IMG/VR virus record: IMGVR_UViG_3300033121_002239
Span: 9,025-73,024 of that record
Length of the DNA: 64,000 nucleotides
Reading direction: 5' to 3' (one strand)
Source of the DNA: a virus
Lineage: Duplodnaviria > Caudoviricetes
Below, in pieces: positions 1 through 64,000 of this stretch. How positions within the stretch are numbered: the first letter of the stretch is position 1; each line of letters opens with the position of its first letter. The translations under genes and the position numbers were made by a program. The notes beneath the pieces are model-generated. The model saw nothing but the letters and a program-made list of their open reading frames with translations, had not been told where the DNA came from and did no database searches.

Positions 1-617
1 CCGACGTCTTCGACGCGGGCACCCACGAGGACCGCCCGCAGGAGATCGACACAGGCCACGACGCCGGGGCGGGTGAGGACGTGGGGGACGCTCCGACGGA
101 CGTCGACGCGGGCGCAGTTCTCGACGTCCGCGGCGACGCCGTCGACGTGCCGGGAGACATCAACGGGATGTCATGCGCGACAGAGGGGGAGCGGCAGTGC
201 GCGGACCCCCACACGATGCGCCTGTGTCGTGGCGGACGGTGGGCGGCCATCCCGTGCGGGGTCGCCGTGGATGGGTTGCGGGACGAGTGCGCAGCACCCA
301 CGAACGCCTGTACGCGAAACCGACTCGCTTCGGGCTCCTCGTGCTCGAACGACACGCAGTGTAGTGACGGCTACGCCGTGTGCCTCGAAACGGGCTGCAT
401 CTGGGGAGCTCCCCTGAGTTCGTGCTTCGACGACACCGACTGCCGTTCGCGCTTCGGAGCGAGCGCTGTGATTCGGTGTGCGACCGCGACGATCTACAGC
501 ACTGCGGCGAGGGTCTGCGTGGACGTGCGGTACGACGTCCGTCCCTGCGTTCACGACCGCCAGTGCTTCACAGGATGGCGGTGTAACTATGCTGTAGGAG
601 TCTGCGTCCCACGGTGA
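1..617 (+). CDS. Cys-rich surface lipoprotein paralog 1 (5' end outside window)
   Basis: Frame is open from nt 3. An acidic DAG/DTG linker is followed by an 18-Cys C-terminal domain that aligns with 11495..12373 and 42498..43304. Confidence 0.75.
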   Translation, partial: DVFDAGTHEDRPQEIDTGHDAGAGEDVGDAPTDVDAGAVLDVRGDAVDVPGDINGMSCATEGERQCADPHTMRLCRGGRWAAIPCGVAVDGLRDECAAPTNACTRNRLASGSSCSNDTQCSDGYAVCLETGCIWGAPLSSCFDDTDCRSRFGASAVIRCATATIYSTAARVCVDVRYDVRPCVHDRQCFTGWRCNYAVGVCVPR

Positions 618-687
618 CGGCACGCCCGACGCGTCCGCAACCCGCCTGCCCTCGGCGCTCGTAGCGGCCGGGCGGGGAGGATACGGT

Positions 688-969
688 ATGCTCGCAACGA
701 ACATGGCGACCACGAAGACGAAGAAGCCCACGAAGGCACGGAAACTCACGCTGGCGGAGGTCGGACGAGAGGCTGCGAAGCGGGCGCAGAGGGATACGCT
801 GCTTGCGGAGCTCCGCGCGCAAGACTGGAACCTCTCGGCGGTGGCTCGGGAGCTCGGACTCAGCAACCCCTCAAACGTCTTGCGCTCTATCAAAACCCTC
901 GACCTCGACGCCGAGTACGAGGCCGCGAAGGACGCGGGGAAGATCGTCAAAGGCCCGCGCTCTGAATAA
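688..969 (+). CDS. Small Fis-like HTH DNA-binding protein
   Basis: LRAQDWNLSAVARELGLSNPSNVLRSI resembles a Fis/HTH_8 motif. Paralog of 13531..13824. Confidence 0.65.
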   Translation: MLATNMATTKTKKPTKARKLTLAEVGREAAKRAQRDTLLAELRAQDWNLSAVARELGLSNPSNVLRSIKTLDLDAEYEAAKDAGKIVKGPRSE

Positions 970-1022
970 TAGTCACCGAAGACAAGATTCACTGTTGACT
1001 ACTAGTCACGGGTGAGTATAGT
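970..1022 (+). promoter_or_regulatory. Sigma70-like promoter with overlapping palindromic operator
   Basis: TTGACT (995-1000), 16 nt, TATAGT (1017-1022). Palindrome TGACT-act-AGTCA at 996-1008. TAGTCAC repeated at 970 and 1003. AT-rich island. Confidence 0.6.
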
Positions 1023-1033
1023 TCTCTCGTCCC

Positions 1034-1222
1034 TTGCGTGACCCGTTCACGTCGCGCGGGACGGAGGACTTCGTGTGGCCTGACGACCTCGACACGACCG
1101 ACGATGGCGCGCTCCCGTGGGAGCGTGCGTGGATGCCCGAGGGCAGTGAGTATGAGGGAGGAGACGACCCCGACCTCGGCGCGCACGAGTGGGTGAGCAT
1201 GACGGCCGGGAGGGCGGCATGA
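1034..1222 (+). CDS. Small acidic hypothetical protein
   Basis: First ORF after the promoter, D/E/W-rich with an LPWE motif shared with 13926..14156. ATGA overlap with the next gene. Confidence 0.45.
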   Translation: MRDPFTSRGTEDFVWPDDLDTTDDGALPWERAWMPEGSEYEGGDDPDLGAHEWVSMTAGRAA

Positions 1223-1560
1223 GCCTCACGGAGCTCTTCGAGCACGTCCGCGCGCACGCGACGACCCACGGCCGCAAGGCCCTCGCGTTGCGTCTCCTGC
1301 ACGCGCAGGGCGAGGCGCACGGGGGCATCGCCTTCGCGGAGCTCACGCGCGAACTCGGGCGGGAGGTGGGGCGGGCGACGGACGTGGTAGTCATGGACGT
1401 GCAACAGGGGTGGCAGGACATGAACCCCGACACGCTCACCCGCGACGCCCGACACGCGGTGCATCTCGCCCGCATGGCCCTCGCGGCGGCGGAAGCGATG
1501 GAGCGGGAGGTCGAGGCGCACGCGGCCAAGGTCCGACACCACCGGGGCGAGGGGCTGTGA
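1219..1560 (+). CDS. Hypothetical protein
   Basis: ATG start, translationally coupled on both sides. Confidence 0.55.
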   Translation: MSLTELFEHVRAHATTHGRKALALRLLHAQGEAHGGIAFAELTRELGREVGRATDVVVMDVQQGWQDMNPDTLTRDARHAVHLARMALAAAEAMEREVEAHAAKVRHHRGEGL

Positions 1561-2819
1561 TCGTTCGCCGCGGATACCGCTATCGCATCTACCCGACGCC
1601 CGAACAGGTGGCGCGGTTGGAGGCGTGGGAGGGGGCGCTGAGGTTCCTGTGGAACGTCGCCCATGAACAGCGCCTCCACGCCTACAGTCGGTGCAAGGTG
1701 GATCGTCGGTATCCGACGGCGTTCGAGCAACGACGCGAATTGACGGAGCTTCGCACGGAGCTCCCATGGTTGGCCGATGTGCCGCGACACCTGTGCGATA
1801 GCGTGCTTGAGTCGTTGGACTCGGCGTGGGAGCGATGCTTTCAGCGACTCGCACGCGAGCCGCGCTTCAAGAGGAAGGGGCGAGACCCGTCGATCATACA
1901 CGAGTCCGACGACAGACTGTTCCGTGTCGAGGGCGACGGTCGTCACGCTTCGGTGATCTTCCCAAAGCTCGGAGCGATCCGCGCGGTGGTTCATCGTCCC
2001 CTCGTCGGCAAGGCGAAGTCCTGCACGCTCACGCGCGACGGGGATCAATGGTTCGCATCGATCTCGTGTGAGCTCGACGCCCCCGACCCCACCCCCTCCA
2101 CGAAGCCGCCCGTCGCCATTGACCGGGGCGTGGCGGTGCTCCTCGCAGACTCCAACCGGCGCACGGTCGAGAACCCGCGTGTGCTCGAACACCTGCAACC
2201 GCGAATCGCTCGCGCGCAGCGCACCGTTGCGCGGCGGGCGAAGGGATCGAAGAACCAGAAGAAGGCACGGGCCAAGGTCGCGCGGCTCCAGCGCAAGGCC
2301 CGTCGTCAGCGTGAGCATCACCTGCACGTCGAGTCGCATCACTACGCCAAGAACCACGGCGCGGTGATCGTCGAGGCGTTGAAGGTGCAGAACATGACCC
2401 GCAGTGCCCGCGGGACCGTCGAGGCGCCGGGGGTGAACGTCGCACAGAAGGCGGGGCTCAACCGCGCGATTCTTGACGCAGGATGGGGACGGTTCGCGTC
2501 GATGCTGCGCTACAAGGTCGAGGTGGAGGGAGGGCGGGTGATCGAAGTGCCCGCCGCGTACTCCTCGCAGACGTGTAGCGCGTGCGGCGTGGTCGATGGG
2601 GACTCGCGGCGCGAACAGGATGTGTTCCTGTGCATCCACTGCGGCCACCTCGACAACGCCGACGTGAACGCCGCTCAGGTATTGCTTGCGCGTGGGCTGC
2701 ACGCGCTCGCCGTGGAAGCCACGGGGACAGGCTGTGGAGGGCTCGCCACCGGGCGCCCGACGAAGCAGCAACGCCGCGTCGTGAGACGGGGCACTCGGCG
2801 CGTCACCGCGTCGAGGTAG
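1557..2819 (+). CDS. tnpB: IS200/IS605-family RNA-guided endonuclease TnpB
   Basis: N-terminal RGYRYRIYPTPEQ HTH, RuvC-I AIDRGV, RuvC-II VIVEALKVQNM, zinc finger CSACG...CIHCGH, RuvC-III DNADVNAA. GTG start overlaps the upstream stop. Confidence 0.92.
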   Translation: MIVRRGYRYRIYPTPEQVARLEAWEGALRFLWNVAHEQRLHAYSRCKVDRRYPTAFEQRRELTELRTELPWLADVPRHLCDSVLESLDSAWERCFQRLAREPRFKRKGRDPSIIHESDDRLFRVEGDGRHASVIFPKLGAIRAVVHRPLVGKAKSCTLTRDGDQWFASISCELDAPDPTPSTKPPVAIDRGVAVLLADSNRRTVENPRVLEHLQPRIARAQRTVARRAKGSKNQKKARAKVARLQRKARRQREHHLHVESHHYAKNHGAVIVEALKVQNMTRSARGTVEAPGVNVAQKAGLNRAILDAGWGRFASMLRYKVEVEGGRVIEVPAAYSSQTCSACGVVDGDSRREQDVFLCIHCGHLDNADVNAAQVLLARGLHALAVEATGTGCGGLATGRPTKQQRRVVRRGTRRVTASR

Positions 2820-2958
2820 TCTTACGGTGCTCGAACCACGACGGCCCGCCCGGGTGGCGTCGCGGCGGGGAGGCGACGGCGCCGAAGCGCACCGGGGCGC
2901 TCGGGATCGCGGCCGTCGCGCCGAAGGCCAGGAGCAGGAGTCCGAGCGGGTACCTCAC
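2803..2958 (-). CDS. Small ORF with signal-peptide-like N-terminus, overlapping the tnpB 3' end in antisense
   Basis: MRYPLGLLLLAFGATAA..., with a GTGA overlap on the kinase stop. Not in the ORF track. Confidence 0.35.
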   Translation of the reverse strand: MRYPLGLLLLAFGATAAIPSAPVRFGAVASPPRRHPGGPSWFEHRKTTSTR

Positions 2959-3530
2959 CGGAGGTTCGCGCGGTCGAGCTGGAGGTACGCGACGACCTTC
3001 GCCATCGACTCCATGAGGGGCGCGTCGGTCGAGACCTCGACCGAGCGCACGCGCGTGTCGGCGAGCGCCCGGTAGCGTTCGCGCATCGCGTCGCGCCGGG
3101 GGTCTTCGTCGAGCGCGGCGAGCGCCGAGGCGACCCGCGGGCGGCTGCGGAGGCGCGCATTGAGCACCGCATCGGGCGCGGTGAGGAGGACGAGCACGGG
3201 CTCAATCCCCATCTCGGCGAGCGTGATCTCCTCGGCGCGCGCGAGCTCGGCGGCCCACCGCGCGCCCGTCACCGCGTAGCTCGTCCAGTGCGAGCGGTCG
3301 AGGAGATGCACGCCCGGGAAGTCGCGGACGAGGCAGTAGATGTGCGCGCGCTCGTACGCGTACCAGTACGCGCGGCGCACGTCGTCGGAGAGGTCCTTGG
3401 GGTCGTAGGGCGTCGCGTGGACGTGCCGATGCACGTGCGCGCCCTTGCCCGTGAGTTCGCCCGCGACGGCGGAGAGGATCGTGCCCTTCCCCACCGCGTC
3501 GGGACCGTCGATCATGTAGAGCGGTTTCAT
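2955..3530 (-). CDS. tmk: Thymidylate (dTMP) kinase-like P-loop protein
   Basis: Walker A DGPDAVGKGT and the DRSHWTSYA motif. Confidence 0.75.
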   Translation of the reverse strand: MKPLYMIDGPDAVGKGTILSAVAGELTGKGAHVHRHVHATPYDPKDLSDDVRRAYWYAYERAHIYCLVRDFPGVHLLDRSHWTSYAVTGARWAAELARAEEITLAEMGIEPVLVLLTAPDAVLNARLRSRPRVASALAALDEDPRRDAMRERYRALADTRVRSVEVSTDAPLMESMAKVVAYLQLDRANLR

Positions 3531-3564
3531 GCGCGGGCTCAAAGCAGAATCCGTGCACGCGCGA

Positions 3565-3978
3565 TCACTCGTCCTCCGTCGCGTCGTCGCGCTCGACCTC
3601 GGAGGCTTCCTCCGCCTCTTCGCACCAGCGGCAGATGAGCTTTGTGTACCCGGAGCACTCGGCCGTCGCCTGGCAGGTGAGGCACGCGCCCGTCTTGTCG
3701 TCGCGGTAGCGTTCGGCCACCTTCGCGCGCCGCTCCGCCAGCGTGGGGAGAGCCGCTTCGGTCGCCCTGGCCTCGCCCTCGGCCCTGCGCCGCTCCGCTT
3801 CTTCGTGCTGCTGGCGCCGCTCCGCCACCACGCGCTCGATCACCGAGGAGTCGAGCACCATCGGGCTGCGTGCGCCCTCGCTGCGCGGCACGTAGACGTT
3901 CGCCGCGAGGAGCCAGAGCCGGAGCTGTTCGCGCGAGATGTTCAGCCGATCGGCCGCCGCGGAGATCGTCTCCGTCAC
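3565..3978 (-). CDS. Putative DNA-binding (excisionase-like HTH) protein with coiled coil and C-terminal Cys cluster
   Basis: TISAAADRLNISREQLRLW; CLTC...C..C..C. Confidence 0.45.
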   Translation of the reverse strand: MTETISAAADRLNISREQLRLWLLAANVYVPRSEGARSPMVLDSSVIERVVAERRQQHEEAERRRAEGEARATEAALPTLAERRAKVAERYRDDKTGACLTCQATAECSGYTKLICRWCEEAEEASEVERDDATEDE

Positions 3979-4670
3979 GGCGACGCCTCGGGCTTCGAGC
4001 GTTCGGCCTGCACCTCCGCCCACCGACGAAGCGCGAGTTCGCGCCGCAGCTCCTCGGCGGCGTAGCGACGCAACCCACGGTCAATGTACATCACGGTGAG
4101 GAACAGCCACGCGCTGAGCGCGAACCCCGTGATGTACGCGCCCAAGTGCGCGACCCCCACGGCGTCGGCCACCGCGACGAAACCCGCGACCGCCGTGATG
4201 AAGAGGACGAGTTCGTGCAGGAGCGCGCGCCACATCGGGGGCTGCGGGGTCGTGAGGAGCGTGCCCTCTTCGGGGGTGAGGTCGCGCGCCGTGACCGCGG
4301 CCAACACGCGCATCGTGCTCGGCGTGAAGAAGTCGCCCACGTCGAGGGCCTTCCTGTCCGCCGCCGTGAGTTTGTGCGTCCACATCTCGATCCCCGCGCC
4401 GGGCTTGCTCGTACGGACGAACCCCTCCCCGGGCGACTCGTCCGTCACGAGGTCGCGGCCCGCGTCGGTGATCGTGTAGCGCCGTACGCGGAGGCCACGC
4501 CCGTCACGCGGGATGTCCTCGGACGTGAGGAGACCCTGGCCTTCGAGCGTGGCGAGGTGCACGTACACGGTGCCGCGCTGGAGCGAGCCCTCGGCGCCGT
4601 CGACGAGCTCCTGGCCGGTCTTCGGCCCGGTCGTGAGCTGGTGCAGGATCGTGAGGTGAGTGGCGTTCAT
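3975..4670 (-). CDS. PadR-like winged-helix protein with C-terminal transmembrane helices
   Basis: GSLQRGTVYVHLATLEGQGLL...RRYTITDAGR, then two hydrophobic segments. Confidence 0.65.
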   Translation of the reverse strand: MNATHLTILHQLTTGPKTGQELVDGAEGSLQRGTVYVHLATLEGQGLLTSEDIPRDGRGLRVRRYTITDAGRDLVTDESPGEGFVRTSKPGAGIEMWTHKLTAADRKALDVGDFFTPSTMRVLAAVTARDLTPEEGTLLTTPQPPMWRALLHELVLFITAVAGFVAVADAVGVAHLGAYITGFALSAWLFLTVMYIDRGLRRYAAEELRRELALRRWAEVQAERSKPEASP

Positions 4671-4701
4671 GGTCGTCGCGGGGTCGCAAACCACAGGCCA
4701 C

Positions 4702-4911
4702 TCATCCGATGGTGCGCCCTCGAAGGGTTATGGTGAAAGGCACGAGGACGTGAACGGGGCACGCTTGATTCCGCCGCCTCTCGGCCGCAAGACCACGCGC
4801 CCAGAGATCGGCGATCTCGCGGTACGGCGCGGCCTTCTCCAGTGTGGTTCCGTGAACGATCTCCGTCAGAGGAATCCCGTTGAGGAGATCGTTGTCGTCG
4901 GGGGCACTCAT
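4702..4911 (-). CDS. Hypothetical protein
   Basis: ATGA-coupled small ORF. Confidence 0.4.
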   Translation of the reverse strand: MSAPDDNDLLNGIPLTEIVHGTTLEKAAPYREIADLWARGLAAERRRNQACPVHVLVPFTITLRGRTIG

Positions 4912-5216
4912 GGTGGCGGCGAGATCGCAAGGCCCACGCCACCCGGGGTACACCCGGCGTTGAGGCGCTCGAGCGTCGCGCGCTCGCCCGCGGCGAGGGC
5001 GGGGAGACGCTGGCAGACGAGGACGAGGACGGCCTGAGTGAGCACGCGCACCGAGGCTCGCGCGCCCGTCCCGCCGCCCGCGTAGCGCCGCACGGTCGAC
5101 TCGCTCTCGCCCGCGAACGCCGCGACCTCGGCGAGGTCGAGCTCCGCGAGGAGCGCCGCGAGGAGTCGTTGCGCGTCCGCGTCGAGGGTCTGAGAGGGCT
5201 TCGGGCGACGGGCCAT
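4908..5216 (-). CDS. HTH-containing hypothetical protein
   Basis: LAEVAAFAGESESTVRRYAGG HTH-like motif. Confidence 0.5.
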   Translation of the reverse strand: MARRPKPSQTLDADAQRLLAALLAELDLAEVAAFAGESESTVRRYAGGGTGARASVRVLTQAVLVLVCQRLPALAAGERATLERLNAGCTPGGVGLAISPPP

Positions 5217-5256
5217 CACCCGTCCCGTGCGCGTCAACGTGGCGCGTGGTTGGCGT

Positions 5257-5844
5257 TCAGTCGTCCTCCTGCTCCGCGGCGTCGATCGCGAGCGACTCGA
5301 AGAAGTCCACGAGGGCCACGACGAGCTCGTCGAGCGTAGCGCACGCTTCGTACCCCCCTTCCCACGCGTCCTCCCAGGTGTAGAGGTCCCCTTCGGTGCC
5401 GTCCGTCCAGCGCACGCGGAGGTGGTAGGCGGTGAAGCGAAGCTCCGGGGGCACGCCGGGCGGATCGGGCAGGAGCTCGGTCACGAGGATGCGCGCGATC
5501 TCGGCGAGCCGCTTCCAGCCGACGCGCGGCGTCCCCGAGTCGGAGCCCCACACCGCATCGAGGAGCGCCACCGCGTCGGCGGAGAGGGAGGTGGGGGGCT
5601 TCGCGCGCGTCGTGGGGTCGAGGCCCTCCGCGGCCGTCATCTCGCCGTCCGACCAGTACGCCCACCGAGCGGTCGCGTGCGCGAGGTCGGCGGCGACGGC
5701 GCGTGTCTCGACGGTCGAGCGCAACGCCACGTCATGTCCCTTGGCGCGGTCGGCGCCCTCGGCGCGCTGCGCGCGTTCCTCGACATCGCGCTCGCACAGG
5801 CCCTCCCGCGGTAGCTCGAAGGGGTGTACGCTCCGCGCGTGCAT
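5257..5844 (-). CDS. Hypothetical protein
   Basis: 195-aa ORF with normal composition and an acidic C-terminus. Confidence 0.5.
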   Translation of the reverse strand: MHARSVHPFELPREGLCERDVEERAQRAEGADRAKGHDVALRSTVETRAVAADLAHATARWAYWSDGEMTAAEGLDPTTRAKPPTSLSADAVALLDAVWGSDSGTPRVGWKRLAEIARILVTELLPDPPGVPPELRFTAYHLRVRWTDGTEGDLYTWEDAWEGGYEACATLDELVVALVDFFESLAIDAAEQEDD

Positions 5845-6017
5845 CCCTACCGCACACCCGCTCCCGTCCCGCGATGGCGGCTCACGCCCTACCGGGCCAT
5901 CGTGCTTGTCTCGGGCATCGCGGGCTTCGTGGCCCTCGTGTGGATCGTGCGCGTGCTGGGGCGGGTGTTCGAGGCGTGGCAGGCCGGGTGAGAAATCGAC
6001 AGCCCTCCGTCGATTGT

Positions 6018-6059
6018 CTCTAGAGTCTACTTGACGCGGTAGGCTCTAGAGTCTATCTA
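6018..6059 (+). promoter_or_regulatory. Sigma70-like promoter bracketed by direct-repeat operators
   Basis: TTGACG (6031-6036), 17 nt, TATCTA (6054-6059). CTCTAGAGTCTA occurs at 6018-6029 and 6044-6055. Confidence 0.65.
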
Positions 6060-6108
6060 TCACCTTGCGAGCGGGCGATGTGCCCGACGCGCGAAGGAGT
6101 AGACGACC

Positions 6109-6351
6109 ATGAACACCGCGACCATCGACCACACCGACACCCGCCTCCCTCTCGACGCTCGCCGCCCCGGGCTCCACCTCGTAATCCGCCCGACCGCTGA
6201 CGCGCCGCGCGGACAGACGCTCCCCGCGGCGTTCGGCATCGTGTCGCAGCACACGACGCGCGCCGCGGCCGAGACCGCGCTCGACGCGCAGTACGACGGC
6301 GCCCGCGCACAGGGCGGCTACTGCCGCGACATGATCGTGGTGACCGAGTAG
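6109..6351 (+). CDS. Hypothetical protein
   Basis: Strong AAGGAG RBS, ATG start. Confidence 0.6.
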   Translation: MNTATIDHTDTRLPLDARRPGLHLVIRPTADAPRGQTLPAAFGIVSQHTTRAAAETALDAQYDGARAQGGYCRDMIVVTE

Positions 6352-6422
6352 CCCACTACCCCGCCCCAACACAGCCGCGCACCCGTGAGGGCCGCGGCTT
6401 GGGGCGTTGAGGAGACACGACC

Positions 6423-7436
6423 ATGCAAATCACCAAAACCCTTCTCTTTTCGCACGGTACGAAGATCACCGCGCACACCGTCGAGCTCGCCGTCACCACG
6501 ACGGACGCGCAGCCGTGGCCGACCGAGGGCACCGAGTGGACCGTCGCGTCACGATGGACGACGGCCGAAGAGGCCGAGGATGCCGCGCGCAAGCTGATCG
6601 CGGACGAAGCCGACGCGCTGCGCCGGGACGGCCTGACGGCGGTCGTGTCGGAAGACGGTCTCGCGGTCGCGTGGGTGGACGACGCGATCCCGCATCGTCG
6701 CCACGCCGTGCGTGTCCGCGAGACGACCGTACGGGTGCCGACCGGGACGCCCACCACCCGCCTTGCCCGCCTCGCGATCGAGCTCTCCGGGCTCACGCCC
6801 GACCCGCGCTCTCTCGCCGCGCTCGAAGCCGCGGAGCGCGGGGGCGCGACGGACGACACCTTCGCGAGCGCGAAGGCCGCGACCGAAGACGCGCGCGGTC
6901 GTCGCGCCGAGAACGTCGCGCTCGCGATCGAAGCCGCGGTCGGCGCGCAGGTCTTCCCTGGAGCCGAGACTTTTGCGACGGCAGCCGCGACCCGCGTGAT
7001 GGACGCGGTGCGGCTGCGTGCTCACGCCGAGCGTGACGCCCAGGTGCGGGCACTCGTCGGGCCCTGGACCGAGGCGCACGCCGAGACGGAGCGCGCCCGA
7101 CTGCGGACGCTCCCCGCCGAGCTCGTCGCTGCGCTCGGTCGCGTGCGCGAGGTTCTCCCGGGCTACGAGCCCGACGAGGACGCGCGGCGCTGGATCGACC
7201 GCCCCGAGGTACGCACCTACGAGGTCGAGGGCGCAGGGGCGGATCAGACGGTCGAGGGCACGTCGTCTGAGGATGCCGCGCACGAGGCCGCTGCGATCCA
7301 GTACGGCGCGCTCGGCGCAGTCACGGTGCGCTTCGTCGATCGCGGCTCGGACTCGGCCACGCTCGGCGTCTACGAGGTCGAGGTGGACGGCGTGCCGCAA
7401 GCGCGGCGACTCGTCGTGCGTGAGGCGTCGCGGTGA
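6423..7436 (+). CDS. Hypothetical protein (337 aa)
   Basis: GAGGAG RBS and a long ORF with typical codon pattern. Confidence 0.65.
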   Translation: MQITKTLLFSHGTKITAHTVELAVTTTDAQPWPTEGTEWTVASRWTTAEEAEDAARKLIADEADALRRDGLTAVVSEDGLAVAWVDDAIPHRRHAVRVRETTVRVPTGTPTTRLARLAIELSGLTPDPRSLAALEAAERGGATDDTFASAKAATEDARGRRAENVALAIEAAVGAQVFPGAETFATAAATRVMDAVRLRAHAERDAQVRALVGPWTEAHAETERARLRTLPAELVAALGRVREVLPGYEPDEDARRWIDRPEVRTYEVEGAGADQTVEGTSSEDAAHEAAAIQYGALGAVTVRFVDRGSDSATLGVYEVEVDGVPQARRLVVREASR

Positions 7437-7696
7437 GCCGCCCCATCTCGGACTGGCGCACGCTCCTCCCGACGCTCTGGACGACTCTTCGCGCCGACGC
7501 GCCCGCATGGGTGTCCGAAGACACCCGAGCACACGCGCAACGCCTTCTCACGGCCCTCACGGCCGACGTCGAGAGGGCGATCGAGAAGGCCGGGAGCGCG
7601 AAGGCCGCCGCAGCCGTGCTCGGTATTGACGCCAACCTGATCAGCCGGTGGCGTCGGGCGAAGATGCTGGCACGGCCGGATGATGAAGATGCTTGA
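7433..7696 (+). CDS. C-terminal HTH protein (possible autoregulator of the 6.1-7.7 kb operon)
   Basis: AGSAKAAAAVLGIDANLISRWRR. Confidence 0.55.
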   Translation: MSRPISDWRTLLPTLWTTLRADAPAWVSEDTRAHAQRLLTALTADVERAIEKAGSAKAAAAVLGIDANLISRWRRAKMLARPDDEDA

Positions 7697-7781
7697 AAGG
7701 ACGCTCGCGCGCCGAGACCCTCGGCGAGTGCGGTCAGCAGTGATGCCGTAAGGCGCTAACGAACCACTGCCTCGTGTGCGC

Positions 7782-8732
7782 CTACCACGCGAGGCCGCTC
7801 CCGAGGAAGGCGGTGAGGCGCTGCGCGTCGGTCATGACGGCCGTGAGCTCCGCTTCGCGCTGTGCAAGCACGTTCCGCGGCGACGGCCGCTCCGCCCACG
7901 TGCGGTCCACGTCGAGGAGCGTTTCGCGGAGGAGGTCGAGCTCGACCGCACGCAGCGCGCCCTCGCCCACGGGCAGGGCCGCGAGGCCGAGGAGCCGGTT
8001 GCGGATGGCGTCGAGGACACCGCCCGCGCCGTTGCCGAGCGTGAGGGCGCTGCGGATCTCGGGCACGGCGCGCTTCAGGTGCACGAAGGGGAGCACCAGC
8101 AGGCTCTCGTCCTGGGAGCCCGTGCCGCCCTCCGTGGTGAAGTCGAGGTCGTCGTAGACCTCGCTGTAGGAGCCGAGGCGGAGGATTACCTTGCGGTGCG
8201 TGGCGTCGCCGTCCGACGCCGCGTCGACCTCGACACTCACGCGCCCGCCCGCGATGCCGATCTCGCGGGCCTCGATGCGCGCGACGGGCGCTCCGCCGCC
8301 GTCGAGGATCGTGTCCCAGGCGCGCGCGGGCGCCGGGTCCGTGAAGGGGTCGGGGAAGGGCACCGAGTGCTCGCCGAGGACGATGGGCCCGCGGGTCGTC
8401 TCGGCGATGCGCGGCGTGAGGGTCGTGCCGTAGCTCGACTGGTAGACCACCTGCGCGGCTTCGAGGTAGCGGCAGAGGTTCGTGGCGCGCGTCCAGACCG
8501 GGCCCATCGCCGTCGTCCACGCGGTGAGCGCCTCATTGTAAGCCGTATCATCCGCAACGACCGTCGCGCGGAGGCGTGCGTTGTCGGCGTCGTACGCCGC
8601 GCCGATCGCGTTCAAGCGCGCGAGGAGCCCCTGGCCGTAGAGCTTCGCGGGCGCGTCGGCCGCGAGGGAGAGGTGCGCGAGGGCCGTCACCAGCGCGTCG
8701 CGCGTCGTCGTCCAGACGATGACCGAGGGCAC
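7782..8732 (-). CDS. Hypothetical, possibly virion-associated protein
   Basis: 316 aa, GGAGGG RBS, GTG start. The internal RVSVEVDAAS...EVYDDL segment is reminiscent of a sheath domain. Confidence 0.55.
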   Translation of the reverse strand: MPSVIVWTTTRDALVTALAHLSLAADAPAKLYGQGLLARLNAIGAAYDADNARLRATVVADDTAYNEALTAWTTAMGPVWTRATNLCRYLEAAQVVYQSSYGTTLTPRIAETTRGPIVLGEHSVPFPDPFTDPAPARAWDTILDGGGAPVARIEAREIGIAGGRVSVEVDAASDGDATHRKVILRLGSYSEVYDDLDFTTEGGTGSQDESLLVLPFVHLKRAVPEIRSALTLGNGAGGVLDAIRNRLLGLAALPVGEGALRAVELDLLRETLLDVDRTWAERPSPRNVLAQREAELTAVMTDAQRLTAFLGSGLAW

Positions 8733-8779
8733 GCTTCTCCCCTCCGGTCAACCTCGGATGACACGGCGGGAAGGGCGGC

Positions 8780-11434
8780 ATGTTCGACGACGACGAGCTC
8801 GACATCGGGCTGCGGGTGACGCTGAAGGATGCGTTCTCCGTCGCTGCGACGAAGATCGAAGGGGCCTGGAAGGGGCTCCAGGCGCGGCTCCGTGGGAACA
8901 CGCAGGGCCCCACGCTCCTTCAGCGCGGGCTCGACGGGGTGAAGGGCGCCGCCGAGCGCCTGAACCGCGCGCTCTCGGGCACGAACACGCTCCTCCCGAC
9001 GTTCGGGACCTTGGTTCGAACGGCCGGGTCGATGCTCCGCGACCTCATCGGCCACGCGATCCGGTCGGGCTCCGAGATCGAGAACCTCGAGCTCGCGTTC
9101 ACGACGATGCTCGGCGGCGCGGACGCGGCGCGCGCCCACCTCGAAGAGCTCCAGCGCTTTGCCCTGGGGAAACCGTTTGAATTCGCGCAGCTCGCGAGCG
9201 CCTCGCGCACGCTCCAGACCTACGGCTTCGCTGCGCGCGACGTGACGGGGCTACTGCGAGATATGGGCGACGCCGCCTTCACGGCCAACACGGGCTATGT
9301 GGGCGTCGAGCGCATGGTGCGTGTCTTCGGGCAGATTCGCGCCACCGGGCAGGCCACGAAGGGGCACCTGAACATGCTCGTCGCGTCGGGCGTCGACGCG
9401 TACGCGATCCTTCGTGAGCAACTTGGATTGACAGGGGAACAGCTCAAGAACATTGCTCGGAGCGGCATCCCCGCCGAGCGGATCATCACCGCGCTGCGCA
9501 CTGGGATGCAACAGCGCTACGGCGGCGGCATGGAACGAGCCGCCGCGACCCTGGCCGCGAAGCTCTCGGACTTGCAGGACCTCGCGGGCCTCTTCTACCG
9601 CACGCTCTACCGCGAACTCGGCCCCTACCTCATCTGGTTCATCGACAAGCTCTCGGGCGCGCTCACGGGCAACATGACCGGGATCACGCGCACGGTGAAG
9701 ACCACCGTCGCGACCATCCTCGGCCTCGGTCGCATCCTCGTGGGCGTCCTCGGGGGCGCGTTCTCGGACGTGCGCGGGCGGTGGGAGCGGGACTCGCGCG
9801 GCGCGACGCGCTCGGTGACGCAGACGCTCGAACGCTTCGCGTGGACGATCGAGGGCGTGGCGGCGCTCGTGTCGTCGGACAACGGCCGTGGCCTCGCGCA
9901 GGTGCCCCGCGGCCTCCAGCGCAACCTCGTCGACCGTGGCTTGTGGCCGACGGTCGTCGCGATGGCGCGCGTCTTCAACCGCCTGCGCGCGCTCGTCGGC
10001 GGCTTCGTCGAGGGCCTCGCGCGAGGCTTCAACGATGGCGCGCGCCGCATCCGCGTCGTGACCGACGCGCTCGGCCTCACGCAGGCGGGCATGACCATGA
10101 CCCGCGCCGAGGCCACGCGCCTCGGGGAGCGCCTCGGGCGCCTCGTGACGATGCTGGCCCTCGTGAAGGCCGCGACGCTCGCCGTCCGCGCCGCGGGCCT
10201 GATCACTCTGCCCGTTCTGCGGCTCCTCGGGCCGACGCGCGACCCGATCACGGGGAAGTTCGTCGCGGGCAACGCCGCGTCGCTCGCGCAGGCCCTCGGC
10301 CGCCAGCTCCTCGCCACGGGTCGCGCCCTCCCGGGCGTCCTCGCGCAGACGCGCATCGGGATGGAGCGCCTCGCGGGCGTGTCGCTGCGCTTCGCGCTCG
10401 CGAACCCCGTCCTCACGGCCGTCGCGCTCGCCGTCGTGGCGATCGGCCTGGCCTCGCTCTGGGCCTACCGCCACGCCGACCAGCTCGCGTCCTCGTCGCC
10501 GAAGTGGCGCGCGCTGCGCGTCGCCCTGAACCTCGTCTTCGGTCCCTTCATCGAACTCGCGGTGCTCCTCGGGCGCACCGACGGGTCCTTCGAGCGGTTC
10601 CGCGGGCGCGTCGTCGCGGGGGCGCAGTCGCTCTGGCGGGCGCTCTATCCGCTGCGCGTGGCCGTCGCCCTGATCGTGCTCGCGTGGTACGTCGTGCAGG
10701 CGCGCGTCGCGATGGCGCTCGCGTGGATGGTCGGCGCCCTCGCGCGGGCGGCGGTGTGGATCGGGGGCATGGTGGGCCGCGCCGCCCTCGCGATCGGCCG
10801 CTACCTCACCGCCCCCTTCGTGGCCCTCTTCGGGTGGATCCGCGCGCACGTCGGGGTCTTCGCGGCCATCGCCCGCGTCCTCTTCGCGCCGTTTCTCTTC
10901 GCCGCGCGGTTCGCGTTCGGGCTCGTCCTCGGCGTGCTGCGGGCCGTCGGGGGCTTTCTTGAGCGCCGGTTCGGGCTGCACCTCGCCGGGGCGCGGCTCG
11001 CCCTCGTGCTCCTCGTGGGCGCGATCCGCACGAGCTTCACGTCGCTCCCGAACCTCCTCCTCGCCCCCTTGCGCCTCGTGGCGCGCGAGATCGTGTCGAT
11101 GTACCGCGGTCTCCCGGCGGCCCTTCGCCCCGCGGGCCTGGAGGGCGCGGCGCGGACCCTGGAGACCTTCGCCCAAGGCCCCGCGACCCCCGCGCAGGCG
11201 GGCGCCGTGGTGGACACCCAGGCGGCCGGCGCGGTGACGTCCGCGAACGTCGCCCGCACGACGAGCGTGATGGCCGCCGCGCAGACCCCGGCCGCGGCCC
11301 CGACGGTGGTCGTTCCGCCCCCGCCCCCGGGCACGACCGTCGTGCAGATTGACGGCCGCGAGATCCTGCGCGCGGTCGATCGGCAGAACACCACCACGGC
11401 CCTGCGCGGCGGGCGCGCGGTCGAGACGGAGTAG
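8780..11434 (+). CDS. Tail tape measure protein (inverted relative to the tail operon)
   Basis: Tape-measure domain ENLELAFTTMLGGADAARAHLEELQRFA..PFEF...GQIRATG, long amphipathic/hydrophobic helices, and the typical C-terminus VQIDGREILRAV. Confidence 0.9.
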   Translation: MFDDDELDIGLRVTLKDAFSVAATKIEGAWKGLQARLRGNTQGPTLLQRGLDGVKGAAERLNRALSGTNTLLPTFGTLVRTAGSMLRDLIGHAIRSGSEIENLELAFTTMLGGADAARAHLEELQRFALGKPFEFAQLASASRTLQTYGFAARDVTGLLRDMGDAAFTANTGYVGVERMVRVFGQIRATGQATKGHLNMLVASGVDAYAILREQLGLTGEQLKNIARSGIPAERIITALRTGMQQRYGGGMERAAATLAAKLSDLQDLAGLFYRTLYRELGPYLIWFIDKLSGALTGNMTGITRTVKTTVATILGLGRILVGVLGGAFSDVRGRWERDSRGATRSVTQTLERFAWTIEGVAALVSSDNGRGLAQVPRGLQRNLVDRGLWPTVVAMARVFNRLRALVGGFVEGLARGFNDGARRIRVVTDALGLTQAGMTMTRAEATRLGERLGRLVTMLALVKAATLAVRAAGLITLPVLRLLGPTRDPITGKFVAGNAASLAQALGRQLLATGRALPGVLAQTRIGMERLAGVSLRFALANPVLTAVALAVVAIGLASLWAYRHADQLASSSPKWRALRVALNLVFGPFIELAVLLGRTDGSFERFRGRVVAGAQSLWRALYPLRVAVALIVLAWYVVQARVAMALAWMVGALARAAVWIGGMVGRAALAIGRYLTAPFVALFGWIRAHVGVFAAIARVLFAPFLFAARFAFGLVLGVLRAVGGFLERRFGLHLAGARLALVLLVGAIRTSFTSLPNLLLAPLRLVAREIVSMYRGLPAALRPAGLEGAARTLETFAQGPATPAQAGAVVDTQAAGAVTSANVARTTSVMAAAQTPAAAPTVVVPPPPPGTTVVQIDGREILRAVDRQNTTTALRGGRAVETE
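8781..8877 (+). repeat. Inverted repeat, left copy (5' end of the tape-measure gene)
   Basis: 95/97 nt identical to the reverse complement of 14860..14956, with mismatches only at 8841 and 8845. Confidence 0.95.
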
Positions 11435-11455
11435 CCTGAACGCATGTCCAGGCTA

Positions 11456-11494
11456 CCGTGACCTCCGCGGGCTGTGGTTCCGTACCCTCGCACC
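11456..11494 (+). promoter_or_regulatory. Putative leaderless promoter of the lipoprotein moron
   Basis: CCGTGACC..CCGCGG..CCGTACCCTC is conserved at 42460-42497. TACCCT lies exactly 6 nt before the ATG in both copies. Confidence 0.5.
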
Positions 11495-12373
11495 ATGCGC
11501 TTCCCCCTCGCCCTTCTCCTGCTCACGCTCGTTGCCTGCGGCTCCTCGAACAACGGCGCGGCGCCCTGCGTCGGCGGGCAGACCATTGCGTGTCCGTGTG
11601 CGGGCGGAGGGATGGGGACGCAGACGTGCCAGAGCGACGGGCGCTACTCGGCGTGCGTCTGTCCCGACGCCGCGACTGTGGTCGACGTCGTCGCCCCGGT
11701 AGACGCGCCCGCCGACCGGGAGCTCCCGCCACCCGACCGGACACCGAGCGGGGAGGACGTGGCAGAGGCAGGGGGCGAGACCGGGACGGCCGTCGACGAC
11801 GTCGCTCTGGTGCTCGACGCGGGCACCCCCGACGACGGCCCGCAGGGGATCGACACGGGGGCGGAGGTGGATGTGCCCGCCGACCGGGAGAATCCGCCCG
11901 ATGCCAGGACCACGGTCGACGTCGTCGTAGATCGCCCGTGCGCCGAGGGGACGGTGGAATGCTCCGGGGCCACTACGATGAGGGTGTGCCGCGGGGGCGC
12001 GTGGACAGAGGTGTCATGCGGGCGCTCGACCGACGACCGCCAGGAAGTCTGCACACCGAGCACGAACGTCTGTTCGATCCGTCCGTCCGTGACAGGCTCC
12101 TGCACCTCGAACAACCAGTGCGGCTATGGGTACTACGGCTGTGTCGCGGGGTCGTGCGTGTGGCGAGGCGCGGTGGCTTGCGTCGATGACCTCGGCTGTC
12201 GGGACGTCTTCGGCGAGTTCTCGAACTTCCGGTGCGTGCCCGTCACGATCTACGGCCAGACCGCGCGAGCCTGCCAGGAAGCCGCCTACCCACCGCGGGC
12301 GTGCGTGATCGACGCGCAATGCCTCGCCACCTATCGGTGTAACGTGCAGAGCGGGTTCTGCGTCCGGCGCTGA
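11495..12373 (+). CDS. Cys-rich surface lipoprotein paralog 2
   Basis: Signal peptide and lipobox (LLLLTLVA-C), myxobacterial-type CVGGQTIACPC module, acidic linker, 18-Cys C-terminal domain. Confidence 0.8.
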   Translation: MRFPLALLLLTLVACGSSNNGAAPCVGGQTIACPCAGGGMGTQTCQSDGRYSACVCPDAATVVDVVAPVDAPADRELPPPDRTPSGEDVAEAGGETGTAVDDVALVLDAGTPDDGPQGIDTGAEVDVPADRENPPDARTTVDVVVDRPCAEGTVECSGATTMRVCRGGAWTEVSCGRSTDDRQEVCTPSTNVCSIRPSVTGSCTSNNQCGYGYYGCVAGSCVWRGAVACVDDLGCRDVFGEFSNFRCVPVTIYGQTARACQEAAYPPRACVIDAQCLATYRCNVQSGFCVRR

Positions 12374-12376
12374 GGG

Positions 12377-13393
12377 TCAGAACTTCGGCTTGGGCGTGCG
12401 CTTGCGACGGCGGGTCGGGTCGAACTCGATCACCGACTTGATCTCGGTCTGTTGCCCCTTGCCCTTCTCGCGGGCTTCGCGGGCCTTGGCCTGCGCCTCA
12501 CGGATGACCCGGCGCCGGTCCTCATCGACCTCCCGCATGAGGCGCCCGATGAAGCGTTGCGCCCGCGCGAGCTTGACCCGCTCCAGCTTCTCCCACCGGG
12601 TGTCCTCGCCGTTGAACTCGACCTCATTGCGGAGGCGTTTGTCGTAGCTCATCCGGCGCGACACGTTGAGCTTGCCGGGGGTGGTCGGGTCGGCAGAGAG
12701 GAGCCGCAGCGGGACGAGGATCTCCCGCTCGGCGACCTCCGGCCCGATCACGCCCGAGGCGACGTCGGCCTCGACGCGACCGACCCGACTCTCCATCGCG
12801 TCGAGTCGGTCGTTGGAGGGGACGGCGATCCCGACGGCCTTGAGCACCTCGGGCACGGCCGCACACACGACCTGGGGGACGATCGACGCGAGGAGCTGCT
12901 GAAGGGTCTCCAGGGTGAACGCGGCGGGCGGGGTCGCACCGGGGAGGGTGGCCGTCCCGGTCGCCCTGAGCTGGGGCAGGACGTGGTCGGCCAGGAGCTT
13001 GCGCAGCTTGCGGCCCTTCTCGGTGAGCGAGAGCAGGAGCGCCTTGTCGATGCCACCCGCGGTCAGCACCATGAGGAACCGCGCTCCGCCACGGCCGCGC
13101 GAATGACTACACTCCGAAGTGTAGTCATTCCGAAGCGCTTGAAACTCCGCGAGTTCGGCGTTTGCGAGCATGAGGAAGTCCGTGCCTTCCTCGAACTCCC
13201 CGGACCACCCGCCTCGAATTTGGTCAACGATCTTCCGTCCGCGCTCGTACACGACCTCGCCCACCTGCGCGGCGGGCCAGACCCAACGGTCGCGGAAGTA
13301 GACGGCGGTGATCGTCTTGCCTTCGAACTCGATGATGCGGGTGAGGGTCGTGGGCGCATCGTGCGGTTGCGTTTTTTGCGTGCTGTCTCTCAT
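12377..13393 (-). CDS. Bro-N/ORF6N-like phage antirepressor
   Basis: IEFEGKTI..WVWPAAQVG...GTDF...LTAGGI..LLLS.TEKGRKLRKLLADHVLPQLRATG. Confidence 0.7.
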   Translation of the reverse strand: MRDSTQKTQPHDAPTTLTRIIEFEGKTITAVYFRDRWVWPAAQVGEVVYERGRKIVDQIRGGWSGEFEEGTDFLMLANAELAEFQALRNDYTSECSHSRGRGGARFLMVLTAGGIDKALLLSLTEKGRKLRKLLADHVLPQLRATGTATLPGATPPAAFTLETLQQLLASIVPQVVCAAVPEVLKAVGIAVPSNDRLDAMESRVGRVEADVASGVIGPEVAEREILVPLRLLSADPTTPGKLNVSRRMSYDKRLRNEVEFNGEDTRWEKLERVKLARAQRFIGRLMREVDEDRRRVIREAQAKAREAREKGKGQQTEIKSVIEFDPTRRRKRTPKPKF

Positions 13394-13530
13394 GGTGAGA
13401 GTGCCTCCTTTGCGGATTTCGCCCATGCAAGATGATCGCCCGATCAGTGCCAACGGCACGGTGGATGCGTCCCGGCGCAACCCATCCGAGGGGGCGAGGA
13501 GTACCCTTCGAAGGAGAGGGGTGATAGGCG

Positions 13531-13824
13531 ATGAGCATGGCGACCACGAAAAAGTCCGCGCAGCCGAAGAAGCCCGCGGCCAAGACGAGGAAGAAGAGCA
13601 AGCTCACAATCGCGGGCGAGGAGGCATCACGGCTCGCGCGAAGGACCATGCTCCAGGCCACCCTCACGGCCTGCGGCTGGAATCTGTCAAAGGCCGCGGA
13701 GCTGCTGGACATGACGAGCGCGTCGGACGTGATCCGAGCGATTGGTGAACTCGACCTGGACAAAGAGCTTCTCGCGGCTCGTGAACGCGGGGACGTGGCC
13801 CGCGGTCGGCGCTGGTTTATTTGA
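13531..13824 (+). CDS. Small Fis-like HTH DNA-binding protein
   Basis: LTACGWNLSKAAELLDMTSASDVIRAI. Paralog of 688..969. Confidence 0.65.
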   Translation: MSMATTKKSAQPKKPAAKTRKKSKLTIAGEEASRLARRTMLQATLTACGWNLSKAAELLDMTSASDVIRAIGELDLDKELLAARERGDVARGRRWFI

Positions 13825-13845
13825 GCCAGTCAGCGTAATTCAATA

Positions 13846-13874
13846 TTGCGAACTCGCACAATTAAGCGTAGCGT
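13846..13874 (+). promoter_or_regulatory. Sigma70-like promoter with palindromic operator
   Basis: TTGCGA, 17 nt, TAGCGT. Palindrome TGCGA-ac-TCGCA at 13847-13858. AT-rich. Confidence 0.55.
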
Positions 13875-13925
13875 GTTCTCCGTCTTCGCGCGACCCTAGA
13901 CCCTCGCGCGCGACGGAGGATCGCC

Positions 13926-14156
13926 ATGAACGCGCCCGTTCAACCGTGCCCTATTGTCTTCGACGCCTTCGAGCATCCCCATCACCCCGACTGCCTGTGT
14001 GACCTCTGCTACCCCGCCGAGGACGGGGACGTGTGGGACGCGACGCTCGACTTCGAGACGCCCGAACCGCCCCTCCCGTGGGAGGACGCCTTCGAGCCCG
14101 TCTTTCACTCCCTCGCCCCGGAGCGCCCGCTCCCGCATCGCAAGGCGGTCGGATGA
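13926..14156 (+). CDS. Small acidic Cys/His-containing protein
   Basis: GGAGG RBS; HHPDCLCDLC and LPWE motifs. Confidence 0.5.
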   Translation: MNAPVQPCPIVFDAFEHPHHPDCLCDLCYPAEDGDVWDATLDFETPEPPLPWEDAFEPVFHSLAPERPLPHRKAVG

Positions 14157-14851
14157 GCGCCCCTCCCTCGCCGCGCGTGGAGACGCGCATCGAAACCCTG
14201 CGCCGCGTGGTCACGGCCTGCACCGACACGACAACCTGGGAGTTCTCGGTCTGGGAGGACTGGACCGATGGCGAGCCGCGCATTCGCGACACCGATGCAG
14301 CGGAGCGCCTTTCCTTCTCTCGCCCGCGGAAGATCCGTGAACTCATCGAACGGACATGGCCTGCGGACAAACGTCCGAACTGCCGCCCCACGGCGGGGCG
14401 GCAGTCCACCGGCAACGGTGCCGTACGAGAGTACGCCGTCACCGAGTACTGGCTCACCGAGGCCGAACTCCTCAAGCTCTGCGCGCGTGCTCGCACCGAG
14501 GTCGCCGAAGTGATCTTGGACGAGATGATCGCGACCTACATCGCGGTGCGACGCCACCTGCTCACGACGGTCCACGTCGCCGCACACGACCGGAAGCTCC
14601 CCGCGCCGAAGGCTCTCCCGGCGCCCGCACCTATCCCGTTGCCTGCTCCGTCGCCCACTTACGGCGAGGCGCCCACCTTCCCGACGCTCGTTCAGATGGC
14701 GATGAAGCGCCGTCCCGAGGTCTCCGGGTGGGTGTGGTCGCGCCTCGCAACGCTCCCGCTTCTGCCCCACCTGCCCCTCACGCTCGCTGCGATCGTTGGA
14801 CTCGCAGAGCACCTCGAACTCTACGCGATCCCGCCCGACGACACGCACTGA
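14153..14851 (+). CDS. Phage antirepressor-like DNA-binding protein
   Basis: PRIRDTDAAERLSFSRPRKIRELIER...EYWLTEAELLKLCARART..A..I..EMI. Confidence 0.6.
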   Translation: MSAPPSPRVETRIETLRRVVTACTDTTTWEFSVWEDWTDGEPRIRDTDAAERLSFSRPRKIRELIERTWPADKRPNCRPTAGRQSTGNGAVREYAVTEYWLTEAELLKLCARARTEVAEVILDEMIATYIAVRRHLLTTVHVAAHDRKLPAPKALPAPAPIPLPAPSPTYGEAPTFPTLVQMAMKRRPEVSGWVWSRLATLPLLPHLPLTLAAIVGLAEHLELYAIPPDDTH

Positions 14852-14957
14852 CCCTCGAAAGCCCCTTCCAGGCCCCTTCGATCTTCGTCGCGGCGGCGGA
14901 GAACGCATCCTTCAGCGTCACCCGCAGCCCGATGTCGAGCTCGTCGTCGTCGAACAC
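14778..14957 (-). pseudogene. Tape-measure 5' stub (about 33 TMP codons plus unrelated tail, 59 aa) at the canonical TMP position
   Basis: GTG TTC GAC GAC GAC GAG CTC... matches the TMP N-terminus. It begins 24 nt after the chaperone extension stop and has a GAAGGGG RBS. Confidence 0.85.
14860..14956 (-). repeat. Inverted repeat, right copy
   Basis: Partner of 8781..8877. Confidence 0.95.
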
Positions 14958-14981
14958 GGCACCCCTTCGGGGGTGTCACCG

Positions 14982-15185
14982 TCAGACCTTCGGCGTGGCG
15001 TTCTGGATCGCGGCCCGCTCGGCGTCGAGGTCCTTCCGCAGCCGGTCGGCGTAGATCCACCGGAGCGGCGCGGCGAGGTTCATCACGTCGTCGTAGTTCG
15101 TGAAGACGCGCCCCTTCATCAGCAGGTACGCGTCCCCGTCGGGGTTGATCAGTCCAGCGCCGACACAATGTGCTGGAAGAAAAAA
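14982..15185 (-). CDS. -1 frameshift extension of the tail assembly chaperone (gpGT-like)
   Basis: The -1 frame is open from the slippery site to TGA at 14982: FLPAHCVGAG...NATPKV. Confidence 0.7.
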   Translation of the reverse strand, partial: FFLPAHCVGAGLINPDGDAYLLMKGRVFTNYDDVMNLAAPLRWIYADRLRKDLDAERAAIQNATPKV

Positions 15186-16048
15186 TTTGGATCGTCGTGC
15201 AGGCTGAAGAAGAAGGGCTTTGAGCACCCGCCGCACGCGATCTGCACGCGCGTCCGCGGCCCGCCCATCGGGAACCAGAGCTTCTCGGCGCCCTCGTCCT
15301 CGTCGTCTGCGGGCTCCTCGCGCTCGATCGTCACGCCGAGCTTGCGCCCGAGGTCGAGGGCCTTCGTGCGCCATGCGGCCTCGTGGTCAGGGGAGAGGAA
15401 GGTCCGGGGCTCGGTGAGCGCGTGCACCTGCCGCAGGGCGTTGAGCACGTCGCCGGGGAGGTCGAGGAGCGCGCGCGGGCCGACGACCTTGCCGTCGAGC
15501 TCCTTGACCAGCGCGAGCGGCCGGTCGATCGGCCCGAGGTGTCCCTGCGTCACGAACTTCTGGAACTGCTCATCGGTGACGCCCGACTCGACGCCGATCA
15601 GGAATCGGTACGCTTTGCCCGCGTGGTCTTGGAGCGTGAGCGTCCACCCGTCGGCGAGGATCGCGGGGTCGTAGGCGATGTCCTCGATCTCGTCGAGGTG
15701 CCAGGTGCGCTCGGCGTCGGTCCCGCAGTGGGGGCACTTCGTCGAGACCCGGCACTCCGACCCGTAGGTGATCGTGCGTGCGAGCATGAACGCCCGCCGC
15801 CGCGAGCCGTCGGGCATCCGGCGCACGAGGTCGCGCAGCCGGTCGCCCGTGTGGCGCTTGCCGTCGAGCGTGAGGATCGACCGCGCGAGCGCGTCGGTGA
15901 TCGCCCCGGGGAGGTCTTCGAACTTCCCGTCGCGGTTCGGGGTGAGTCGCTTCTGCGCGTGGCCGTCGAGGGGCTTGACGACGATCGACCGGCCGCACGG
16001 GAGCACGGTGGCCTTCTGGGGGTCGTACGTGGTGGAGGAGTCGCTCAT
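15149..16048 (-). CDS. Tail assembly chaperone / T4 gp26-gp51-like hub assembly protein
   Basis: Lies between the tube and the TMP position; ARTITYGSE..CPHCG and CGGC motifs. Confidence 0.7.
   Translation of the reverse strand: MSDSSTTYDPQKATVLPCGRSIVVKPLDGHAQKRLTPNRDGKFEDLPGAITDALARSILTLDGKRHTGDRLRDLVRRMPDGSRRRAFMLARTITYGSECRVSTKCPHCGTDAERTWHLDEIEDIAYDPAILADGWTLTLQDHAGKAYRFLIGVESGVTDEQFQKFVTQGHLGPIDRPLALVKELDGKVVGPRALLDLPGDVLNALRQVHALTEPRTFLSPDHEAAWRTKALDLGRKLGVTIEREEPADDEDEGAEKLWFPMGGPRTRVQIACGGCSKPFFFSLHDDPNFFFQHIVSALD
15179..15185 (-). promoter_or_regulatory. Programmed -1 ribosomal frameshift heptamer T TTT TTC
   Basis: AAT TTT TTC in the chaperone frame, an AT run in very GC-rich DNA, near the chaperone 3' end. 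Confidence 0.75.
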
Positions 16049-16086
16049 ACGCCTCCGCGCGGCGTCAACGTGGCGCCGCGTTGGCG

Positions 16087-16557
16087 TCAGGCGAGTTCGG
16101 CCGTGTCGAGCGAGAACTTCATGTCGGGCACGAGCGCGTCTTCCTTGCCCGCTTCGAGCTCGAGCTTCCCGAGGTCGGTCGGGAAGCACCCACTGAGCTT
16201 CCACGTCTCCTTTTCGGTGCCGTCGAGGTCGTAGATCACGACGGAGAGCTCACGCTTCGCGGCCTCGGGCGTCGCCGAGGTCTTGCCCGTCTGCGCGTTG
16301 ATGCACTGCCGCCGCCACGCCTGGAGGTACTGGCGCACGGTCCCATCGGCGGCCTCGAACATCGACACTTCGAGTTCTTCGAGCTCGCCCATGCCCGAAG
16401 GGAAGTGGGTCGGCAGGGCGTTGCCCGCGGACTGCACGCTGGTGCGCTTGATCTTGCCGAGGGGGACCGAGACCTTCTTGCACCAGCCGAGGGGCATCCC
16501 CTCGCCGAAGAGCTGGAAACGGCCAGAGACGAGCGGGGGACCGGGGGTAGGGTACAT
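16087..16557 (-). CDS. Tail tube protein (T4 gp19-like)
   Basis: 156 aa directly after the sheath; YDLDGTEKETWKLSGCFPT motif. Confidence 0.85.
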   Translation of the reverse strand: MYPTPGPPLVSGRFQLFGEGMPLGWCKKVSVPLGKIKRTSVQSAGNALPTHFPSGMGELEELEVSMFEAADGTVRQYLQAWRRQCINAQTGKTSATPEAAKRELSVVIYDLDGTEKETWKLSGCFPTDLGKLELEAGKEDALVPDMKFSLDTAELA

Positions 16558-16607
16558 GGTGCGACTCCTCACCTGTAGGAGCGCGCGTCACCCGCGGGGG
16601 CGGGGGA

Positions 16608-18794
16608 TCAGGCGGTGGCGCCGGGCGGGAGGACGACGATGCCGATCTCCTGCTCTTCGGACGCGCCCTGGGGCACGACGAACACGTCGATGTGCGTGCG
16701 CTTCGCGGCCCGCTCCTCGGGCGGGTTGTTGCTCGATCCGCACTCGACGCGGAAGCGCGGCACGTCCTGATCGTCGCGCTCGATCGTCCCGCGCTTCTGC
16801 GCGAGGCGCTCCATGAACTTCTCGGTGCGGGCCTTCATCCCGCGCCAGAGGATCGTGTCGTTCGGCTCGTGGCGGTCGGGGCGGTTGCCCTCGCGCACCT
16901 GTTCGCCGATGAAGTCCACGAGGAGGCAGGCGTTCAGGCGGTCGAGCTGCGAGGGGGTGCGCTGGAGCGTGGCCTGCCCCTCGATCACGAACCCGTCGGA
17001 GGGGTCGTTGTAGAAGGGGTTCACGCCCGTGCGCACCATGGCCTCGACGTCGTCGGGCCCCGGGGCGACGCGCAGCTCGCGCACCTCGATCGAGAGCTTC
17101 GCCCGCTTCGAGCCCGCCATCGGGAGCCAGGGACCGGACTCCTTCGTCGCGGCGGCGAGCGCGGCGTAGACCTCGCCCTCCGACGGAATCCACAGCTCCT
17201 CGCGCGTGCGCGGGTCGATCACCCGGTGCCACCCGGCGTAGAGGGCGCCGCAGGCCGAGTCGATCGCCGTCCCCGAGGCGTAGGGACTCTCGCGGCGGCG
17301 GAACGCCTTGGCGTTCGCGACGGTGGTGATGGCGTACGGGATCGTGCCGACGTACCGGACCTCGGTGAGGTTCGCGGCCCACGCGGTGCCCGCGACGTGC
17401 GCGTCGTGGTCGGTGACGCCGGGGCAGGACGCGAGGCGGAAGTGGGCGTCGGGGTCGAAGGCGTGCAGGCCCGTACGCGTCGTCGCGTGCCCGATGTAGT
17501 CCGTGTAGGCCAGCGAGGCGAGGCCGTCGTCGCCGCCCGAGGGCGTGTACGTGCCCGCGAGCGGGCGGTTGTTCGGAGCGACCGTCGCGGCGTTCTGGTT
17601 CACGACGCGGTAGCGGATCGACTCGTCCCGCAGCACGCTCACGACGTACCGGGGGTCGGTCGAGCTCATCGAGAGCCGGTCGTGCGTCTCCAGAACGACG
17701 CCCGCGGCGGTGGTGATGCGCACCCGGAAGCGCGTCGAGGGCTCGCCGGGGTCGTCGTCGATCACGACCCGCGTCCCGTGCGCCCACGTGCCGTCCGAGC
17801 TCGCGGTGAACGCGAGGGTGTTCACCCCCACGCTCGCGCCCTGCACCTCGGCGTTGCCGAGGCCGAGCTCGTCGTCGGCCGTCGACGACGCGATCACCTG
17901 CACGTAGCTCCCGCTCCCGGTCGTGGTGGACTCGACGTAGGGGTGCCCGTCGGCGTCGGCGCCCGCGGCGGAGCCCGTGACGGCGCCCTCCACCACGCTC
18001 TCGAACTCGGCGGCGGTGACCGCCTCGATGTCGGCGACGTTCGACGACCCGAGGGAGCTCGACGCCTGGCCGCTCGTGAAGCCGATCGACGCGAGCACGT
18101 CCGTGTCGGTCGAGGCGTGGACGGAGAGCGCGGCGCCCGTGCCCTTCTTGTCGGTCGTGACGCGGAGGTTGCCGCTCGACACGTCGGCGTAGACGCCCGG
18201 GATGCCGACGTTGACGGCGGCGGCGAAGAGGTCGGCGCTGTTCTCGCTCCCCGTGAACGCGACCTCGCGCAGCACCCCGCCCACGCTCAGGACGAGCTTG
18301 TGCCCGGCGGTGACGGCCGTGTAGGTGCCGCCCGAGGACGTGAGGCGCCGCGCGTACGCGTTGAAGGTGGCGGTGAGGTTCGAGCCGCGATCGACGCTCA
18401 CGATGAACGTGTCGCCGTGGGCGAGGCGCACCGGGAAGGTGGCGGAGCCCGTGACGCGCGCGCGGCCCGCGACGCTCGATCGGTCGCGCACCGTGACGGA
18501 CGCGGCGGCGCTCGTCTTCGTGGCGGAGTCGGCGATGTCCGAGTAGTGCACGACGCGCGAGACGCGCAGGGCGCACCCCGCGTCGAGCGCGCGTTTTGCA
18601 CACCGCGTCCCGACGTAGCCGCTCACGTGGTCCCCGTAGAGGGCCTGGAACTCGGGCCACGAGGTGACCTCCCGCGACTCGCCGATCGGGCCGCGCTCGG
18701 TGACGAGCGCCATCGCGCCGAGGGCCACCGCGTCGGCGGCGATGTACCCGGAGCGATCCTGAATGCTGGTTCTCTGTCCTACGCTTCGCGCCAT
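16608..18794 (-). CDS. Contractile tail sheath protein
   Basis: ERGPIG..VTSWPEFQALYG N-terminus, GGDDG, GVNPF..GFVIEGQATL, HEPND..LW C-terminal domain. Confidence 0.9.
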   Translation of the reverse strand: MARSVGQRTSIQDRSGYIAADAVALGAMALVTERGPIGESREVTSWPEFQALYGDHVSGYVGTRCAKRALDAGCALRVSRVVHYSDIADSATKTSAAASVTVRDRSSVAGRARVTGSATFPVRLAHGDTFIVSVDRGSNLTATFNAYARRLTSSGGTYTAVTAGHKLVLSVGGVLREVAFTGSENSADLFAAAVNVGIPGVYADVSSGNLRVTTDKKGTGAALSVHASTDTDVLASIGFTSGQASSSLGSSNVADIEAVTAAEFESVVEGAVTGSAAGADADGHPYVESTTTGSGSYVQVIASSTADDELGLGNAEVQGASVGVNTLAFTASSDGTWAHGTRVVIDDDPGEPSTRFRVRITTAAGVVLETHDRLSMSSTDPRYVVSVLRDESIRYRVVNQNAATVAPNNRPLAGTYTPSGGDDGLASLAYTDYIGHATTRTGLHAFDPDAHFRLASCPGVTDHDAHVAGTAWAANLTEVRYVGTIPYAITTVANAKAFRRRESPYASGTAIDSACGALYAGWHRVIDPRTREELWIPSEGEVYAALAAATKESGPWLPMAGSKRAKLSIEVRELRVAPGPDDVEAMVRTGVNPFYNDPSDGFVIEGQATLQRTPSQLDRLNACLLVDFIGEQVREGNRPDRHEPNDTILWRGMKARTEKFMERLAQKRGTIERDDQDVPRFRVECGSSNNPPEERAAKRTHIDVFVVPQGASEEQEIGIVVLPPGATA

Positions 18795-18832
18795 GGGGGG
18801 CTTGTCCTCCGCCCCTCGCCGCGCGTCACCCG

Positions 18833-19441
18833 TCAGGGCAGGACGCGTACGGCGCTCGCGGTCACCACCAGCGTCTCGGCGGTGTCGACCGTGACGGCCG
18901 CCTCGGTGTCCTGCACCCACGCGAGGCGGATCGACCCGCGGGCTTCGAAGATGTCCGCGGCCGTGGGCTTCACGTTCGGCATCGACCCGAGGGCCTTCGC
19001 AGTGAAGAGGGCGGCGCCGTCGACCTTCGGGTGCAACTCACACCAGCGCTCGAAGTGCGAGATCCCCGCGAGGAGCTGGCGCTCGGCGGACACAGACCCC
19101 GTGTTCACGCCGCTGCGCGTCTGCCACACGACGGTGAAGGTGAGTTCGAAGAAGCGCGGCCAGGGCGCCACTTGCACCGTGCCCGCGTCGGCGTTGTAGC
19201 CCGAGAGCACGCGGGCCTGCGGGGTCGTGTGCTCTTTCATACGCCGGGGGTCGGGGCCGAAGAGGAGGAGGCACGGCCACGCGACCTTCACCGGGTTCCC
19301 GGTGTCGGGGCCCGCGACCTCGACGACGTCGGAGGTGCGGCGGAGGTGGACGCGCGCGCCCCACGGCGCGGCGCCCGACACGAGCTGGCCCTCGGCGCGC
19401 AGGCCGTCGAGGAGCGCCGCGGTCGCGGAGAGGATCGTCAC
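18833..19441 (-). CDS. Putative tail terminator/completion protein
   Basis: Position immediately before the sheath gene and size of 202 aa. Confidence 0.55.
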   Translation of the reverse strand: MTILSATAALLDGLRAEGQLVSGAAPWGARVHLRRTSDVVEVAGPDTGNPVKVAWPCLLLFGPDPRRMKEHTTPQARVLSGYNADAGTVQVAPWPRFFELTFTVVWQTRSGVNTGSVSAERQLLAGISHFERWCELHPKVDGAALFTAKALGSMPNVKPTAADIFEARGSIRLAWVQDTEAAVTVDTAETLVVTASAVRVLP

Positions 19442-19466
19442 GCCCCTCGCCCGCGCGTCTACCCCG

Positions 19467-19607
19467 TCACGGGCGCAGGATCGCGTCGGAGGGCGCGTAC
19501 CAGTCCCACCGGAGGCGCGCGGCGTCGTCGCGCCACTGCCGCAGGGCGGAGCCCGCGGCGGCGAGCGCGAGCCAGAGCGCCGCGACGCCCACGAGGAGGC
19601 GGGTCAA
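19467..19607 (-). CDS. Small membrane protein
   Basis: TTG start overlapping the upstream stop; one hydrophobic helix (LLVGVAALWLALAAAG). Confidence 0.4.
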   Translation of the reverse strand: MTRLLVGVAALWLALAAAGSALRQWRDDAARLRWDWYAPSDAILRP

Positions 19608-20239
19608 CGGCGGGTGATCTCCAGCAGCTCGCGCAGGGTCACGTCGGAGAAGCCCGCCCTGCGGCACGCCTCGGCGAGACGCCCGAGGGCGTGCACCTCC
19701 ATGCGCGAGACGCCCTGGTGCGTGATGTTCAGAATGTCCGCGATCGTGTAGTGGTCGAGCCCGCCCGGGTGCGCCTCGACCACGCGCAGCGTGCAGGTTT
19801 GGGGGGCCGCCTGGGGCTCCTCGGCGGGTCGGTTGAGGGTGATCCCGCCCGAGGGCGTCACGTCGATCGCGAGGTGGTAGCGGCAGGAGACGTACGCGCA
19901 GGGCGACTCGGCCGTCCCGAGGCCGCGCGCCTGACACTCGCCCCAGGTCCTCGGGCGCGGCGGGAGCGTGCGGTCGCGGAGCGGGTAGCGCTTCTGCCCG
20001 GCGAAGAGATCCTTCTTGCTCGTCCGCTGGAGCTGGAGGGTGAGCTTCGCGTCGTCGCGGGTGGCGCGCCGCGCGCGCCGCCGCTTGAGGTGGTCGCTCG
20101 TCCCCGCGAGAAACTCCTCCCAGAACGGCGCGATCGGCGCGATTTCGTGGACGACCGGAAGGCGTCGGCGCGCGGGCGGGGCGGGGTCGGTCGCGGGCGG
20201 CGCGTCGTCGCGCGGGGCGTCGAAGTCGAGTCGGTCCAT
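19604..20239 (-). CDS. Sigma70 region-4-like HTH protein with Cys/His cluster
   Basis: EC..PCAYVSCRYHLAIDV..TC..TIADILNITHQGVSRMEVHAL. Paralog of 63566..64000. Confidence 0.7.
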   Translation of the reverse strand: MDRLDFDAPRDDAPPATDPAPPARRRLPVVHEIAPIAPFWEEFLAGTSDHLKRRRARRATRDDAKLTLQLQRTSKKDLFAGQKRYPLRDRTLPPRPRTWGECQARGLGTAESPCAYVSCRYHLAIDVTPSGGITLNRPAEEPQAAPQTCTLRVVEAHPGGLDHYTIADILNITHQGVSRMEVHALGRLAEACRRAGFSDVTLRELLEITRR

Positions 20240-20268
20240 GGCGCGGGGAGAGAGCAACGCGCGCGCCA

Positions 20269-20769
20269 CTACCGGCGGCGGAGCGCGTCGCGCACGACCT
20301 CGCGGACGGTGCCACGGACGCGGCGCGCGGCGCGGCGGAGGAACGGCCGCGGCGGGATCACGATCGCCTCGGTGTCCGCGCGCAGGTGCAGGCCCTCGGC
20401 GTGGAGGTAGCCGCGCATCCGGTCGGTGACGGCGATCGTGACGCCGTACTCGTGGATGCGCGCGAGCCGCGCGACCTCGCCCGTGTAGCCCACCCACACC
20501 CCGAGGCCCTCGTTTGCGCCGAGCACGCGCGACGTGAGCGCGTCGTCGAAACGGCCGCCGAGCGGCTCGGTCGAGCCCTTCTGCGCGGACGTGAAGGGGT
20601 GCAGGGCGCGCGTCCCGCGCATCTCTGCTTGGATCGACTCGACGAGTCGGATGCGCAACGGGAAGGTCGCACGGACGAGGCGCGCGTGGAGGCGTGCGCG
20701 GAGTCCGGTGAGGAGCTTGTCGGCCTTCGACCAGTCGCCGAAGGTCGTGATCGACACGTCGCCGCTCAC
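20269..20769 (-). CDS. Virion morphogenesis/neck protein (HK97 gp10/Mu gpG-like)
   Basis: ARIHEYG...IPPRPFLR motif. Confidence 0.75.
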   Translation of the reverse strand: MSGDVSITTFGDWSKADKLLTGLRARLHARLVRATFPLRIRLVESIQAEMRGTRALHPFTSAQKGSTEPLGGRFDDALTSRVLGANEGLGVWVGYTGEVARLARIHEYGVTIAVTDRMRGYLHAEGLHLRADTEAIVIPPRPFLRRAARRVRGTVREVVRDALRRR

Positions 20770-21152
20770 GCCCGGTCCTCGTCCTCGAAGTACGCCCATC
20801 GGTGCCAGTGCCGACCGGCGTAGGTCGCGTGGTCGTCGAGGTGCGTGACGCGGTGGCGGACGGCGCGACCGGCCACCGACACGATCACGTCGCCCACGTG
20901 CAGCGTGACGCCTGCGGCCGTGAGGGCGTCGATCTCGAAGACGACGTGGCCGTCGCTGTTGGCGATCGGACTCGCGCCGCCCGAGGTCATGGCGAGCGCC
21001 TGATTCCGCCCGGTCTTCACCTGCCCGCGGAGCGTGACGTTCGCACGGACGGGCGTCCCGATCGGCTCCTCGAACGTCGTGTCGAGCGTCTGCGCGCCGG
21101 GGGTCACCTGGGACACGACGATCTCGACGGGGTGGATGAGGCGCGGGCGCAT
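20766..21152 (-). CDS. Putative head closure/head-tail adaptor
   Basis: 128-aa beta-rich protein between the connector and neck genes. Confidence 0.55.
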   Translation of the reverse strand: MRPRLIHPVEIVVSQVTPGAQTLDTTFEEPIGTPVRANVTLRGQVKTGRNQALAMTSGGASPIANSDGHVVFEIDALTAAGVTLHVGDVIVSVAGRAVRHRVTHLDDHATYAGRHWHRWAYFEDEDRA

Positions 21153-21163
21153 GAGGATCTCCG

Positions 21164-21472
21164 TCAGAGCGAGCGGAACACGCCGCCCGTGAGGTAGCCG
21201 TGCCACCCGCAGCCTTTCGGCGTGCCGGTCGCCGGGTGGTAGATGGACGGCTGGAGCGAGAGCGTCGTCGGGTCGGTCCAATCGCCCGCGGCGACGCTCC
21301 ACCCGCGCGACCCGCCCACGGGCAAGACCATCTGCATCGCGCACCCCGGGCAGGCCATGAAGTAGCCGTTGGCGATGCGCTCCACGCAGCCGGGTTCGCA
21401 CTGGCCCGCGGCGTCGATGTCCTCGACGAGTCGCGCGGGGACGGTCCTTCGAACGTCGACGTCGGCCATCAC
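21164..21472 (-). CDS. DUF6527-like small zinc-binding protein
   Basis: CPGC..W..TLSLQPSI..CGWHGYLTGG pattern. Confidence 0.6.
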   Translation of the reverse strand: MMADVDVRRTVPARLVEDIDAAGQCEPGCVERIANGYFMACPGCAMQMVLPVGGSRGWSVAAGDWTDPTTLSLQPSIYHPATGTPKGCGWHGYLTGGVFRSL

Positions 21473-22116
21473 ACCCTCGCACCCTGCGACGGCCTGCGGT
21501 AGCTCGCGAGCGTCACGTCGATTTCAGGATCGCCCGTGAGCCCGCCCTGCCGCCACGCCCCGACGGCGCCGGGGAGGACGCCCGCCAGCTCGTAACTGTG
21601 CCCGTCGGTGGTCTCGCGGAAGACGCGCCCGCGCTGGCGTTCGCCCTGCGCCGCGGCGTCGGTGATCAGCCCGAGTTCGCGGTGCGCGAGCCGCACGCAC
21701 ACGTCGCGGATCTCGGCCGGGGTCGTGCCGTCGGACTCGACGAAGCCGAACGACCCGACGACGCTCACGTTCCTGCGGCCCTGCGGCCACCGCACCCCGT
21801 TCTTGCGCGCGAGGCGTGGTGCGCGAAGGGACTGCCGCGGGGCGGCCGTCGACCCGTAGACGAGCACGTCGCCGAGCGTGAGGGCGACGCCGTCGATTGA
21901 CACGCTCGTGAGCGAAACGACCGGCGCGGGGAGCCAGAGGCACTCGGTGCCCTGGCCGTCGAAGGGGAGGGTGAGGGTGCGGGCCTCGAACCACCAGCCG
22001 GTCACGCGGTCGATCCGTCGCGACGCCTCATCGAGGAGCCGCTGGAGGCGCGTGTCGTCGGCCTGGCCGGTGGTGATGCCCTGGTCGCGGGCGTAGGAGA
22101 GCGAGGCGTAGCTCAC
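21469..22116 (-). CDS. Head-tail connector protein
   Basis: YASL..LLDEASRRIDRVTGWWF..PVVSLTSVSIDG..GSFGF..PAEIRDVCVRLA. Confidence 0.8.
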   Translation of the reverse strand: MSYASLSYARDQGITTGQADDTRLQRLLDEASRRIDRVTGWWFEARTLTLPFDGQGTECLWLPAPVVSLTSVSIDGVALTLGDVLVYGSTAAPRQSLRAPRLARKNGVRWPQGRRNVSVVGSFGFVESDGTTPAEIRDVCVRLAHRELGLITDAAAQGERQRGRVFRETTDGHSYELAGVLPGAVGAWRQGGLTGDPEIDVTLASYRRPSQGARV

Positions 22117-22132
22117 GCCTCTTCAGGCGAGG

Positions 22133-22699
22133 TCACCCACCCGCGGGCGGGTCGTTGGGGCGGCGGGCGTTGGGGCGCGTGGGACGGCCGCGCTCCTCGG
22201 GCGTCGCGGGGACGGCCGCGGGCGTGCTCGGCGGGGTGGGGACGGCCGCGGGCGTGCTCGGCGGGGTGGGGACGGCCGCGGGTTCGTCGGTGACGACGTC
22301 GGCCTCGCCCGCAGGTTCGTCGGTGACGACGTCGGCCTCGCCCGCAGCCTCGGCGAGCATCGCGTCGGGCGTGTGCTCGAAGAGGTCGGAGTCGTCCTCG
22401 GGCGGCGGGGCGGTCTCGACCTTCGGCGCAGGCCAGGGCGTGCGCGAGATCGCGAAGCGCGGCACCGACCCGCGGCCCTCGCCCTCGTGGTTGTACTTCG
22501 GCACGCGCTCCTCGTGGAGCTTGAGCTTGCGCACGAAGTCCGCGGGGATCGGGTGCGGGCAGACGGGCGAGCTCTCGGTGAAGTGGACCGTGCCGACGTC
22601 GGGGACGTTGTGCAGCACGTACGTCTCGCCTGCGTTGAGCTTGAGGTAGACGTGGCCGGGCTTGGCGGAGGTGGAAGTGGGAGCGGTGGGGTTTGCCAT
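22133..22699 (-). CDS. Post-capsid hypothetical protein with low-complexity repeat tail
   Basis: Follows the major capsid gene; PAGEADVVTDE x2 and PTPPSTPAAV x2. Confidence 0.6.
   Translation of the reverse strand: MANPTAPTSTSAKPGHVYLKLNAGETYVLHNVPDVGTVHFTESSPVCPHPIPADFVRKLKLHEERVPKYNHEGEGRGSVPRFAISRTPWPAPKVETAPPPEDDSDLFEHTPDAMLAEAAGEADVVTDEPAGEADVVTDEPAAVPTPPSTPAAVPTPPSTPAAVPATPEERGRPTRPNARRPNDPPAGG
22209..22346. repeat. Intragenic tandem repeats (30 bp x about 2.5, then 33 bp x2)
   Basis: GGGACGGCCGCGGGCGTGCTCGGCGGGGTG from 22209; GGTTCGTCGGTGACGACGTCGGCCTCGCCCGCA at 22281 and 22314. Confidence 0.9.
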
Positions 22700-22762
22700 C
22701 GGGGTGCGAAGGTCCTTTCGACGCTTCGCGGTCGGTCAACCCGGCGGCGGGATGGGAGGGGA

Positions 22763-23722
22763 TCAGTACGTCTCGCGCAGGGCCGTGATCTTGGCCGCGG
22801 CGCTCTCCTGCTCCACGGCGAAGGCCGCGCGCATGCGGATGTACACGTGCACGCCGCCGTTCCAGGGCTCGTCCACGACCTTGATGGTCATCTTCTTGTA
22901 CCACCCGAGGATGAGGTTCTTCGGGTCGGCGAAGATCGCCGGGGCCACGTCGGGCGTGCCCGCAGTGACGGGCATGTTGCCCACCTGGATCACCTTCGAG
23001 CCGCCGCAGACGGGGAGGTCCACCGATTCGAGCGCGCGGTCGCCCGTGGCCGTGGCGCGGTCGGCGACGATGTTGCGCCAGCGGTCGCCCGCCTTCTCGG
23101 CGACGTAGAACGCGTGGCGGTTCATGCGGCGGAACTTCAGGCGCACCGACGAGCGGGCCTGCTCCAGCAGCTCGCGCGTGAGGTAGGCGTTCGACGCGTT
23201 GACCGTGTTCGAGGTGATGCGCTTGAGCCAGCCGTCCTGCTGGGCCATGCCGTGCGCGACGAGCGTCGAGTCGGTGATGTCCGTGTCGCTCATCAGCGCC
23301 ATCTCTTCGACGTCGACGCCCACCTTCTCGGCGAGGAGGCGGAGGTAGGTCTCCTCGAACATCTCGCCCTCGACGTTGTCTTCGAGCGCGGTGTAGCCGA
23401 GGAAGCCCTCGACCTCGATCACCTTGGCGTTGAGCGTGACCTCGGAGGTGGTGGGGGCGATGCGCTGGCTCGGCCCGAGCGCGGCGCCGTCGCCGGGGTC
23501 GGCGCGGACGACGCGCGAGCTGAAGAGGATCTTGGGGAGCTTCTTCGTCTTCGATTTCATCGGCTCGACGCGGCAGGCCGACAGGAGGGGCGTCGAGTTC
23601 TGCGCGATCTCGATGAACTTGCCCGCGACCTCGACGGGGAGCTCACCGCCCGACGAGAGGGCGGACGCGAGGAAGTCCGTGCGCTGCTCGGAGGTCATCT
23701 GTCGAAGGGACTTGGCGCTCAT
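22763..23722 (-). CDS. Major capsid protein (HK97 fold, PBSX XkdG/P2-like)
   Basis: GGELPVEVAGKFIE..TLNAKVIE..LEDNVEGEMFEETYLRLLAEKVGVDVEE; position after the protease. Confidence 0.85.
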   Translation of the reverse strand: MSAKSLRQMTSEQRTDFLASALSSGGELPVEVAGKFIEIAQNSTPLLSACRVEPMKSKTKKLPKILFSSRVVRADPGDGAALGPSQRIAPTTSEVTLNAKVIEVEGFLGYTALEDNVEGEMFEETYLRLLAEKVGVDVEEMALMSDTDITDSTLVAHGMAQQDGWLKRITSNTVNASNAYLTRELLEQARSSVRLKFRRMNRHAFYVAEKAGDRWRNIVADRATATGDRALESVDLPVCGGSKVIQVGNMPVTAGTPDVAPAIFADPKNLILGWYKKMTIKVVDEPWNGGVHVYIRMRAAFAVEQESAAAKITALRETY

Positions 23723-23778
23723 GGCGTTCTACCTCTTGTGGCGCGTCACGCGCGCCGACCGTTGTGAAACGAGAAGGT

Positions 23779-25431
23779 TCACTCCTCGCCGTCGTCGTCA
23801 CCCTGCGCGGCATCCACCGCGGGCTTGTCCGTGGCGCGACCGACGAAGCGCGAGAGGCCGAGGACACCCTGGAGCGGGCTCTTGGTCTCGCGCTTCTCTT
23901 CCGCCGGGGGATCGTCGGAGCGCGGGGCGGGCCGGGCGCTTTCGAGGTCCTCGACGCGCTTCTCCGCCGTCTCGACGCGCGCGCGGAGGGCCGTCTCTTC
24001 GGCGCGCACGGCGACGAGCTCGTTCTCGCGCGTGGCGAGGCTGGCGCGGGCGGCGTCGAGTGCGGCGCGGGCCTCGGCGAGCTCGCGCGCGCTCTTGGTC
24101 TCGCTCTCCGTCTCGCTCTCTTCGGTCTCCTCCCCGAGGAGCCCGTCGAGGTGGCCGCAGCAGTCGCTCGCGCACTGCTTGGCCTTCTCCAGCGTGTCGC
24201 GCGTGGCCTTCGAGATCTTCTTCCCGGCGCGCTGGTGGGCCTCGGCGCCGTCGCCTTCGGTCGCCGCGCTGCGCGTCGAGACGCCCATCGTGGCGTCGGC
24301 CTCGTCGCAGACGCCCTGGACGACGGCGTTGAAGTCCGTGCCGAGCGCGCGGAACTTCTTGACCATCTCCTCGTCGGTGGGGTTGCCGTAGTACGCGCAC
24401 TCGTAGAACACCGACTCGGCGGCCATGAGGGCGCGGTTCATCGCGTCGCGCACCTTCCAGCGGTTCGCGCACGCGCCCCACACGGACGCGAGGCTCGACC
24501 AGTCGGTGCTCGCGCGGCTCTCCACCTGGCGCACGAACGCCTCGACCTCTTCTTTGCCGAGGTCCTGCGCGCTGCGGAAGCCCCCGAGGAGCGCGGCGAA
24601 GTTCGCGCGAAGCGCCTCGACCGTGGCGGGCTTGGCGGGCTCCGCAGGCGGGGCCTCGCGCGCCTCGGTCGCGGGGGTGGGGGTCGGGGCCGCGGCGGGC
24701 TCCGAAGGGGTCTGCGCGGCGGCCTGGGGTTCGGTCTTGATGGTCATGTCGCTCCTCCAGAGCGGGGTCACCCCGCCCGAGTCTTCGCGTGCGCTCCGCT
24801 CCTCGACGCCCTCGAAGAAGATCCCGATCGCCGGGGCCTTCACGAGCGAGAGCGTGAGCGGGTAGGGGTCGATGATTTCGCCCGTGCGGACCTTCCCGAC
24901 GCCCGTGACGGTGAGGGTCTTCTCCCGGTACTTCCCGGTAAATTCGATGCTGAAGCCCTTGAGCTTGCCGTCGCGGAGCTCCTGCCGGGTCGTCTCCTTG
25001 AGGACTTTCACCGTGACGACCCACACGAGGGCCGGGTACTGCTCCGACGCCTCGCGCGTGATCCAGCTCTCGACGATCGCGCCGACCGTGCCGTGGTCGT
25101 GGTGCGAGTCGATGCCCCCCGTGCCGCGTTCGAGAAACTTGTACGCGAACGCGCGCAAGGTCTCGGGGCTCATCCACGTGCGGTAGGAGTCGATGCGGAA
25201 GGCGTCCTCGCCCGGGACCTCGCCCGACTCGGGCACGTCGAGCGCGGGGTACGCGATCCCTTCGACGAGCGTGTAGTCCGTCTCCTCGCGCACCGCGCGG
25301 ATCGCGAAGTCGACGCGGCGACGCGCCGCGACCTCCGTGGGCGCGTCGAGCGACGCATCCAGGGACCGTTGCAGGACGGCGCCGAGGGAGGCAGGCCAGA
25401 GCGCGACGAGGGAGAGGGCGGAGAGGCTCAC
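23779..25431 (-). CDS. XkdF-like prohead protease fused to scaffold-like coiled coil
   Basis: IDSHHDH..VGAIVESWI..WVVTVKV..GKLKGFSIE, then an Ala/Glu-rich helical tail. Confidence 0.8.
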   Translation of the reverse strand: MSLSALSLVALWPASLGAVLQRSLDASLDAPTEVAARRRVDFAIRAVREETDYTLVEGIAYPALDVPESGEVPGEDAFRIDSYRTWMSPETLRAFAYKFLERGTGGIDSHHDHGTVGAIVESWITREASEQYPALVWVVTVKVLKETTRQELRDGKLKGFSIEFTGKYREKTLTVTGVGKVRTGEIIDPYPLTLSLVKAPAIGIFFEGVEERSAREDSGGVTPLWRSDMTIKTEPQAAAQTPSEPAAAPTPTPATEAREAPPAEPAKPATVEALRANFAALLGGFRSAQDLGKEEVEAFVRQVESRASTDWSSLASVWGACANRWKVRDAMNRALMAAESVFYECAYYGNPTDEEMVKKFRALGTDFNAVVQGVCDEADATMGVSTRSAATEGDGAEAHQRAGKKISKATRDTLEKAKQCASDCCGHLDGLLGEETEESETESETKSARELAEARAALDAARASLATRENELVAVRAEETALRARVETAEKRVEDLESARPAPRSDDPPAEEKRETKSPLQGVLGLSRFVGRATDKPAVDAAQGDDDGEE

Positions 25432-27077
25432 GCCCCTGCGTCGGTGTCACCCGCGGCGGGGGCTTCGGCGCCGTCGCCTCCACCGCCCTCCGTGGGCGTC
25501 GTCGCGCCGTCGCCCGTGTCCGCGCTCGACCCCGCGACCTTCGTCACCGCGCCGAGGGCCTTCGTCACGTCCGCGGGCAGGAGGAGGTTCTTGGTGAGCG
25601 CGTCGAGGAGCACCGCGGGCACCTTGCGCCAGCTCTCGGGCGACGAGAGTTCGACGCCGAGGAGCGGCTCCAGAAGGTCGGCGACGTTCGCCACCGTGAG
25701 GACACCCGCCTTGATGCCGACCTCGATGACCTTCAGGAGCTGCTCCTCCGAGAGGAGCGGCGGACCCTTCGTGATCACGCGGCAGTGCCGCGCGCCGAGT
25801 TCGGGAAGGACGAAGCTGTTCAAGAGTTCGTCCTCGTCCGCGCGCTCCGGCGCGAACACCTGCTCCTCGGCGACTTGTCTGGCCGCTTGCGCGGTAGCGA
25901 AATTGTACTCCTCGCTGCGGCCCATGAAGATCGGGGGGAGGCGGAAGGCCATCGCCACGTCCTCGACGCAGCGGGTGCGGTATTCGAGGAACTGCGCGTC
26001 GGTCTGCGCGGCCTTGGTGAGGTCCTTGAAGTCGATCCGCGGCACGGCGCCCGGCCGTGCGATCGCCATCGGGTCGGCGGGGTCGGAGGTCGTGTCGGAC
26101 TTCGCTTCGAGGATGAGCGGGACGTGGCGGTTCGCGCGCCCCTTCACCGTCGCGAAGTGCTCCTTGAGACGTTCCACCACGTCATCGTCGAGCGTCGCGC
26201 CCTGCACGAGGATCGCCATCGGGGGGATGGCGTTGTTGTCGAAGATATCGACGTTCACCTCGCCCGCCGCGGCGCGACCGGCCGCGCTCGACGCCGCGCC
26301 GCGCCAGCATGGCTTTCCGTACACGCTCCCGGGCTCGTACCGGGTGAGGTTCAAGACCTCCGACGCGAGGTCCTGGGGCGATGCGTTCGGGTCCTCGTCG
26401 CCCGTGTCGGCGCGCAACGGCCTCGGGTCGCCCAACTCCTTGAACCACACCGTTCGGCCGTTGACGTACTGCGCGAAGCGCCGGAAGCGCCGGTACTGCG
26501 TGACCTTCTGGAAGGCGCCGTTCGCGTCGCGCACCCACCGCGCGGTCTCGACGATCGCGCGGTCCCACCGGGTCTTGCGCATCGTGTAGGTGGGGCAGTG
26601 GTCGAGCCCCACGAGGCGCCCCTTCGCGTCGCGCAGGACCTCGTAGTAGCCGTCGCCGAACACCGCCAGGTCCTTCCGCACACGCTTGCGGGCGGCGGTG
26701 AAGCTCCCGATCGACGACGCGGCGTCGAACCAGGTCTTGAGCTTCTGGCGCTCCGCCTCGATCGCGTCGCTGAGGTTCGGGGGCGGCGCGGCGAGAAGGG
26801 GCACGAACTGCACGCCGAACGAGCACGTGTTGACGGTCATCGCGTCGACGGCCGACTGGAGCACGTCCGAGTCGTCATAGCGGCGCTGCACGACGGCGTA
26901 GGGGTAGGGCGGCTCGATGAGTCCGTGAAGGCCGTACTGATCGGCGAAGGGGTCGAGCTGCTTCGACGCGCCCGCCTTGGCCGCCTCGGGCGTGACGCCG
27001 GTCTCCAGGGGGAGGATGCGGACCTTGACGGTGGCGGTGGGCTTCGCGCGCTTCTGCGATCGTCGGGGCTTCGTCAC
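25428..27077 (-). CDS. Portal protein (PBSX family)
   Basis: YEPGSVYGKP, FDNNAIP, DAQFLEYR..VAMAFRLPPIFMG..NFATA..EQVFAPE. Confidence 0.88.
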   Translation of the reverse strand: MTKPRRSQKRAKPTATVKVRILPLETGVTPEAAKAGASKQLDPFADQYGLHGLIEPPYPYAVVQRRYDDSDVLQSAVDAMTVNTCSFGVQFVPLLAAPPPNLSDAIEAERQKLKTWFDAASSIGSFTAARKRVRKDLAVFGDGYYEVLRDAKGRLVGLDHCPTYTMRKTRWDRAIVETARWVRDANGAFQKVTQYRRFRRFAQYVNGRTVWFKELGDPRPLRADTGDEDPNASPQDLASEVLNLTRYEPGSVYGKPCWRGAASSAAGRAAAGEVNVDIFDNNAIPPMAILVQGATLDDDVVERLKEHFATVKGRANRHVPLILEAKSDTTSDPADPMAIARPGAVPRIDFKDLTKAAQTDAQFLEYRTRCVEDVAMAFRLPPIFMGRSEEYNFATAQAARQVAEEQVFAPERADEDELLNSFVLPELGARHCRVITKGPPLLSEEQLLKVIEVGIKAGVLTVANVADLLEPLLGVELSSPESWRKVPAVLLDALTKNLLLPADVTKALGAVTKVAGSSADTGDGATTPTEGGGGDGAEAPAAGDTDAGA

Positions 27078-27100
27078 GCCCCTTCGGGCGAGTCACCCGA

Positions 27101-27571
27101 TCAGGTGTAGTCCGACGAGACGGTCGTGCGCAGGGTGTAGCCCGCGCGGGTCGTCGCGGCGGCGCGCAGGGCCACCACCTCGGTGCGCAGCGCTTCGGCG
27201 TAGCTGCGGAGCTGCACGACCTCGAGGCGCAGCGCTTCGAGGTAGTTCCGCGCCTGCACGACCTCGGCGCGCAGGGCGTTGATCGTGTTGCGGTCGGCGG
27301 TGTTCTCGGGGCCTGTCGGCGCGGCGGGGTCGCCGTACGCGGAGAGGGCGCTGTTCAGCGCGGCGTCGATCGTCGGGACCGTGGTGCCCGCGGGCGAGGT
27401 GACGGTCGGGACCGCGACGCCCGCGGGCGAGGTGATCGTCGAGGGGGCGGTGCCCTTCAGTCGGTTCACGTCGTACGCGAGGCCGTTGAGGAGCGTCTTG
27501 ACGTCGGGCGAACCGTGGCCCGGGTTGAGGCCCGCGCCGCCCGTACCGAAGTTCTGGGGGATTGCGACCAT
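27101..27571 (-). CDS. Putative head fibre/decoration protein with coiled-coil repeats
   Basis: Thr/Pro-rich repeats followed by 14-residue repeats (ALRxEVVQ). Confidence 0.45.
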   Translation of the reverse strand: MVAIPQNFGTGGAGLNPGHGSPDVKTLLNGLAYDVNRLKGTAPSTITSPAGVAVPTVTSPAGTTVPTIDAALNSALSAYGDPAAPTGPENTADRNTINALRAEVVQARNYLEALRLEVVQLRSYAEALRTEVVALRAAATTRAGYTLRTTVSSDYT

Positions 27572-27605
27572 GGGGTGGGGTGATCCTTTCGGACCTTCCG
27601 CCCGG

Positions 27606-28172
27606 TCACCCCCGGAGGCGCGCGGGCCACTTCCCGCCGCGGTGGGACGTCGACGCGAGGAAGCGCCACCAGGGCCCTGCGCCTCCGCGGGACTCGTAGA
27701 AGTCCCGCACGGCCCCCACGACCTCGGTGTAGAGCGCGGCGAACTGCCAGTGGTCGGGCATCGACTGCGCGAGGTCCTCGGCGTCGTCGAGGCGGAGGAA
27801 GAACGCGTGCCAGGGCGCGCAGTGTGGGGGCTTCGCGCGCGTGTCGTCGCGGTCGATCCGCTCGACCTCGATCCCGAGCTTGCGCTCGCGCGCGACGAGG
27901 AGCGCCCGGTCCCAGACGAAGCACCCGCCGTCCGCGAGCCGCCGGTTGAGGATCGCCGCGCGCTGGTGCGCGAGGCTCGCGGCGTGCTGCGCGATCACGT
28001 GCGCGGGCGGCTCCGGGGCGAGGCCCGAGTCGTCGAGGAGGCGCTGTCCGCGCGGGATGCCGTGCGCGCCCTCCCGGCGGAGCGTGCGGCCGCACGTCTC
28101 ACAACGACACCGGGACTCGGCGGGCTGCGTGACGAACCGGGCCGTGGTCGGGACGAGGACGAGCGCGCTCAC
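27606..28172 (-). CDS. Hypothetical protein
   Basis: GTGA-coupled; CRCETCG near the N-terminus. Confidence 0.5.
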   Translation of the reverse strand: MSALVLVPTTARFVTQPAESRCRCETCGRTLRREGAHGIPRGQRLLDDSGLAPEPPAHVIAQHAASLAHQRAAILNRRLADGGCFVWDRALLVARERKLGIEVERIDRDDTRAKPPHCAPWHAFFLRLDDAEDLAQSMPDHWQFAALYTEVVGAVRDFYESRGGAGPWWRFLASTSHRGGKWPARLRG

Positions 28173-29128
28173 CAGAGCCCCTCGCCGTAGGGGTGCGGGA
28201 CCTCGGGGGCAGGCGAAGTACTCGGCGCGGCCTCGTCCACCGGGGCGACGTGGCCGACGAGCGCACCCTCGGCGGTGAAGACCTCGACGCGCGCCGTCGG
28301 GAGGTGGCGCTGCACCTCGATCGCGTGCTCGACGCGACGCCGCACGACCAGGCCCTCGGCGTCCTCGAAGGGGTCGCCCGAGGGCGGGATCGGGACGGTC
28401 GCGACGATGCGCTCGCCGGTCGTGTCGTGCACCCAGGTGTGGCGCCAGCAGAAGTCCGTCGCGAGCCCCACCCCTCCGTTGCCCTCGCGGCGCGTGTGGT
28501 GGGGCTTCGTCGCGAACTCCACCCCGTTCGCACCGTCGATGTGCCGCTGGCCGCACGCGGGGCAGAGGATGACCTCCCGCGGCAGGCCATCGGCACACGC
28601 GCGCTGAAGGCGGTCCCGCTCGACACGTACCGCGTCGAGGGCCTTCCCTGACACGAGCCGCGTCCCCTCGACCTCGATCTCCCGGTCGGCGCTCGCGCAC
28701 ACATACCGCACGGCGTCATCCAGGGCTTCGAGCTCCTGCTTCTTCTTCTGCGCGCGCAGCACGTCGAGGATGAAGGGATAGTCGCGGGGCTTGGCGGAGT
28801 CGCGCACCTCCTCGGCCGTGCCCCACCACGCCTCCGCCGCGTCGTCCCCCGCGACGAGCTCACCGTCGGCGTCGGCTTCGACGATGTAGAGGGTGTAGGT
28901 CGGCTGCTTGTCCACGCCGAGGAGCCGCCCGATGCGGGTCACGGTGAGGCCCGTCTCTTCACGGATCTCGCGGATAAGGGCTTCGTCCAGGGTCTCGCCC
29001 GGTTCGAGCCTGCCGCCCGGGGTGAGCACGTAGCCGTTCTTCTTCGAGCGGATGAGGCACACCTTGCCGTCGCGGACGATGATCGCGGCGACGGCCGTGA
29101 CAGGTGCGTGGGTCGTGGTGTCGTTCAT
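28169..29128 (-). CDS. Nudix hydrolase with C-terminal extension
   Basis: Nudix box GGRLEPGETLDEALIREIREETGL; C-terminal CPACG..HID segment. Confidence 0.85.
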   Translation of the reverse strand: MNDTTTHAPVTAVAAIIVRDGKVCLIRSKKNGYVLTPGGRLEPGETLDEALIREIREETGLTVTRIGRLLGVDKQPTYTLYIVEADADGELVAGDDAAEAWWGTAEEVRDSAKPRDYPFILDVLRAQKKKQELEALDDAVRYVCASADREIEVEGTRLVSGKALDAVRVERDRLQRACADGLPREVILCPACGQRHIDGANGVEFATKPHHTRREGNGGVGLATDFCWRHTWVHDTTGERIVATVPIPPSGDPFEDAEGLVVRRRVEHAIEVQRHLPTARVEVFTAEGALVGHVAPVDEAAPSTSPAPEVPHPYGEGLW

Positions 29129-29442
29129 GGTCGTGGCCCTCCTTGATCGGCCGCGACCGTCGCTTTCAAGACCCGATCCACGGCCAGGAACCACTCGTGC
29201 GAACCTCGGCTCCCGCTCCGCCGGAGGAGCACACTGTCGAACTCCCAGAGGGCGGCCACGTGGTCGAGCGCGTGCTCCTCGCAGGCGCCGCACACAGGGA
29301 GCGTGACGTTCGTCGCGCCGAGTCGATACGCCTCCACGGCGGGCTGCACCTCGCAGAGCGCGCACCGCTCGCCCGGGGCCACGGTGAAGCTGTACCCGGC
29401 CATGGTGTTCAGGGGCGACGTGGGCTCCACCGGAAGCGGCAC
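29125..29442 (-). CDS. Small zinc-finger protein
   Basis: CALC...CGAC. Confidence 0.5.
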   Translation of the reverse strand: MPLPVEPTSPLNTMAGYSFTVAPGERCALCEVQPAVEAYRLGATNVTLPVCGACEEHALDHVAALWEFDSVLLRRSGSRGSHEWFLAVDRVLKATVAADQGGPRP

Positions 29443-30410
29443 ACGACGAGTTGGGTGTGAAGGTCGCTGAGCTTGCGCACCACGCCGACCGCCGGGAGGC
29501 GCCGGTCGTAGTGGGTCCTCGCACGCTCAAGGAGCGCGGTGAGCGTCGTGGTGTCGTACCCCTCGGCCACGCCCCAGAAGCCGTCCGCGTCCTCCTGGGT
29601 GAGCCGCTCGGTCTCGCCGCGCAGGTAGCGTTGCGCGGCGTCGGTGCGCGAGATCGCGTACACCACACGCGCCTCGCGATCGGTGAGCGGCCCTCGGTCG
29701 ATCGGCTGGGCGGGGGCGGGCACGGTCGCAGGCGGAGGGACAGGAGGAGCGCTCTCCACGACGATCCCGCGGGCCTTGCGGCGCTCGCGGTCCACGTCGA
29801 TCCCGTAGGACTTCACGAGGCGGTAGATGCTCGAGCGCGAAATATCGAGCTCCTTTGCCGTGCGACGGAGGTTGTACCCGGTCTCCACCAGTGTGCGCTC
29901 GATCGTGATGCGCTTCTGCATGGCGAGCGAGGTGCCGCCCGAACCCGTCGCGTGTCGCGCGAACGTGCGGAGCCGCTTCAAGCGGACGCGTCGCAGCCGA
30001 CGCACGATGCGCTTCCGTCGCGGCGCGGGGGCGGCCTCGGGCGCGTCGGCGACGGGGAGGGCCTGCGCCGCGCCGTGGCCCTCCGCCGTGAGCCGCAGGC
30101 CGCCCTTCTCCCGCGCGAAGTAGCCCTGCCCCACGAGACCCGCCGTACCGCACACGCGCACGCGGATCTTCACGTGGTCGGGGTGCTCGGGGAAGCCCTG
30201 AAGCGCGAAGGCGCTCGGGTAGAGGTGGTGCGCGGCGACCGCGAGGTCTTCGGTCGAGAAGACGGGGAGCCGCGCGGAGAGCTTCGCCGCGGCGGCGAGG
30301 AGCATGGCGGCGTGCGAGTGGGTGGACACGCGGGGTGGGGCGGCGCTCTCTTCGACGCGCTCTCCTTCGTCACCGCACGTGCCGCTGTACTCGTTGAGAG
30401 CGTCGTGCAT
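29409..30410 (-). CDS. Winged-helix-like protein with internal Fis-type HTH
   Basis: FSTEDLAVAAH..PSAFALQGF..GLVGQG..LT; ETGYNLRRTAKELDISRSSIYRLVK; LTQEDADGFWG. Confidence 0.55.
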   Translation of the reverse strand: MHDALNEYSGTCGDEGERVEESAAPPRVSTHSHAAMLLAAAAKLSARLPVFSTEDLAVAAHHLYPSAFALQGFPEHPDHVKIRVRVCGTAGLVGQGYFAREKGGLRLTAEGHGAAQALPVADAPEAAPAPRRKRIVRRLRRVRLKRLRTFARHATGSGGTSLAMQKRITIERTLVETGYNLRRTAKELDISRSSIYRLVKSYGIDVDRERRKARGIVVESAPPVPPPATVPAPAQPIDRGPLTDREARVVYAISRTDAAQRYLRGETERLTQEDADGFWGVAEGYDTTTLTALLERARTHYDRRLPAVGVVRKLSDLHTQLVVCRFRWSPRRP

Positions 30411-30412
30411 GG

Positions 30413-30733
30413 TCAAGCCTGCTGGAGCTTCTGGAGGTTGGTGATCGTGGTGGTGAGGAGCGACTCCGCCTTGCGCAGGAGGACGGGGATCGCCGTCTCG
30501 AACGCGGGCGGCGTCGGATTGCGAAACGGCTCGGTGAAGGTGTTCACGCTGACTTGTCCCACGACGCCAGGGGCGTCGGTGAGGCCACCCAGGACCACCG
30601 AGGCGCGCGCCTCGTAGCGATACCCTTGGCGGTCGTCTGCGAATCTCCATGCCTCCAGACGGAGGACGGTGAGCGCGTGCGGGAAGTGGTTGAGGGCGGA
30701 GAGGATCAGTTGCAATCGATCGGCTTCGGTCAT
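30413..30733 (-). CDS. Hypothetical protein
   Basis: ATGA-coupled ORF. Confidence 0.5.
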   Translation of the reverse strand: MTEADRLQLILSALNHFPHALTVLRLEAWRFADDRQGYRYEARASVVLGGLTDAPGVVGQVSVNTFTEPFRNPTPPAFETAIPVLLRKAESLLTTTITNLQKLQQA

Positions 30734-31533
30734 GCCCCGCGCTGTCGCAAAACGCGGTCCATCGCGGGGTAGAGGTCGCCCGCGAGGACATCGGAGAGCC
30801 CCGCGCGCTGGCCGTCGTTGATCTCGATGACGATCCAGTCGCCCGCGGCCGTGCGCGCCACGTCGAGGGCGTAGAAGCGCAGGCGGGGGTGGACGCGGGC
30901 GAGGGCCTCGCGGAGGAAGTCCGCGGGGATCTCCGAGGCGGGCGGCGGGTCGCGCACGGTGCAGTCCTCGGGCGGCCAGTAGAAGCCCCGGCCGACGACC
31001 TCGCGGTCGAGCACGAACACCCGGAACTCCGTCGAGACCGGGCACCCGCCGAAGCCCTCCCCGAGGCGCTCCAGGGGCACGTAGCGCCGCGCGACGATCG
31101 TCTGCGCGCGCATCCCCGTGTCGCGCTGAAGGAGGCTGCGAAGGTCGATCGCGGCGGCCTTCGTCGGCGCGTGCATCCGCTCCCAGGACCCTTTGTCCGC
31201 GCTCGCCCCCTTCACGATGAAGGCCGTCCCGTCGTCGGGGAGCTGCGCGAAGTCCTCCCAGGTGTCGGGCGTGACGCCGCGGAGGTCGTCGGCCCACCGG
31301 GCGGGGTCGGCGGCGTAGCGGTAGGCCCACCCGTCGTTGAGGAGCCGCGCGCCGAGGCGGGCCACGTCGGCGTCGAGGCGACGCTCCCACGGCCAGGCGT
31401 AGTGTCGGGCGTACACGAGGTCGCCCGCGCGCACGTCGAGGACGGAGGTCACCGGGCGCCACCCGAGGGCCTGCGCGGCGGCGAGCTCGTCGGGGTCGAG
31501 CTGCGAGGGTTCGTGGAGGAAGACGACGTTCAT
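30730..31533 (-). CDS. ATP-grasp protein (R2K clade/DUF4343-like)
   Basis: FIVKG, VARRYV, EFRVFV, FYALDVA..WIVIEINDGQ.AG. Confidence 0.8.
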   Translation of the reverse strand: MNVVFLHEPSQLDPDELAAAQALGWRPVTSVLDVRAGDLVYARHYAWPWERRLDADVARLGARLLNDGWAYRYAADPARWADDLRGVTPDTWEDFAQLPDDGTAFIVKGASADKGSWERMHAPTKAAAIDLRSLLQRDTGMRAQTIVARRYVPLERLGEGFGGCPVSTEFRVFVLDREVVGRGFYWPPEDCTVRDPPPASEIPADFLREALARVHPRLRFYALDVARTAAGDWIVIEINDGQRAGLSDVLAGDLYPAMDRVLRQRGA

Positions 31534-32189
31534 GCCGCCGAGTCTGCAACGTCCTGGCCGAGGAAGGGCCCCGCGCCCCACGACCACGCGCGGAGGAGTA
31601 TCCGGTTCGTCTCGTGGGGCGGGGGCGGCGGGCCGTTGCGCCAGCGCTCGATGCGCGCGGCGTGACCGGCCTCGATGAGCGAGCGGGCGCGGTGCTGGAG
31701 GTTTGCGAGGTCGAAGCCCGCGCGGGTGAGGGCGATCCCGAGGCCGTTCCATTGCCACTCGCGCGGCTTCCCGAGGAGGTTCCAGAGCTCATACGAGGCG
31801 CCCGAGGGCGAGATCCACAGGGGGTGGAGCGGGTCCTCGCGCACGCCCGGCTGCGGCGTCCACTCGTTCTCGCGGAGCCATGGGGTCCAGGCGTGGCGCC
31901 AGAGCGCGCGCCAGTACCCCCCGGCCTGGAACCGCACCTTCTTTTGCCCTCGGAAGACGGCCGTGTGGAGACCAAACCGGCCCGTGTAGGGGTTCCGCCG
32001 GAACTCGTGCACGAGGGCGTAGCCATGCAGGCGGAGGAAGGTCTCGGGGTCGAGGAGGAGCCGCTCGTCGATCGCGGCGGCGAGCTGGACGAGCGGGTGC
32101 TGCACGGCCTGGTGGTAGACCGTCGGCCACAGGCCGTGCGCGTCGAGGACGGGCACCTCGATCACCTTGCGGGCGGTCTCATCGCTCAT
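31530..32189 (-). CDS. Hypothetical Trp-rich protein
   Basis: ATG start, coupled. Confidence 0.55.
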   Translation of the reverse strand: MSDETARKVIEVPVLDAHGLWPTVYHQAVQHPLVQLAAAIDERLLLDPETFLRLHGYALVHEFRRNPYTGRFGLHTAVFRGQKKVRFQAGGYWRALWRHAWTPWLRENEWTPQPGVREDPLHPLWISPSGASYELWNLLGKPREWQWNGLGIALTRAGFDLANLQHRARSLIEAGHAARIERWRNGPPPPPHETNRILLRAWSWGAGPFLGQDVADSAA

Positions 32190-32463
32190 GGGTCTCTCCC
32201 TCGGCGTCCTCCTCGTAGGTCGGGGCGTGCAGCGTGACGAGCTCGGCGCCGTCGACGAAGTCGCGGACGAAGGCCGCGCAGAGGGCGGCGACGAGGAGGT
32301 CGTCGTAGCTGTCGAACTCCAGCGGCGTGACGGTCGTGAGGACGCCGCGGAGCATCACCGTGCACCCGTGCGGGGAGCTCACGGTGTCGATCCAGGCCCA
32401 CACGTCGCCGAGCTCGGTCGTGATGCGCCACGGGCGCAGGAAGGCGCGGCGGATCGCGCTCAT
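32179..32463 (-). CDS. Hypothetical protein
   Basis: Coupled small ORF. Confidence 0.5.
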   Translation of the reverse strand: MSAIRRAFLRPWRITTELGDVWAWIDTVSSPHGCTVMLRGVLTTVTPLEFDSYDDLLVAALCAAFVRDFVDGAELVTLHAPTYEEDAEGETHER

Positions 32464-32903
32464 GGTTGCGTGTTCGCGCACGCGAAGATGCCGCACAGGT
32501 ACGCGGTCAGCTCCTCGCGGTTGAGCTCGACCTCGCCCGCCTCGATCCGCCGCACGTGCTCCACGTCCGCGAACCGGCGCACCTGCGCGAGGGCACCGGG
32601 CGAGGCGTGGAAGGTCTCGCGGAGGCAGCGCAGGCTCTCCCCGACCTCCCGGCGCCTCATCCCCGCGCGGGAGGTCGAGCGCCCAAGAAGGTCGTCGATC
32701 GGGCGGCCCGTGACCTTGGAGAGCCGCGTGAGGAGCCCCACCCCGACGCCGCACCGACCGTTGAGCACGTCCGAGACGCTCGCCTTCGTCCACCCGATCG
32801 CTTGGGCCGTCTTGCGCGTGTGACGGCCGTTCTGTTCGTAGAGCTCGGTGAGCACCCCGCGAAGGTGGGTGAGCTCCCGCTCGGTGAGGGGCGTGGCTCT
32901 CAC
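32460..32903 (-). CDS. XRE-family (tandem) HTH regulator
   Basis: TAQAIGWTKASVSDVLNGRCGVG..LSKVTGRPIDDLL, plus a second HTH-like half. Confidence 0.65.
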   Translation of the reverse strand: MRATPLTERELTHLRGVLTELYEQNGRHTRKTAQAIGWTKASVSDVLNGRCGVGVGLLTRLSKVTGRPIDDLLGRSTSRAGMRRREVGESLRCLRETFHASPGALAQVRRFADVEHVRRIEAGEVELNREELTAYLCGIFACANTQP

Positions 32904-33559
32904 GCGGCCGCACCGACGGGCGTGAGGTGGACGAGGAGGTAGCGCCACACGGAGCTGCGCGTGCCCCGGTAGCGGTGGTTGCGCGTGAGGTTCACCCAGA
33001 CGCGGGCGCCGGCGGTGAGCCGCTCGCGGTACTTCTCCTGATCGCAGACGATCCAGAAGCGGCGGACGCGTCGCGTGCCGTCGATGCCGCGCGCCCGCAC
33101 GGTGAGGTGGACGACGGGCACCTGCACTTCGAGGTCGCCGTTGCGATCGACGACGGTCTCCTGCCGCACCTCGTCGAGCGTCCCGACGGCGGTGATCCAC
33201 CAGCCGTCTTCCGGGGCCGGTGGCGGCGGCGCGGGGGGCGAGGGCGGGACCGCGGCCGGATCGACCCGACCGAGCGCGCGGAGGAACACCCGGTCGGCTG
33301 CGTCGAACGTCGTGCGCAGCGCCTCGGCGAGGTACGACGCGAGGGACTTCTGACACCCCGTCGCGTGGGTGCCGCCGAGGGCGACGAGACGCTCGCGCCA
33401 CGCGAGCCAGAGGCGCACGGCGGCGTCGAGCGAGCGCACCTTCGAGGCGTCGGCGTGGAAGGCCAGCACCGCATCGGGCGGGACGTCAAGGTCGTGGGAA
33501 GGGGCGGGGAGAGAGCCCGCGGGCGGGTCGGGGATCGGATCGAAGTCGAGGTCGTTCAT
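32900..33559 (-). CDS. Hypothetical protein
   Basis: First gene of the inserted block. Confidence 0.55.
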   Translation of the reverse strand: MNDLDFDPIPDPPAGSLPAPSHDLDVPPDAVLAFHADASKVRSLDAAVRLWLAWRERLVALGGTHATGCQKSLASYLAEALRTTFDAADRVFLRALGRVDPAAVPPSPPAPPPPAPEDGWWITAVGTLDEVRQETVVDRNGDLEVQVPVVHLTVRARGIDGTRRVRRFWIVCDQEKYRERLTAGARVWVNLTRNHRYRGTRSSVWRYLLVHLTPVGAAA

Positions 33560-33604
33560 GCCCCGCGCAGGAGCACGGAGCGGGCCACGGTCACCCTCTC
33601 ACAC

Positions 33605-33672
33605 GCTCCGTTCTTTCGCTTCGTGTGTCCTGAAACGCGTGTTTGAACCCGAGGCTACCGAAAGAACGGAGC
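33605..33672. repeat. Perfect 14-bp inverted repeat with 40-nt spacer after terL
   Basis: GCTCCGTTCTTTCG (33605-33618) / CGAAAGAACGGAGC (33659-33672). Confidence 0.85.
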
Positions 33673-33675
33673 AAT

Positions 33676-35448
33676 CTAAGGGGGTGATGCGATGCTGATC
33701 ACCCGACTCCCGCCCTTCTTCGCCGCGAGCTTCCGCTCGGTGAGGAGGATCCACCGACGGACCCACACCTCGGAGATCCAGTGGCACATCACGGTGTCGT
33801 CGTGGGGCTCCGTCCCGAGGCCGTGAAGCTCCTTCACCAGCTCGTCCACGAGGGCGCGCGCGTCCTCTTCGTCGGCGCGGAGGTCGGTGGCGCGGCCGTA
33901 GGGCAGGACCACCTTCCCGAACTCGTAGAGGCTGCTCATCCCGGGCACGCCCTCGTAGAGGTTGTGCTTCTTCTTGTCGGTGGTGTGGCCGACGATCGGG
34001 AGGTCCTTCGTGCGGCGCAGGCCGATCTCGTAGAGCTTCCCGAAGGCGTTGTTCTCGACGACGATCGCCGCGCGCTGGGGGAAGCGCGCGGCCTCTTCGA
34101 GGATGAGCGCCGTGATCTGCCCGGGGGTCAAGCCACGGCGGCGGACCATGCGCAGGAGCACGCGCTCCTGCGTGCGCCAACGCAGCCCCCAGGTCATTCC
34201 CACGGTGTAGTCCGAGTCCTGCTCCTCGGCCTTCTCCTCGTCATCGACGAGCGAGAAGTCCCACGTCTGCCAAATGACCGAGAACTCCTCGGTGAGGGGG
34301 TGCGGGCGGTCTGCGTCGAGGTCCCACCCCTCGCGCAAGAACCCGCGCGTCGCGCCGCGGGTCTTCGCCGCCTTGAGCCAGTCCGCGCGGAAGGCCGCCG
34401 CCGAATCGTCGGTGACCTGGTTCTGGTACTCGCGGGCGAAGAGGAAGCTCCCGATCGATCTCCAGACGAGGAGCATCTTCTCGATCGGCCACTTCTCGGG
34501 CCAGAGGGTCTTGCCCCCGGCGTCGTCGGGGACGTGCGCGCCGCGGACGACCTCCTTGCCCGAGGCGTCGACCGTGACGTCCCAGGTGACCTTCGTGAGG
34601 TCGGGCCACTCCAGAATGGCCTCGGTCTGGATCGTGGCGAAGGTCGGGTCGTCGAGGAGGTCCTGATAGGTGTCGTCGGCGTGCTTGCGCGTGCCGATGG
34701 CAACGACGCTCCCGCCGTCGTCGAGCATCGGAAGCACGGTGCCCTTCAGCCAGTGCTTCGTCTTCTTCCGGCGGCGGGCGTTCGCGACCGTCGTCTCGTC
34801 GTCGATGTCGTCGAGGATGATCAGGTCGTAGCGGCCGCCCGTGATCGACGACCCGACGCCCACGGCCTTGACGGTGCCGTCGCGCAGGTTCTTCGAGCGG
34901 CGCACGCAGATGGAGGACTTGCCCCAACGCCCCTTCGAGCGCAGCGTCCCGCCCTCCTCGGGCACCTCCCAATCGACCTTGATGCGGGGGTTCTCCTCGA
35001 GGTCGTGCTTGATCATCGCGAGCGAGTCGCGGGCCGACTCGGCGCTCTTGCAGACGATCAGGATGCGGACGTTGCGGTTGGTGAGGATGCGGTGCAGGGC
35101 GAGGACGCGGGCGACGACGTGCGTCTTGCCGTGCGAGCGCGGGGCGAGGAAGACGATGCGCTTCTCCTCATCGAAGCGCCGGTACCAGTCGCGGTGACAG
35201 TCGGGCGTGGCGAGCCCGAGGTAGTGGAAGGCGAGCCACGTGAGGCCCCGGCCGCCTCGGAGGCGCGTGAGGGCGCGTCGTCCCTGCGGCGTCTCGATGA
35301 GCGTGCGGGCCTGGAGCTCGGCGAGCTCGCGCGCGTTGTCGTTGGCGGAGCGGAGCGGGAGCGGCTGCGCGTCCGCCGCGCGCCGTCGGGTGCGGGTACG
35401 AGGTCGGCGCGTCGGGGCAGGCGAAGTACTCGCCCCCGCGGCGCTCAT
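33676..35448 (-). CDS. terL: Terminase large subunit
   Basis: Walker A LAPRSHGKT, Walker B IILDD, AREYQN, nuclease motifs WDFS..DSDYT and HDDTVM. Confidence 0.92.
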   Translation of the reverse strand: MSAAGASTSPAPTRRPRTRTRRRAADAQPLPLRSANDNARELAELQARTLIETPQGRRALTRLRGGRGLTWLAFHYLGLATPDCHRDWYRRFDEEKRIVFLAPRSHGKTHVVARVLALHRILTNRNVRILIVCKSAESARDSLAMIKHDLEENPRIKVDWEVPEEGGTLRSKGRWGKSSICVRRSKNLRDGTVKAVGVGSSITGGRYDLIILDDIDDETTVANARRRKKTKHWLKGTVLPMLDDGGSVVAIGTRKHADDTYQDLLDDPTFATIQTEAILEWPDLTKVTWDVTVDASGKEVVRGAHVPDDAGGKTLWPEKWPIEKMLLVWRSIGSFLFAREYQNQVTDDSAAAFRADWLKAAKTRGATRGFLREGWDLDADRPHPLTEEFSVIWQTWDFSLVDDEEKAEEQDSDYTVGMTWGLRWRTQERVLLRMVRRRGLTPGQITALILEEAARFPQRAAIVVENNAFGKLYEIGLRRTKDLPIVGHTTDKKKHNLYEGVPGMSSLYEFGKVVLPYGRATDLRADEEDARALVDELVKELHGLGTEPHDDTVMCHWISEVWVRRWILLTERKLAAKKGGSRVISIASPP

Positions 35449-36164
35449 CCGGCGTCCCGCTTCGGGGCCTTGTTGCGCTCGGCGATCATGTCCACGACCG
35501 CCATCTGCACGTCGAGCGGGACCACGAGGTCGGGGGCGGCAGGCGCGGGCGTCGTGACGGCCGACTCCTCCCGGTTGTGCGCGCCCGAGCCAGGCGACGC
35601 CTGCGCGGCGCTCACACCGAGGACGAGGCGCAAGGTCTCGTAGAGCGTCCGCTGCGCGTTCGACAGCTCCTGTACCGTGCGCGATGGGATCGGGCGGCGC
35701 GGCTTCGGGGCCTTCGGCGCGGCGGGGTCGGGGGCCGCGGGCTCCGTCGGGACGAGCGGCTCACTCACGTCCGCGAAGAGGCTCTTGTCGGGCGAGGCGG
35801 GCAGGAGCTCCCGGTAGCAGCGGGCGGTGTACTCGATCTCCTGAAGGAGGAGCGTGGTGTTCAAAACCACCTGCGCCGCCTGGGTTCCCAGGATTTCAGA
35901 GGCGTTTTCAATGTAGCGCGCGGACTGCGCGTCCACCTCGGTGCGAAGGGTGCGCTTCCACGCCTCGCGCTTCACCGTCCAGCCGTCGCGTTTGGCGCGG
36001 GCGGCGAGGGTGGGGTGAGGGAGCTTGAAGCGGGGGGCGAGGTCGGCGAGGGAGGGCCAGACGCGCTCGGTGACCTTGGTCGCGTTCGGGGGGATCTCTC
36101 CCTGCACGTAGAGGCGCTCCACCTCCTCCCACGGGATATCCTTGCGTCGTACCTGCTTCGCCAC
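35445..36164 (-). CDS. terS: Terminase small subunit
   Basis: N-terminal HTH (WEEVERLYVQG..LADLAPRF..TLAARAKRDGW); coupled to terL. Confidence 0.7.
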   Translation of the reverse strand: MAKQVRRKDIPWEEVERLYVQGEIPPNATKVTERVWPSLADLAPRFKLPHPTLAARAKRDGWTVKREAWKRTLRTEVDAQSARYIENASEILGTQAAQVVLNTTLLLQEIEYTARCYRELLPASPDKSLFADVSEPLVPTEPAAPDPAAPKAPKPRRPIPSRTVQELSNAQRTLYETLRLVLGVSAAQASPGSGAHNREESAVTTPAPAAPDLVVPLDVQMAVVDMIAERNKAPKRDAG

Positions 36165-36209
36165 GCCCTTCGCGCGCGCGTCAACGCGGCACCGGATTGA
36201 CGGGGAGAC

Positions 36210-36542
36210 TCAGGGGTCGCGGCGGAGGTCTTCGGCGGCGGCGATCCAGGCGTCCTGTGCGGCGAGGGGGAGCGCCGACCAGGGGAGGGGGGCGGGGGCC
36301 TCGGCGCCGTAGGTGCGGGTGATGGCGCGGCTGTAGGCTTCGAAGGCGCGTCGGGCGCGGCGTTCGAGGCGGGTGCGAGCGCAGCGGAGGGCCGACTCGC
36401 GGTCGAGGTGGTGGCAGGCGCAGATCGCCCAACGGTTGCCGTCACGGTCGACGAGGTCGGCACCCCAGGCGGCGCGACCGAGCTCCACCGGGACGGGCGT
36501 CAGCGAGGGGTCGGGCTGGACGATCGGGGGCGACGGGAGCAC
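36210..36542 (-). CDS. Hypothetical protein
   Basis: Small ORF before terS. Confidence 0.4.
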   Translation of the reverse strand: MLPSPPIVQPDPSLTPVPVELGRAAWGADLVDRDGNRWAICACHHLDRESALRCARTRLERRARRAFEAYSRAITRTYGAEAPAPLPWSALPLAAQDAWIAAAEDLRRDP

Positions 36543-38181
36543 GGCGCCGAGCGGGGGTCAGGGGACGGCCGGGAAGAGCATCATGCGGATCGCGAAGGAG
36601 CTCGCCGCGCGCACCGAGGGCCAGCCGCAGCGGGCGCCCGCGTAGGTCGGGGTCGCGAGGCGGGGCGTGGGGTTGAGCGGGGTGTTCGCCGGGATGCGCA
36701 CGCCCTTGTCGCCCGTGGCCGGGGACGGCTTGAACGTGAGTTCGTACGCCGCCGAGGCGCCCTCGATGAGGAGGGCGTAGCTCATGCCCTGGAACTCCGC
36801 GGGCGGCGTGATCGTCGTCCACGCGGTCGGGTCGGCGTCGGTCGTGACCTCGACGACGAGGGGGTAGGTGGGGGCGGAGGCTTCGCGGGCGTTGTCCTCG
36901 TAGTTCGCCATGGCGCCTCTTCGAGGGGGTCACCCGCGGCGAGTACTTTCGAAGGCCGACGGGATCACCGGAGCGGTTCGGGCGACGGCTCCGCGTGCAC
37001 GACCTCGCCGTGCTGGACGTGGTAGACCCACGTCGAGAGGCGCGCACGGCGGGACCGAACAGCTCCAACTGAGGCAGATGTTCCGCGCGTGACGAACGAC
37101 GATGCGACGCGCCGCCGGGTGTCGCGCGAGCCATCCCGCGCAGGTGGGTCGCGACCGCGACGCCCATCACCTCCGCGAGCAGCGGCGGCACCGCGTTGCC
37201 GATGAGCGCCGTGATCTCCTCCTGGGTGCCCTTGAACCGGAAGTCGTCCTCGAACGTCTGGAGCCGCGCGCCTTCGCGCAGCGTGATGTTCCGGTCCTCG
37301 GACGGGTGCGCGAACATGCCGCGCGTGAAGCTGTCGAACCGCGCGGTGATCGTCGCGCCGGGCGCGTCGGCGTCCAGGCGCCCGTAGACGTTGCGGTGTC
37401 CAATGCGGTCGGCGCCCTGCTTGTGACACTCGACGCGGAGGTCCACGGGCAGGCTCTCGAACCCCTTGCCCGGCGGGATCAGGCGCAGGCGCTCCAGGTT
37501 CTTCTTGGACAGCCGCATCCGGTAGTGCAGCGGGTCGCTCGCGCTCGCGCGGTCGGGCGCCGGAGGCGGGAGGTCGCCAATCGCATCCCGAACCGTCCGA
37601 AAGGTCCCCTCCTCGTGCGTCGCCGGGGGCGGGTCGAAGGGCGCCACGTCGGCCGTGCGCCAGCCGAAGCACAGCACGCGACGGCGCCGCTGCGGCACCC
37701 CGTAGTCCGCGGCGTTGATGAGCGCGGCGCGGTAGAGGTAACCGCCGTGAGCCAGCGTCGCGCCGAACCGCTTCAGCACCTTCCGACCGCGCTGCCCGAG
37801 GAGGCCGGGCACGTTCTCCATGATGAACATGCGCGGACGGACCTCGCAGACGAACCGCCCGAAGGCGAAGACCAGATCGTTGCGGGGGTCTTCATCCTCC
37901 CCGCGACGCTGAATCGAGAACCCCTGACATGGAGGACCGCCCACGATGAGGTCGACGGGGACCGGCTCGTGTCGGATGCCCCGCCAGAAGGACTCAGCGG
38001 TGAGCGTCCCCACGTCCGCGCGGAGCACGGGGTGCTTGAAATTCAGCTCGTAGTTCTCTACCGCGACCTTCCACGCGTCCACCGCACCGATCACCTCGAA
38101 CCCGGCGCGCATCAGGCCCACGGAGAACCCCCCGGCGCCGGAAAACAGGTCGATAGCAGTGAGAGGTGACTTCGGGTCCAT
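36442..38181 (-). CDS. DNA cytosine-5 methyltransferase 2 (catalytic part about 37050..38181; the frame runs on without a normal stop)
   Basis: DLFSGAGG, GGPPCQGFS, ENVPG, QRRRRV, RNITLREGARLQTF, GNAVPP. Confidence 0.9.
   Translation of the reverse strand: MDPKSPLTAIDLFSGAGGFSVGLMRAGFEVIGAVDAWKVAVENYELNFKHPVLRADVGTLTAESFWRGIRHEPVPVDLIVGGPPCQGFSIQRRGEDEDPRNDLVFAFGRFVCEVRPRMFIMENVPGLLGQRGRKVLKRFGATLAHGGYLYRAALINAADYGVPQRRRRVLCFGWRTADVAPFDPPPATHEEGTFRTVRDAIGDLPPPAPDRASASDPLHYRMRLSKKNLERLRLIPPGKGFESLPVDLRVECHKQGADRIGHRNVYGRLDADAPGATITARFDSFTRGMFAHPSEDRNITLREGARLQTFEDDFRFKGTQEEITALIGNAVPPLLAEVMGVAVATHLRGMARATPGGASHRRSSRAEHLPQLELFGPAVRASRRGSTTSSTARSCTRSRRPNRSGDPVGLRKYSPRVTPSKRRHGELRGQRPRSLRPHLPPRRRGHDRRRPDRVDDDHAARGVPGHELRPPHRGRLGGVRTHVQAVPGHGRQGRAHPGEHPAQPHAPPRDPDLRGRPLRLALGARGELLRDPHDALPGRPLTPARRRAPVAPDRPARPLADARPGGARSRRLGCRPRRP
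36558..36911 (-). CDS. Hypothetical beta-rich protein
   Basis: AAGAGG RBS and ATG; overlapped by the run-on frame of the C5-MTase. Confidence 0.5.
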   Translation of the reverse strand: MANYEDNAREASAPTYPLVVEVTTDADPTAWTTITPPAEFQGMSYALLIEGASAAYELTFKPSPATGDKGVRIPANTPLNPTPRLATPTYAGARCGWPSVRAASSFAIRMMLFPAVP

Positions 38182-38185
38182 CCGT

Positions 38186-39565
38186 TCAGTCGGACGCTAC
38201 CACGTCCGGCCACGGCAGTGTCAGCGTCCCGCTGCGCTCGCCCGCCTTGATGCCGGGGATCATCCGGGAGAAGGAGGTCCCAACGGGCCGCGTGAGCCCT
38301 CGGTCGAACGTCTCGGCGGGAGGGGGCGAACTCACCAGCTCACCCGCGACGTGGAGCGCCACGGTGGCCGCGAACACTGGCGGCACCGCGTTACCGACCT
38401 GTCGAAACTGCTCGTCGAACGACCCGGTGAGCCCGTAGTCCGCCGGGAAGCCCTGGAGCAGCGCCGCTTCGCGCACGGTGAGCCCACGGTCCTGTTCGGG
38501 GTGCACGAAGCGCCCGCTCGCCGGGTTGCGCGCGTAGGCGGTGATCGTGATGGCCGGGCGATCCCAGCGCAGCCGCCCGTACACGTCCTCGTAGATGGCC
38601 TTGCCCCGGCGTGCGTGCGCCCTGCGGAGGCACTCCGGGCCGATGTTGGCTGGACGATTCCCTCCGTCCTTGGGAACGGCGCGGATGACCTCCAGCGTCG
38701 AGGCGCGGTGGTCCGCGGAGAAGTGCATGGGGTCGTGCGGGTCGCGCACGCCCGCCGCGACCGGGCGCAGGTCCCCGATCGCCATACGCACGGTGCGGAA
38801 GTCCGAGCGATTCAGGAACCCGCGCGGCGCGCGAAAGGGGTGCGGCATGGCCAGCAGGAGCGCGCGGAACCGCTCTTGCGGGACGCCGAACTCGGCCGCG
38901 TTGTGGACGCCAAGGTAGACGAAGTACCCCGCCTCTTCCAGCATCCGGCGCACCTTGGCGACGAAGGGCCAGTACCGGTTGGTCAGGAGCTCCGGCACGT
39001 TCTCGACGACGATAGCCGCAGGTCGCATCCGTGTGGCGACGCGCGCGAAGTCGAGCAGGAGCACGTTGCGTTCGTCGCCTTCCCCCGCCTCGTTGCGGTG
39101 CGAGGAGAATCCCTGGCAGGGCGCGCACCCGATGAGGACGAACGGATGCTCGGGCCGCAGCGCCGACGCGGCCAGATCCCGCGTAAGGGCCGGGCGCTTC
39201 GCAAACGCCGTCACGCTCTCGGCGACGGGGACGACCCCAAGGTTGGCGCGGTAGGATTCGTTCGCGACCGTGTCGATGTCCACCGCGGCGGCGAGTCGGA
39301 ACGTCGGCACCAGACCGTTGACCGCGCGGAAGCCGGCCGACATGCCGCCGCAGCCGCTAAACATGTCGATCACGTCGATGGGGCCTTCGGGGTGCGCCGC
39401 CCGCCAATGCGTGTCGAGGCCCGTCGCAAGGGCGACGGCGCCCTGTGCGGCGCCACGACGGACGGTGTTGGCGTCCGCCGCATCACCGGCGTGCGCAAGG
39501 CCCGCCAGCCTCCACCGCAACTCCTCGGCCCACGAGGGGACCGCATTCCGCACAGAATACACCAT
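38186..39565 (-). CDS. DNA cytosine-5 methyltransferase 1 with N-terminal extension
   Basis: DMFSGCGG, GCAPCQGFS, ENVPE, QERFR, RGLTVREAALLQGFP, GNAVPP; AGGAG RBS. Confidence 0.92.
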   Translation of the reverse strand: MVYSVRNAVPSWAEELRWRLAGLAHAGDAADANTVRRGAAQGAVALATGLDTHWRAAHPEGPIDVIDMFSGCGGMSAGFRAVNGLVPTFRLAAAVDIDTVANESYRANLGVVPVAESVTAFAKRPALTRDLAASALRPEHPFVLIGCAPCQGFSSHRNEAGEGDERNVLLLDFARVATRMRPAAIVVENVPELLTNRYWPFVAKVRRMLEEAGYFVYLGVHNAAEFGVPQERFRALLLAMPHPFRAPRGFLNRSDFRTVRMAIGDLRPVAAGVRDPHDPMHFSADHRASTLEVIRAVPKDGGNRPANIGPECLRRAHARRGKAIYEDVYGRLRWDRPAITITAYARNPASGRFVHPEQDRGLTVREAALLQGFPADYGLTGSFDEQFRQVGNAVPPVFAATVALHVAGELVSSPPPAETFDRGLTRPVGTSFSRMIPGIKAGERSGTLTLPWPDVVASD

Positions 39566-39599
39566 GACGACTCCTGGGGCGTAGCCCGATTCGACGTCC

Positions 39600-39854
39600 T
39601 CAACGCCGAGCGCGGGGTGGCTTGGCGCGGGGCGGCTTGGCCCGCGTCGCCGGGGTGCGAGGGGCCGCCTTCGCGCGGGAAGCGGCAACCTTGGCGACAT
39701 TCCTCTCCAGGAACTCGCGGATGAGCTTGGCGATCAGGGTGCTCTTCTTGTGGCCCTCCCGCTCGCAGTAGTCCGAGAGCCGGTCATAGTCCTCGGGGGT
39801 GAGGAGGACGTTGACGCGGGGGGCGCGTTCCTTCGTTCGTGTCGCCTTGGCCAT
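39600..39854 (-). CDS. Ribbon-helix-helix (CopG-like) controller protein
   Basis: RVNVLLTPEDYDRLSDYCEREGHKKSTLIAKLIREFL; AGGAGG RBS. Confidence 0.75.
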   Translation of the reverse strand: MAKATRTKERAPRVNVLLTPEDYDRLSDYCEREGHKKSTLIAKLIREFLERNVAKVAASRAKAAPRTPATRAKPPRAKPPRARR

Positions 39855-39885
39855 CGGTTCGCTTCCTCCTGAACATGCAGCCATT

Positions 39886-39903
39886 GTGTGGACTTGTCCA
39901 CAC
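39886..39903. promoter_or_regulatory. Palindromic operator upstream of the RHH-MTase operon
   Basis: GTGTGGAC-TT-GTCCACAC, a perfect 8-bp inverted repeat. Confidence 0.7.
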
Positions 39904-40087
39904 TAATACGCACTCGTGTAACGCGCGATTGCGCCGTTCACGCCCCGTCTCGCGACCGGCGACGCGCACGCCCGCGCACCCGCGGCGCCACACGCTCCGG
40001 CTCGTGCGGTGCCGGAACGCGACCGTAACAAGTCGCCACACGGCCTCGCCAATTCTCGCCAAAGGTGTGCCCCTCGAAGGGTCGTGG

Positions 40088-40215
40088 CTACGTGCCGCGC
40101 TCCCCGAGGAACTTCCTGAGGCGCTTGCTCAACGCGTCCTCGTCGCGCATTTCGCATGCCCACACGACGAGCGCCGTCCACCCCGCGGCGGCGAGTGCGG
40201 CGAGGTTCTGCGCGC
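40088..40215 (-). pseudogene. vsr: C-terminal remnant of Vsr very-short-patch endonuclease
   Basis: QNLAALAAAGWTALVVWACEMRD..L..RLRKFL matches the Vsr C-terminus. The N-terminal catalytic part is absent. Confidence 0.7.
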
Positions 40216-40471
40216 CCTCTACCGCCGCGCGTACGCCTTCCTCGACACCGAGACGGGGGAGGTCACGGTCTCGCCCGCGGGCCACCGCGCCGCCTCGAAC
40301 GTGCTCGCGGGCGAGGGCTTCACGAAGCGCACGCGCGGGGGCGTGGCGTACGTGTGGTCGCCCCCGAAGCCCACCCTCGAAGAGCTCCAGGCCGCCGACG
40401 CGAAGTGTGCCGAGCTCCAGGCGTGGCTCCGCGACTATCTCGCCCGCGCGGGGCAGGACGTGCCACGATGA
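40211..40471 (+). pseudogene. 3' fragment of a phage gene truncated at the cassette junction
   Basis: RAYAFLDTETGEV...DVPR* has no start codon or RBS and is coupled (ATGA) to the next gene. Confidence 0.4.
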
Positions 40472-40749
40472 GGCGCATGACGACCTCGAAGAAGGCCCCC
40501 GACGTGGCGGAGCGGCTCAAGGCGGCGCGCGAGGGGCGCGGGCTCACCGTCGCCGAGCTCGCGCGGCGCGCGCGGGTCGAGGGCGAGCCGATCTCCCGGC
40601 AGGCCGTGATGAAGATCGAGGCGCGCGACGTGACGAACCCCGGCGTCCTCACCGTCGCGGGCCTCGCCGAAGCGCTCGAAGTGCCCGCGGCGTGGCTCGC
40701 GTACGGCGTCGGCCCCACCCCCGCGGGGTTGACCGCCGCGAAGGCGTGA
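40468..40749 (+). CDS. XRE-family HTH regulator
   Basis: ERLKAAREGRGLTVAELARR..ISRQAVMKIE..LAEALEVPAAWLAYG. Confidence 0.8.
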   Translation: MRRMTTSKKAPDVAERLKAAREGRGLTVAELARRARVEGEPISRQAVMKIEARDVTNPGVLTVAGLAEALEVPAAWLAYGVGPTPAGLTAAKA

Positions 40750-40823
40750 CGCGGCGTGGAGCAGGCTGGTAGCTCGCCGGGCTCATAACCCGAAGGCCGT
40801 AGGTTCAAATCCTACCGCCGCGA
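40750..40823 (+). tRNA. tRNA-Met(CAT), initiator-type body with C1-G72 pair; CCA not perfectly encoded (ACCCA)
   Basis: Full cloverleaf: GGTA D-loop, GGG/CCC anticodon stem around CTCATAA, GTAGG-TTCAAAT-CCTAC T arm. Confidence 0.92.
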
Positions 40824-41084
40824 CCCAAGCCCCAGGACCGAGCTTCTACCGCACGGGAGCGGCGTGTGAGGACCTGGGGCTTCTCCCGCTCCTCATCGCC
40901 CGACCGGCAAGACGCCTGCACGCAGGCGCTCCCCGCGAACAGGCCGCCCCGACGGCCTGGGGCGCACACGAAAGAACCCCCCGCGCGTCGCCCGAGACCC
41001 CGAGGTTGCTCATCGAGCATGGGGCCAAGCGGGCGAAGAAGCGCGCGGGGGGATCGGTCCTTTTCCTGCACGCCGTCGTTCGTC

Positions 41085-41393
41085 ATGGATGATGAATACG
41101 ACGACCCGTGCCACGACACGGACCACGAAGACGACGGGGGCTACGCGGACGACGCGGACGATGAGGGCCGCGAAGAGGAGAGGTGCGCGCAGTGCCTCCA
41201 CTTCGGGGACTACCAGTGCGAAACGCACGGCCCGGCCGCGATCGAGGCGCAACGGCAGTACGCGGAGTTCCACATGCTGAAGGAGGCGCTCGAAAGCGTG
41301 CTCGCGCTCCCCGACGCGTGGTCTTCGCCCGCCGCTGCGCAGCTCCAGAAGGTCGCGCGCGAGGTGCTCACGGAGATGGAAAAGGTCGGATGA
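41085..41393 (+). CDS. Acidic hypothetical protein with CxxC
   Basis: D/E-rich N-terminus; CAQC..CETH. Confidence 0.5.
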   Translation: MDDEYDDPCHDTDHEDDGGYADDADDEGREEERCAQCLHFGDYQCETHGPAAIEAQRQYAEFHMLKEALESVLALPDAWSSPAAAQLQKVAREVLTEMEKVG

Positions 41394-41746
41394 GGCGTTA
41401 CGACCACGACGAAGCCACGCGCCTCTACACCATTGAGGAGTGGACAACCACGCGGCTCGCGGCGCACTTTCGTGTGAGCGTCGGTAGCATGAGCGCAATG
41501 CTGCGCAGGCGCGGCGTCGCGCTCCGCGGGAACGCTCACCACCTCGACGGCCAGCGCATCGGGCGCCTGGTCGTGCTCGGGCGCGAGGGGCTCTCGCCGC
41601 GCGGGGCTGTCCTTTGGCGGTGTCGGTGCGACTGCGGCGCGGAGGTCGTGGTCTGCACGATGCGGCTCGTGCGCGACAAGCATCGCAAGCGCACCTGTGG
41701 CGCAATGGTGTGTCGCAAGGCCGAACGTGCGCAGAGGGCGACATGA
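41390..41746 (+). CDS. HTH plus homing-endonuclease-type N-terminal DNA-binding module, no nuclease domain
   Basis: LDGQRIGRLVV..WRCRCDCG..V..L..TCG. Confidence 0.6.
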   Translation: MRRYDHDEATRLYTIEEWTTTRLAAHFRVSVGSMSAMLRRRGVALRGNAHHLDGQRIGRLVVLGREGLSPRGAVLWRCRCDCGAEVVVCTMRLVRDKHRKRTCGAMVCRKAERAQRAT

Positions 41747-42465
41747 CCCGTCCAACGCGTGCTCACGAGGACGACCGCAACCCGGACGTCTACTGGATGG
41801 GACCGGGACATCCGCTCGGGTGGGTGCCTGGAACGCCCGCGTACGAGCGCGTGCGCAAGGTGCTGCGTCCGATGTGGTACGTCGACTTCAAGCTCGACTT
41901 GCGTGCACTCCGCGAGGCCGTGCGGCCGAAGTCGCCCGCCGACCGCAAGCCGCTCGTCCTGCTTGATCAGGCCGAGACCCCCGATGGACGCTACAACCTG
42001 TGCGTCGCGCTCGTCGAGGAAGACGAGGATACGCGCCCAGCCCACGACGCACCCGAGGCGTGGGAACTGGTCTACAGCCTGTGCGTGGCACGGGAGACGT
42101 TGACGCGCGCGCTCGCCGCCCTCCCTGACGTCGATTGCGCCACCGCGCTCGTGCACGGGCCTCGCGCACCGATGGAGATCCTGGCGGGTGGCATGACGGT
42201 GATCGCGTCGACGTGGGCGACGTGCCCGGAGGCGCACCGTCGCGACGGTGGGCGGTATTACGAGAAGGGCGAGGCGTACGAGTGCCCCGCGCGCGACTGC
42301 GCAATGGGGCGTGTGTTCGGGTGGGATTGGACCGAACCTGTTCGGTGGGTGTTCTGCGAAGGGATCGGGGAGCAAGGGCGCAGCGTGTGGGTGCCGACGC
42401 CCAACACCACAAGCGAGAAGGTCGATGGGCTGATCGCGCGTTCAGGTTCGCCCGATCTCCCGTGA
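41743..42465 (+). CDS. Hypothetical protein
   Basis: ATGA-coupled, 240 aa. Confidence 0.55.
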   Translation: MTRPTRAHEDDRNPDVYWMGPGHPLGWVPGTPAYERVRKVLRPMWYVDFKLDLRALREAVRPKSPADRKPLVLLDQAETPDGRYNLCVALVEEDEDTRPAHDAPEAWELVYSLCVARETLTRALAALPDVDCATALVHGPRAPMEILAGGMTVIASTWATCPEAHRRDGGRYYEKGEAYECPARDCAMGRVFGWDWTEPVRWVFCEGIGEQGRSVWVPTPNTTSEKVDGLIARSGSPDLP

Positions 42466-42497
42466 CCCGCCGCGGAGGGCTCCCGTACCCTCCGGCC

Positions 42498-43304
42498 ATG
42501 CGGTTGCCGCTCTCCTGCCTCTTCCTCGCCCTCACGCTCGCCGCCTGTTCGTCCGATCACGCCGCGCCCCCGCCACCCACCGACGCGGGCCCCGAGGTCG
42601 GCGGAGACGTACTGATTCTGCCCGACGTGGGGACGGACACGGGCACGGACACCGGGGCGGACCTCGGCGACGTCGACGCGGGCCTCGGGGACGTGGCGAC
42701 CGATCAGGAGCTCCCGCTCGACGCAGGCCCCGAGACGAGCACCCCCGACGCGGGCGGTGAGGATCGGGTGGACGTCGGCGGCCCGCTCGACGTGCCCGAG
42801 GACCGGCCGCAGCTCCCGACGGACACCGGGTCGGACACGGGCGGGGACGTCGGGGTCGACGTCGTCGCCGATCGACCGACGTGCACCGAGGGAACGACCG
42901 AGTGTTCGAACGCGACGACGATGCGGGTGTGCCGGGGCGGGAGCTGGACGTCGATCGCGTGCGGGCGCTCGGCGAGCGGGACGCAGGAGGTGTGCACCGC
43001 GAGTTCGCGCGCGTGCGGCCTCGCGTCGCCCCCCTGCACGGCCGACGCGCAGTGCGGCTACGGGTACGTGGCCTGCGTCGCCGCCGTGTGCCTCTGGCGG
43101 GGGACGGTGGCCTGCACCGACGACCTCGCGTGCGAGGACGTGTACGGGGCGGGGGCGCCGTTCCGGTGCGTCGCCGCGACGTTCCACGGCCAGGCCGTGC
43201 GGGTCTGCCAGGAGATGAGCTACGCGCCGCGGCCGTGCGTGCTCGATCGCCAGTGCCCGACCGGCAGGCGGTGCGAGGTCGCGACGGGCCTGTGCGTGCG
43301 GTGA
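42498..43304 (+). CDS. Cys-rich surface lipoprotein paralog 3
   Basis: Lipobox LTLAA-C, acidic DTG/DAG linker, 18-Cys domain; same upstream promoter motif as paralog 2. Confidence 0.8.
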   Translation: MRLPLSCLFLALTLAACSSDHAAPPPPTDAGPEVGGDVLILPDVGTDTGTDTGADLGDVDAGLGDVATDQELPLDAGPETSTPDAGGEDRVDVGGPLDVPEDRPQLPTDTGSDTGGDVGVDVVADRPTCTEGTTECSNATTMRVCRGGSWTSIACGRSASGTQEVCTASSRACGLASPPCTADAQCGYGYVACVAAVCLWRGTVACTDDLACEDVYGAGAPFRCVAATFHGQAVRVCQEMSYAPRPCVLDRQCPTGRRCEVATGLCVR

Positions 43305-43305
43305 G

Positions 43306-43950
43306 CTACGGCAGGAGGAGGTCGTCGGCGCCCTCGGTGATCGTCCCGTCGCACTGGACGGGCGCGGTCGTGGTGAGGGTGGCGGGGCTTCCGCCGACGG
43401 TGCCCGTGAAGGTGGTGCCGAGGGGGATCGTGACGCGGACGGCGTGACCCTCGCGCGCCGCGCGGTGCGCGCCGCCCTTGATCGTCACCACCTTTGCGTC
43501 GAGCGTGAGGTCGTCGAGGTCGAGCGTGACGGGCTTCTCCGTCGAGACCTCGAGGTCGCCGTGCTCCTTCTCCAGCACCTTCACGCTGCGGCCGCGCACG
43601 AGGAGACTCTTGGCCGGGTAGCGGTCGCGCGTCGCGCGGGTCGAGGACTTCACGTCGGGATCGACCTCGGCGGCGAGCATCGGCCCCGCCATCCACACGG
43701 GCCGCTCCGGGTCGCCGTCGAGGAACATCACCGCGACCGTCGCGCCGACCTCGGGCACGAGGAAGGTGCCGCGCGCGACGCGGGCGTCCTTCCCGTACGA
43801 CTGCCCGATCGCGGGCACCCACGCGGGGAGCGGACGCGTCTGGTGGATCGCCGGGACGAGGATCTTCAGACGCCCGCGCTGTTCGGGGTCGGCGCGGTCG
43901 CGCACCGTCCCGAGCGTCACGCCGAACCGACGGGGGCCTTCTTCACCCAT
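43306..43950 (-). CDS. Baseplate central spike (gpV/gp5/VgrG OB-fold)
   Basis: GTVRDRADPEQRGRLKILVP..W..G.FLVPEVGATVAVMFLDGDPERPVWMAG. Confidence 0.85.
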   Translation of the reverse strand: MGEEGPRRFGVTLGTVRDRADPEQRGRLKILVPAIHQTRPLPAWVPAIGQSYGKDARVARGTFLVPEVGATVAVMFLDGDPERPVWMAGPMLAAEVDPDVKSSTRATRDRYPAKSLLVRGRSVKVLEKEHGDLEVSTEKPVTLDLDDLTLDAKVVTIKGGAHRAAREGHAVRVTIPLGTTFTGTVGGSPATLTTTAPVQCDGTITEGADDLLLP

Positions 43951-44713
43951 GGTGTTCGTCCTTCTGCCCCTTCGGACGGCCGTCGACCAACCGCACGGGC
44001 CCCGGGCGGCCGAGGAGCGGGCGGAGCGTGCGGATCGCGGCCCAGACGACCTTATGGATGGCCTGGCGCGAGACGCCCCGCCGCTCGCCGATCTCCTTGC
44101 GGCTCTTGCCGCTCAGAAACATCTTCAGGACCTCGCGCTGCGGTTCGGTGAGGAGACCCGGCGTCTCGACGAGTGCGAGGAGCCGCCGGCCGCCGCACGT
44201 CTTGAGGAGCGACCGCCACCGATCGTCCGTCTCGGTGCCCGCGAAGGGGTTCTCGGGCTCGTCGGCCCACTCCGCCGGGATCGTGAGAAACGCCTCGTCG
44301 TGCCCGCCGCCGGTCATCAGCGCCGGGGAGGAGACCTCGTTGTAGGCGCGCACCTCTTCGGGCGGCAGGAGCCGCGTGAGGAGCTGGCACGGCGCGCGGC
44401 AGGTGGGGCGCTCACGACACCCCTCGCAGGGCTTCGTCGGGTCGGGGCCGCCACGATCCACGCGCGCGAGCGGGAGGCGCGGGCGCGTCGGGGGGCGGCG
44501 CCACGCGAGGAGGTCGCCCTGTTCGGGGACGCGGTGCGCGTCGAGGTAATCCTTCAGCCACGCACCGAGGCCGAGGACGACGACCGTCCGCACGACCTCC
44601 CGGCGCTTCGAGCGGCGAAGGGGGCGTGCGGCCGTCTCGACCGCCTCGGGCGCGACGACGAACCACCCGAAGTACGCCTGACTCGTTGTGGGCGCGCGTC
44701 GCATCGGCGTCAT
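43943..44713 (-). CDS. Sigma-4/LuxR-like HTH regulator with Cys cluster (possible late regulator)
   Basis: CEGC..TC..PC; LTEPQREVLKMFLSGKSRKEIGERRGVSRQAIHK. Confidence 0.65.
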   Translation of the reverse strand: MTPMRRAPTTSQAYFGWFVVAPEAVETAARPLRRSKRREVVRTVVVLGLGAWLKDYLDAHRVPEQGDLLAWRRPPTRPRLPLARVDRGGPDPTKPCEGCRERPTCRAPCQLLTRLLPPEEVRAYNEVSSPALMTGGGHDEAFLTIPAEWADEPENPFAGTETDDRWRSLLKTCGGRRLLALVETPGLLTEPQREVLKMFLSGKSRKEIGERRGVSRQAIHKVVWAAIRTLRPLLGRPGPVRLVDGRPKGQKDEHHG

Positions 44714-45435
44714 CTCCCCTCCAGAAACGGCACGAGGTACGAGGGGCCTCGGGCGGGCCACGCGGCGAGCTCCTTCGGGCCGACCGAAAGAGGACCGCCG
44801 CGCACCGAGGTCCAGAGCGTGTCGAGCACCGTCCAGGGGACGGCGAAGCGGAGCGGGCCCGCGGCGCGCTCGAACTCGACCACCACGAGGACGAGGGCCG
44901 CGGCGCACTGCGCGTAGCGCGTGAGCGCGTCGCGTTGGTGGCGCGCGATCCCCGCGCGGTCGATCGTGCCGTCAGGGCGCTCGCGGTCGCGGTGCAGGCG
45001 CCCGGCGCGGTGCTTGGCCTCGATCACGAGCATGCGGTCGCGCGTCGCGCCGAGGTAGTCCGGGGGGGCGGTGCCCGAGATCGCCGCGAGGAGTCGCCCC
45101 CGGCCGTCGAACTGCACGCGCCCGCCCTCAACGTGAGGCTCCGACGGGGCGCCGATCTTCTCGATGACCAGGGCGTGCCCGTGCTCGATCGCGTACCGAT
45201 GCTGCGCAGCGCACCACGCCTCGAAGGACTCGCCTGCGGCGTGCGCCGCCGCCCCGTGCGCCGCGTGCTCGGCACGGGCCGCGAGCGCGCGGTCGAGCGC
45301 GGGGAGCTCGGAGGGCGGCACGGCCGCGCGGCGGAGCGTGTCGAGCGGGTTCTCGCGCGCGGGGGCATGCACAAGATGGGCGTTGCGCTCGCGGAGGGAG
45401 GGCGGCAGGCTTTCGAAGAGCTCCCGCGGCTTCAT
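44710..45435 (-). CDS. RecU-like Holliday junction resolvase (PD-(D/E)xK)
   Basis: GESFE..PDYLG..LVIEAK..HQ..L..VLVVVEF. Confidence 0.65.
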   Translation of the reverse strand: MKPRELFESLPPSLRERNAHLVHAPARENPLDTLRRAAVPPSELPALDRALAARAEHAAHGAAAHAAGESFEAWCAAQHRYAIEHGHALVIEKIGAPSEPHVEGGRVQFDGRGRLLAAISGTAPPDYLGATRDRMLVIEAKHRAGRLHRDRERPDGTIDRAGIARHQRDALTRYAQCAAALVLVVVEFERAAGPLRFAVPWTVLDTLWTSVRGGPLSVGPKELAAWPARGPSYLVPFLEGR

Positions 45436-45538
45436 CGGTCACCTCGGGGGGAGGCGACGGCCGGGACGCACGCGCGGGCGCGCGCAACCGACGCGTGGCG
45501 CGCGGGCAGAGAAGGGTAGTGTCGGTCCTCGGGAAGCA

Positions 45539-45754
45539 TCAGGGGAGGGTCTCGGGCACCTCCTTTCGGGCGCGGGCGACGCGCTCCTCGCGGAGCCGCA
45601 CGTCGATCGCCGCGCCGTCGTCGATGCGCCGACGCACCTCGACACGGTCGACGCCGAGCGCGCGCGCGAGCTGGCCCTCGCTCACCGCCGCCACGTCGGT
45701 CACGCGGAAGAGGAGCCAGTCCAGGGCCTCGCGCTCGGTGAGGGCGTCGCTCAC
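45539..45754 (-). CDS. Small HTH-like protein
   Basis: VSEGQLARALGVDRVEVRR. Confidence 0.45.
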   Translation of the reverse strand: MSDALTEREALDWLLFRVTDVAAVSEGQLARALGVDRVEVRRRIDDGAAIDVRLREERVARARKEVPETLP

Positions 45755-46671
45755 GCCGCCGCCTCGCGCTCCGCCTTCGGCGCCGTGGCCGCCACGCCGA
45801 GGAGCGAGAGCTGATTCTTCTGCACCTTGAGCTCGTCGCCGACGTTCCGCGCCGCGGTGAGGTGGTACTCGGGCTTGAGCTCGGTGCCGACGTACCGCCG
45901 ACCGCGCTTCGCGCAGACGACGCCGGTCGAGCCGACGCCGCCGAAGGGGTCGAACACGAGGTCGCCGGGGTTCGACCAGAGCACCACGCAGCGGTCGATC
46001 GCCCAGAGCTGGAGCGGGCAGACGTGCTTCGTGTCGTCGGGCGCGCCCGTGCCGCGCACCTGAAGCACGTCCGTCTCCGACCCGCGCCACGTCCCGCGCG
46101 CCCACTCGATCCACTGCTCCTCGGTGATCTCGCCGCGCTCGAACGACGTGATCGGCGGGCGCTCCCCCTCCTTCTGGAACACGTAGAGGTAGTCGTTGCG
46201 GATCGGGAAGCACGCGCCCGTGTCCGACCGCAACGTCTTGAACTGAATGCTGTGAAGGTTCATGCGCGCGGCGACGGCCTGCGCGTCCTTCTCGATCGCG
46301 ATCTTCGCGCGCAGGTGAAACCCGACGGCCTCCATCGCTTCGTGCAGGCGCCCACCGAGGTCCTTCAACCCCATGTAGCCGTCCTTCACCTGCCACGCGA
46401 TGAGGTCGGTCCAGTGCAGGACCACCACGCCGCCCGGGGCCATGACGCGGTGGAGCTGCTCACAGAAGAACCGCCACGCGAGGTTGAAGCCCTGGGGGCG
46501 GTTGTTCCCCATGTCGCCCGCGTCGTTCGAGTAGCAGAAGAACTCATCGAAGGGCGGCGACGTGATCGTCTCGGCGATGGAGCCCTCCCCCATCGCGGCC
46601 ATGGCTTCGATCGTGTCGGCGTGGACGAGCGTGTGGTCGGGGCTCGTCACCGGGTCATGCAGCGCGCTCAC
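45751..46671 (-). CDS. Beta-class amino (N4-C/N6-A) DNA methyltransferase
   Basis: Motif IV TSPPF precedes motif I DPFGGVGST; HVCPLQL..I.R...WSNPGD. Confidence 0.88.
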   Translation of the reverse strand: MSALHDPVTSPDHTLVHADTIEAMAAMGEGSIAETITSPPFDEFFCYSNDAGDMGNNRPQGFNLAWRFFCEQLHRVMAPGGVVVLHWTDLIAWQVKDGYMGLKDLGGRLHEAMEAVGFHLRAKIAIEKDAQAVAARMNLHSIQFKTLRSDTGACFPIRNDYLYVFQKEGERPPITSFERGEITEEQWIEWARGTWRGSETDVLQVRGTGAPDDTKHVCPLQLWAIDRCVVLWSNPGDLVFDPFGGVGSTGVVCAKRGRRYVGTELKPEYHLTAARNVGDELKVQKNQLSLLGVAATAPKAEREAAA

Positions 46672-48409
46672 TCTTTGCCTCCGTGTCGTTGAAGGGGCGG
46701 AGCCGTGCAAGGGCCGTGCGATCGGCCCGCGAGAGCTGGTGCTGGGTGCGGTGCCCGGCCTCGGCGCCGACGCCCCGCCACGCGTCGAGGTCGGCGGTCA
46801 TCGCCGCGCGGTACGCATGCTCCATCGCGTCGGCGTCGGTGATCCACGTCGCGCGCTTCTGGCGGACGTTCGCGAGCGGCGCGGCTTCGAGCGGCGTCAC
46901 CACGTAGTAGCAGTAGACGGTCTTCTCCTGGCCGTCGCGCCACACGCGGCTGAACGCCTGGTGGTCTTGCTCGAAGCTGTCGTTGATGCCCGAGAAGACC
47001 ACGACGTTCGCGCCCTGCAGGTTCACCCCGAACCCGAGCGAGGCGGCCTTCGCGACGAGCGCGTCGATCGACCCGGCGTTGAGGGCCTCGAGGGCCTCGT
47101 ACTGCGCGGCCTCGTCCGTGTCGGCGGTGATCTCGGCGACCTTCACGCCCCGCGACCGGAGGGCCTGGGTGAGGAGCGCCGACTCCTCGTTGTACTCGAC
47201 CCAGACCACGGCGCGGTCGCCCTGCGCGGCGTGGCGCGCGACGAGTTCGGCCACCGCCTCGGGCTTGCGCGAGGGCACGCGCTGCACCGTGCGGACCTTC
47301 TTGCCCTTCGGCCCGGTCACGGTCTCGTAGAGGAAGCCGCGGGCGACCTGGGAGAGCTTCGTCTGCGTCGCGACCCCGACCGAATCGTGGAAGAGCTCGG
47401 TCTGCCCGCGCCGCTTCGAGGCCGCGCGGATCTCGCGGGCGATCTTCTCCTGCTCCGGCGTGAGCTGCACCTCCACGTCGGCGAACACGGGCGGGGGGAT
47501 GGGCTTGAGGCGCGGCGCGAACCCGTACACCGACGGGTCGCGGATCCAGATCGACCAGCTCGCCATGAAGGCGTAGAACGCCTGCTTCGCGTGCGGCCGC
47601 AGGACCCAGCCGAGGTCTTCGGCCGAGTCGAAGAAGTCCGCGAAGAACTCCTTGTGGTGGGCGACGGCGCCCACGAGGAGGGCCTGCGCGGCGTACTCCC
47701 GCACCTCGTTCGGGGCAGGCGTGGCGGTGCAGCCGAGGCGGTATTCGAGCGGCTTGAAGGCCGCGAGGACGTGCTTCCAGAGCGTGCCCCCGGCCTGCTT
47801 GATCTTCGAGGACTCGTCGAGCGCGGCGCCCCCGAGCTTCGAAAGGTCCTGGGGCTTGCGGAAGAGGTCGATGTTGACGATCCCGAGCGCGGGCGCGTCC
47901 GGGTCGTCGATCCAGGCGCGGAGCCCGCCCTTCCAGTCGAGGAGGTTCGCGGGGGCGGGCGCGTCGGGCCAGAACTTCCGGTACTCCCCGAGGAGCGGGA
48001 GGACGACCGACTTCGGCGCGATCACGAGGACCTTCTTCGACGTGCGCTTCGCCACCTGCCGCGCCCACGTCCAGAGGCAGGGGCTCTTGCCGAACCCACA
48101 CCGCCCGAAGAGGTCGAAGCAGCGGCGGCGCAGGGCGACGTCGACCACGTAGCGCTGGTCGGGGTAGAGGAAGGGCGCCTCGTCGTCGTCGAGGCCCCCC
48201 GCGAGCGCGCGCACGTCCACGCCGAGGCGGGCGAGGTCGGCGACGTGGCAGGTGAGCGTGCGGGCCTTGGCGTCCACCTCGACGCGCGGGAGCGCCGCCT
48301 TGACCGCCAGGAAGGTCCGGTAGCTCTCGATCGACCAGTCGGGGAGCGCGAAGGTCGCGCGCGTGTCCGTGATCGTGAGCGCGGCGTTGCCGAAGGTCGG
48401 GAGCGTCAC
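46655..48409 (-). CDS. SNF2-like SF2 helicase
   Basis: CGFGKS, LDESS, CTATPAPN, GVNLQ, QAFSRVWRDGQ. Confidence 0.85.
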   Translation of the reverse strand: MTLPTFGNAALTITDTRATFALPDWSIESYRTFLAVKAALPRVEVDAKARTLTCHVADLARLGVDVRALAGGLDDDEAPFLYPDQRYVVDVALRRRCFDLFGRCGFGKSPCLWTWARQVAKRTSKKVLVIAPKSVVLPLLGEYRKFWPDAPAPANLLDWKGGLRAWIDDPDAPALGIVNIDLFRKPQDLSKLGGAALDESSKIKQAGGTLWKHVLAAFKPLEYRLGCTATPAPNEVREYAAQALLVGAVAHHKEFFADFFDSAEDLGWVLRPHAKQAFYAFMASWSIWIRDPSVYGFAPRLKPIPPPVFADVEVQLTPEQEKIAREIRAASKRRGQTELFHDSVGVATQTKLSQVARGFLYETVTGPKGKKVRTVQRVPSRKPEAVAELVARHAAQGDRAVVWVEYNEESALLTQALRSRGVKVAEITADTDEAAQYEALEALNAGSIDALVAKAASLGFGVNLQGANVVVFSGINDSFEQDHQAFSRVWRDGQEKTVYCYYVVTPLEAAPLANVRQKRATWITDADAMEHAYRAAMTADLDAWRGVGAEAGHRTQHQLSRADRTALARLRPFNDTEAKSERAA

Positions 48410-48882
48410 GCCTCACCTCCGGGGGCGGTCGTCGTGGGGGTCGCGACCGAGTGTTCGAACGGCTCCTCCACCAGCATCCGGTGATGTGGGATCGGGATGT
48501 AGAGCCACACGTGACCGGGCTTCGGAGGGTGCGCGAGCGTCGCCCGCGCTTCCGCGCACTCGGACCCATCGTCGATCGCGGCGACCTCTTCGCGCAGCAC
48601 GAAATCAATGGCGATCACCATCTGATCCGAGCCCGCGGGAATGCGCGGGTTGGGGCAGACGAGGAGCACGTGCGTGCGGTCGTACCCCTCGGCCGCCATC
48701 TTCCGCTTCGCGTCGAGGATCTTCGCGTCGAGCTCGACGCGAAGCGCGCTGAAGATCGCGTACGGGTTCTCGACCGCGGCGTCGCGGTACGCTTGTTCCT
48801 TCGACCGACGCTCGGCGATGCGCGCGCGAAGCGACGCGTGCACGCCGCCACGCCCGCGGATGGGGACCTTGGGGCGGCTCAC
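48406..48882 (-). CDS. Hypothetical protein
   Basis: GTGA-coupled. Confidence 0.5.
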   Translation of the reverse strand: MSRPKVPIRGRGGVHASLRARIAERRSKEQAYRDAAVENPYAIFSALRVELDAKILDAKRKMAAEGYDRTHVLLVCPNPRIPAGSDQMVIAIDFVLREEVAAIDDGSECAEARATLAHPPKPGHVWLYIPIPHHRMLVEEPFEHSVATPTTTAPGGEA

Positions 48883-49682
48883 GGCAGGCCCTCGAAGGTC
48901 TGGAGGTAGCCACGCACCTTTTCTTCGTCGAGCACGTCGCGTCCGGGGACGTGGAAGTCGTGGCTCGCCGGGACGCGGAGATTCGACTCGGCGTCGAAGG
49001 AGAGGCGCGCGAAGACGGCCTCGTCGAGGATGCCGTGGAGCACGCCAAGCACGGGCCGCGCGTCGGGGCCGAGTCCGCCCGCGACGCCGAGGCCCACGTG
49101 GCGCGTGTCCGCCTGAAGCTCGTTCAGGCGGATCTCGTCGGCGGTGTCCTCCACGGGGAAGGGGCGGCCCGTGCCGCGCGAGAGATCGAGGAGCAGGTGA
49201 TCGATCGCGCGGCCGTAGTCCGCGAGGACCGCCCACGGGTTCAGGCCCGCGCTCTGGTACTGCGCGCGGGTCTCGCCCGACACTTGGAGCACGATCTCGA
49301 CCCACGGGTGCAGCCGCCGGAACTCCTCGACGACCTCGACCGCGGGGCAGATGATGTTGAGCTGGAGCATCCGCATCGCCGGGACGTGGTTCGCCAGCGC
49401 GACGAGCTCGGCCAGGAGGTCGCCGCCGTTCGTGCGGCTGTTGTAGTGGACGGCCGGGGTCACGATCGACTGCGCGAGCGCGGCGCAGAGGGCCTGTGCG
49501 TCCGCGAGTGAGGGGTAGCGCAGGCTCTCGACGCGCTGGCCGCCGAGCGTCTTCCGGCTCACGAGGACGGCGCCCACGAGGCGCCGCGTGAGTACGGGGA
49601 ACTCCTTGGCGAGGCTCCACAGAAGCGCCACGTCGGCCGTCGACGCGACCCCCGAGACGGCGAGATACGGTCGTCGTTTCAT
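48879..49682 (-). CDS. TrpF (phosphoribosylanthranilate isomerase)-like TIM barrel
   Basis: LQLN, LLLDLSRGTG, GVAGGLGPD and FDAES align with TrpF motifs. Confidence 0.6.
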   Translation of the reverse strand: MKRRPYLAVSGVASTADVALLWSLAKEFPVLTRRLVGAVLVSRKTLGGQRVESLRYPSLADAQALCAALAQSIVTPAVHYNSRTNGGDLLAELVALANHVPAMRMLQLNIICPAVEVVEEFRRLHPWVEIVLQVSGETRAQYQSAGLNPWAVLADYGRAIDHLLLDLSRGTGRPFPVEDTADEIRLNELQADTRHVGLGVAGGLGPDARPVLGVLHGILDEAVFARLSFDAESNLRVPASHDFHVPGRDVLDEEKVRGYLQTFEGLP

Positions 49683-51163
49683 GGGCTGTCCCCCCATTCA
49701 GTTTCGATGCCACCCGCGTCTTGCGGCGGCACCTCGGGGAACGCGTCGTCGGCCTCGGTCTCGTCCTCGTCCGTGCGACCGCCCATCGGGAGCTCGACCG
49801 CGAGGTCGGTGAAGCGCGTGTACTGCTTCACGAACGCGAGGCGCACGGTGTCGGTCGGGCCGCTCCGCTGCTTCGCGACGATGATCTCCGCGATGCCCTT
49901 GTCCTCGGTGTCCTTGTTGTAGATCTCGTCGCGGTAGACGAACATCACCACGTCGCTGTCTTGCTCCAGGCTCCCCGACTCGCGGAGGTCAGCGAGCATG
50001 GGGCGCTTGTTCTTCCCGGGCCGCGTCTCGCACCCGCGGTTGAGCTGCGCGAGGGCGAGGAAGGGGCATTTGAACTCCTTCGCGAAGCTCTTGATGGAGC
50101 GCGAGATCTCCGCCACCTCTTGCTCGCGGTTCGACTCCTTGCGGTCGAGCTTCGCGCGCATGAGCTGGAGGTAGTCGATCACGACCAGGCGCAGGCGCTT
50201 GTGCTTGAGGCGCATCCGGTAAAGGAGCGACCTCAGGTCGTGCAGCCACTCCACCTTGTCGTGGACGTAGATCGGGAGCTGCGCGAGCGCGTTGGCCGAC
50301 GACGTAACACGGTCCATGACCTCGCTTGAGAGCGAGCGCGGGTGCTTGAGCGCCGACTCGGTGACGCCCGCGAGCTGCGAGACGGCCTTGCGGTTGATCT
50401 CCTTGCGCGGCATCTCGACCGACACGAAGAGGCACACGCCCTCCTCGTCCCGCGCGTGGAGGTCCTGGCCCGCCGCGACCAGCATCCCGAGGGCGAGGCT
50501 GGTCTTCCCCATCCCAGGGCGCGCGGCGATCGTGATCATCTGCCCGTCGCCGAGGCCCCCGAGGAGCTTGTCGAGGCTCTTCGAACCCGTGGTGCGCCCG
50601 GTCGTCTCGAGCGCCGCGTCCTCCCCGAGCGAGTCGGTGAACTCCTCCATGCCCGCGCGCATGGACACCGCCTCTTCGAGCGTGGCCCGCTCGGTGAGCG
50701 CCTTCTCGATCGCCGCGGCCTCCTTCACCACGTCCTCGTAGCTGCCCTGCGCGCTCGCGTAGAGCGTGCGGAGCGCGGCGCGCTGCACCCGGCGGACGGA
50801 CGCGGTGCGGAGGAGGTCCTCGACCCACTGCTCCGCCCACACGCCCGTCGCCGCCTTCGCGACGAGTTCGTGGAGGAACCGCGCGCCCCCGACGGCGCTG
50901 TAGGCCCCGGCCTCGCGGAGCGCCGACGACACCGACTCCAGCGTGAGCGTCACGCCCGCCGCGCAGAGCCGCGCCGAGACCTCCCACACCTTCGCGATGC
51001 GCGCGTCGTGAAAGTCCTCGTCGAGGATTCGCCCGACGCACCTCGGCCACACCTCCCCCGGGCGGTCGAGGAGTGACCCGGCCAGGGCCTCCTCGACCTC
51101 TTGATCCCACCGCGGCGGGATGAGGTCCGCGAGGGCGTCGATGCGATCGACCGACGCGCTCAC
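49679..51163 (-). CDS. dnaB: Replicative DNA helicase DnaB
   Basis: AARPGMGKT, SVEM, IDYLQLM, LAQLNR, DLRESGSLEQDSD. Confidence 0.95.
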   Translation of the reverse strand: MSASVDRIDALADLIPPRWDQEVEEALAGSLLDRPGEVWPRCVGRILDEDFHDARIAKVWEVSARLCAAGVTLTLESVSSALREAGAYSAVGGARFLHELVAKAATGVWAEQWVEDLLRTASVRRVQRAALRTLYASAQGSYEDVVKEAAAIEKALTERATLEEAVSMRAGMEEFTDSLGEDAALETTGRTTGSKSLDKLLGGLGDGQMITIAARPGMGKTSLALGMLVAAGQDLHARDEEGVCLFVSVEMPRKEINRKAVSQLAGVTESALKHPRSLSSEVMDRVTSSANALAQLPIYVHDKVEWLHDLRSLLYRMRLKHKRLRLVVIDYLQLMRAKLDRKESNREQEVAEISRSIKSFAKEFKCPFLALAQLNRGCETRPGKNKRPMLADLRESGSLEQDSDVVMFVYRDEIYNKDTEDKGIAEIIVAKQRSGPTDTVRLAFVKQYTRFTDLAVELPMGGRTDEDETEADDAFPEVPPQDAGGIETEWGDSP

Positions 51164-52230
51164 GAGGGCACCGCCGGGGTCTCGCCGCGCAGCCGCGCGC
51201 TGGCCTGCTTCATCCTCGCCTTGATCTCCTCGGGCGTGAGCGCGGGGGCCTCCTCGACCGTTGGCGTCTCTTCGGTCGCGACGCGCGGGGTGACCTTCGT
51301 CGCGGCGCGTGCGGCCTTGAACCACTCCATCGCTTCGTCGAAGTGGCGCGCGAGCTTGCCGTCTTCGCAGAGGTACGCGAGGTCGGGCTTGCGACGGGTC
51401 ATCCACGCGAGGCCGCCCTTGCCGCCCGTCTCCCCCGACGCGTCGCCCCGCGCGATCCAGTCCGCGAAGATGCGCCAGTGCCCGAGGTGCACGTCCTGGC
51501 GGTGCTTATGCGACCACGAGATCCCGACGCCCTCGGCGAGCTCGCCGAAGCGCACGAGCGTCCCCGGGTCGAACGTCGAACGGAACTGCTTCGAGGGCAC
51601 CTTGCGCAGAAGCTCCGCGATGGACTCGCCGAGTTCGGTCGGGGTCTTCCACCCCTGCCTCGCCTCGACCGGCTTCGCCCCCTCGTCCTTCCCTCCCTTC
51701 GGCGCCTCCCCCCCCTCCGCGGGCGGAGGGGTAGGGGAGGAAGGGTGGTTCTGTTTCTGATTCTGTTTCTGATTCTGGCTTCGGAGGGGCTCCGAAGGGG
51801 CTTCGGAGGGGCTTCCCTCCGGCAGGTGATACGCCTTGCCGTAGCGGGCGAGAAACGCCGCGTGGAGCGCGGTGCCGCGGTGAAGGTCGAGCTCCTTCAC
51901 CACGCTCTTCCAGCGGTTGTCCTTCGTCGAGAGCGTCTCGGCCGTCTGCTGGGCCGCCAGCTCCACGACGAAGACCGTCTCGCTCGTTTCGTCGTACCGG
52001 CAGAACTCCGCGCCTTCGAGGTCGCGCAGGACCTCACGGGCCGCGGTGGGCTCGATCCCGAGCTCCCCGGCGAGGAGCCACAGGGGCATCGAGTAGAGCC
52101 CGATGAGGTTCGAGTCGGGGCCCGTGAGGAGGTAGAGCGCGGCGATGCGGTGGGTCTGGCCGAGGCGCTTCAAGCGCTGGCCCATGACCCCCCTCCAGAA
52201 GGTCGGCGGGATCGGGGCGTAGGTCCTCAC
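51160..52230 (-). CDS. Phage replication initiator protein
   Basis: Upstream of dnaB; N-terminal wHTH-like FW..LYLLTGPDSNLIGLY, QNQKQNQKQ linker with internal iterons. Confidence 0.75.
   Translation of the reverse strand: MRTYAPIPPTFWRGVMGQRLKRLGQTHRIAALYLLTGPDSNLIGLYSMPLWLLAGELGIEPTAAREVLRDLEGAEFCRYDETSETVFVVELAAQQTAETLSTKDNRWKSVVKELDLHRGTALHAAFLARYGKAYHLPEGSPSEAPSEPLRSQNQKQNQKQNHPSSPTPPPAEGGEAPKGGKDEGAKPVEARQGWKTPTELGESIAELLRKVPSKQFRSTFDPGTLVRFGELAEGVGISWSHKHRQDVHLGHWRIFADWIARGDASGETGGKGGLAWMTRRKPDLAYLCEDGKLARHFDEAMEWFKAARAATKVTPRVATEETPTVEEAPALTPEEIKARMKQASARLRGETPAVPS
51749..51816. repeat. Putative replication origin: 11-bp iterons plus AT-rich repeats
   Basis: CTTCGGAGGGG/CTCCGAAGGGG x3 (51779-51811) next to TTCTGTTTCTGA x2. 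Confidence 0.65.
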
Positions 52231-53750
52231 GCGAGGGGGTCTCCTGGCCCCCTTGTGGGGGGCTTGGTAAGGGGGTCACTGAGGGGCTTGGAAAGGGGGT
52301 GGTGAAGGGGCTTCGGAGGGGCTTCGGAAGCCCCTTCGGAGGGGGTCACGGAGGGGCTGTCGAGATCCTCGTCGACGTCGGACTCGTCCTCGAACACGCC
52401 GTGGAGGAGCTGTTGCACCGACCCGTCGGCCGCGATCTCCTCGAAGGGCTCGTCCGCGGTGGGCTCCGTGCCGTCCCACTTCTGGGGCATGGTCCCGGCC
52501 TCGATGAGCTCCGTGATGCGCAGGGCCTCTTCCGCGTTGAGGATGTCCACGCGCGGGCGACCGAGCGCGTCGGCTGCGGCGTTCACCTCGGCCTGGATGG
52601 CGAGCACGCGCTGAAGGGACCTTCGGCGGCCGTCGAGAGTGATCGGCCCCATGCGGTTCTGGTTCGGGACGAGCGACCCGTCCTTGCGCTTCTCCCCGCC
52701 TGGCTTGCGGAGGCGGAGCGGCGGCGTGCGCAGCTCCCGGTAGAGGTCGCGCAAGCCCCGGAGCGGCGCGAGGTAGCACCAGTTGGGGTTCTGGAGGATG
52801 CGTTCGAGGGCGCGGTCCTCGGTGGCGAGCGGGCACCCGACGCAGCCCGTCCGCGCGCCCGACTCCTCGGCCTCCTTGCCGCCATAGGCGTCGGCGAGGA
52901 GCGTCGTCGTCCAGTCGCCGTACTCGGGGCGCGGGGCCCACGTGCGGAGCCACTCCCAGACGTGGCACACGCGCCAGTGGACGATCGGCGCGAGCGTGTC
53001 GCACACCGACTGCGGGAGCGTCTCCTGATACCAGCCCTGCCCGCACTCGGCGTCGCCACGCGAGCACGACATCGCGATCCGTCCGTCGCGCACGGCCGAC
53101 TCGCCCTGACGCACGCCCGTGAGGACGAGGATCTTGTTCGGGTTGGGCGCACCCTCGGGGAGGTCCTTCGGGACGAAGGTTCGGTAGACGCGCTTCCCGG
53201 TGACCTTCCCCTTCTTCGTCGTCTGCGCGACGTATTCCCCGAGTCCGAGCGACACGCCGAGCGCTTCGAGCGCGCGCCGCATCGGCTCGATCTTGATCTT
53301 CTCGGTGCACCACCGGAGCGTCCCGTTGTTGGGCGGCGGGACGCCGCGACCGAGCATGTACACGAGGAAGCGCCGGTCGAGCGGCGCCATCACCGTCTCG
53401 ACGCGAAGCTCGCACCCGAGCGCGGCGAGGGCCTCGCGCTTGTCCTCGAGTTCGTCGCGGATCGACTGCGCCGAGAGCCAGAGGGGCGTGAGCTCCATCC
53501 GCGTGTCGGCGTAGAGGACCGTGAGCGAGAGCGGCGCCGGGATCAGGCCCGCGAGGATCAGGTACACCACCAGCGTGAGGAGCGCCGTGGAGTCCTTCCC
53601 TCCGCTCCACGCGATCGCCCAATGCGGTCGCGTCGTGGCGTAGGCGGCGAGCGACGCGATCGTGAGTTCGATCGACTCGTCCATCTGGAGCCGCGCAGTC
53701 TTGAAGGGCAACTGCGGGTGCTTCCGCGCCGGTCCTTTCTTGCGCGTCAT
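52227..53750 (-). CDS. PAPS-reductase/DndC-like PP-loop protein
   Basis: WSGGKDS, RWCT..KI.P, GVRQGESAVR, ARTGCVGCP. Confidence 0.8.
   Translation of the reverse strand: MTRKKGPARKHPQLPFKTARLQMDESIELTIASLAAYATTRPHWAIAWSGGKDSTALLTLVVYLILAGLIPAPLSLTVLYADTRMELTPLWLSAQSIRDELEDKREALAALGCELRVETVMAPLDRRFLVYMLGRGVPPPNNGTLRWCTEKIKIEPMRRALEALGVSLGLGEYVAQTTKKGKVTGKRVYRTFVPKDLPEGAPNPNKILVLTGVRQGESAVRDGRIAMSCSRGDAECGQGWYQETLPQSVCDTLAPIVHWRVCHVWEWLRTWAPRPEYGDWTTTLLADAYGGKEAEESGARTGCVGCPLATEDRALERILQNPNWCYLAPLRGLRDLYRELRTPPLRLRKPGGEKRKDGSLVPNQNRMGPITLDGRRRSLQRVLAIQAEVNAAADALGRPRVDILNAEEALRITELIEAGTMPQKWDGTEPTADEPFEEIAADGSVQQLLHGVFEDESDVDEDLDSPSVTPSEGASEAPPKPLHHPLSKPLSDPLTKPPTRGPGDPLA
52252..52358. repeat. 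Second cluster of degenerate 11-12 bp iteron-like repeats
   Basis: About 9 units, most ending AGGGG, with exact CTTCGGAGGGG at 52311 and 52334. Confidence 0.7.
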
Positions 53751-54709
53751 GCGGCCTCCTGTTGGTCATCGCCCCACACACGGGCGCACGTGAGCGTATG
53801 GCCCTCCCCCGGCGGCGCGAGGCAGGTGCAGGGCGGGAGGGCGCGGCCCTTGCCGACGACGCGAAACACACACTCACACGGCCGCGCGTCGCGGCTGTCT
53901 TCGGCGAGCACCGGGAGCGAGCGCACGCGCTTCTTCGCGTCGGCCCAGAACGTTTGTTGGGGGATGCGCTCGGTCGGCACCACGCCCGCGCGGACCATCT
54001 CCGCGAAGATCGGCTCCAGCTCCTCCAACGAGATCCCGTTGAGGATCGTGTACCCGATGTCGGCCTCGGCCTCCTTCGCGCGCGCCCACACGTCCGGCCG
54101 CGTCACGTACACGACGAACCAGTGTTGGCGCCCGGCCTTGAGGCATCCGACGCAGTTGGCGTGTTTGAACGTGCTGTAGCTGAGCGGCGGTTCGATGCCG
54201 AGCTCGCGCGTGCTCTGGATCGTCCGCCGCCACAGCGCGAGCGGGTAGTCCGAGCGCCACCCGTCCGCCCCGAGGATGGACGCGCGACGGCGGATGCGGT
54301 CGGTCTCGTGCGCGTCGAAGCCGTAGTAGATCGTGGTGACGGCCGGGTCGGCGTTCGCCGCGAGCCACGCGCGAAACGGCGCGGTCTTGAGGTAGTGGGT
54401 GCAGAGCACGTGGCCGTTCGCGCCCTTGAAGGCCCCCGCGTCGCGCACCACGTCGAACTGGTCCATCGTGTCCCATTCGGGGTGATTCGCGTAGGTGATC
54501 GGGAGCCCGAGGTGCGCGGCCACGTCGCGCTTGAAGCGCTTCACGTCGGCGTCTTCGGAGCGCTCGTGAATGTCGTGGTTGAGCAGCACCACGTCGCGTT
54601 TGCCGTAGCGACGCACGACCTCGACTGCGACGAGCGCCGAGGAGTGACCGCCTGAGAAGCACACCACGTGGGCGGGCGCGGCGAGGTTGAAGAGGGTCAG
54701 CGGTGTCAC
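53747..54709 (-). CDS. Second PP-loop (adenine nucleotide alpha hydrolase) protein
   Basis: FSGGHSS, EDADV.RF, YGFDAHE, HANCVGCLKAG..HW. Confidence 0.75.
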   Translation of the reverse strand: MTPLTLFNLAAPAHVVCFSGGHSSALVAVEVVRRYGKRDVVLLNHDIHERSEDADVKRFKRDVAAHLGLPITYANHPEWDTMDQFDVVRDAGAFKGANGHVLCTHYLKTAPFRAWLAANADPAVTTIYYGFDAHETDRIRRRASILGADGWRSDYPLALWRRTIQSTRELGIEPPLSYSTFKHANCVGCLKAGRQHWFVVYVTRPDVWARAKEAEADIGYTILNGISLEELEPIFAEMVRAGVVPTERIPQQTFWADAKKRVRSLPVLAEDSRDARPCECVFRVVGKGRALPPCTCLAPPGEGHTLTCARVWGDDQQEAA

Positions 54710-54978
54710 ACGCGCCTCCCCAGGAGTGCGTTCCAGCGCGGCTTCGGCGGCGGCGGGAGCTTCGGGGCCGTCAGGCAACGGTCGGCGTGGAGGAGGTCCT
54801 CGGCGCGCTCCGACCACCGCCCGCAGTCCGCGCAGCGGAAGCCCTCACGGATGCCGCCCTTGTCGCACGGGTTGTCCGTGACCTCGGCGGCCACGGTCGA
54901 GCAGCCAGAGGGGCCGGGGCACGTCTCGCCGCGCGCTTCGTAGAGGCAGTAGTGCCCCCTCGACGGAGTGACCCTCAT
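54706..54978 (-). CDS. Small Cys-rich protein
   Basis: Several Cys including CADCG. Confidence 0.45.
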   Translation of the reverse strand: MRVTPSRGHYCLYEARGETCPGPSGCSTVAAEVTDNPCDKGGIREGFRCADCGRWSERAEDLLHADRCLTAPKLPPPPKPRWNALLGRRV

Positions 54979-55610
54979 GCCGCCAGCTCCTCGGCGTCCT
55001 CGGCCTGGTCGTCGCGTGACCGCGGCGCGGCGGGGTCGCGCTGCTGAAGGAGCGGCCAGAGCCCCGCCGCGCGCACCGCGCGGAGAAGGGCGCGGTGCAG
55101 GGCGCCGTGCTTCTCCATCGGCGCGGTCTCGACACGGTCGCCCTCGATCGCCCACGCGGCGTCACGGCCTTTGCGGGGCGACTGGAGGCCCTGTCGCTGG
55201 TCGAGCGCGAGCGCGGTGTAGACCGCCGCCGGGAGGACGAGGATCACCTGCGCGCGGACGGGGGTGAAGTTTGCGTCGGTGATCGGGTCGAGCGCGGTGA
55301 AGAGGTGCCGCGGCGCGAGAAGTAGAAGTTGTTCGAAGAGCTCCCCGTCGCGCGCGATCGGCCCCACCCACACCACCCCATCGGTACGCGTCCACGCGAG
55401 CGTGTGGCGGCGCGTCGAGAGCGCCCACTCCGCCGTGTGCTCGTGCGACTTCACCCAGGGGTCGAGACGCTGGCGGTACTCGTGGACGGCCCGCTCCAGC
55501 CGCTCGCGCACGCGCGCGGGGAGCCGCTCCCAGGCCGCGACGGTCGTGTAGAGCACGGCCTGCGGAAGACCTGACGGGAGGCGCGAGCGGAGCGGGAGGC
55601 GGACGGTCAC
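54975..55610 (-). CDS. Hypothetical protein
   Basis: Coupled ORF. Confidence 0.5.
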   Translation of the reverse strand: MTVRLPLRSRLPSGLPQAVLYTTVAAWERLPARVRERLERAVHEYRQRLDPWVKSHEHTAEWALSTRRHTLAWTRTDGVVWVGPIARDGELFEQLLLLAPRHLFTALDPITDANFTPVRAQVILVLPAAVYTALALDQRQGLQSPRKGRDAAWAIEGDRVETAPMEKHGALHRALLRAVRAAGLWPLLQQRDPAAPRSRDDQAEDAEELAA

Positions 55611-56419
55611 GGCCCGATCTCCAGAGCGAGCCGCACGCCCGTGACCTCGACCTCACCCGGCGCGACGAGCGTCCCCCAGACCGGCACGCCGCCGAGCATC
55701 ACGCGCACGCACCCGTCGGCGACGTCGTCGGACGTGGGTGCGACGGGAAACCGCGCCGACCTCGGCGGGTAGACCTCGGCGTCCGTTTCGCCCGTGGCCT
55801 CCGTGGGCTCCTCCACGGGCGGGGCCTGGATCGGTTCCGGTGTCGGCTCCGTGACCTCGGGGAGTTCGATCACGCGCGACGGCGGCGCGTCGGCGAGGGC
55901 GGTGACCGCCGCCTCGGGCGCGCGCAGTCCGAGGGCCGCGACGGCGGCCTCGGGCGAGAGGCCCTGCGACCGGAGCACCTGCGCGCGCGTCCGATGCCGC
56001 TTGCAGAGCAGCCGCAGGGCTTTGGGAAGCGTCGGCTTGTGGCGCTGCGGGACGTCGCCGCAGACCGCGCACACGCCTTCGGGCTGAATGAACGCGGGCG
56101 CCCGCGCGGTCTCGGGCTCCGACGCCGGAGCGGCGGGAGGCTCCTTGCGCGTCGCGACGGGCGCCGACGGAACGGGCTGCGGCGCGTCCTCGACCTCGCC
56201 GAGCGGGGCGGGTGCCTCGCGTCGGACGAGCCACGCTTCGAGGACCTTGCGCGCCTCGCGCGGCGCGTCGGGGTGCCACTCGGCCACCGCGCGGTTCTTC
56301 ACGATCGCGTCCCACGAGCGCCCTGCGCGCGCGCGGGCCTCGTCGACCGTGGCGCACGGGTTCCGCGCCTCGACCGCGCCCTTCTTCACCTGCACGACTT
56401 CGTACGGCCACACCTTCAT
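55607..56419 (-). CDS. Hypothetical protein with central CxxC...C motif
   Basis: CAVCG..LCKRH; Pro/Glu-rich linkers. Confidence 0.5.
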   Translation of the reverse strand: MKVWPYEVVQVKKGAVEARNPCATVDEARARAGRSWDAIVKNRAVAEWHPDAPREARKVLEAWLVRREAPAPLGEVEDAPQPVPSAPVATRKEPPAAPASEPETARAPAFIQPEGVCAVCGDVPQRHKPTLPKALRLLCKRHRTRAQVLRSQGLSPEAAVAALGLRAPEAAVTALADAPPSRVIELPEVTEPTPEPIQAPPVEEPTEATGETDAEVYPPRSARFPVAPTSDDVADGCVRVMLGGVPVWGTLVAPGEVEVTGVRLALEIGP

Positions 56420-56469
56420 GGGAGTCCCCTTCCGCGCGCGGCCCGTCTCGTGGGCCGTCCTGCGCGTGT

Positions 56470-56871
56470 TCACCGCGTGCCCCGCAGCCGCGCGATCTCC
56501 GCGGCGAAGAGGCGCCACATCTCGTCCTCGTCCTTCGGACCCTTCGCCCGCACGGCCGCGAGCGCCTGCATGGCGAGCGCGCGCCGCTCCGCCGCAACGT
56601 CGTCCGTGAGCCAATGCCATCGCCAGGGCGTGTTGCCCTCCAGGCGCACGATCTCGAGGTCCTCGGTGACCACGTGCAGCCGTGTCGGGCGCGGGTCACC
56701 GCGACGGCGCCAGCACTTCGAAATCACGCCGCGCCGCCGCTCGCCGGTCTCGCGGTGATGCACGAGGACCTTCCACCCCACGTAGGGCGCGCGCTGTTGC
56801 GCCTCCATCGCGTCGAGCTCGTCGTCTTCGCGCGTCGGCGCGCGAAACACCGTGTGGTTCAGGAAGATCAT
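56470..56871 (-). CDS. Hypothetical protein
   Basis: ATGA-coupled. Confidence 0.5.
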   Translation of the reverse strand: MIFLNHTVFRAPTREDDELDAMEAQQRAPYVGWKVLVHHRETGERRRGVISKCWRRRGDPRPTRLHVVTEDLEIVRLEGNTPWRWHWLTDDVAAERRALAMQALAAVRAKGPKDEDEMWRLFAAEIARLRGTR

Positions 56872-57461
56872 GCAGACCTCCGCAGGCCCGCCCAAAGGGC
56901 GAAGGCGCCAAACGCGGCGAAGGCCGCGAGATCGACGACGAGGGCGCTCACCGCCGCACCCACACCGAGGTGTCGCAGCGGTCGAGCACCGCGAGCGTCG
57001 CGACGTTGCGAAACGCGGGCCGCGCCCACGGCGCCTCGCACTCGACCGAGTGATGCACGCACGTCGCGAGGTGCTCGGTGCCGTGGACGCGTCCGCACGG
57101 ACACGGCCCCGACTCGACGTGCGTCGGGAAGAAGCTCCGCGTGCGACGGCTCGCGCGCCTCACGGCCGCGCCTCGCGCCCGAGGTCGTGGGCGACGTGCG
57201 CGATCACCCCGTACGCGACCGCGCCCGCGAGAGCGAAGGGGCTCCGCTGCGCGACGGCCGCGACGAGGCACGCGACCCCAAGGGCCGCGGCGACGACGAC
57301 GGCGCACGCATCGAGGAGCCGCGCGACGAAAAGCGACGCCCTTCGCTCCAGCTTTTCGATTCGTACGCGTCGCGTCGAAACTTCGCTTGACGCAGGCACG
57401 TTCAAAGGCGACGTTCCGCGTGCGACATTCGTCGCACCAGGGCAGGATGAACGAAGGGACC

Positions 57462-57803
57462 TCACGGACACCTCACGGTGCGGCGTGCGCGGCGCGGACG
57501 CGTCGTTTGCGTCGCGGCGTGCGACACGGCGGCGAGGATGCGCTCGGCGGGCGGGGGCTCCCCCTCGCCGCGCACGAGCCAGTCGAGCGAGACGCCCGCG
57601 ACGGCGGCGATCGAGACGACCGTGTGCGCGCCGAGGTTGCCGCGCTTCCCCTGGAGGATCACGCGGACGTGCGAGCGGTCGAGGCCCGCGAGGACCGAGA
57701 GGCGGGTGGCCGTGATCTGCGCAGCCTTGAGGATCAGGCGGACGTTTCGCGCCAGGGTGCGACCGATGTCGCGGAATGTCGGCGTCTTGGGCGGACAGCA
57801 CAT
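57462..57803 (-). CDS. Cro-like XRE HTH regulator
   Basis: ITATRLSVLAGLDRSHVRVILQG..IAAVAGVSLDWLVRGEG; divergent from the repressor. Confidence 0.75.
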   Translation of the reverse strand: MCCPPKTPTFRDIGRTLARNVRLILKAAQITATRLSVLAGLDRSHVRVILQGKRGNLGAHTVVSIAAVAGVSLDWLVRGEGEPPPAERILAAVSHAATQTTRPRRARRTVRCP

Positions 57804-57809
57804 GTGACC

Positions 57810-57838
57810 TTTGTAGCCAAGCGGACAAAGATCGTCAA
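57810..57838 (-). promoter_or_regulatory. Leftward early promoter
   Basis: TTGACG, 17 nt, TACAAA on the minus strand. Confidence 0.7.
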
Positions 57839-57856
57839 GAAAAACGGAGAGCGGTA

Positions 57857-58522
57857 ATGATGACAGGCGAAGTCCGTGCGGATATTCTGGGGCGCGTGGA
57901 GCTCTTCGAGCGGATCATGGTTGCGGTGCGGCGGGGCGAGGAGCTCGGGATCTCGGTGTCCGCCCTCAGTCAGAAGATCGGCTCGAAGGACAAGATCCGC
58001 GCGTGGATCGTCCGCGGTTCGCAGGGGAAGCCCGTGCAGAAGGTCGCGATCGAGGACCTCCGGGTGATCGCGCGCGCGACGGGCGTGAACGAGAAGTGGC
58101 TGATCCACGAGCTCGGCGAGCCCTTCGCGAAGGACGCGCCCGCGCCGAAGGTCGAGTCGGACGTCTACATCCCCGACGTGGAGTCGGGGATGCGGCCGAA
58201 GCTCACGGGGGAGGTCGAGGCGGCGCTCGCCGAGGGCGCGGCGCACGCCACCCAGGAGCCCGCGCTGAAGTACTACGGCGACCTCCCGAACATCCACACT
58301 CTACTCCGCGAGGCGCAGAAGCGGCGGCCCGACATCGAGCGGTGGGTCTGGGAGCGCCTCCCGACGACGCCCATCGTCACGCAGGGGCGGGTCGCGCCGA
58401 CCGTCCACTCCATCCTCGGCCTGGCCGAGTACCTCGCGGAGAACGACGCGCCCCCGGCCGACGAGACGCGGGTGGGGGTTGCGCCGCTCGTCGTGTCGGT
58501 GCCGAAACGCTCGGCGCGCTAA
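57857..58522 (+). CDS. cI-like repressor (N-terminal HTH; no S24 peptidase motif seen)
   Basis: GISVSALSQKIG..IRAWIVRG..IARATGVNEKWLIHELGEP. Confidence 0.65.
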   Translation: MMTGEVRADILGRVELFERIMVAVRRGEELGISVSALSQKIGSKDKIRAWIVRGSQGKPVQKVAIEDLRVIARATGVNEKWLIHELGEPFAKDAPAPKVESDVYIPDVESGMRPKLTGEVEAALAEGAAHATQEPALKYYGDLPNIHTLLREAQKRRPDIERWVWERLPTTPIVTQGRVAPTVHSILGLAEYLAENDAPPADETRVGVAPLVVSVPKRSAR

Positions 58523-58788
58523 GGCTTCTTCTTGGGCCTGCCGGGGCCGCGGGGCTCGCGGGACGCGGGGGCTTCGAAGAGCTCCTGAAGGGTCGCGCAG
58601 CCGAGGGCGTTGGCGATCGCGACGAGCCGCGTGACGCCGACCGCGGGGAGGCTCCCCGCCTCGATCTTCCGCAGGTGCGTCGGGTCCACCCCGACCCGCT
58701 CGGCGAGCTCGTCTTGCGTGAGCCCGCGCGTCTCGCGGAGTTCGGCGATCCGACGACCCAGGTCTGCGAGCACGTCTGCGGCGTCCAC
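58519..58788 (-). CDS. XRE-family HTH regulator
   Basis: GRRIAELRETRGLTQDELAERVGVDPTHLRKIEAG. Confidence 0.85.
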   Translation of the reverse strand: MDAADVLADLGRRIAELRETRGLTQDELAERVGVDPTHLRKIEAGSLPAVGVTRLVAIANALGCATLQELFEAPASREPRGPGRPKKKP

Positions 58789-58902
58789 GTCCGCGATGTC
58801 GGCGGTTCGCGGGGCCGCAAAACAGCGCAGCGCTTGCGCTGTTTCTCGCTCGCATCGGATGCACTCTAGACGTTTTACTGAACATCTGTAGAGTACCGCC
58901 CC

Positions 58903-59310
58903 ATGCTCAGACCAGCCATGGGGCGACCGGAGCGGACGCAGGGCGTTGGGGCCCGTGTGCTCGCAGGAATCCCGGTGTCGCGCATCGAGGCGTGGGCCTC
59001 GCGGGTGCGCGCGGCGCGCGTCGGGCCGGGCGTGGAGGGCCTCGCCGCCGGGCAGGGCCTCGCGATCTACGTCCGCCCCCTGCCTCCCGACCTCGGGAGC
59101 TCCGAAGGCTTGCTCCTTTCGAGCGGCCTGCACGTCCGCCACGACCCCGACCCCGCCGTCGTCGCGCGCCGCGCGTACGTCCTCCTCGCGAGCCACCTCC
59201 TGCGCGGGACGCAGCCGACCGAGCGGGACGTGTGGTCGCTCGCCGCGCGCCTCGCGGCGGAAAAGGAACGCAGGAACTCCCTCGTTTTACGGCGCGTGCG
59301 ACAAAAGTAG
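58903..59310 (+). CDS. Hypothetical protein, possibly degenerate ImmA/IrrE-like fold
   Basis: IYV..EG..HV..RRAYVLLASHLL..ERDV..LAA resembles an IrrE layout but lacks HExxH. Confidence 0.35.
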   Translation: MLRPAMGRPERTQGVGARVLAGIPVSRIEAWASRVRAARVGPGVEGLAAGQGLAIYVRPLPPDLGSSEGLLLSSGLHVRHDPDPAVVARRAYVLLASHLLRGTQPTERDVWSLAARLAAEKERRNSLVLRRVRQK

Positions 59311-59349
59311 CAAAAGGCTCTTGACGACATTTGTCGCAGAGCGTACATA
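59295..59349 (+). promoter_or_regulatory. Rightward early promoter with operators
   Basis: TTGACG (59321), 17 nt, TACATA. TGCGACAAA/TTTGTCGCA inverted pair. Core nearly identical to the leftward promoter. Confidence 0.72.
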
Positions 59350-59396
59350 GGTCCTCGTTCCTGTCGCTCTTGCGCGGTGGGGACGGAGACCACGCC

Positions 59397-59615
59397 GTGC
59401 AAACCACCCCCTGTCCCTTCTGCGAAACCCCCCACGTCGTCACCGACCGTGACCGTCGCGATGACCACGGAAAGCCGGTCTCGGACGAGATCGCGCTGAT
59501 GACAGCGCACTTCCGCGTCGAGCTCGACGAGAAGCTCAAGCGGCCCTTCGAGCTCTTCGAGAAGCGCACGCCCCTCCGTCGCGTCCGCCGTGCGGCGAAG
59601 GTGGGTGCGCGATGA
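59397..59615 (+). CDS. Small protein with CPFC motif
   Basis: GTG start after GGAGA. Confidence 0.45.
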   Translation: MQTTPCPFCETPHVVTDRDRRDDHGKPVSDEIALMTAHFRVELDEKLKRPFELFEKRTPLRRVRRAAKVGAR

Positions 59616-59920
59616 GCGCCCCGTCGCCCCTCTTCATCGGTCGCGACCCGAACGTCGCGGCGCGTCTCCAGGCTGCGGCCGTGCTCGCCGCGATCGAGAA
59701 CGCCGACGGGTGGGTCGGGTGCTTCGGGCAGGAGCCGTTCACCGACGGCGACGAGGCCCGCCACGACGACATCCACGGAGGCGCTCTCGCCGATGCGCTC
59801 GGTCGCGGGCTCGACAGCGAGCAGCTCTCGGATGAGGAGCACGCGGCGCTCTGGCCGGTGTACCTCCCGATGCTGCGCGTTGAGATCGCGCGCCTCCAGC
59901 GCTCGAAGGGGGGTGCGTGA
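59612..59920 (+). CDS. Hypothetical protein
   Basis: Coupled early gene. Confidence 0.55.
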   Translation: MSAPSPLFIGRDPNVAARLQAAAVLAAIENADGWVGCFGQEPFTDGDEARHDDIHGGALADALGRGLDSEQLSDEEHAALWPVYLPMLRVEIARLQRSKGGA

Positions 59921-60237
59921 TGCACGAGGACGCAGAGCAGCTCGTCCGCTTCGACCTCTCACAGACCGCGCGACGCGCGGGTGATGCCTGTGCCGCCCTG
60001 GTGATCGAGACCGCGACGACGCCCGCGCAGTGGCTCGCCGCAGCGACCAACCTCCGGCGCGCGCGCACCTTTCTGGGCTCGCACGTACCGGGGCTCCACG
60101 CCGCCCACGAAGCGGCCGAGGCGCTCTCCCGCGGCGACCTCGACCGCGCTCTCGCGTCGCTCGCCGACGCCTGCGGGATGGAAGTTTCGCAGTGGATCTC
60201 GCTCGCGCGCGACGAGCGCGCGGAGGCGCAGTCGTGA
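59920..60237 (+). CDS. Hypothetical protein
   Basis: Coupled early gene. Confidence 0.55.
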   Translation: MHEDAEQLVRFDLSQTARRAGDACAALVIETATTPAQWLAAATNLRRARTFLGSHVPGLHAAHEAAEALSRGDLDRALASLADACGMEVSQWISLARDERAEAQS

Positions 60238-60566
60238 TCCCCGCGCACCACGCTTCGACCCGCTGTGAAGCCTGCGGCGCGGAGGGCCCCGTCGGCGCGC
60301 TCTCGGGGCTCTGCCCGGTCTGTGAAGACGACGTCGCGCTGCACATCGCGGCGCTCGAAGGCGTTGATCTCGTGCTCCCGGCCGCGCGGCTCTGCCCGGT
60401 CTGCGAACGCGAGACGGGCTCCGACCTCGCCGGGTGGAGCCTCTGCGCGGGGTGCCGCCAGCACGAGGCCCGCCTCATCGCGCTCGCACGTCTCGGGGCG
60501 TTCGTGGTGCCGGTGATGGACCGCGACCTCGGCGTCGCCGACCGTCTCGCGGGAGCGGCGTCGTGA
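60234..60566 (+). CDS. Double zinc-ribbon protein
   Basis: CEACG..CPVC and CPVC..CAGC. Confidence 0.55.
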   Translation: MIPAHHASTRCEACGAEGPVGALSGLCPVCEDDVALHIAALEGVDLVLPAARLCPVCERETGSDLAGWSLCAGCRQHEARLIALARLGAFVVPVMDRDLGVADRLAGAAS

Positions 60567-61426
60567 TCCCCGCGTTCGTCCACGCGCTCCGCCCCCTTCG
60601 CTCAAAGGGTGGCCCGGTGCACGTCTACGTGTTCGTGCCGGGGAAGGACCGGGCGAAGGCGCTCTGCCGCGAGGCCACCGACGCGATCGTCGCGAAGATC
60701 GACGGCGCCAAGGTCGTGACGCGCCTCGCGCGCTGCAAGGGGACGCGTACGCAGCCGCAGGGCTACGCGCGGCAGGTGCGGGTGCCCGACACGCGTGTGC
60801 TCGGCGGGCTCCACGCCGCCGCGTCCACGCTCCTCCGTCGAGGGTGGCGTGTCGAGATCGAGCGCGACGCCGACGTGGCGCCCGACGGCATCGCGCGCAG
60901 GCTCACGGTCGGGACGGCGTGGCGCGCGGTCGTCGCGTGCACCAACGCCTCGCACGTCCGCCGCGTCGTTGCTGCGGGGCGCGCCCCCTGTATCGGATGC
61001 GTGACGGAGAACGTCTGCCCCGTGTCCCTCACGGACGTGACGTGCCGCGTGGAGTCGCTGGTGTCCGAGGCCGTCTGTTCGTGGCTCCCGCTCGTGCTCC
61101 TGGGGACGCCCGCGGCGGAGCGTCACCGTGGCCGCAATGTCTTCGTCGAGGACGCGCGCGAGTACGCGGGGCACCTCCTCACGTTGCGCGACGGCCTGCC
61201 CGCGGCCGACGACGAGAGCGACTGGCAGGACGCCACGACGGCCCTGCACGAGGCCGCGCACGCCTGCTACGCGCTCGCCACGTGCGAGTTCGCAAACGAG
61301 GGGAGGCCCCGCCTTCTCGCGGAGGCGATCCGGCGCGCGCTCGTCGTGGGGGCGCTCGCGAAGAAGCTCCATGGGGAGCGCTACCGCGCGGCCGTAAGCG
61401 AGGCCCGCGCGATGAGTGTGCTGTGA
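60563..61426 (+). CDS. Hypothetical protein (contains HEAAH)
   Basis: GTGA-coupled; the HExxH may be coincidental. Confidence 0.5.
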   Translation: MIPAFVHALRPLRSKGGPVHVYVFVPGKDRAKALCREATDAIVAKIDGAKVVTRLARCKGTRTQPQGYARQVRVPDTRVLGGLHAAASTLLRRGWRVEIERDADVAPDGIARRLTVGTAWRAVVACTNASHVRRVVAAGRAPCIGCVTENVCPVSLTDVTCRVESLVSEAVCSWLPLVLLGTPAAERHRGRNVFVEDAREYAGHLLTLRDGLPAADDESDWQDATTALHEAAHACYALATCEFANEGRPRLLAEAIRRALVVGALAKKLHGERYRAAVSEARAMSVL

Positions 61427-61440
61427 AAGGAGTCGAAGAG

Positions 61441-62352
61441 ATGAAGACCAAGATCAAGCCTGCGACTGCATCCGTTGCACCGACGCTCTACAAGGTGCTC
61501 ACGGCCGACGGGCACAGCCCGTACATCACGGCCTATGCGTGGTCGCTGCCGACGCAGAACGCGGACGGCTCGTGGACTCCCGGTGCGTGGCACGAGGAGC
61601 CCGCGTCGGTGTTCGACCTCGGGCACGGGCTGCATATTACGCCAGCGCCCGACCACTACTGGCCGCGCAACACCTGTGTTGCGTATGAGTGCGAGGCGTC
61701 GGGCTACCGCGAAGACCCACTCACGGATCATCACGTCGTCGCGCTGCGGGTGCGCCTCCTGCGACCCGTCTCGATGGAGGAGGCGCGCGAGGCTGCGACG
61801 AAGGCGCGCGCCAACGAGGCTGCGCGCGCTGCCGCGGGCGTCGAGTCGCCCGCATTGACCGCGTTCCGACTGCTCGTGGAGCTCACTCCTACGGAGTCTT
61901 GGCGCGACGTGAACTCATGTCGCTTCGATGCGCTCGCGTACGCAACCGAGTATCTGCGCTTCGACCCGAGCGACGTAAAGACGATCTACAACGAGTTCCG
62001 CGGGTCGTACTGGTTCGGGTGCGGGAGCGGCGCCGACGAGCGGCTCTACGAGCGCGCGGTCAAGAAGGGCAACGTCTCCGCGTGTGTCGCGTGGGAGAAG
62101 TTCTTTGGTCGTAAGCCCTGGATCGGCGACACCTCCGAAGGGAAGCGGGAGCGCCTCGCGGTGGATATCAAAATCCGTTGGGAGGGTGTGTGGTGCTTCA
62201 TCACGTCGATGAGCGACGAGAAGCTCATCGCCTGCACCTACAAAAAGGGCACGGGCTACGAACGCAAGATTGACCGCCGCTTCACGATCACGCGCGAGGC
62301 GTTCAAGCAGGCGTCCGCCAAGAAGTCGAAGGCCGAGAGAAAGGCTGCCTGA
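61441..62352 (+). CDS. Conserved-looking phage hypothetical protein
   Basis: AAGGAG RBS; YKVL..WSLP..PGAW..GLH..RVRLLR. Confidence 0.6.
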   Translation: MKTKIKPATASVAPTLYKVLTADGHSPYITAYAWSLPTQNADGSWTPGAWHEEPASVFDLGHGLHITPAPDHYWPRNTCVAYECEASGYREDPLTDHHVVALRVRLLRPVSMEEAREAATKARANEAARAAAGVESPALTAFRLLVELTPTESWRDVNSCRFDALAYATEYLRFDPSDVKTIYNEFRGSYWFGCGSGADERLYERAVKKGNVSACVAWEKFFGRKPWIGDTSEGKRERLAVDIKIRWEGVWCFITSMSDEKLIACTYKKGTGYERKIDRRFTITREAFKQASAKKSKAERKAA

Positions 62353-62750
62353 TGTCCACGGAGGGCGACATCGCGACGGCCTGGACGGAGCCGCGCACGC
62401 TCGACGAGGCCGAGGCCCGCCGCGCGGACACCATCGGGAAGGTCGCGCGCATCGAGGAGCAGCTCTCCGATGAAGATCGCTGCGCGCAACCGGACTACGA
62501 GGCGTGGCGGAAGAAGGCCCGCGGCGCGCTCCGCCACGCGCACGAGGAGCTCACGCGGCTCAATGCGTGGCTGCGGAAGGCTCGCGCCGCGCGTCGCCAG
62601 AACCTTCACCGCGAGCTCATGGAGGCGTCCGCGCGAGTGGCCGTCGAGCTCGACCGCTGGCGCGCGGGGGAGTCGTGGGACGCGCGCGCCGAGGCCGCCG
62701 CGGTCGCGCTCGACCGTGCGCTTGAGTCGCTCCGCGCGAGGGACCGATGA
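62352..62750 (+). CDS. Helical hypothetical protein
   Basis: Coupled ORF. Confidence 0.55.
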   Translation: MSTEGDIATAWTEPRTLDEAEARRADTIGKVARIEEQLSDEDRCAQPDYEAWRKKARGALRHAHEELTRLNAWLRKARAARRQNLHRELMEASARVAVELDRWRAGESWDARAEAAAVALDRALESLRARDR

Positions 62751-62998
62751 GCCCGACGCACTTTCTCCTCGCCGGGTTCGTGCTCGCGAGCGCCTACACG
62801 CTCCCGGCGCACCTCGTCCGCGGGCCGTGGTCGCGCGCCGACCTTGGGGCGCACGTCGCCGCGGTCTTGCTGGTCGTCGCCGCGATGCTCGCCGAGTGGT
62901 CGCGGGGCGACCTCCGCGTCGCGGCGTTCTTCGCGGGGATCGCCGCCCCGCTCGGGTTTTCGCTGTTTCTCCTGATGATCGAAGGGACTGAATCATGA
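62747..62998 (+). CDS. Small membrane protein
   Basis: Three hydrophobic segments. Confidence 0.5.
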   Translation: MSPTHFLLAGFVLASAYTLPAHLVRGPWSRADLGAHVAAVLLVVAAMLAEWSRGDLRVAAFFAGIAAPLGFSLFLLMIEGTES

Positions 62999-63576
62999 CC
63001 GCCGCACAGCCGCTCCTCTTCCCTGCGAACGACACGACCCCCAGCACGCCGCGCTCGCGTCGCCGACTCGACATCTACCCGCGCGCGCGCCGCCCCTTCG
63101 TTCGCGCGCCGCGCCACGTGCTCGACCCGAACGGCGTCGAAGAAGAGGCCGCGCTCACCGAGCTCACCGTCCGCGACGACCTCGCGTGCAGGCTCACCCG
63201 CGACGCGCACGGGGAGGCCGCGGTCGAGGTCCTGCCGACGCTCTGGGAGGGCGCGGCGACGGTGCGCGTCGTCGGGCGGAGCCCCGCGACCGAGAGTGAC
63301 GGCGCGTCGTGGTGGTGCGAGTCGTTCGTCGCGACCGACCTCCGCACGCTCGCGCGTCGCGCGTCGGCCTGGCTTGCGACCTTCGACGGGGCGTGCGTGC
63401 GCGTCGCCCGCGCCGAGGCCCTGGAGATCGACGCCGAGGGGCGCACCGTGCTCCGCCTGCGTCGCGACGCGGCGGGCGCGTGGTGTGTCGCGTCCGAGGC
63501 CCCGCGCGGGGTCGCCCTCCCGGTCGTGGTGGTGCGCGAGCACGCGGGGTGCAGCGAGCTCGCGCATGGAGCGTGA
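62995..63576 (+). CDS. Hypothetical protein
   Basis: Coupled ORF. Confidence 0.5.
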   Translation: MTAAQPLLFPANDTTPSTPRSRRRLDIYPRARRPFVRAPRHVLDPNGVEEEAALTELTVRDDLACRLTRDAHGEAAVEVLPTLWEGAATVRVVGRSPATESDGASWWCESFVATDLRTLARRASAWLATFDGACVRVARAEALEIDAEGRTVLRLRRDAAGAWCVASEAPRGVALPVVVVREHAGCSELAHGA

Positions 63577-64000
63577 CCTCGACATGGACCGCGCGCCGTG
63601 CGACGCGATCGAGACGCCCGCGAGCCCCGCGCCACGGCGCAGGCGGCACATGCTGCGGACGTTCCTCGCGGAGAGCCTCCCCGCGGACGCGACGTGCCCG
63701 ACGGACCACCCGCGGCCCGCGACGCGCGCCGAGTGCGAGCCCGGGGGCGCGCTGCACCTGCGGCCGTGCCCGTACGTCGGGTGCAAGCACCACCTCTTCC
63801 TCGACCCCGGCCGCGCCGCGAAGGGCTCCGTGCGCTTCGCGTTCCCCGGCAAGGAGCCGCACGAGATCCCCGCGTCGTGCTCGCTCGATGAGGCCGCGAG
63901 AGGCGGGCACACGCTCGATGAGGTGGGCGCGCGGATGGGGATGACCCGCGAGCGCACGCGCCAGCTCGAAGCGTCGGGGCTCGCCAAGGTCAGCGACGCG
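63566..64000 (+). CDS. Sigma70 region-4-like HTH protein with Cys/His cluster (runs off the window)
   Basis: EC..PCPYVGCKHHLFLD..SCSLD..HTLDEVGARMGMTRERTRQLEASGL. Not in the ORF track. Confidence 0.78.
   Translation, partial: MERDLDMDRAPCDAIETPASPAPRRRRHMLRTFLAESLPADATCPTDHPRPATRAECEPGGALHLRPCPYVGCKHHLFLDPGRAAKGSVRFAFPGKEPHEIPASCSLDEAARGGHTLDEVGARMGMTRERTRQLEASGLAKVSDA

Follow-up and report, generated by a model that had tools for sequence, protein, structure and literature searches.

A fixed place beside the tail spike gene suggests that a cysteine-rich phage lipoprotein blocks the entry of rival phages

The lipoproteins Llp of T5, Cor of T1 and phi80, and Rtp45 lie at the periplasmic face of the outer membrane, where they keep the cell from being infected again and progeny from being lost to debris; the genes of all three share a locus with the receptor-binding or entry gene (PMC12685063, PMC9586334, PMC11990801). 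Llp and Rtp45 are encoded at receptor-binding loci (PMC12685063, PMC11990801). In T4, the exported periplasmic protein Spackle binds and acts on the incoming central tail spike, which results in superinfection exclusion (PMC7677548). The HK97 moron gp15 sits between the chaperone and tape measure genes, and which phages it excludes is determined by features of their tails (PMC3594210). Ltp of TP-J34 is a surface lipoprotein of modular repeat architecture that blocks DNA injection (PMC3952083).

Three paralogous lipoprotein genes are encoded in the window, i.e. the whole stretch of 64,000 nt analysed here, which comes from a 73-kb myovirus-like IMG/VR contig (Table 1). The phage (G000) is uncultivated and derives from wastewater; the clade carrying the lipoprotein family is common in wastewater and activated sludge. 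No isolated phage in INPHARED was matched by megablast with 20 kb or by tblastn with copy 2, and the portal is at most 34% identical to that of any isolated phage. In a comparison with a close 92-kb relative (G001), a large serine recombinase was found only in G001 and a tyrosine integrase in neither; the temperate lifestyle of the phage is uncertain. Four metatranscriptome libraries also contain the phage. Their contigs are likely DNA carry-over, because they are kilobases long and evenly covered over the late, early and lipoprotein genes.

Table 1. Lipoprotein genes and neighbouring features in the window (nt positions).
Feature	Position	Strand	Description
Copy 1, 3' two thirds	1..617	+	lipobox LVAC, 6-Cys mini-module, acidic tether, 18-Cys head
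Fis-type HTH_8 gene, small	688..969	+	follows copy 1; same pairing in L010 and L015
TnpB (IS605 OrfB)	1410..2819	+	end of the G000-specific insert carrying copy 1
Inverted repeat, left arm	8759..8877		119 nt, 92% complementary
Tape measure gene	8780..11434	+	PF20155; inverted relative to the late operon and to G001
Promoter-like element, copy 2	11458..11488	+	GTGACC-N19-TACCCT, ends 6 nt before ATG
Copy 2	11495..12373	+	292 aa; lipobox LVAC, 6-Cys mini-module, acidic tether, 18-Cys head
Gene B	12377..13480	-	367 aa, no family match; convergent with copy 2, 3-nt gap
Second small Fis-type HTH_8 gene	13531..13824	+	within the copy-2 insert
Inverted repeat, right arm	14860..14978		119 nt
Promoter-like element, copy 3	42462..42491	+	GTGACC-N18-TACCCT, ends 6 nt before ATG
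Copy 3 (resident, spike-linked)	42498..43304	+	268 aa; lipobox LAAC, acidic tether, 18-Cys head
Central tail spike gene	43306..43950	-	Phage_base_V OB domain, VgrG-related

The three paralogs reported in a preliminary description of this DNA are present, and a search of the phage's own genome with copy 3 retrieved copy 2 (E 1e-58) and copy 1 (E 2e-31). Copy 1 starts 286 nt upstream of the window; its full gene encodes 300 aa (1228-2130 in parent-contig coordinates, L003). The proteins (27-30 kDa; mature form about 250-285 aa) share a common layout: a lipobox at residues 11-17, an acidic tether of 110-140 aa (pI 4.05), and a C-terminal head of about 145 aa. A lipobox is also found in the distant members, and lysine is almost absent family-wide. 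The heads are 41-58% identical among the paralogs and contain exactly 18 Cys each, every one of them aligned. The scaffold consensus first proposed holds overall, except that its 'RPC' is 'RAC' in copy 2; the layout was also correctly described apart from the 6-Cys mini-module, which follows the lipobox in copies 1 and 2 but not in copy 3. With such an anatomy, the lipoproteins would be exported and located in the envelope. The orthologs are under purifying selection: their heads are 96.5% identical with a dN/dS of 0.25-0.39, the head being slower to evolve than the tether. Diversifying selection among orthologs was therefore rejected on the head dN/dS, and the 'diversified' family of the preliminary description is better read as old paralogy.

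The motif GTGACC-N17-19-TACCCT-N6-ATG precedes each of the three genes; it is conserved, resembles a -35/-10 pair and has a leaderless geometry. For copy 1, the motif and a lipobox of the same type were read in the parent contig. The pattern GTGACC-N16-20-TACCCT occurs twice in the window (0.01 expected), upstream of copies 2 and 3 and nowhere else. The distant members L011, L017 and L050 keep a TAC..T hexamer 6-7 nt upstream of the ATG. Around copy 3, an E. coli-type promoter scan gave no match and no intrinsic terminator was found; the stops of copies 2 and 3 are only 1-3 nt from those of convergent genes. The motif suggests that the lipoprotein genes have their own promoter, and together with the lipobox it supports the earlier proposal that these are exported lipoproteins, each with a conserved upstream element resembling a promoter.

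Copy 3 is convergent with the only Phage_base_V gene of the contig, and a single nucleotide separates the two stops (43304 and 43306), as was first noticed. Every homolog with enough flanking sequence sits at a Phage_base_V spike gene, including relatives of about 30% identity. The convergent order is found in G000, G001, L006-9, L047, L048, L017, L018, L011 and L050; the exceptions are L015, in which the genes are in tandem, and L012, in which one gene lies between the lipoprotein and the spike. The lipoprotein partner stays across spikes of 31-100% identity, whether convergent or tandem. The same is seen from the spike side: spikes alike over most of their length carry a lipoprotein partner, whereas matches limited to the N-terminal region, mostly in low-GC phages, are without it. 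Since adjacency to the spike holds down to relatives of about 30% identity, copy 3 is, as judged from gene context, a conserved spike partner and resident gene and no sporadic moron. Gene adjacency demonstrates linkage; an interaction with the spike is not proven by it.

Copies 1 and 2 differ from copy 3 in this respect. Both are absent from G001, which lacks the two inserts that carry them. The inserts have a GC content of 0.68 versus 0.71 for the contig, and the head GC3 is 0.77 and 0.85 in copies 1 and 2, versus 0.91-0.96 in copy 3; copy 3 itself (GC 0.75) is conserved in all relatives and shows no downward deviation. The tape measure gene and the copy-2 cassette lie together between the two arms of the 119-nt inverted repeat. 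No convincing inverted repeats flank the flipped hub gene of G001. The pair of copy 2 and gene B is also found in L115/L116, and L010 holds a hybrid cassette. Gene B was ruled out as a second spike, as it shows no similarity to one. Copy 2 does directly follow the tape measure gene in this genome (11434 to 11495), as had been stated; however, this link is not conserved, and in L115/L116 the cassette follows the tail chaperone. Comparison of the genomes thus identifies copies 1 and 2 as true add-ons on mobile cassettes, which behave as morons. Of the claim that each copy is a self-promoted moron, the moron part stands for these two but not for the resident copy 3.

The family is rare. Only 12 matches were found among 1.84 billion representatives, and all recovered genomic contexts were phage-like contigs. 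Two pattern scans of 185k species genomes revealed no relative, although scans that rely on patterns may overlook distant members. Homologs that are ordinary chromosomal genes unlinked to entry genes would have spoken against an exclusion role; they were looked for among representatives and species genomes, and none was found. Pfam, NCBIfam, PHROGs and PADLOC gave no significant match for copies 1-3. The last ~30 residues of 5 of the 11 members examined matched DUF7107 (Pfam PF23416; best E 0.0087), below the gathering threshold (10.2 bits for the first member versus a cut-off of 24.6). A profile search against all PDB sequences, a set that should include the entries of the cited Llp, Rtp45 and Spackle, returned nothing at E < 0.05. 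Within these searches, the family appears unannotated and restricted to phages. The head model is confidently predicted (pLDDT 91.3, pTM 0.80) and has no clear known fold; Foldseek searches of the head against PDB and BFVD gave no relative (TM <0.3).

The fixed place beside the tail spike suggests that the lipoprotein blocks the entry of rival phages. Its most likely function, by analogy with Llp, Cor, Spackle and gp15, would be to block phage entry at the envelope or to mask a receptor. The analogy to entry-linked exclusion lipoproteins, already drawn in the preliminary description, gains weight from the spike adjacency in every informative relative. In the proposed model, a Sec/Lsp signal with a lipobox would be followed by a long, acidic, disordered tether and a compact, lysine-free head; because nine disulfides would hold the head, it must fold outside the cytoplasm. 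Within a clade of high-GC myoviruses, the founding gene is a fixed neighbour of the central tail spike gene; it would have a promoter of its own that probably yields a leaderless mRNA. Further, diverged copies move on small cassettes that would carry their own promoter and are inserted among the tail genes. An infected or lysogenic cell would show the head either inside the periplasm or on its outer membrane, where it might bind the tip of an arriving tail, by the spike or the tape measure, or mask an envelope structure engaged by the spike. As a result, phages of the same spike type would be kept out and progeny would not be lost to cell debris, and heterotypic extra copies would extend the block to rival phages. 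Taken as a whole, a phage-restricted, lipid-anchored, spike-linked and entry-blocking family with mobile extra copies is the best explanation, tentatively held at somewhat less than an even chance.

A more specific version is doubtful: the lipoprotein might be an exclusion factor cognate to the neighbouring spike and co-evolving with it, with orphan heterotypic copies on mobile promoter-bearing cassettes that shut out other spike types. If true, the orphan copies would match, on the phage side, the arrays of orphan immunity genes found in polymorphic toxin systems. Exclusion would then rely on a new lysine-free fold with nine disulfides, carried by a tether that could reach across the periplasm.

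Alternatively, the protein might be an envelope-remodelling accessory unrelated to entry, whose glycan-binding or adhesive head alters the surface of the host and thereby influences aggregation, predation, biofilm formation, the exchange of outer membrane or the recognition of kin; the spike site would then be merely a tolerated insertion site. The first ~55 head residues weakly resemble the chitin-binding module CBM14 in six structures (Z 3.0-3.9 over 42-55 residues), and Pfam CBM_14 was matched in 1 of 11 members (E 0.026). However, all these fold matches are far under significance, and the best Z of 3.9, from the VIA wide search and a second look, concerns these residues only, the other parts of the model being barely compared. 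The avoidance of lysine would fit exposure to external proteases, and the nearest Atlas clusters are Cys-rich Myxococcota proteins; however, no chromosomal homologs were found among the representatives and species genomes. These weak Atlas leads and the high GC are all that the search added to the myxobacterial host and kin-recognition role suggested earlier, which was not upheld. A mere hotspot would moreover hold varied cargo, whereas the same family is kept across the whole range of spikes and in both gene orders. Envelope remodelling is therefore considered unlikely.

It is less probable still that the protein helps the phage's own cycle, either as a periplasmic release factor (spanin-like or a cell-wall tether) or in its own spike or DNA passage. 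The o-spanins are also lipoproteins, a module that may bind glycan or the cell wall is present, and the lipoprotein is both tightly linked to an entry gene and under purifying selection. However, neither an endolysin nor a holin nor an i-spanin-like gene adjoins any copy; the neighbours are the spike, the tape measure, HTH_8 and unknown genes without lysis-family matches. Both these neighbours and the length of the mature protein led to rejection of an o-spanin; with its size and nine disulfides, the lipoprotein does not resemble a spanin. A protein made in the infected cell would also come too late to aid entry of the genome that encodes it, and a single essential step would not account for three diverged copies of which a close relative can do without two.

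A shield against contractile weapons is very improbable. The head would neutralise VgrG/gpV-type spikes of tailocins or type VI secretion, like a periplasmic immunity lipoprotein. Type VI periplasmic immunity proteins are often lipoproteins, the phage spike is VgrG-related, and one genome holds several heterotypic copies; however, the family is found only in phage contigs at phage spikes and never at type VI or tailocin clusters, and PADLOC gave no match. Lastly, a structural part of the virion or tail tip is hardly credible and was rejected on anatomy and neighbourhood: the gene adjoins tail genes, but phage tails assemble in the cytoplasm, whereas a protein with a cleavable lipoprotein signal and nine disulfides should be exported and folded under oxidising conditions, and copy 3 lies on the strand opposite to the late operon with its own promoter-like element.

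The putative entry-blocking lipoproteins can thus be compared with the described systems. Like Llp, Cor and Rtp45, all three copies have a lipobox signal, and the gene adjoins an entry gene, here the Phage_base_V spike in all informative contexts. However, the family is new, without sequence or fold relation to these proteins, which are about 6-8 kDa and have neither a tether nor a disulfide-rich head; its members are four times the size of the known exclusion lipoproteins. Llp, Cor and Rtp45 belong to siphoviruses, pair with a receptor-binding protein and target a known porin or transporter, whereas the new family is paired with the central spike of a myovirus. T4 Spackle is no lipoprotein, and its gene does not adjoin gene 5. 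It is small and helical, shows no similarity to the new family, and inhibits the gp5 lysozyme domain; whereas the spike here (214 aa) matches Pfam/NCBIfam only in its OB and VgrG-related parts, with no lysozyme domain. The copy-2 cassette of L115/L116 uses the same slot as HK97 gp15; however, gp15 belongs to the YebO family, is small, resides in the inner membrane and has numerous homologs on chromosomes, unlike the large lipoprotein, for which the species-genome pattern scans found none. Ltp of TP-J34 acts in a Gram-positive host, has helical HTH-like repeats without similarity to the new family, and is encoded in the lysogeny module and not beside tail genes. Whatever the function, the head is a confidently predicted disulfide-rich domain to which no structure is clearly related, and lysine is avoided across the family. 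The lipoprotein and spike gene pair is a testable candidate for a periplasmic protein that recognises a tail spike, and the mobile extra copies offer a natural experiment on the widening of phage exclusion range. If the proposed function holds, the family would represent a new, structurally unrelated class of entry-blocking lipoproteins, coupled to the central spike of contractile-tail phages and not to the receptor-binding protein of siphoviruses.

The three lipoprotein ORFs claimed in the preliminary description all translate as described (Table). Copy 1, which is cut by the window edge, is whole in the parent contig. Each copy has a short signal peptide with a terminal lipobox (LVAC in copies 1 and 2, LAAC in copy 3), followed by an acidic, Lys-free tether of 111-139 residues (pI about 4; D, G, T, P, V and A abundant), and a head of 140-147 residues with 18 Cys in perfect alignment. 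A 6-Cys mini-module is located right behind the lipobox in copies 1 and 2, and copy 3 is without it; the head identity among the paralogues is 41-58%. Judged from these sequence features, the lipoproteins appear to be built for export and lipid anchoring, and the head would need an oxidising compartment. The genes also carry their own conserved upstream element: CGTGACC, 17-19 nt, CCGTACCCT, 6 nt and the ATG, and no Shine-Dalgarno sequence is present ahead of any of the three copies. Within the window this pattern is confined to copies 2 and 3 (0.01 expected). Since CCGTACCCT is positioned as a -10 element would be for transcription beginning at the A of the start codon, a leaderless mRNA can reasonably be inferred; a scan for E. 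coli-type promoters made no call at the element. A TAC..T hexamer 6-7 nt 5' of the ATG was also found in the distant homologues L011, L017 and L050, whose proteins share only about 35% identity.

Table. Locations of the lipoprotein genes and associated features.
Feature	Location	Strand	Details
Copy 1	window <1-617; L003:1228-2130 (parent contig)	+	300 aa
Copy 2	window 11495-12373	+	
Copy 3	window 42498-43304	+	
Spike gene	window 43306-43950	-	Phage_base_V
Gene upstream of spike	window 43943-44908	-	weak sigma-70 region 4 match; replication operon end
Insert 1	contig 7459-11849		repeat protein, copy 1, HTH_8, small ORF, TnpB
Insert 2	window 11435-14860		copy 2, convergent gene B, second HTH_8, small ORF
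Gene B	window 12377-13480	-	367 aa, without family match
HTH_8 genes	window 688-969, 13531-13824; L010:1246-1527; L015:2217-2531		Fis-type
TnpB	window 1410-2819		IS605 OrfB, Cas12f-like TNB domain
Repeat protein	L005:7466-8659 (parent contig)	-	397 aa, between hub and copy 1
Baseplate hub	L005:5991-7520; L023 = G001:55033-56481		
Inverted repeat	window 8759-14978		119 nt, 92% complementary
Serine recombinase	G001:37971-38414		open frame 564 aa
5.5-kb segment	window 36956-42429		two C5 cytosine methylase genes, tRNA-Met (40750-40825), several plus-strand ORFs
DUF4352-like genes	L011:7007-7531; L012:1812-2567		

Searched exhaustively with HMMER, 1.84 billion representative proteins yielded only 12 matches to the family. 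The 18-Cys group comprises four clusters among these matches; a second set (240-326 aa) has the same layout of lipobox, acidic tether and head, with two extra Cys. Two further members came from word-based searches, and 17 of the 18 Cys are invariant across 13 family members. No member was found among 50,697 phage records. Ordinary chromosomal homologues, which would count against the preliminary description, were also sought, and none appeared within reach of two pattern scans of species genomes (one genome per species, 185,579 species). In the maximum-likelihood tree, the 18-Cys group formed one clade (100/100) with three lineages, namely copy 3, copy 2 with the homologue L115, and copy 1 with the homologue L010. 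The 20-Cys relatives fell outside this clade, and those of known context are all spike-linked.

The lipoprotein gene is retained beside the spike gene: a Phage_base_V gene adjoins every homologue with enough flanking DNA. The two genes are convergent in the close relatives (L006-L009, L020 of the relative genome G001, L047 and L048), and the same holds for the distant L017 and L018, where the stops are 2-6 nt apart. They are convergent with a 30-nt gap in L050, where the spike is 31% identical to that of the window; in L015 the two genes share a strand, the lipoprotein immediately following the spike (spike identity 32%, E 6e-13). In L011 it lies 1 nt from a cut ORF matching the C-terminus of the L017 spike, and in L012 one DUF4352-like gene stands between lipoprotein and spike. 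DUF4352-like genes occur beside the lipoprotein in both of these distant relatives. Searching metagenome contigs from the spike side, all matches with E 1e-20 or better and enough flank (L047, L048 and L050) had the partner; L049 is a 1.3-kb contig with part of the spike gene only. Weaker matches, confined to the N-terminal region and mostly from low-GC phages, were without a lipoprotein partner. The parent contig has one Phage_base_V gene, which is remote from the baseplate cluster. Copy 3 had been taken for a moron, but it is no sporadic one: the spike adjacency throughout shows it to be a partner in a conserved gene pair, and its GC3 of 0.91-0.96 indicates a long-term resident. The 5.5-kb segment of the window (Table) is replaced by only ~430 nt in L006 and in contigs of runs X16/X17, and the spike gene is immediately preceded by a putative sigma-like gene.

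Copies 1 and 2 are add-ons. The close 92-kb relative G001 shares 88-92% identity with the parent contig (G000) across most shared genes, and has only one family member, which is spike-linked. Two inserts of G000 are absent from G001, both with a GC of 0.68, below the contig value. Each adjoins a tail gene (hub, tape measure) that differs in orientation between G000 and G001. In the window, the tape measure and the late operon are on opposite strands, whereas the two are collinear in G001, which is without the 3.4-kb insert; a long inverted repeat flanks the tape measure together with the copy-2 insert. In G001 it is the hub gene that is inverted, as compared both with G000 and with the neighbouring baseplate genes of G001, and no convincing inverted repeat was found flanking it there. 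Thus, one essential tail gene is flipped in each genome (the tape measure in G000, the hub in G001), and the flipped genes adjoin the sites of the G000 lipoprotein cassettes.

The proposed adjacency of copy 2 to the tape measure is present in the window; however, it is not conserved. In L115/L116, the copy-2 cassette has the same 5' boundary and starts ~20 nt past the tail chaperone stop instead of behind the tape measure; HK97 gene 15, the original moron, occupies this slot (PMC3594210). L010 has a 5' end of copy-2 type joined to another head, and its 3' flank is of copy-1 type. The lipoprotein cassettes are mobile and recombining. A small HTH_8 gene is located just downstream of the lipoprotein at copy 1, L010 and L015, and one gene further on at copy 2, and could belong to the mobile cassette. 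The copy-1 insert ends with a TnpB gene without TnpA. The repeat protein has about five degenerate repeats around W..AAHPG, no family match, and is absent from G001.

The window covers bases 9025-73024 of the parent contig, a linear IMG/VR virus contig (73 kb, GC content 71%, CheckV completeness 68%). Pfam and PHROGs recognised the gene set of a contractile-tail phage: portal, prohead protease, capsid and terminase; tape measure, baseplate J/I/gp25, hub and a single gpV/VgrG-type spike; DnaB, a helicase and several methylases. Identity of the portal to those of isolated phages does not exceed 34%, and a 20-kb megablast found no close isolated phage. Near-identical DNA is present in metagenomes from wastewater, activated sludge and rivers (11 studies). 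Weak Atlas leads hint at a Myxococcota host. No tyrosine integrase was found in G000 or G001. The part of G001 beyond the coverage of G000 encodes a large serine recombinase, possibly an integrase or an invertase. In RNA libraries with this phage the contigs are long, even and span all gene classes, a pattern resembling DNA carry-over.

The copies had been described as diversified; however, ortholog heads are 96.5% identical with a dN/dS of 0.25-0.39, so the diversification reflects old paralogy under purifying selection. Among orthologs the tether changes faster than the head, and through recombination. Lysine is absent from all 860 residues of the three copies, against a mean of 3.1% in eleven other proteins of the same phage (chance about 2e-12, by our own arithmetic); the three heads together have 41 Arg and no Lys, and the 13 members tallied, copy 1 included, have four Lys in total. 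Resistance to a Lys-specific protease or avoidance of cross-linking are guesses at the reason.

An envelope factor matched to the phage entry apparatus would be the best fit to these data, and is tentatively preferred. Known phages provide analogies: in small siphoviruses, exclusion lipoproteins are encoded in the same locus as receptor-binding proteins (PMC11990801, PMC12685063, PMC9586334); the periplasmic T4 Spackle binds the tail spike of the incoming phage (PMC7677548), and HK97 gp15 excludes phages by tail type (PMC3594210). The AlphaFold2 model of the head (11-sequence alignment) is all-beta-rich and confident (pLDDT 91.3, pTM 0.80), and Foldseek found no fold relatives in PDB or BFVD. 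An exhaustive structural scan gave a best Z of 3.8-3.9 over the first ~55 head residues only, resembling CBM14 chitin-binding modules; sub-threshold Pfam matches were to DUF7107 in five of 11 members and to CBM_14 in one. These likenesses are leads and give no assignment. A surface-remodelling, glycan-binding protein is an unlikely alternative reading of the family, and a helper of the phage's own cycle is distinctly improbable. No lysis genes lie near the lipoprotein genes and two of the copies can be dispensed with, which makes a lysis role unlikely. That the protein shields against other contractile weapons is very doubtful. Phage tails are assembled in the cytoplasm, and a virion part is therefore highly improbable.

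Compared with known systems, the envelope factor proposed here belongs to a familiar kind: genes for exported lipoproteins next to the tail or entry genes of phages, acting or thought to act in exclusion. What is new is a family without annotation, whose disulfide-rich head, confidently modelled and unmatched, sits on a long tether; its obligate pairing with the central spike of a myovirus over deep divergence; the mobile heterotypic extra copies; and the avoidance of lysine throughout the family.
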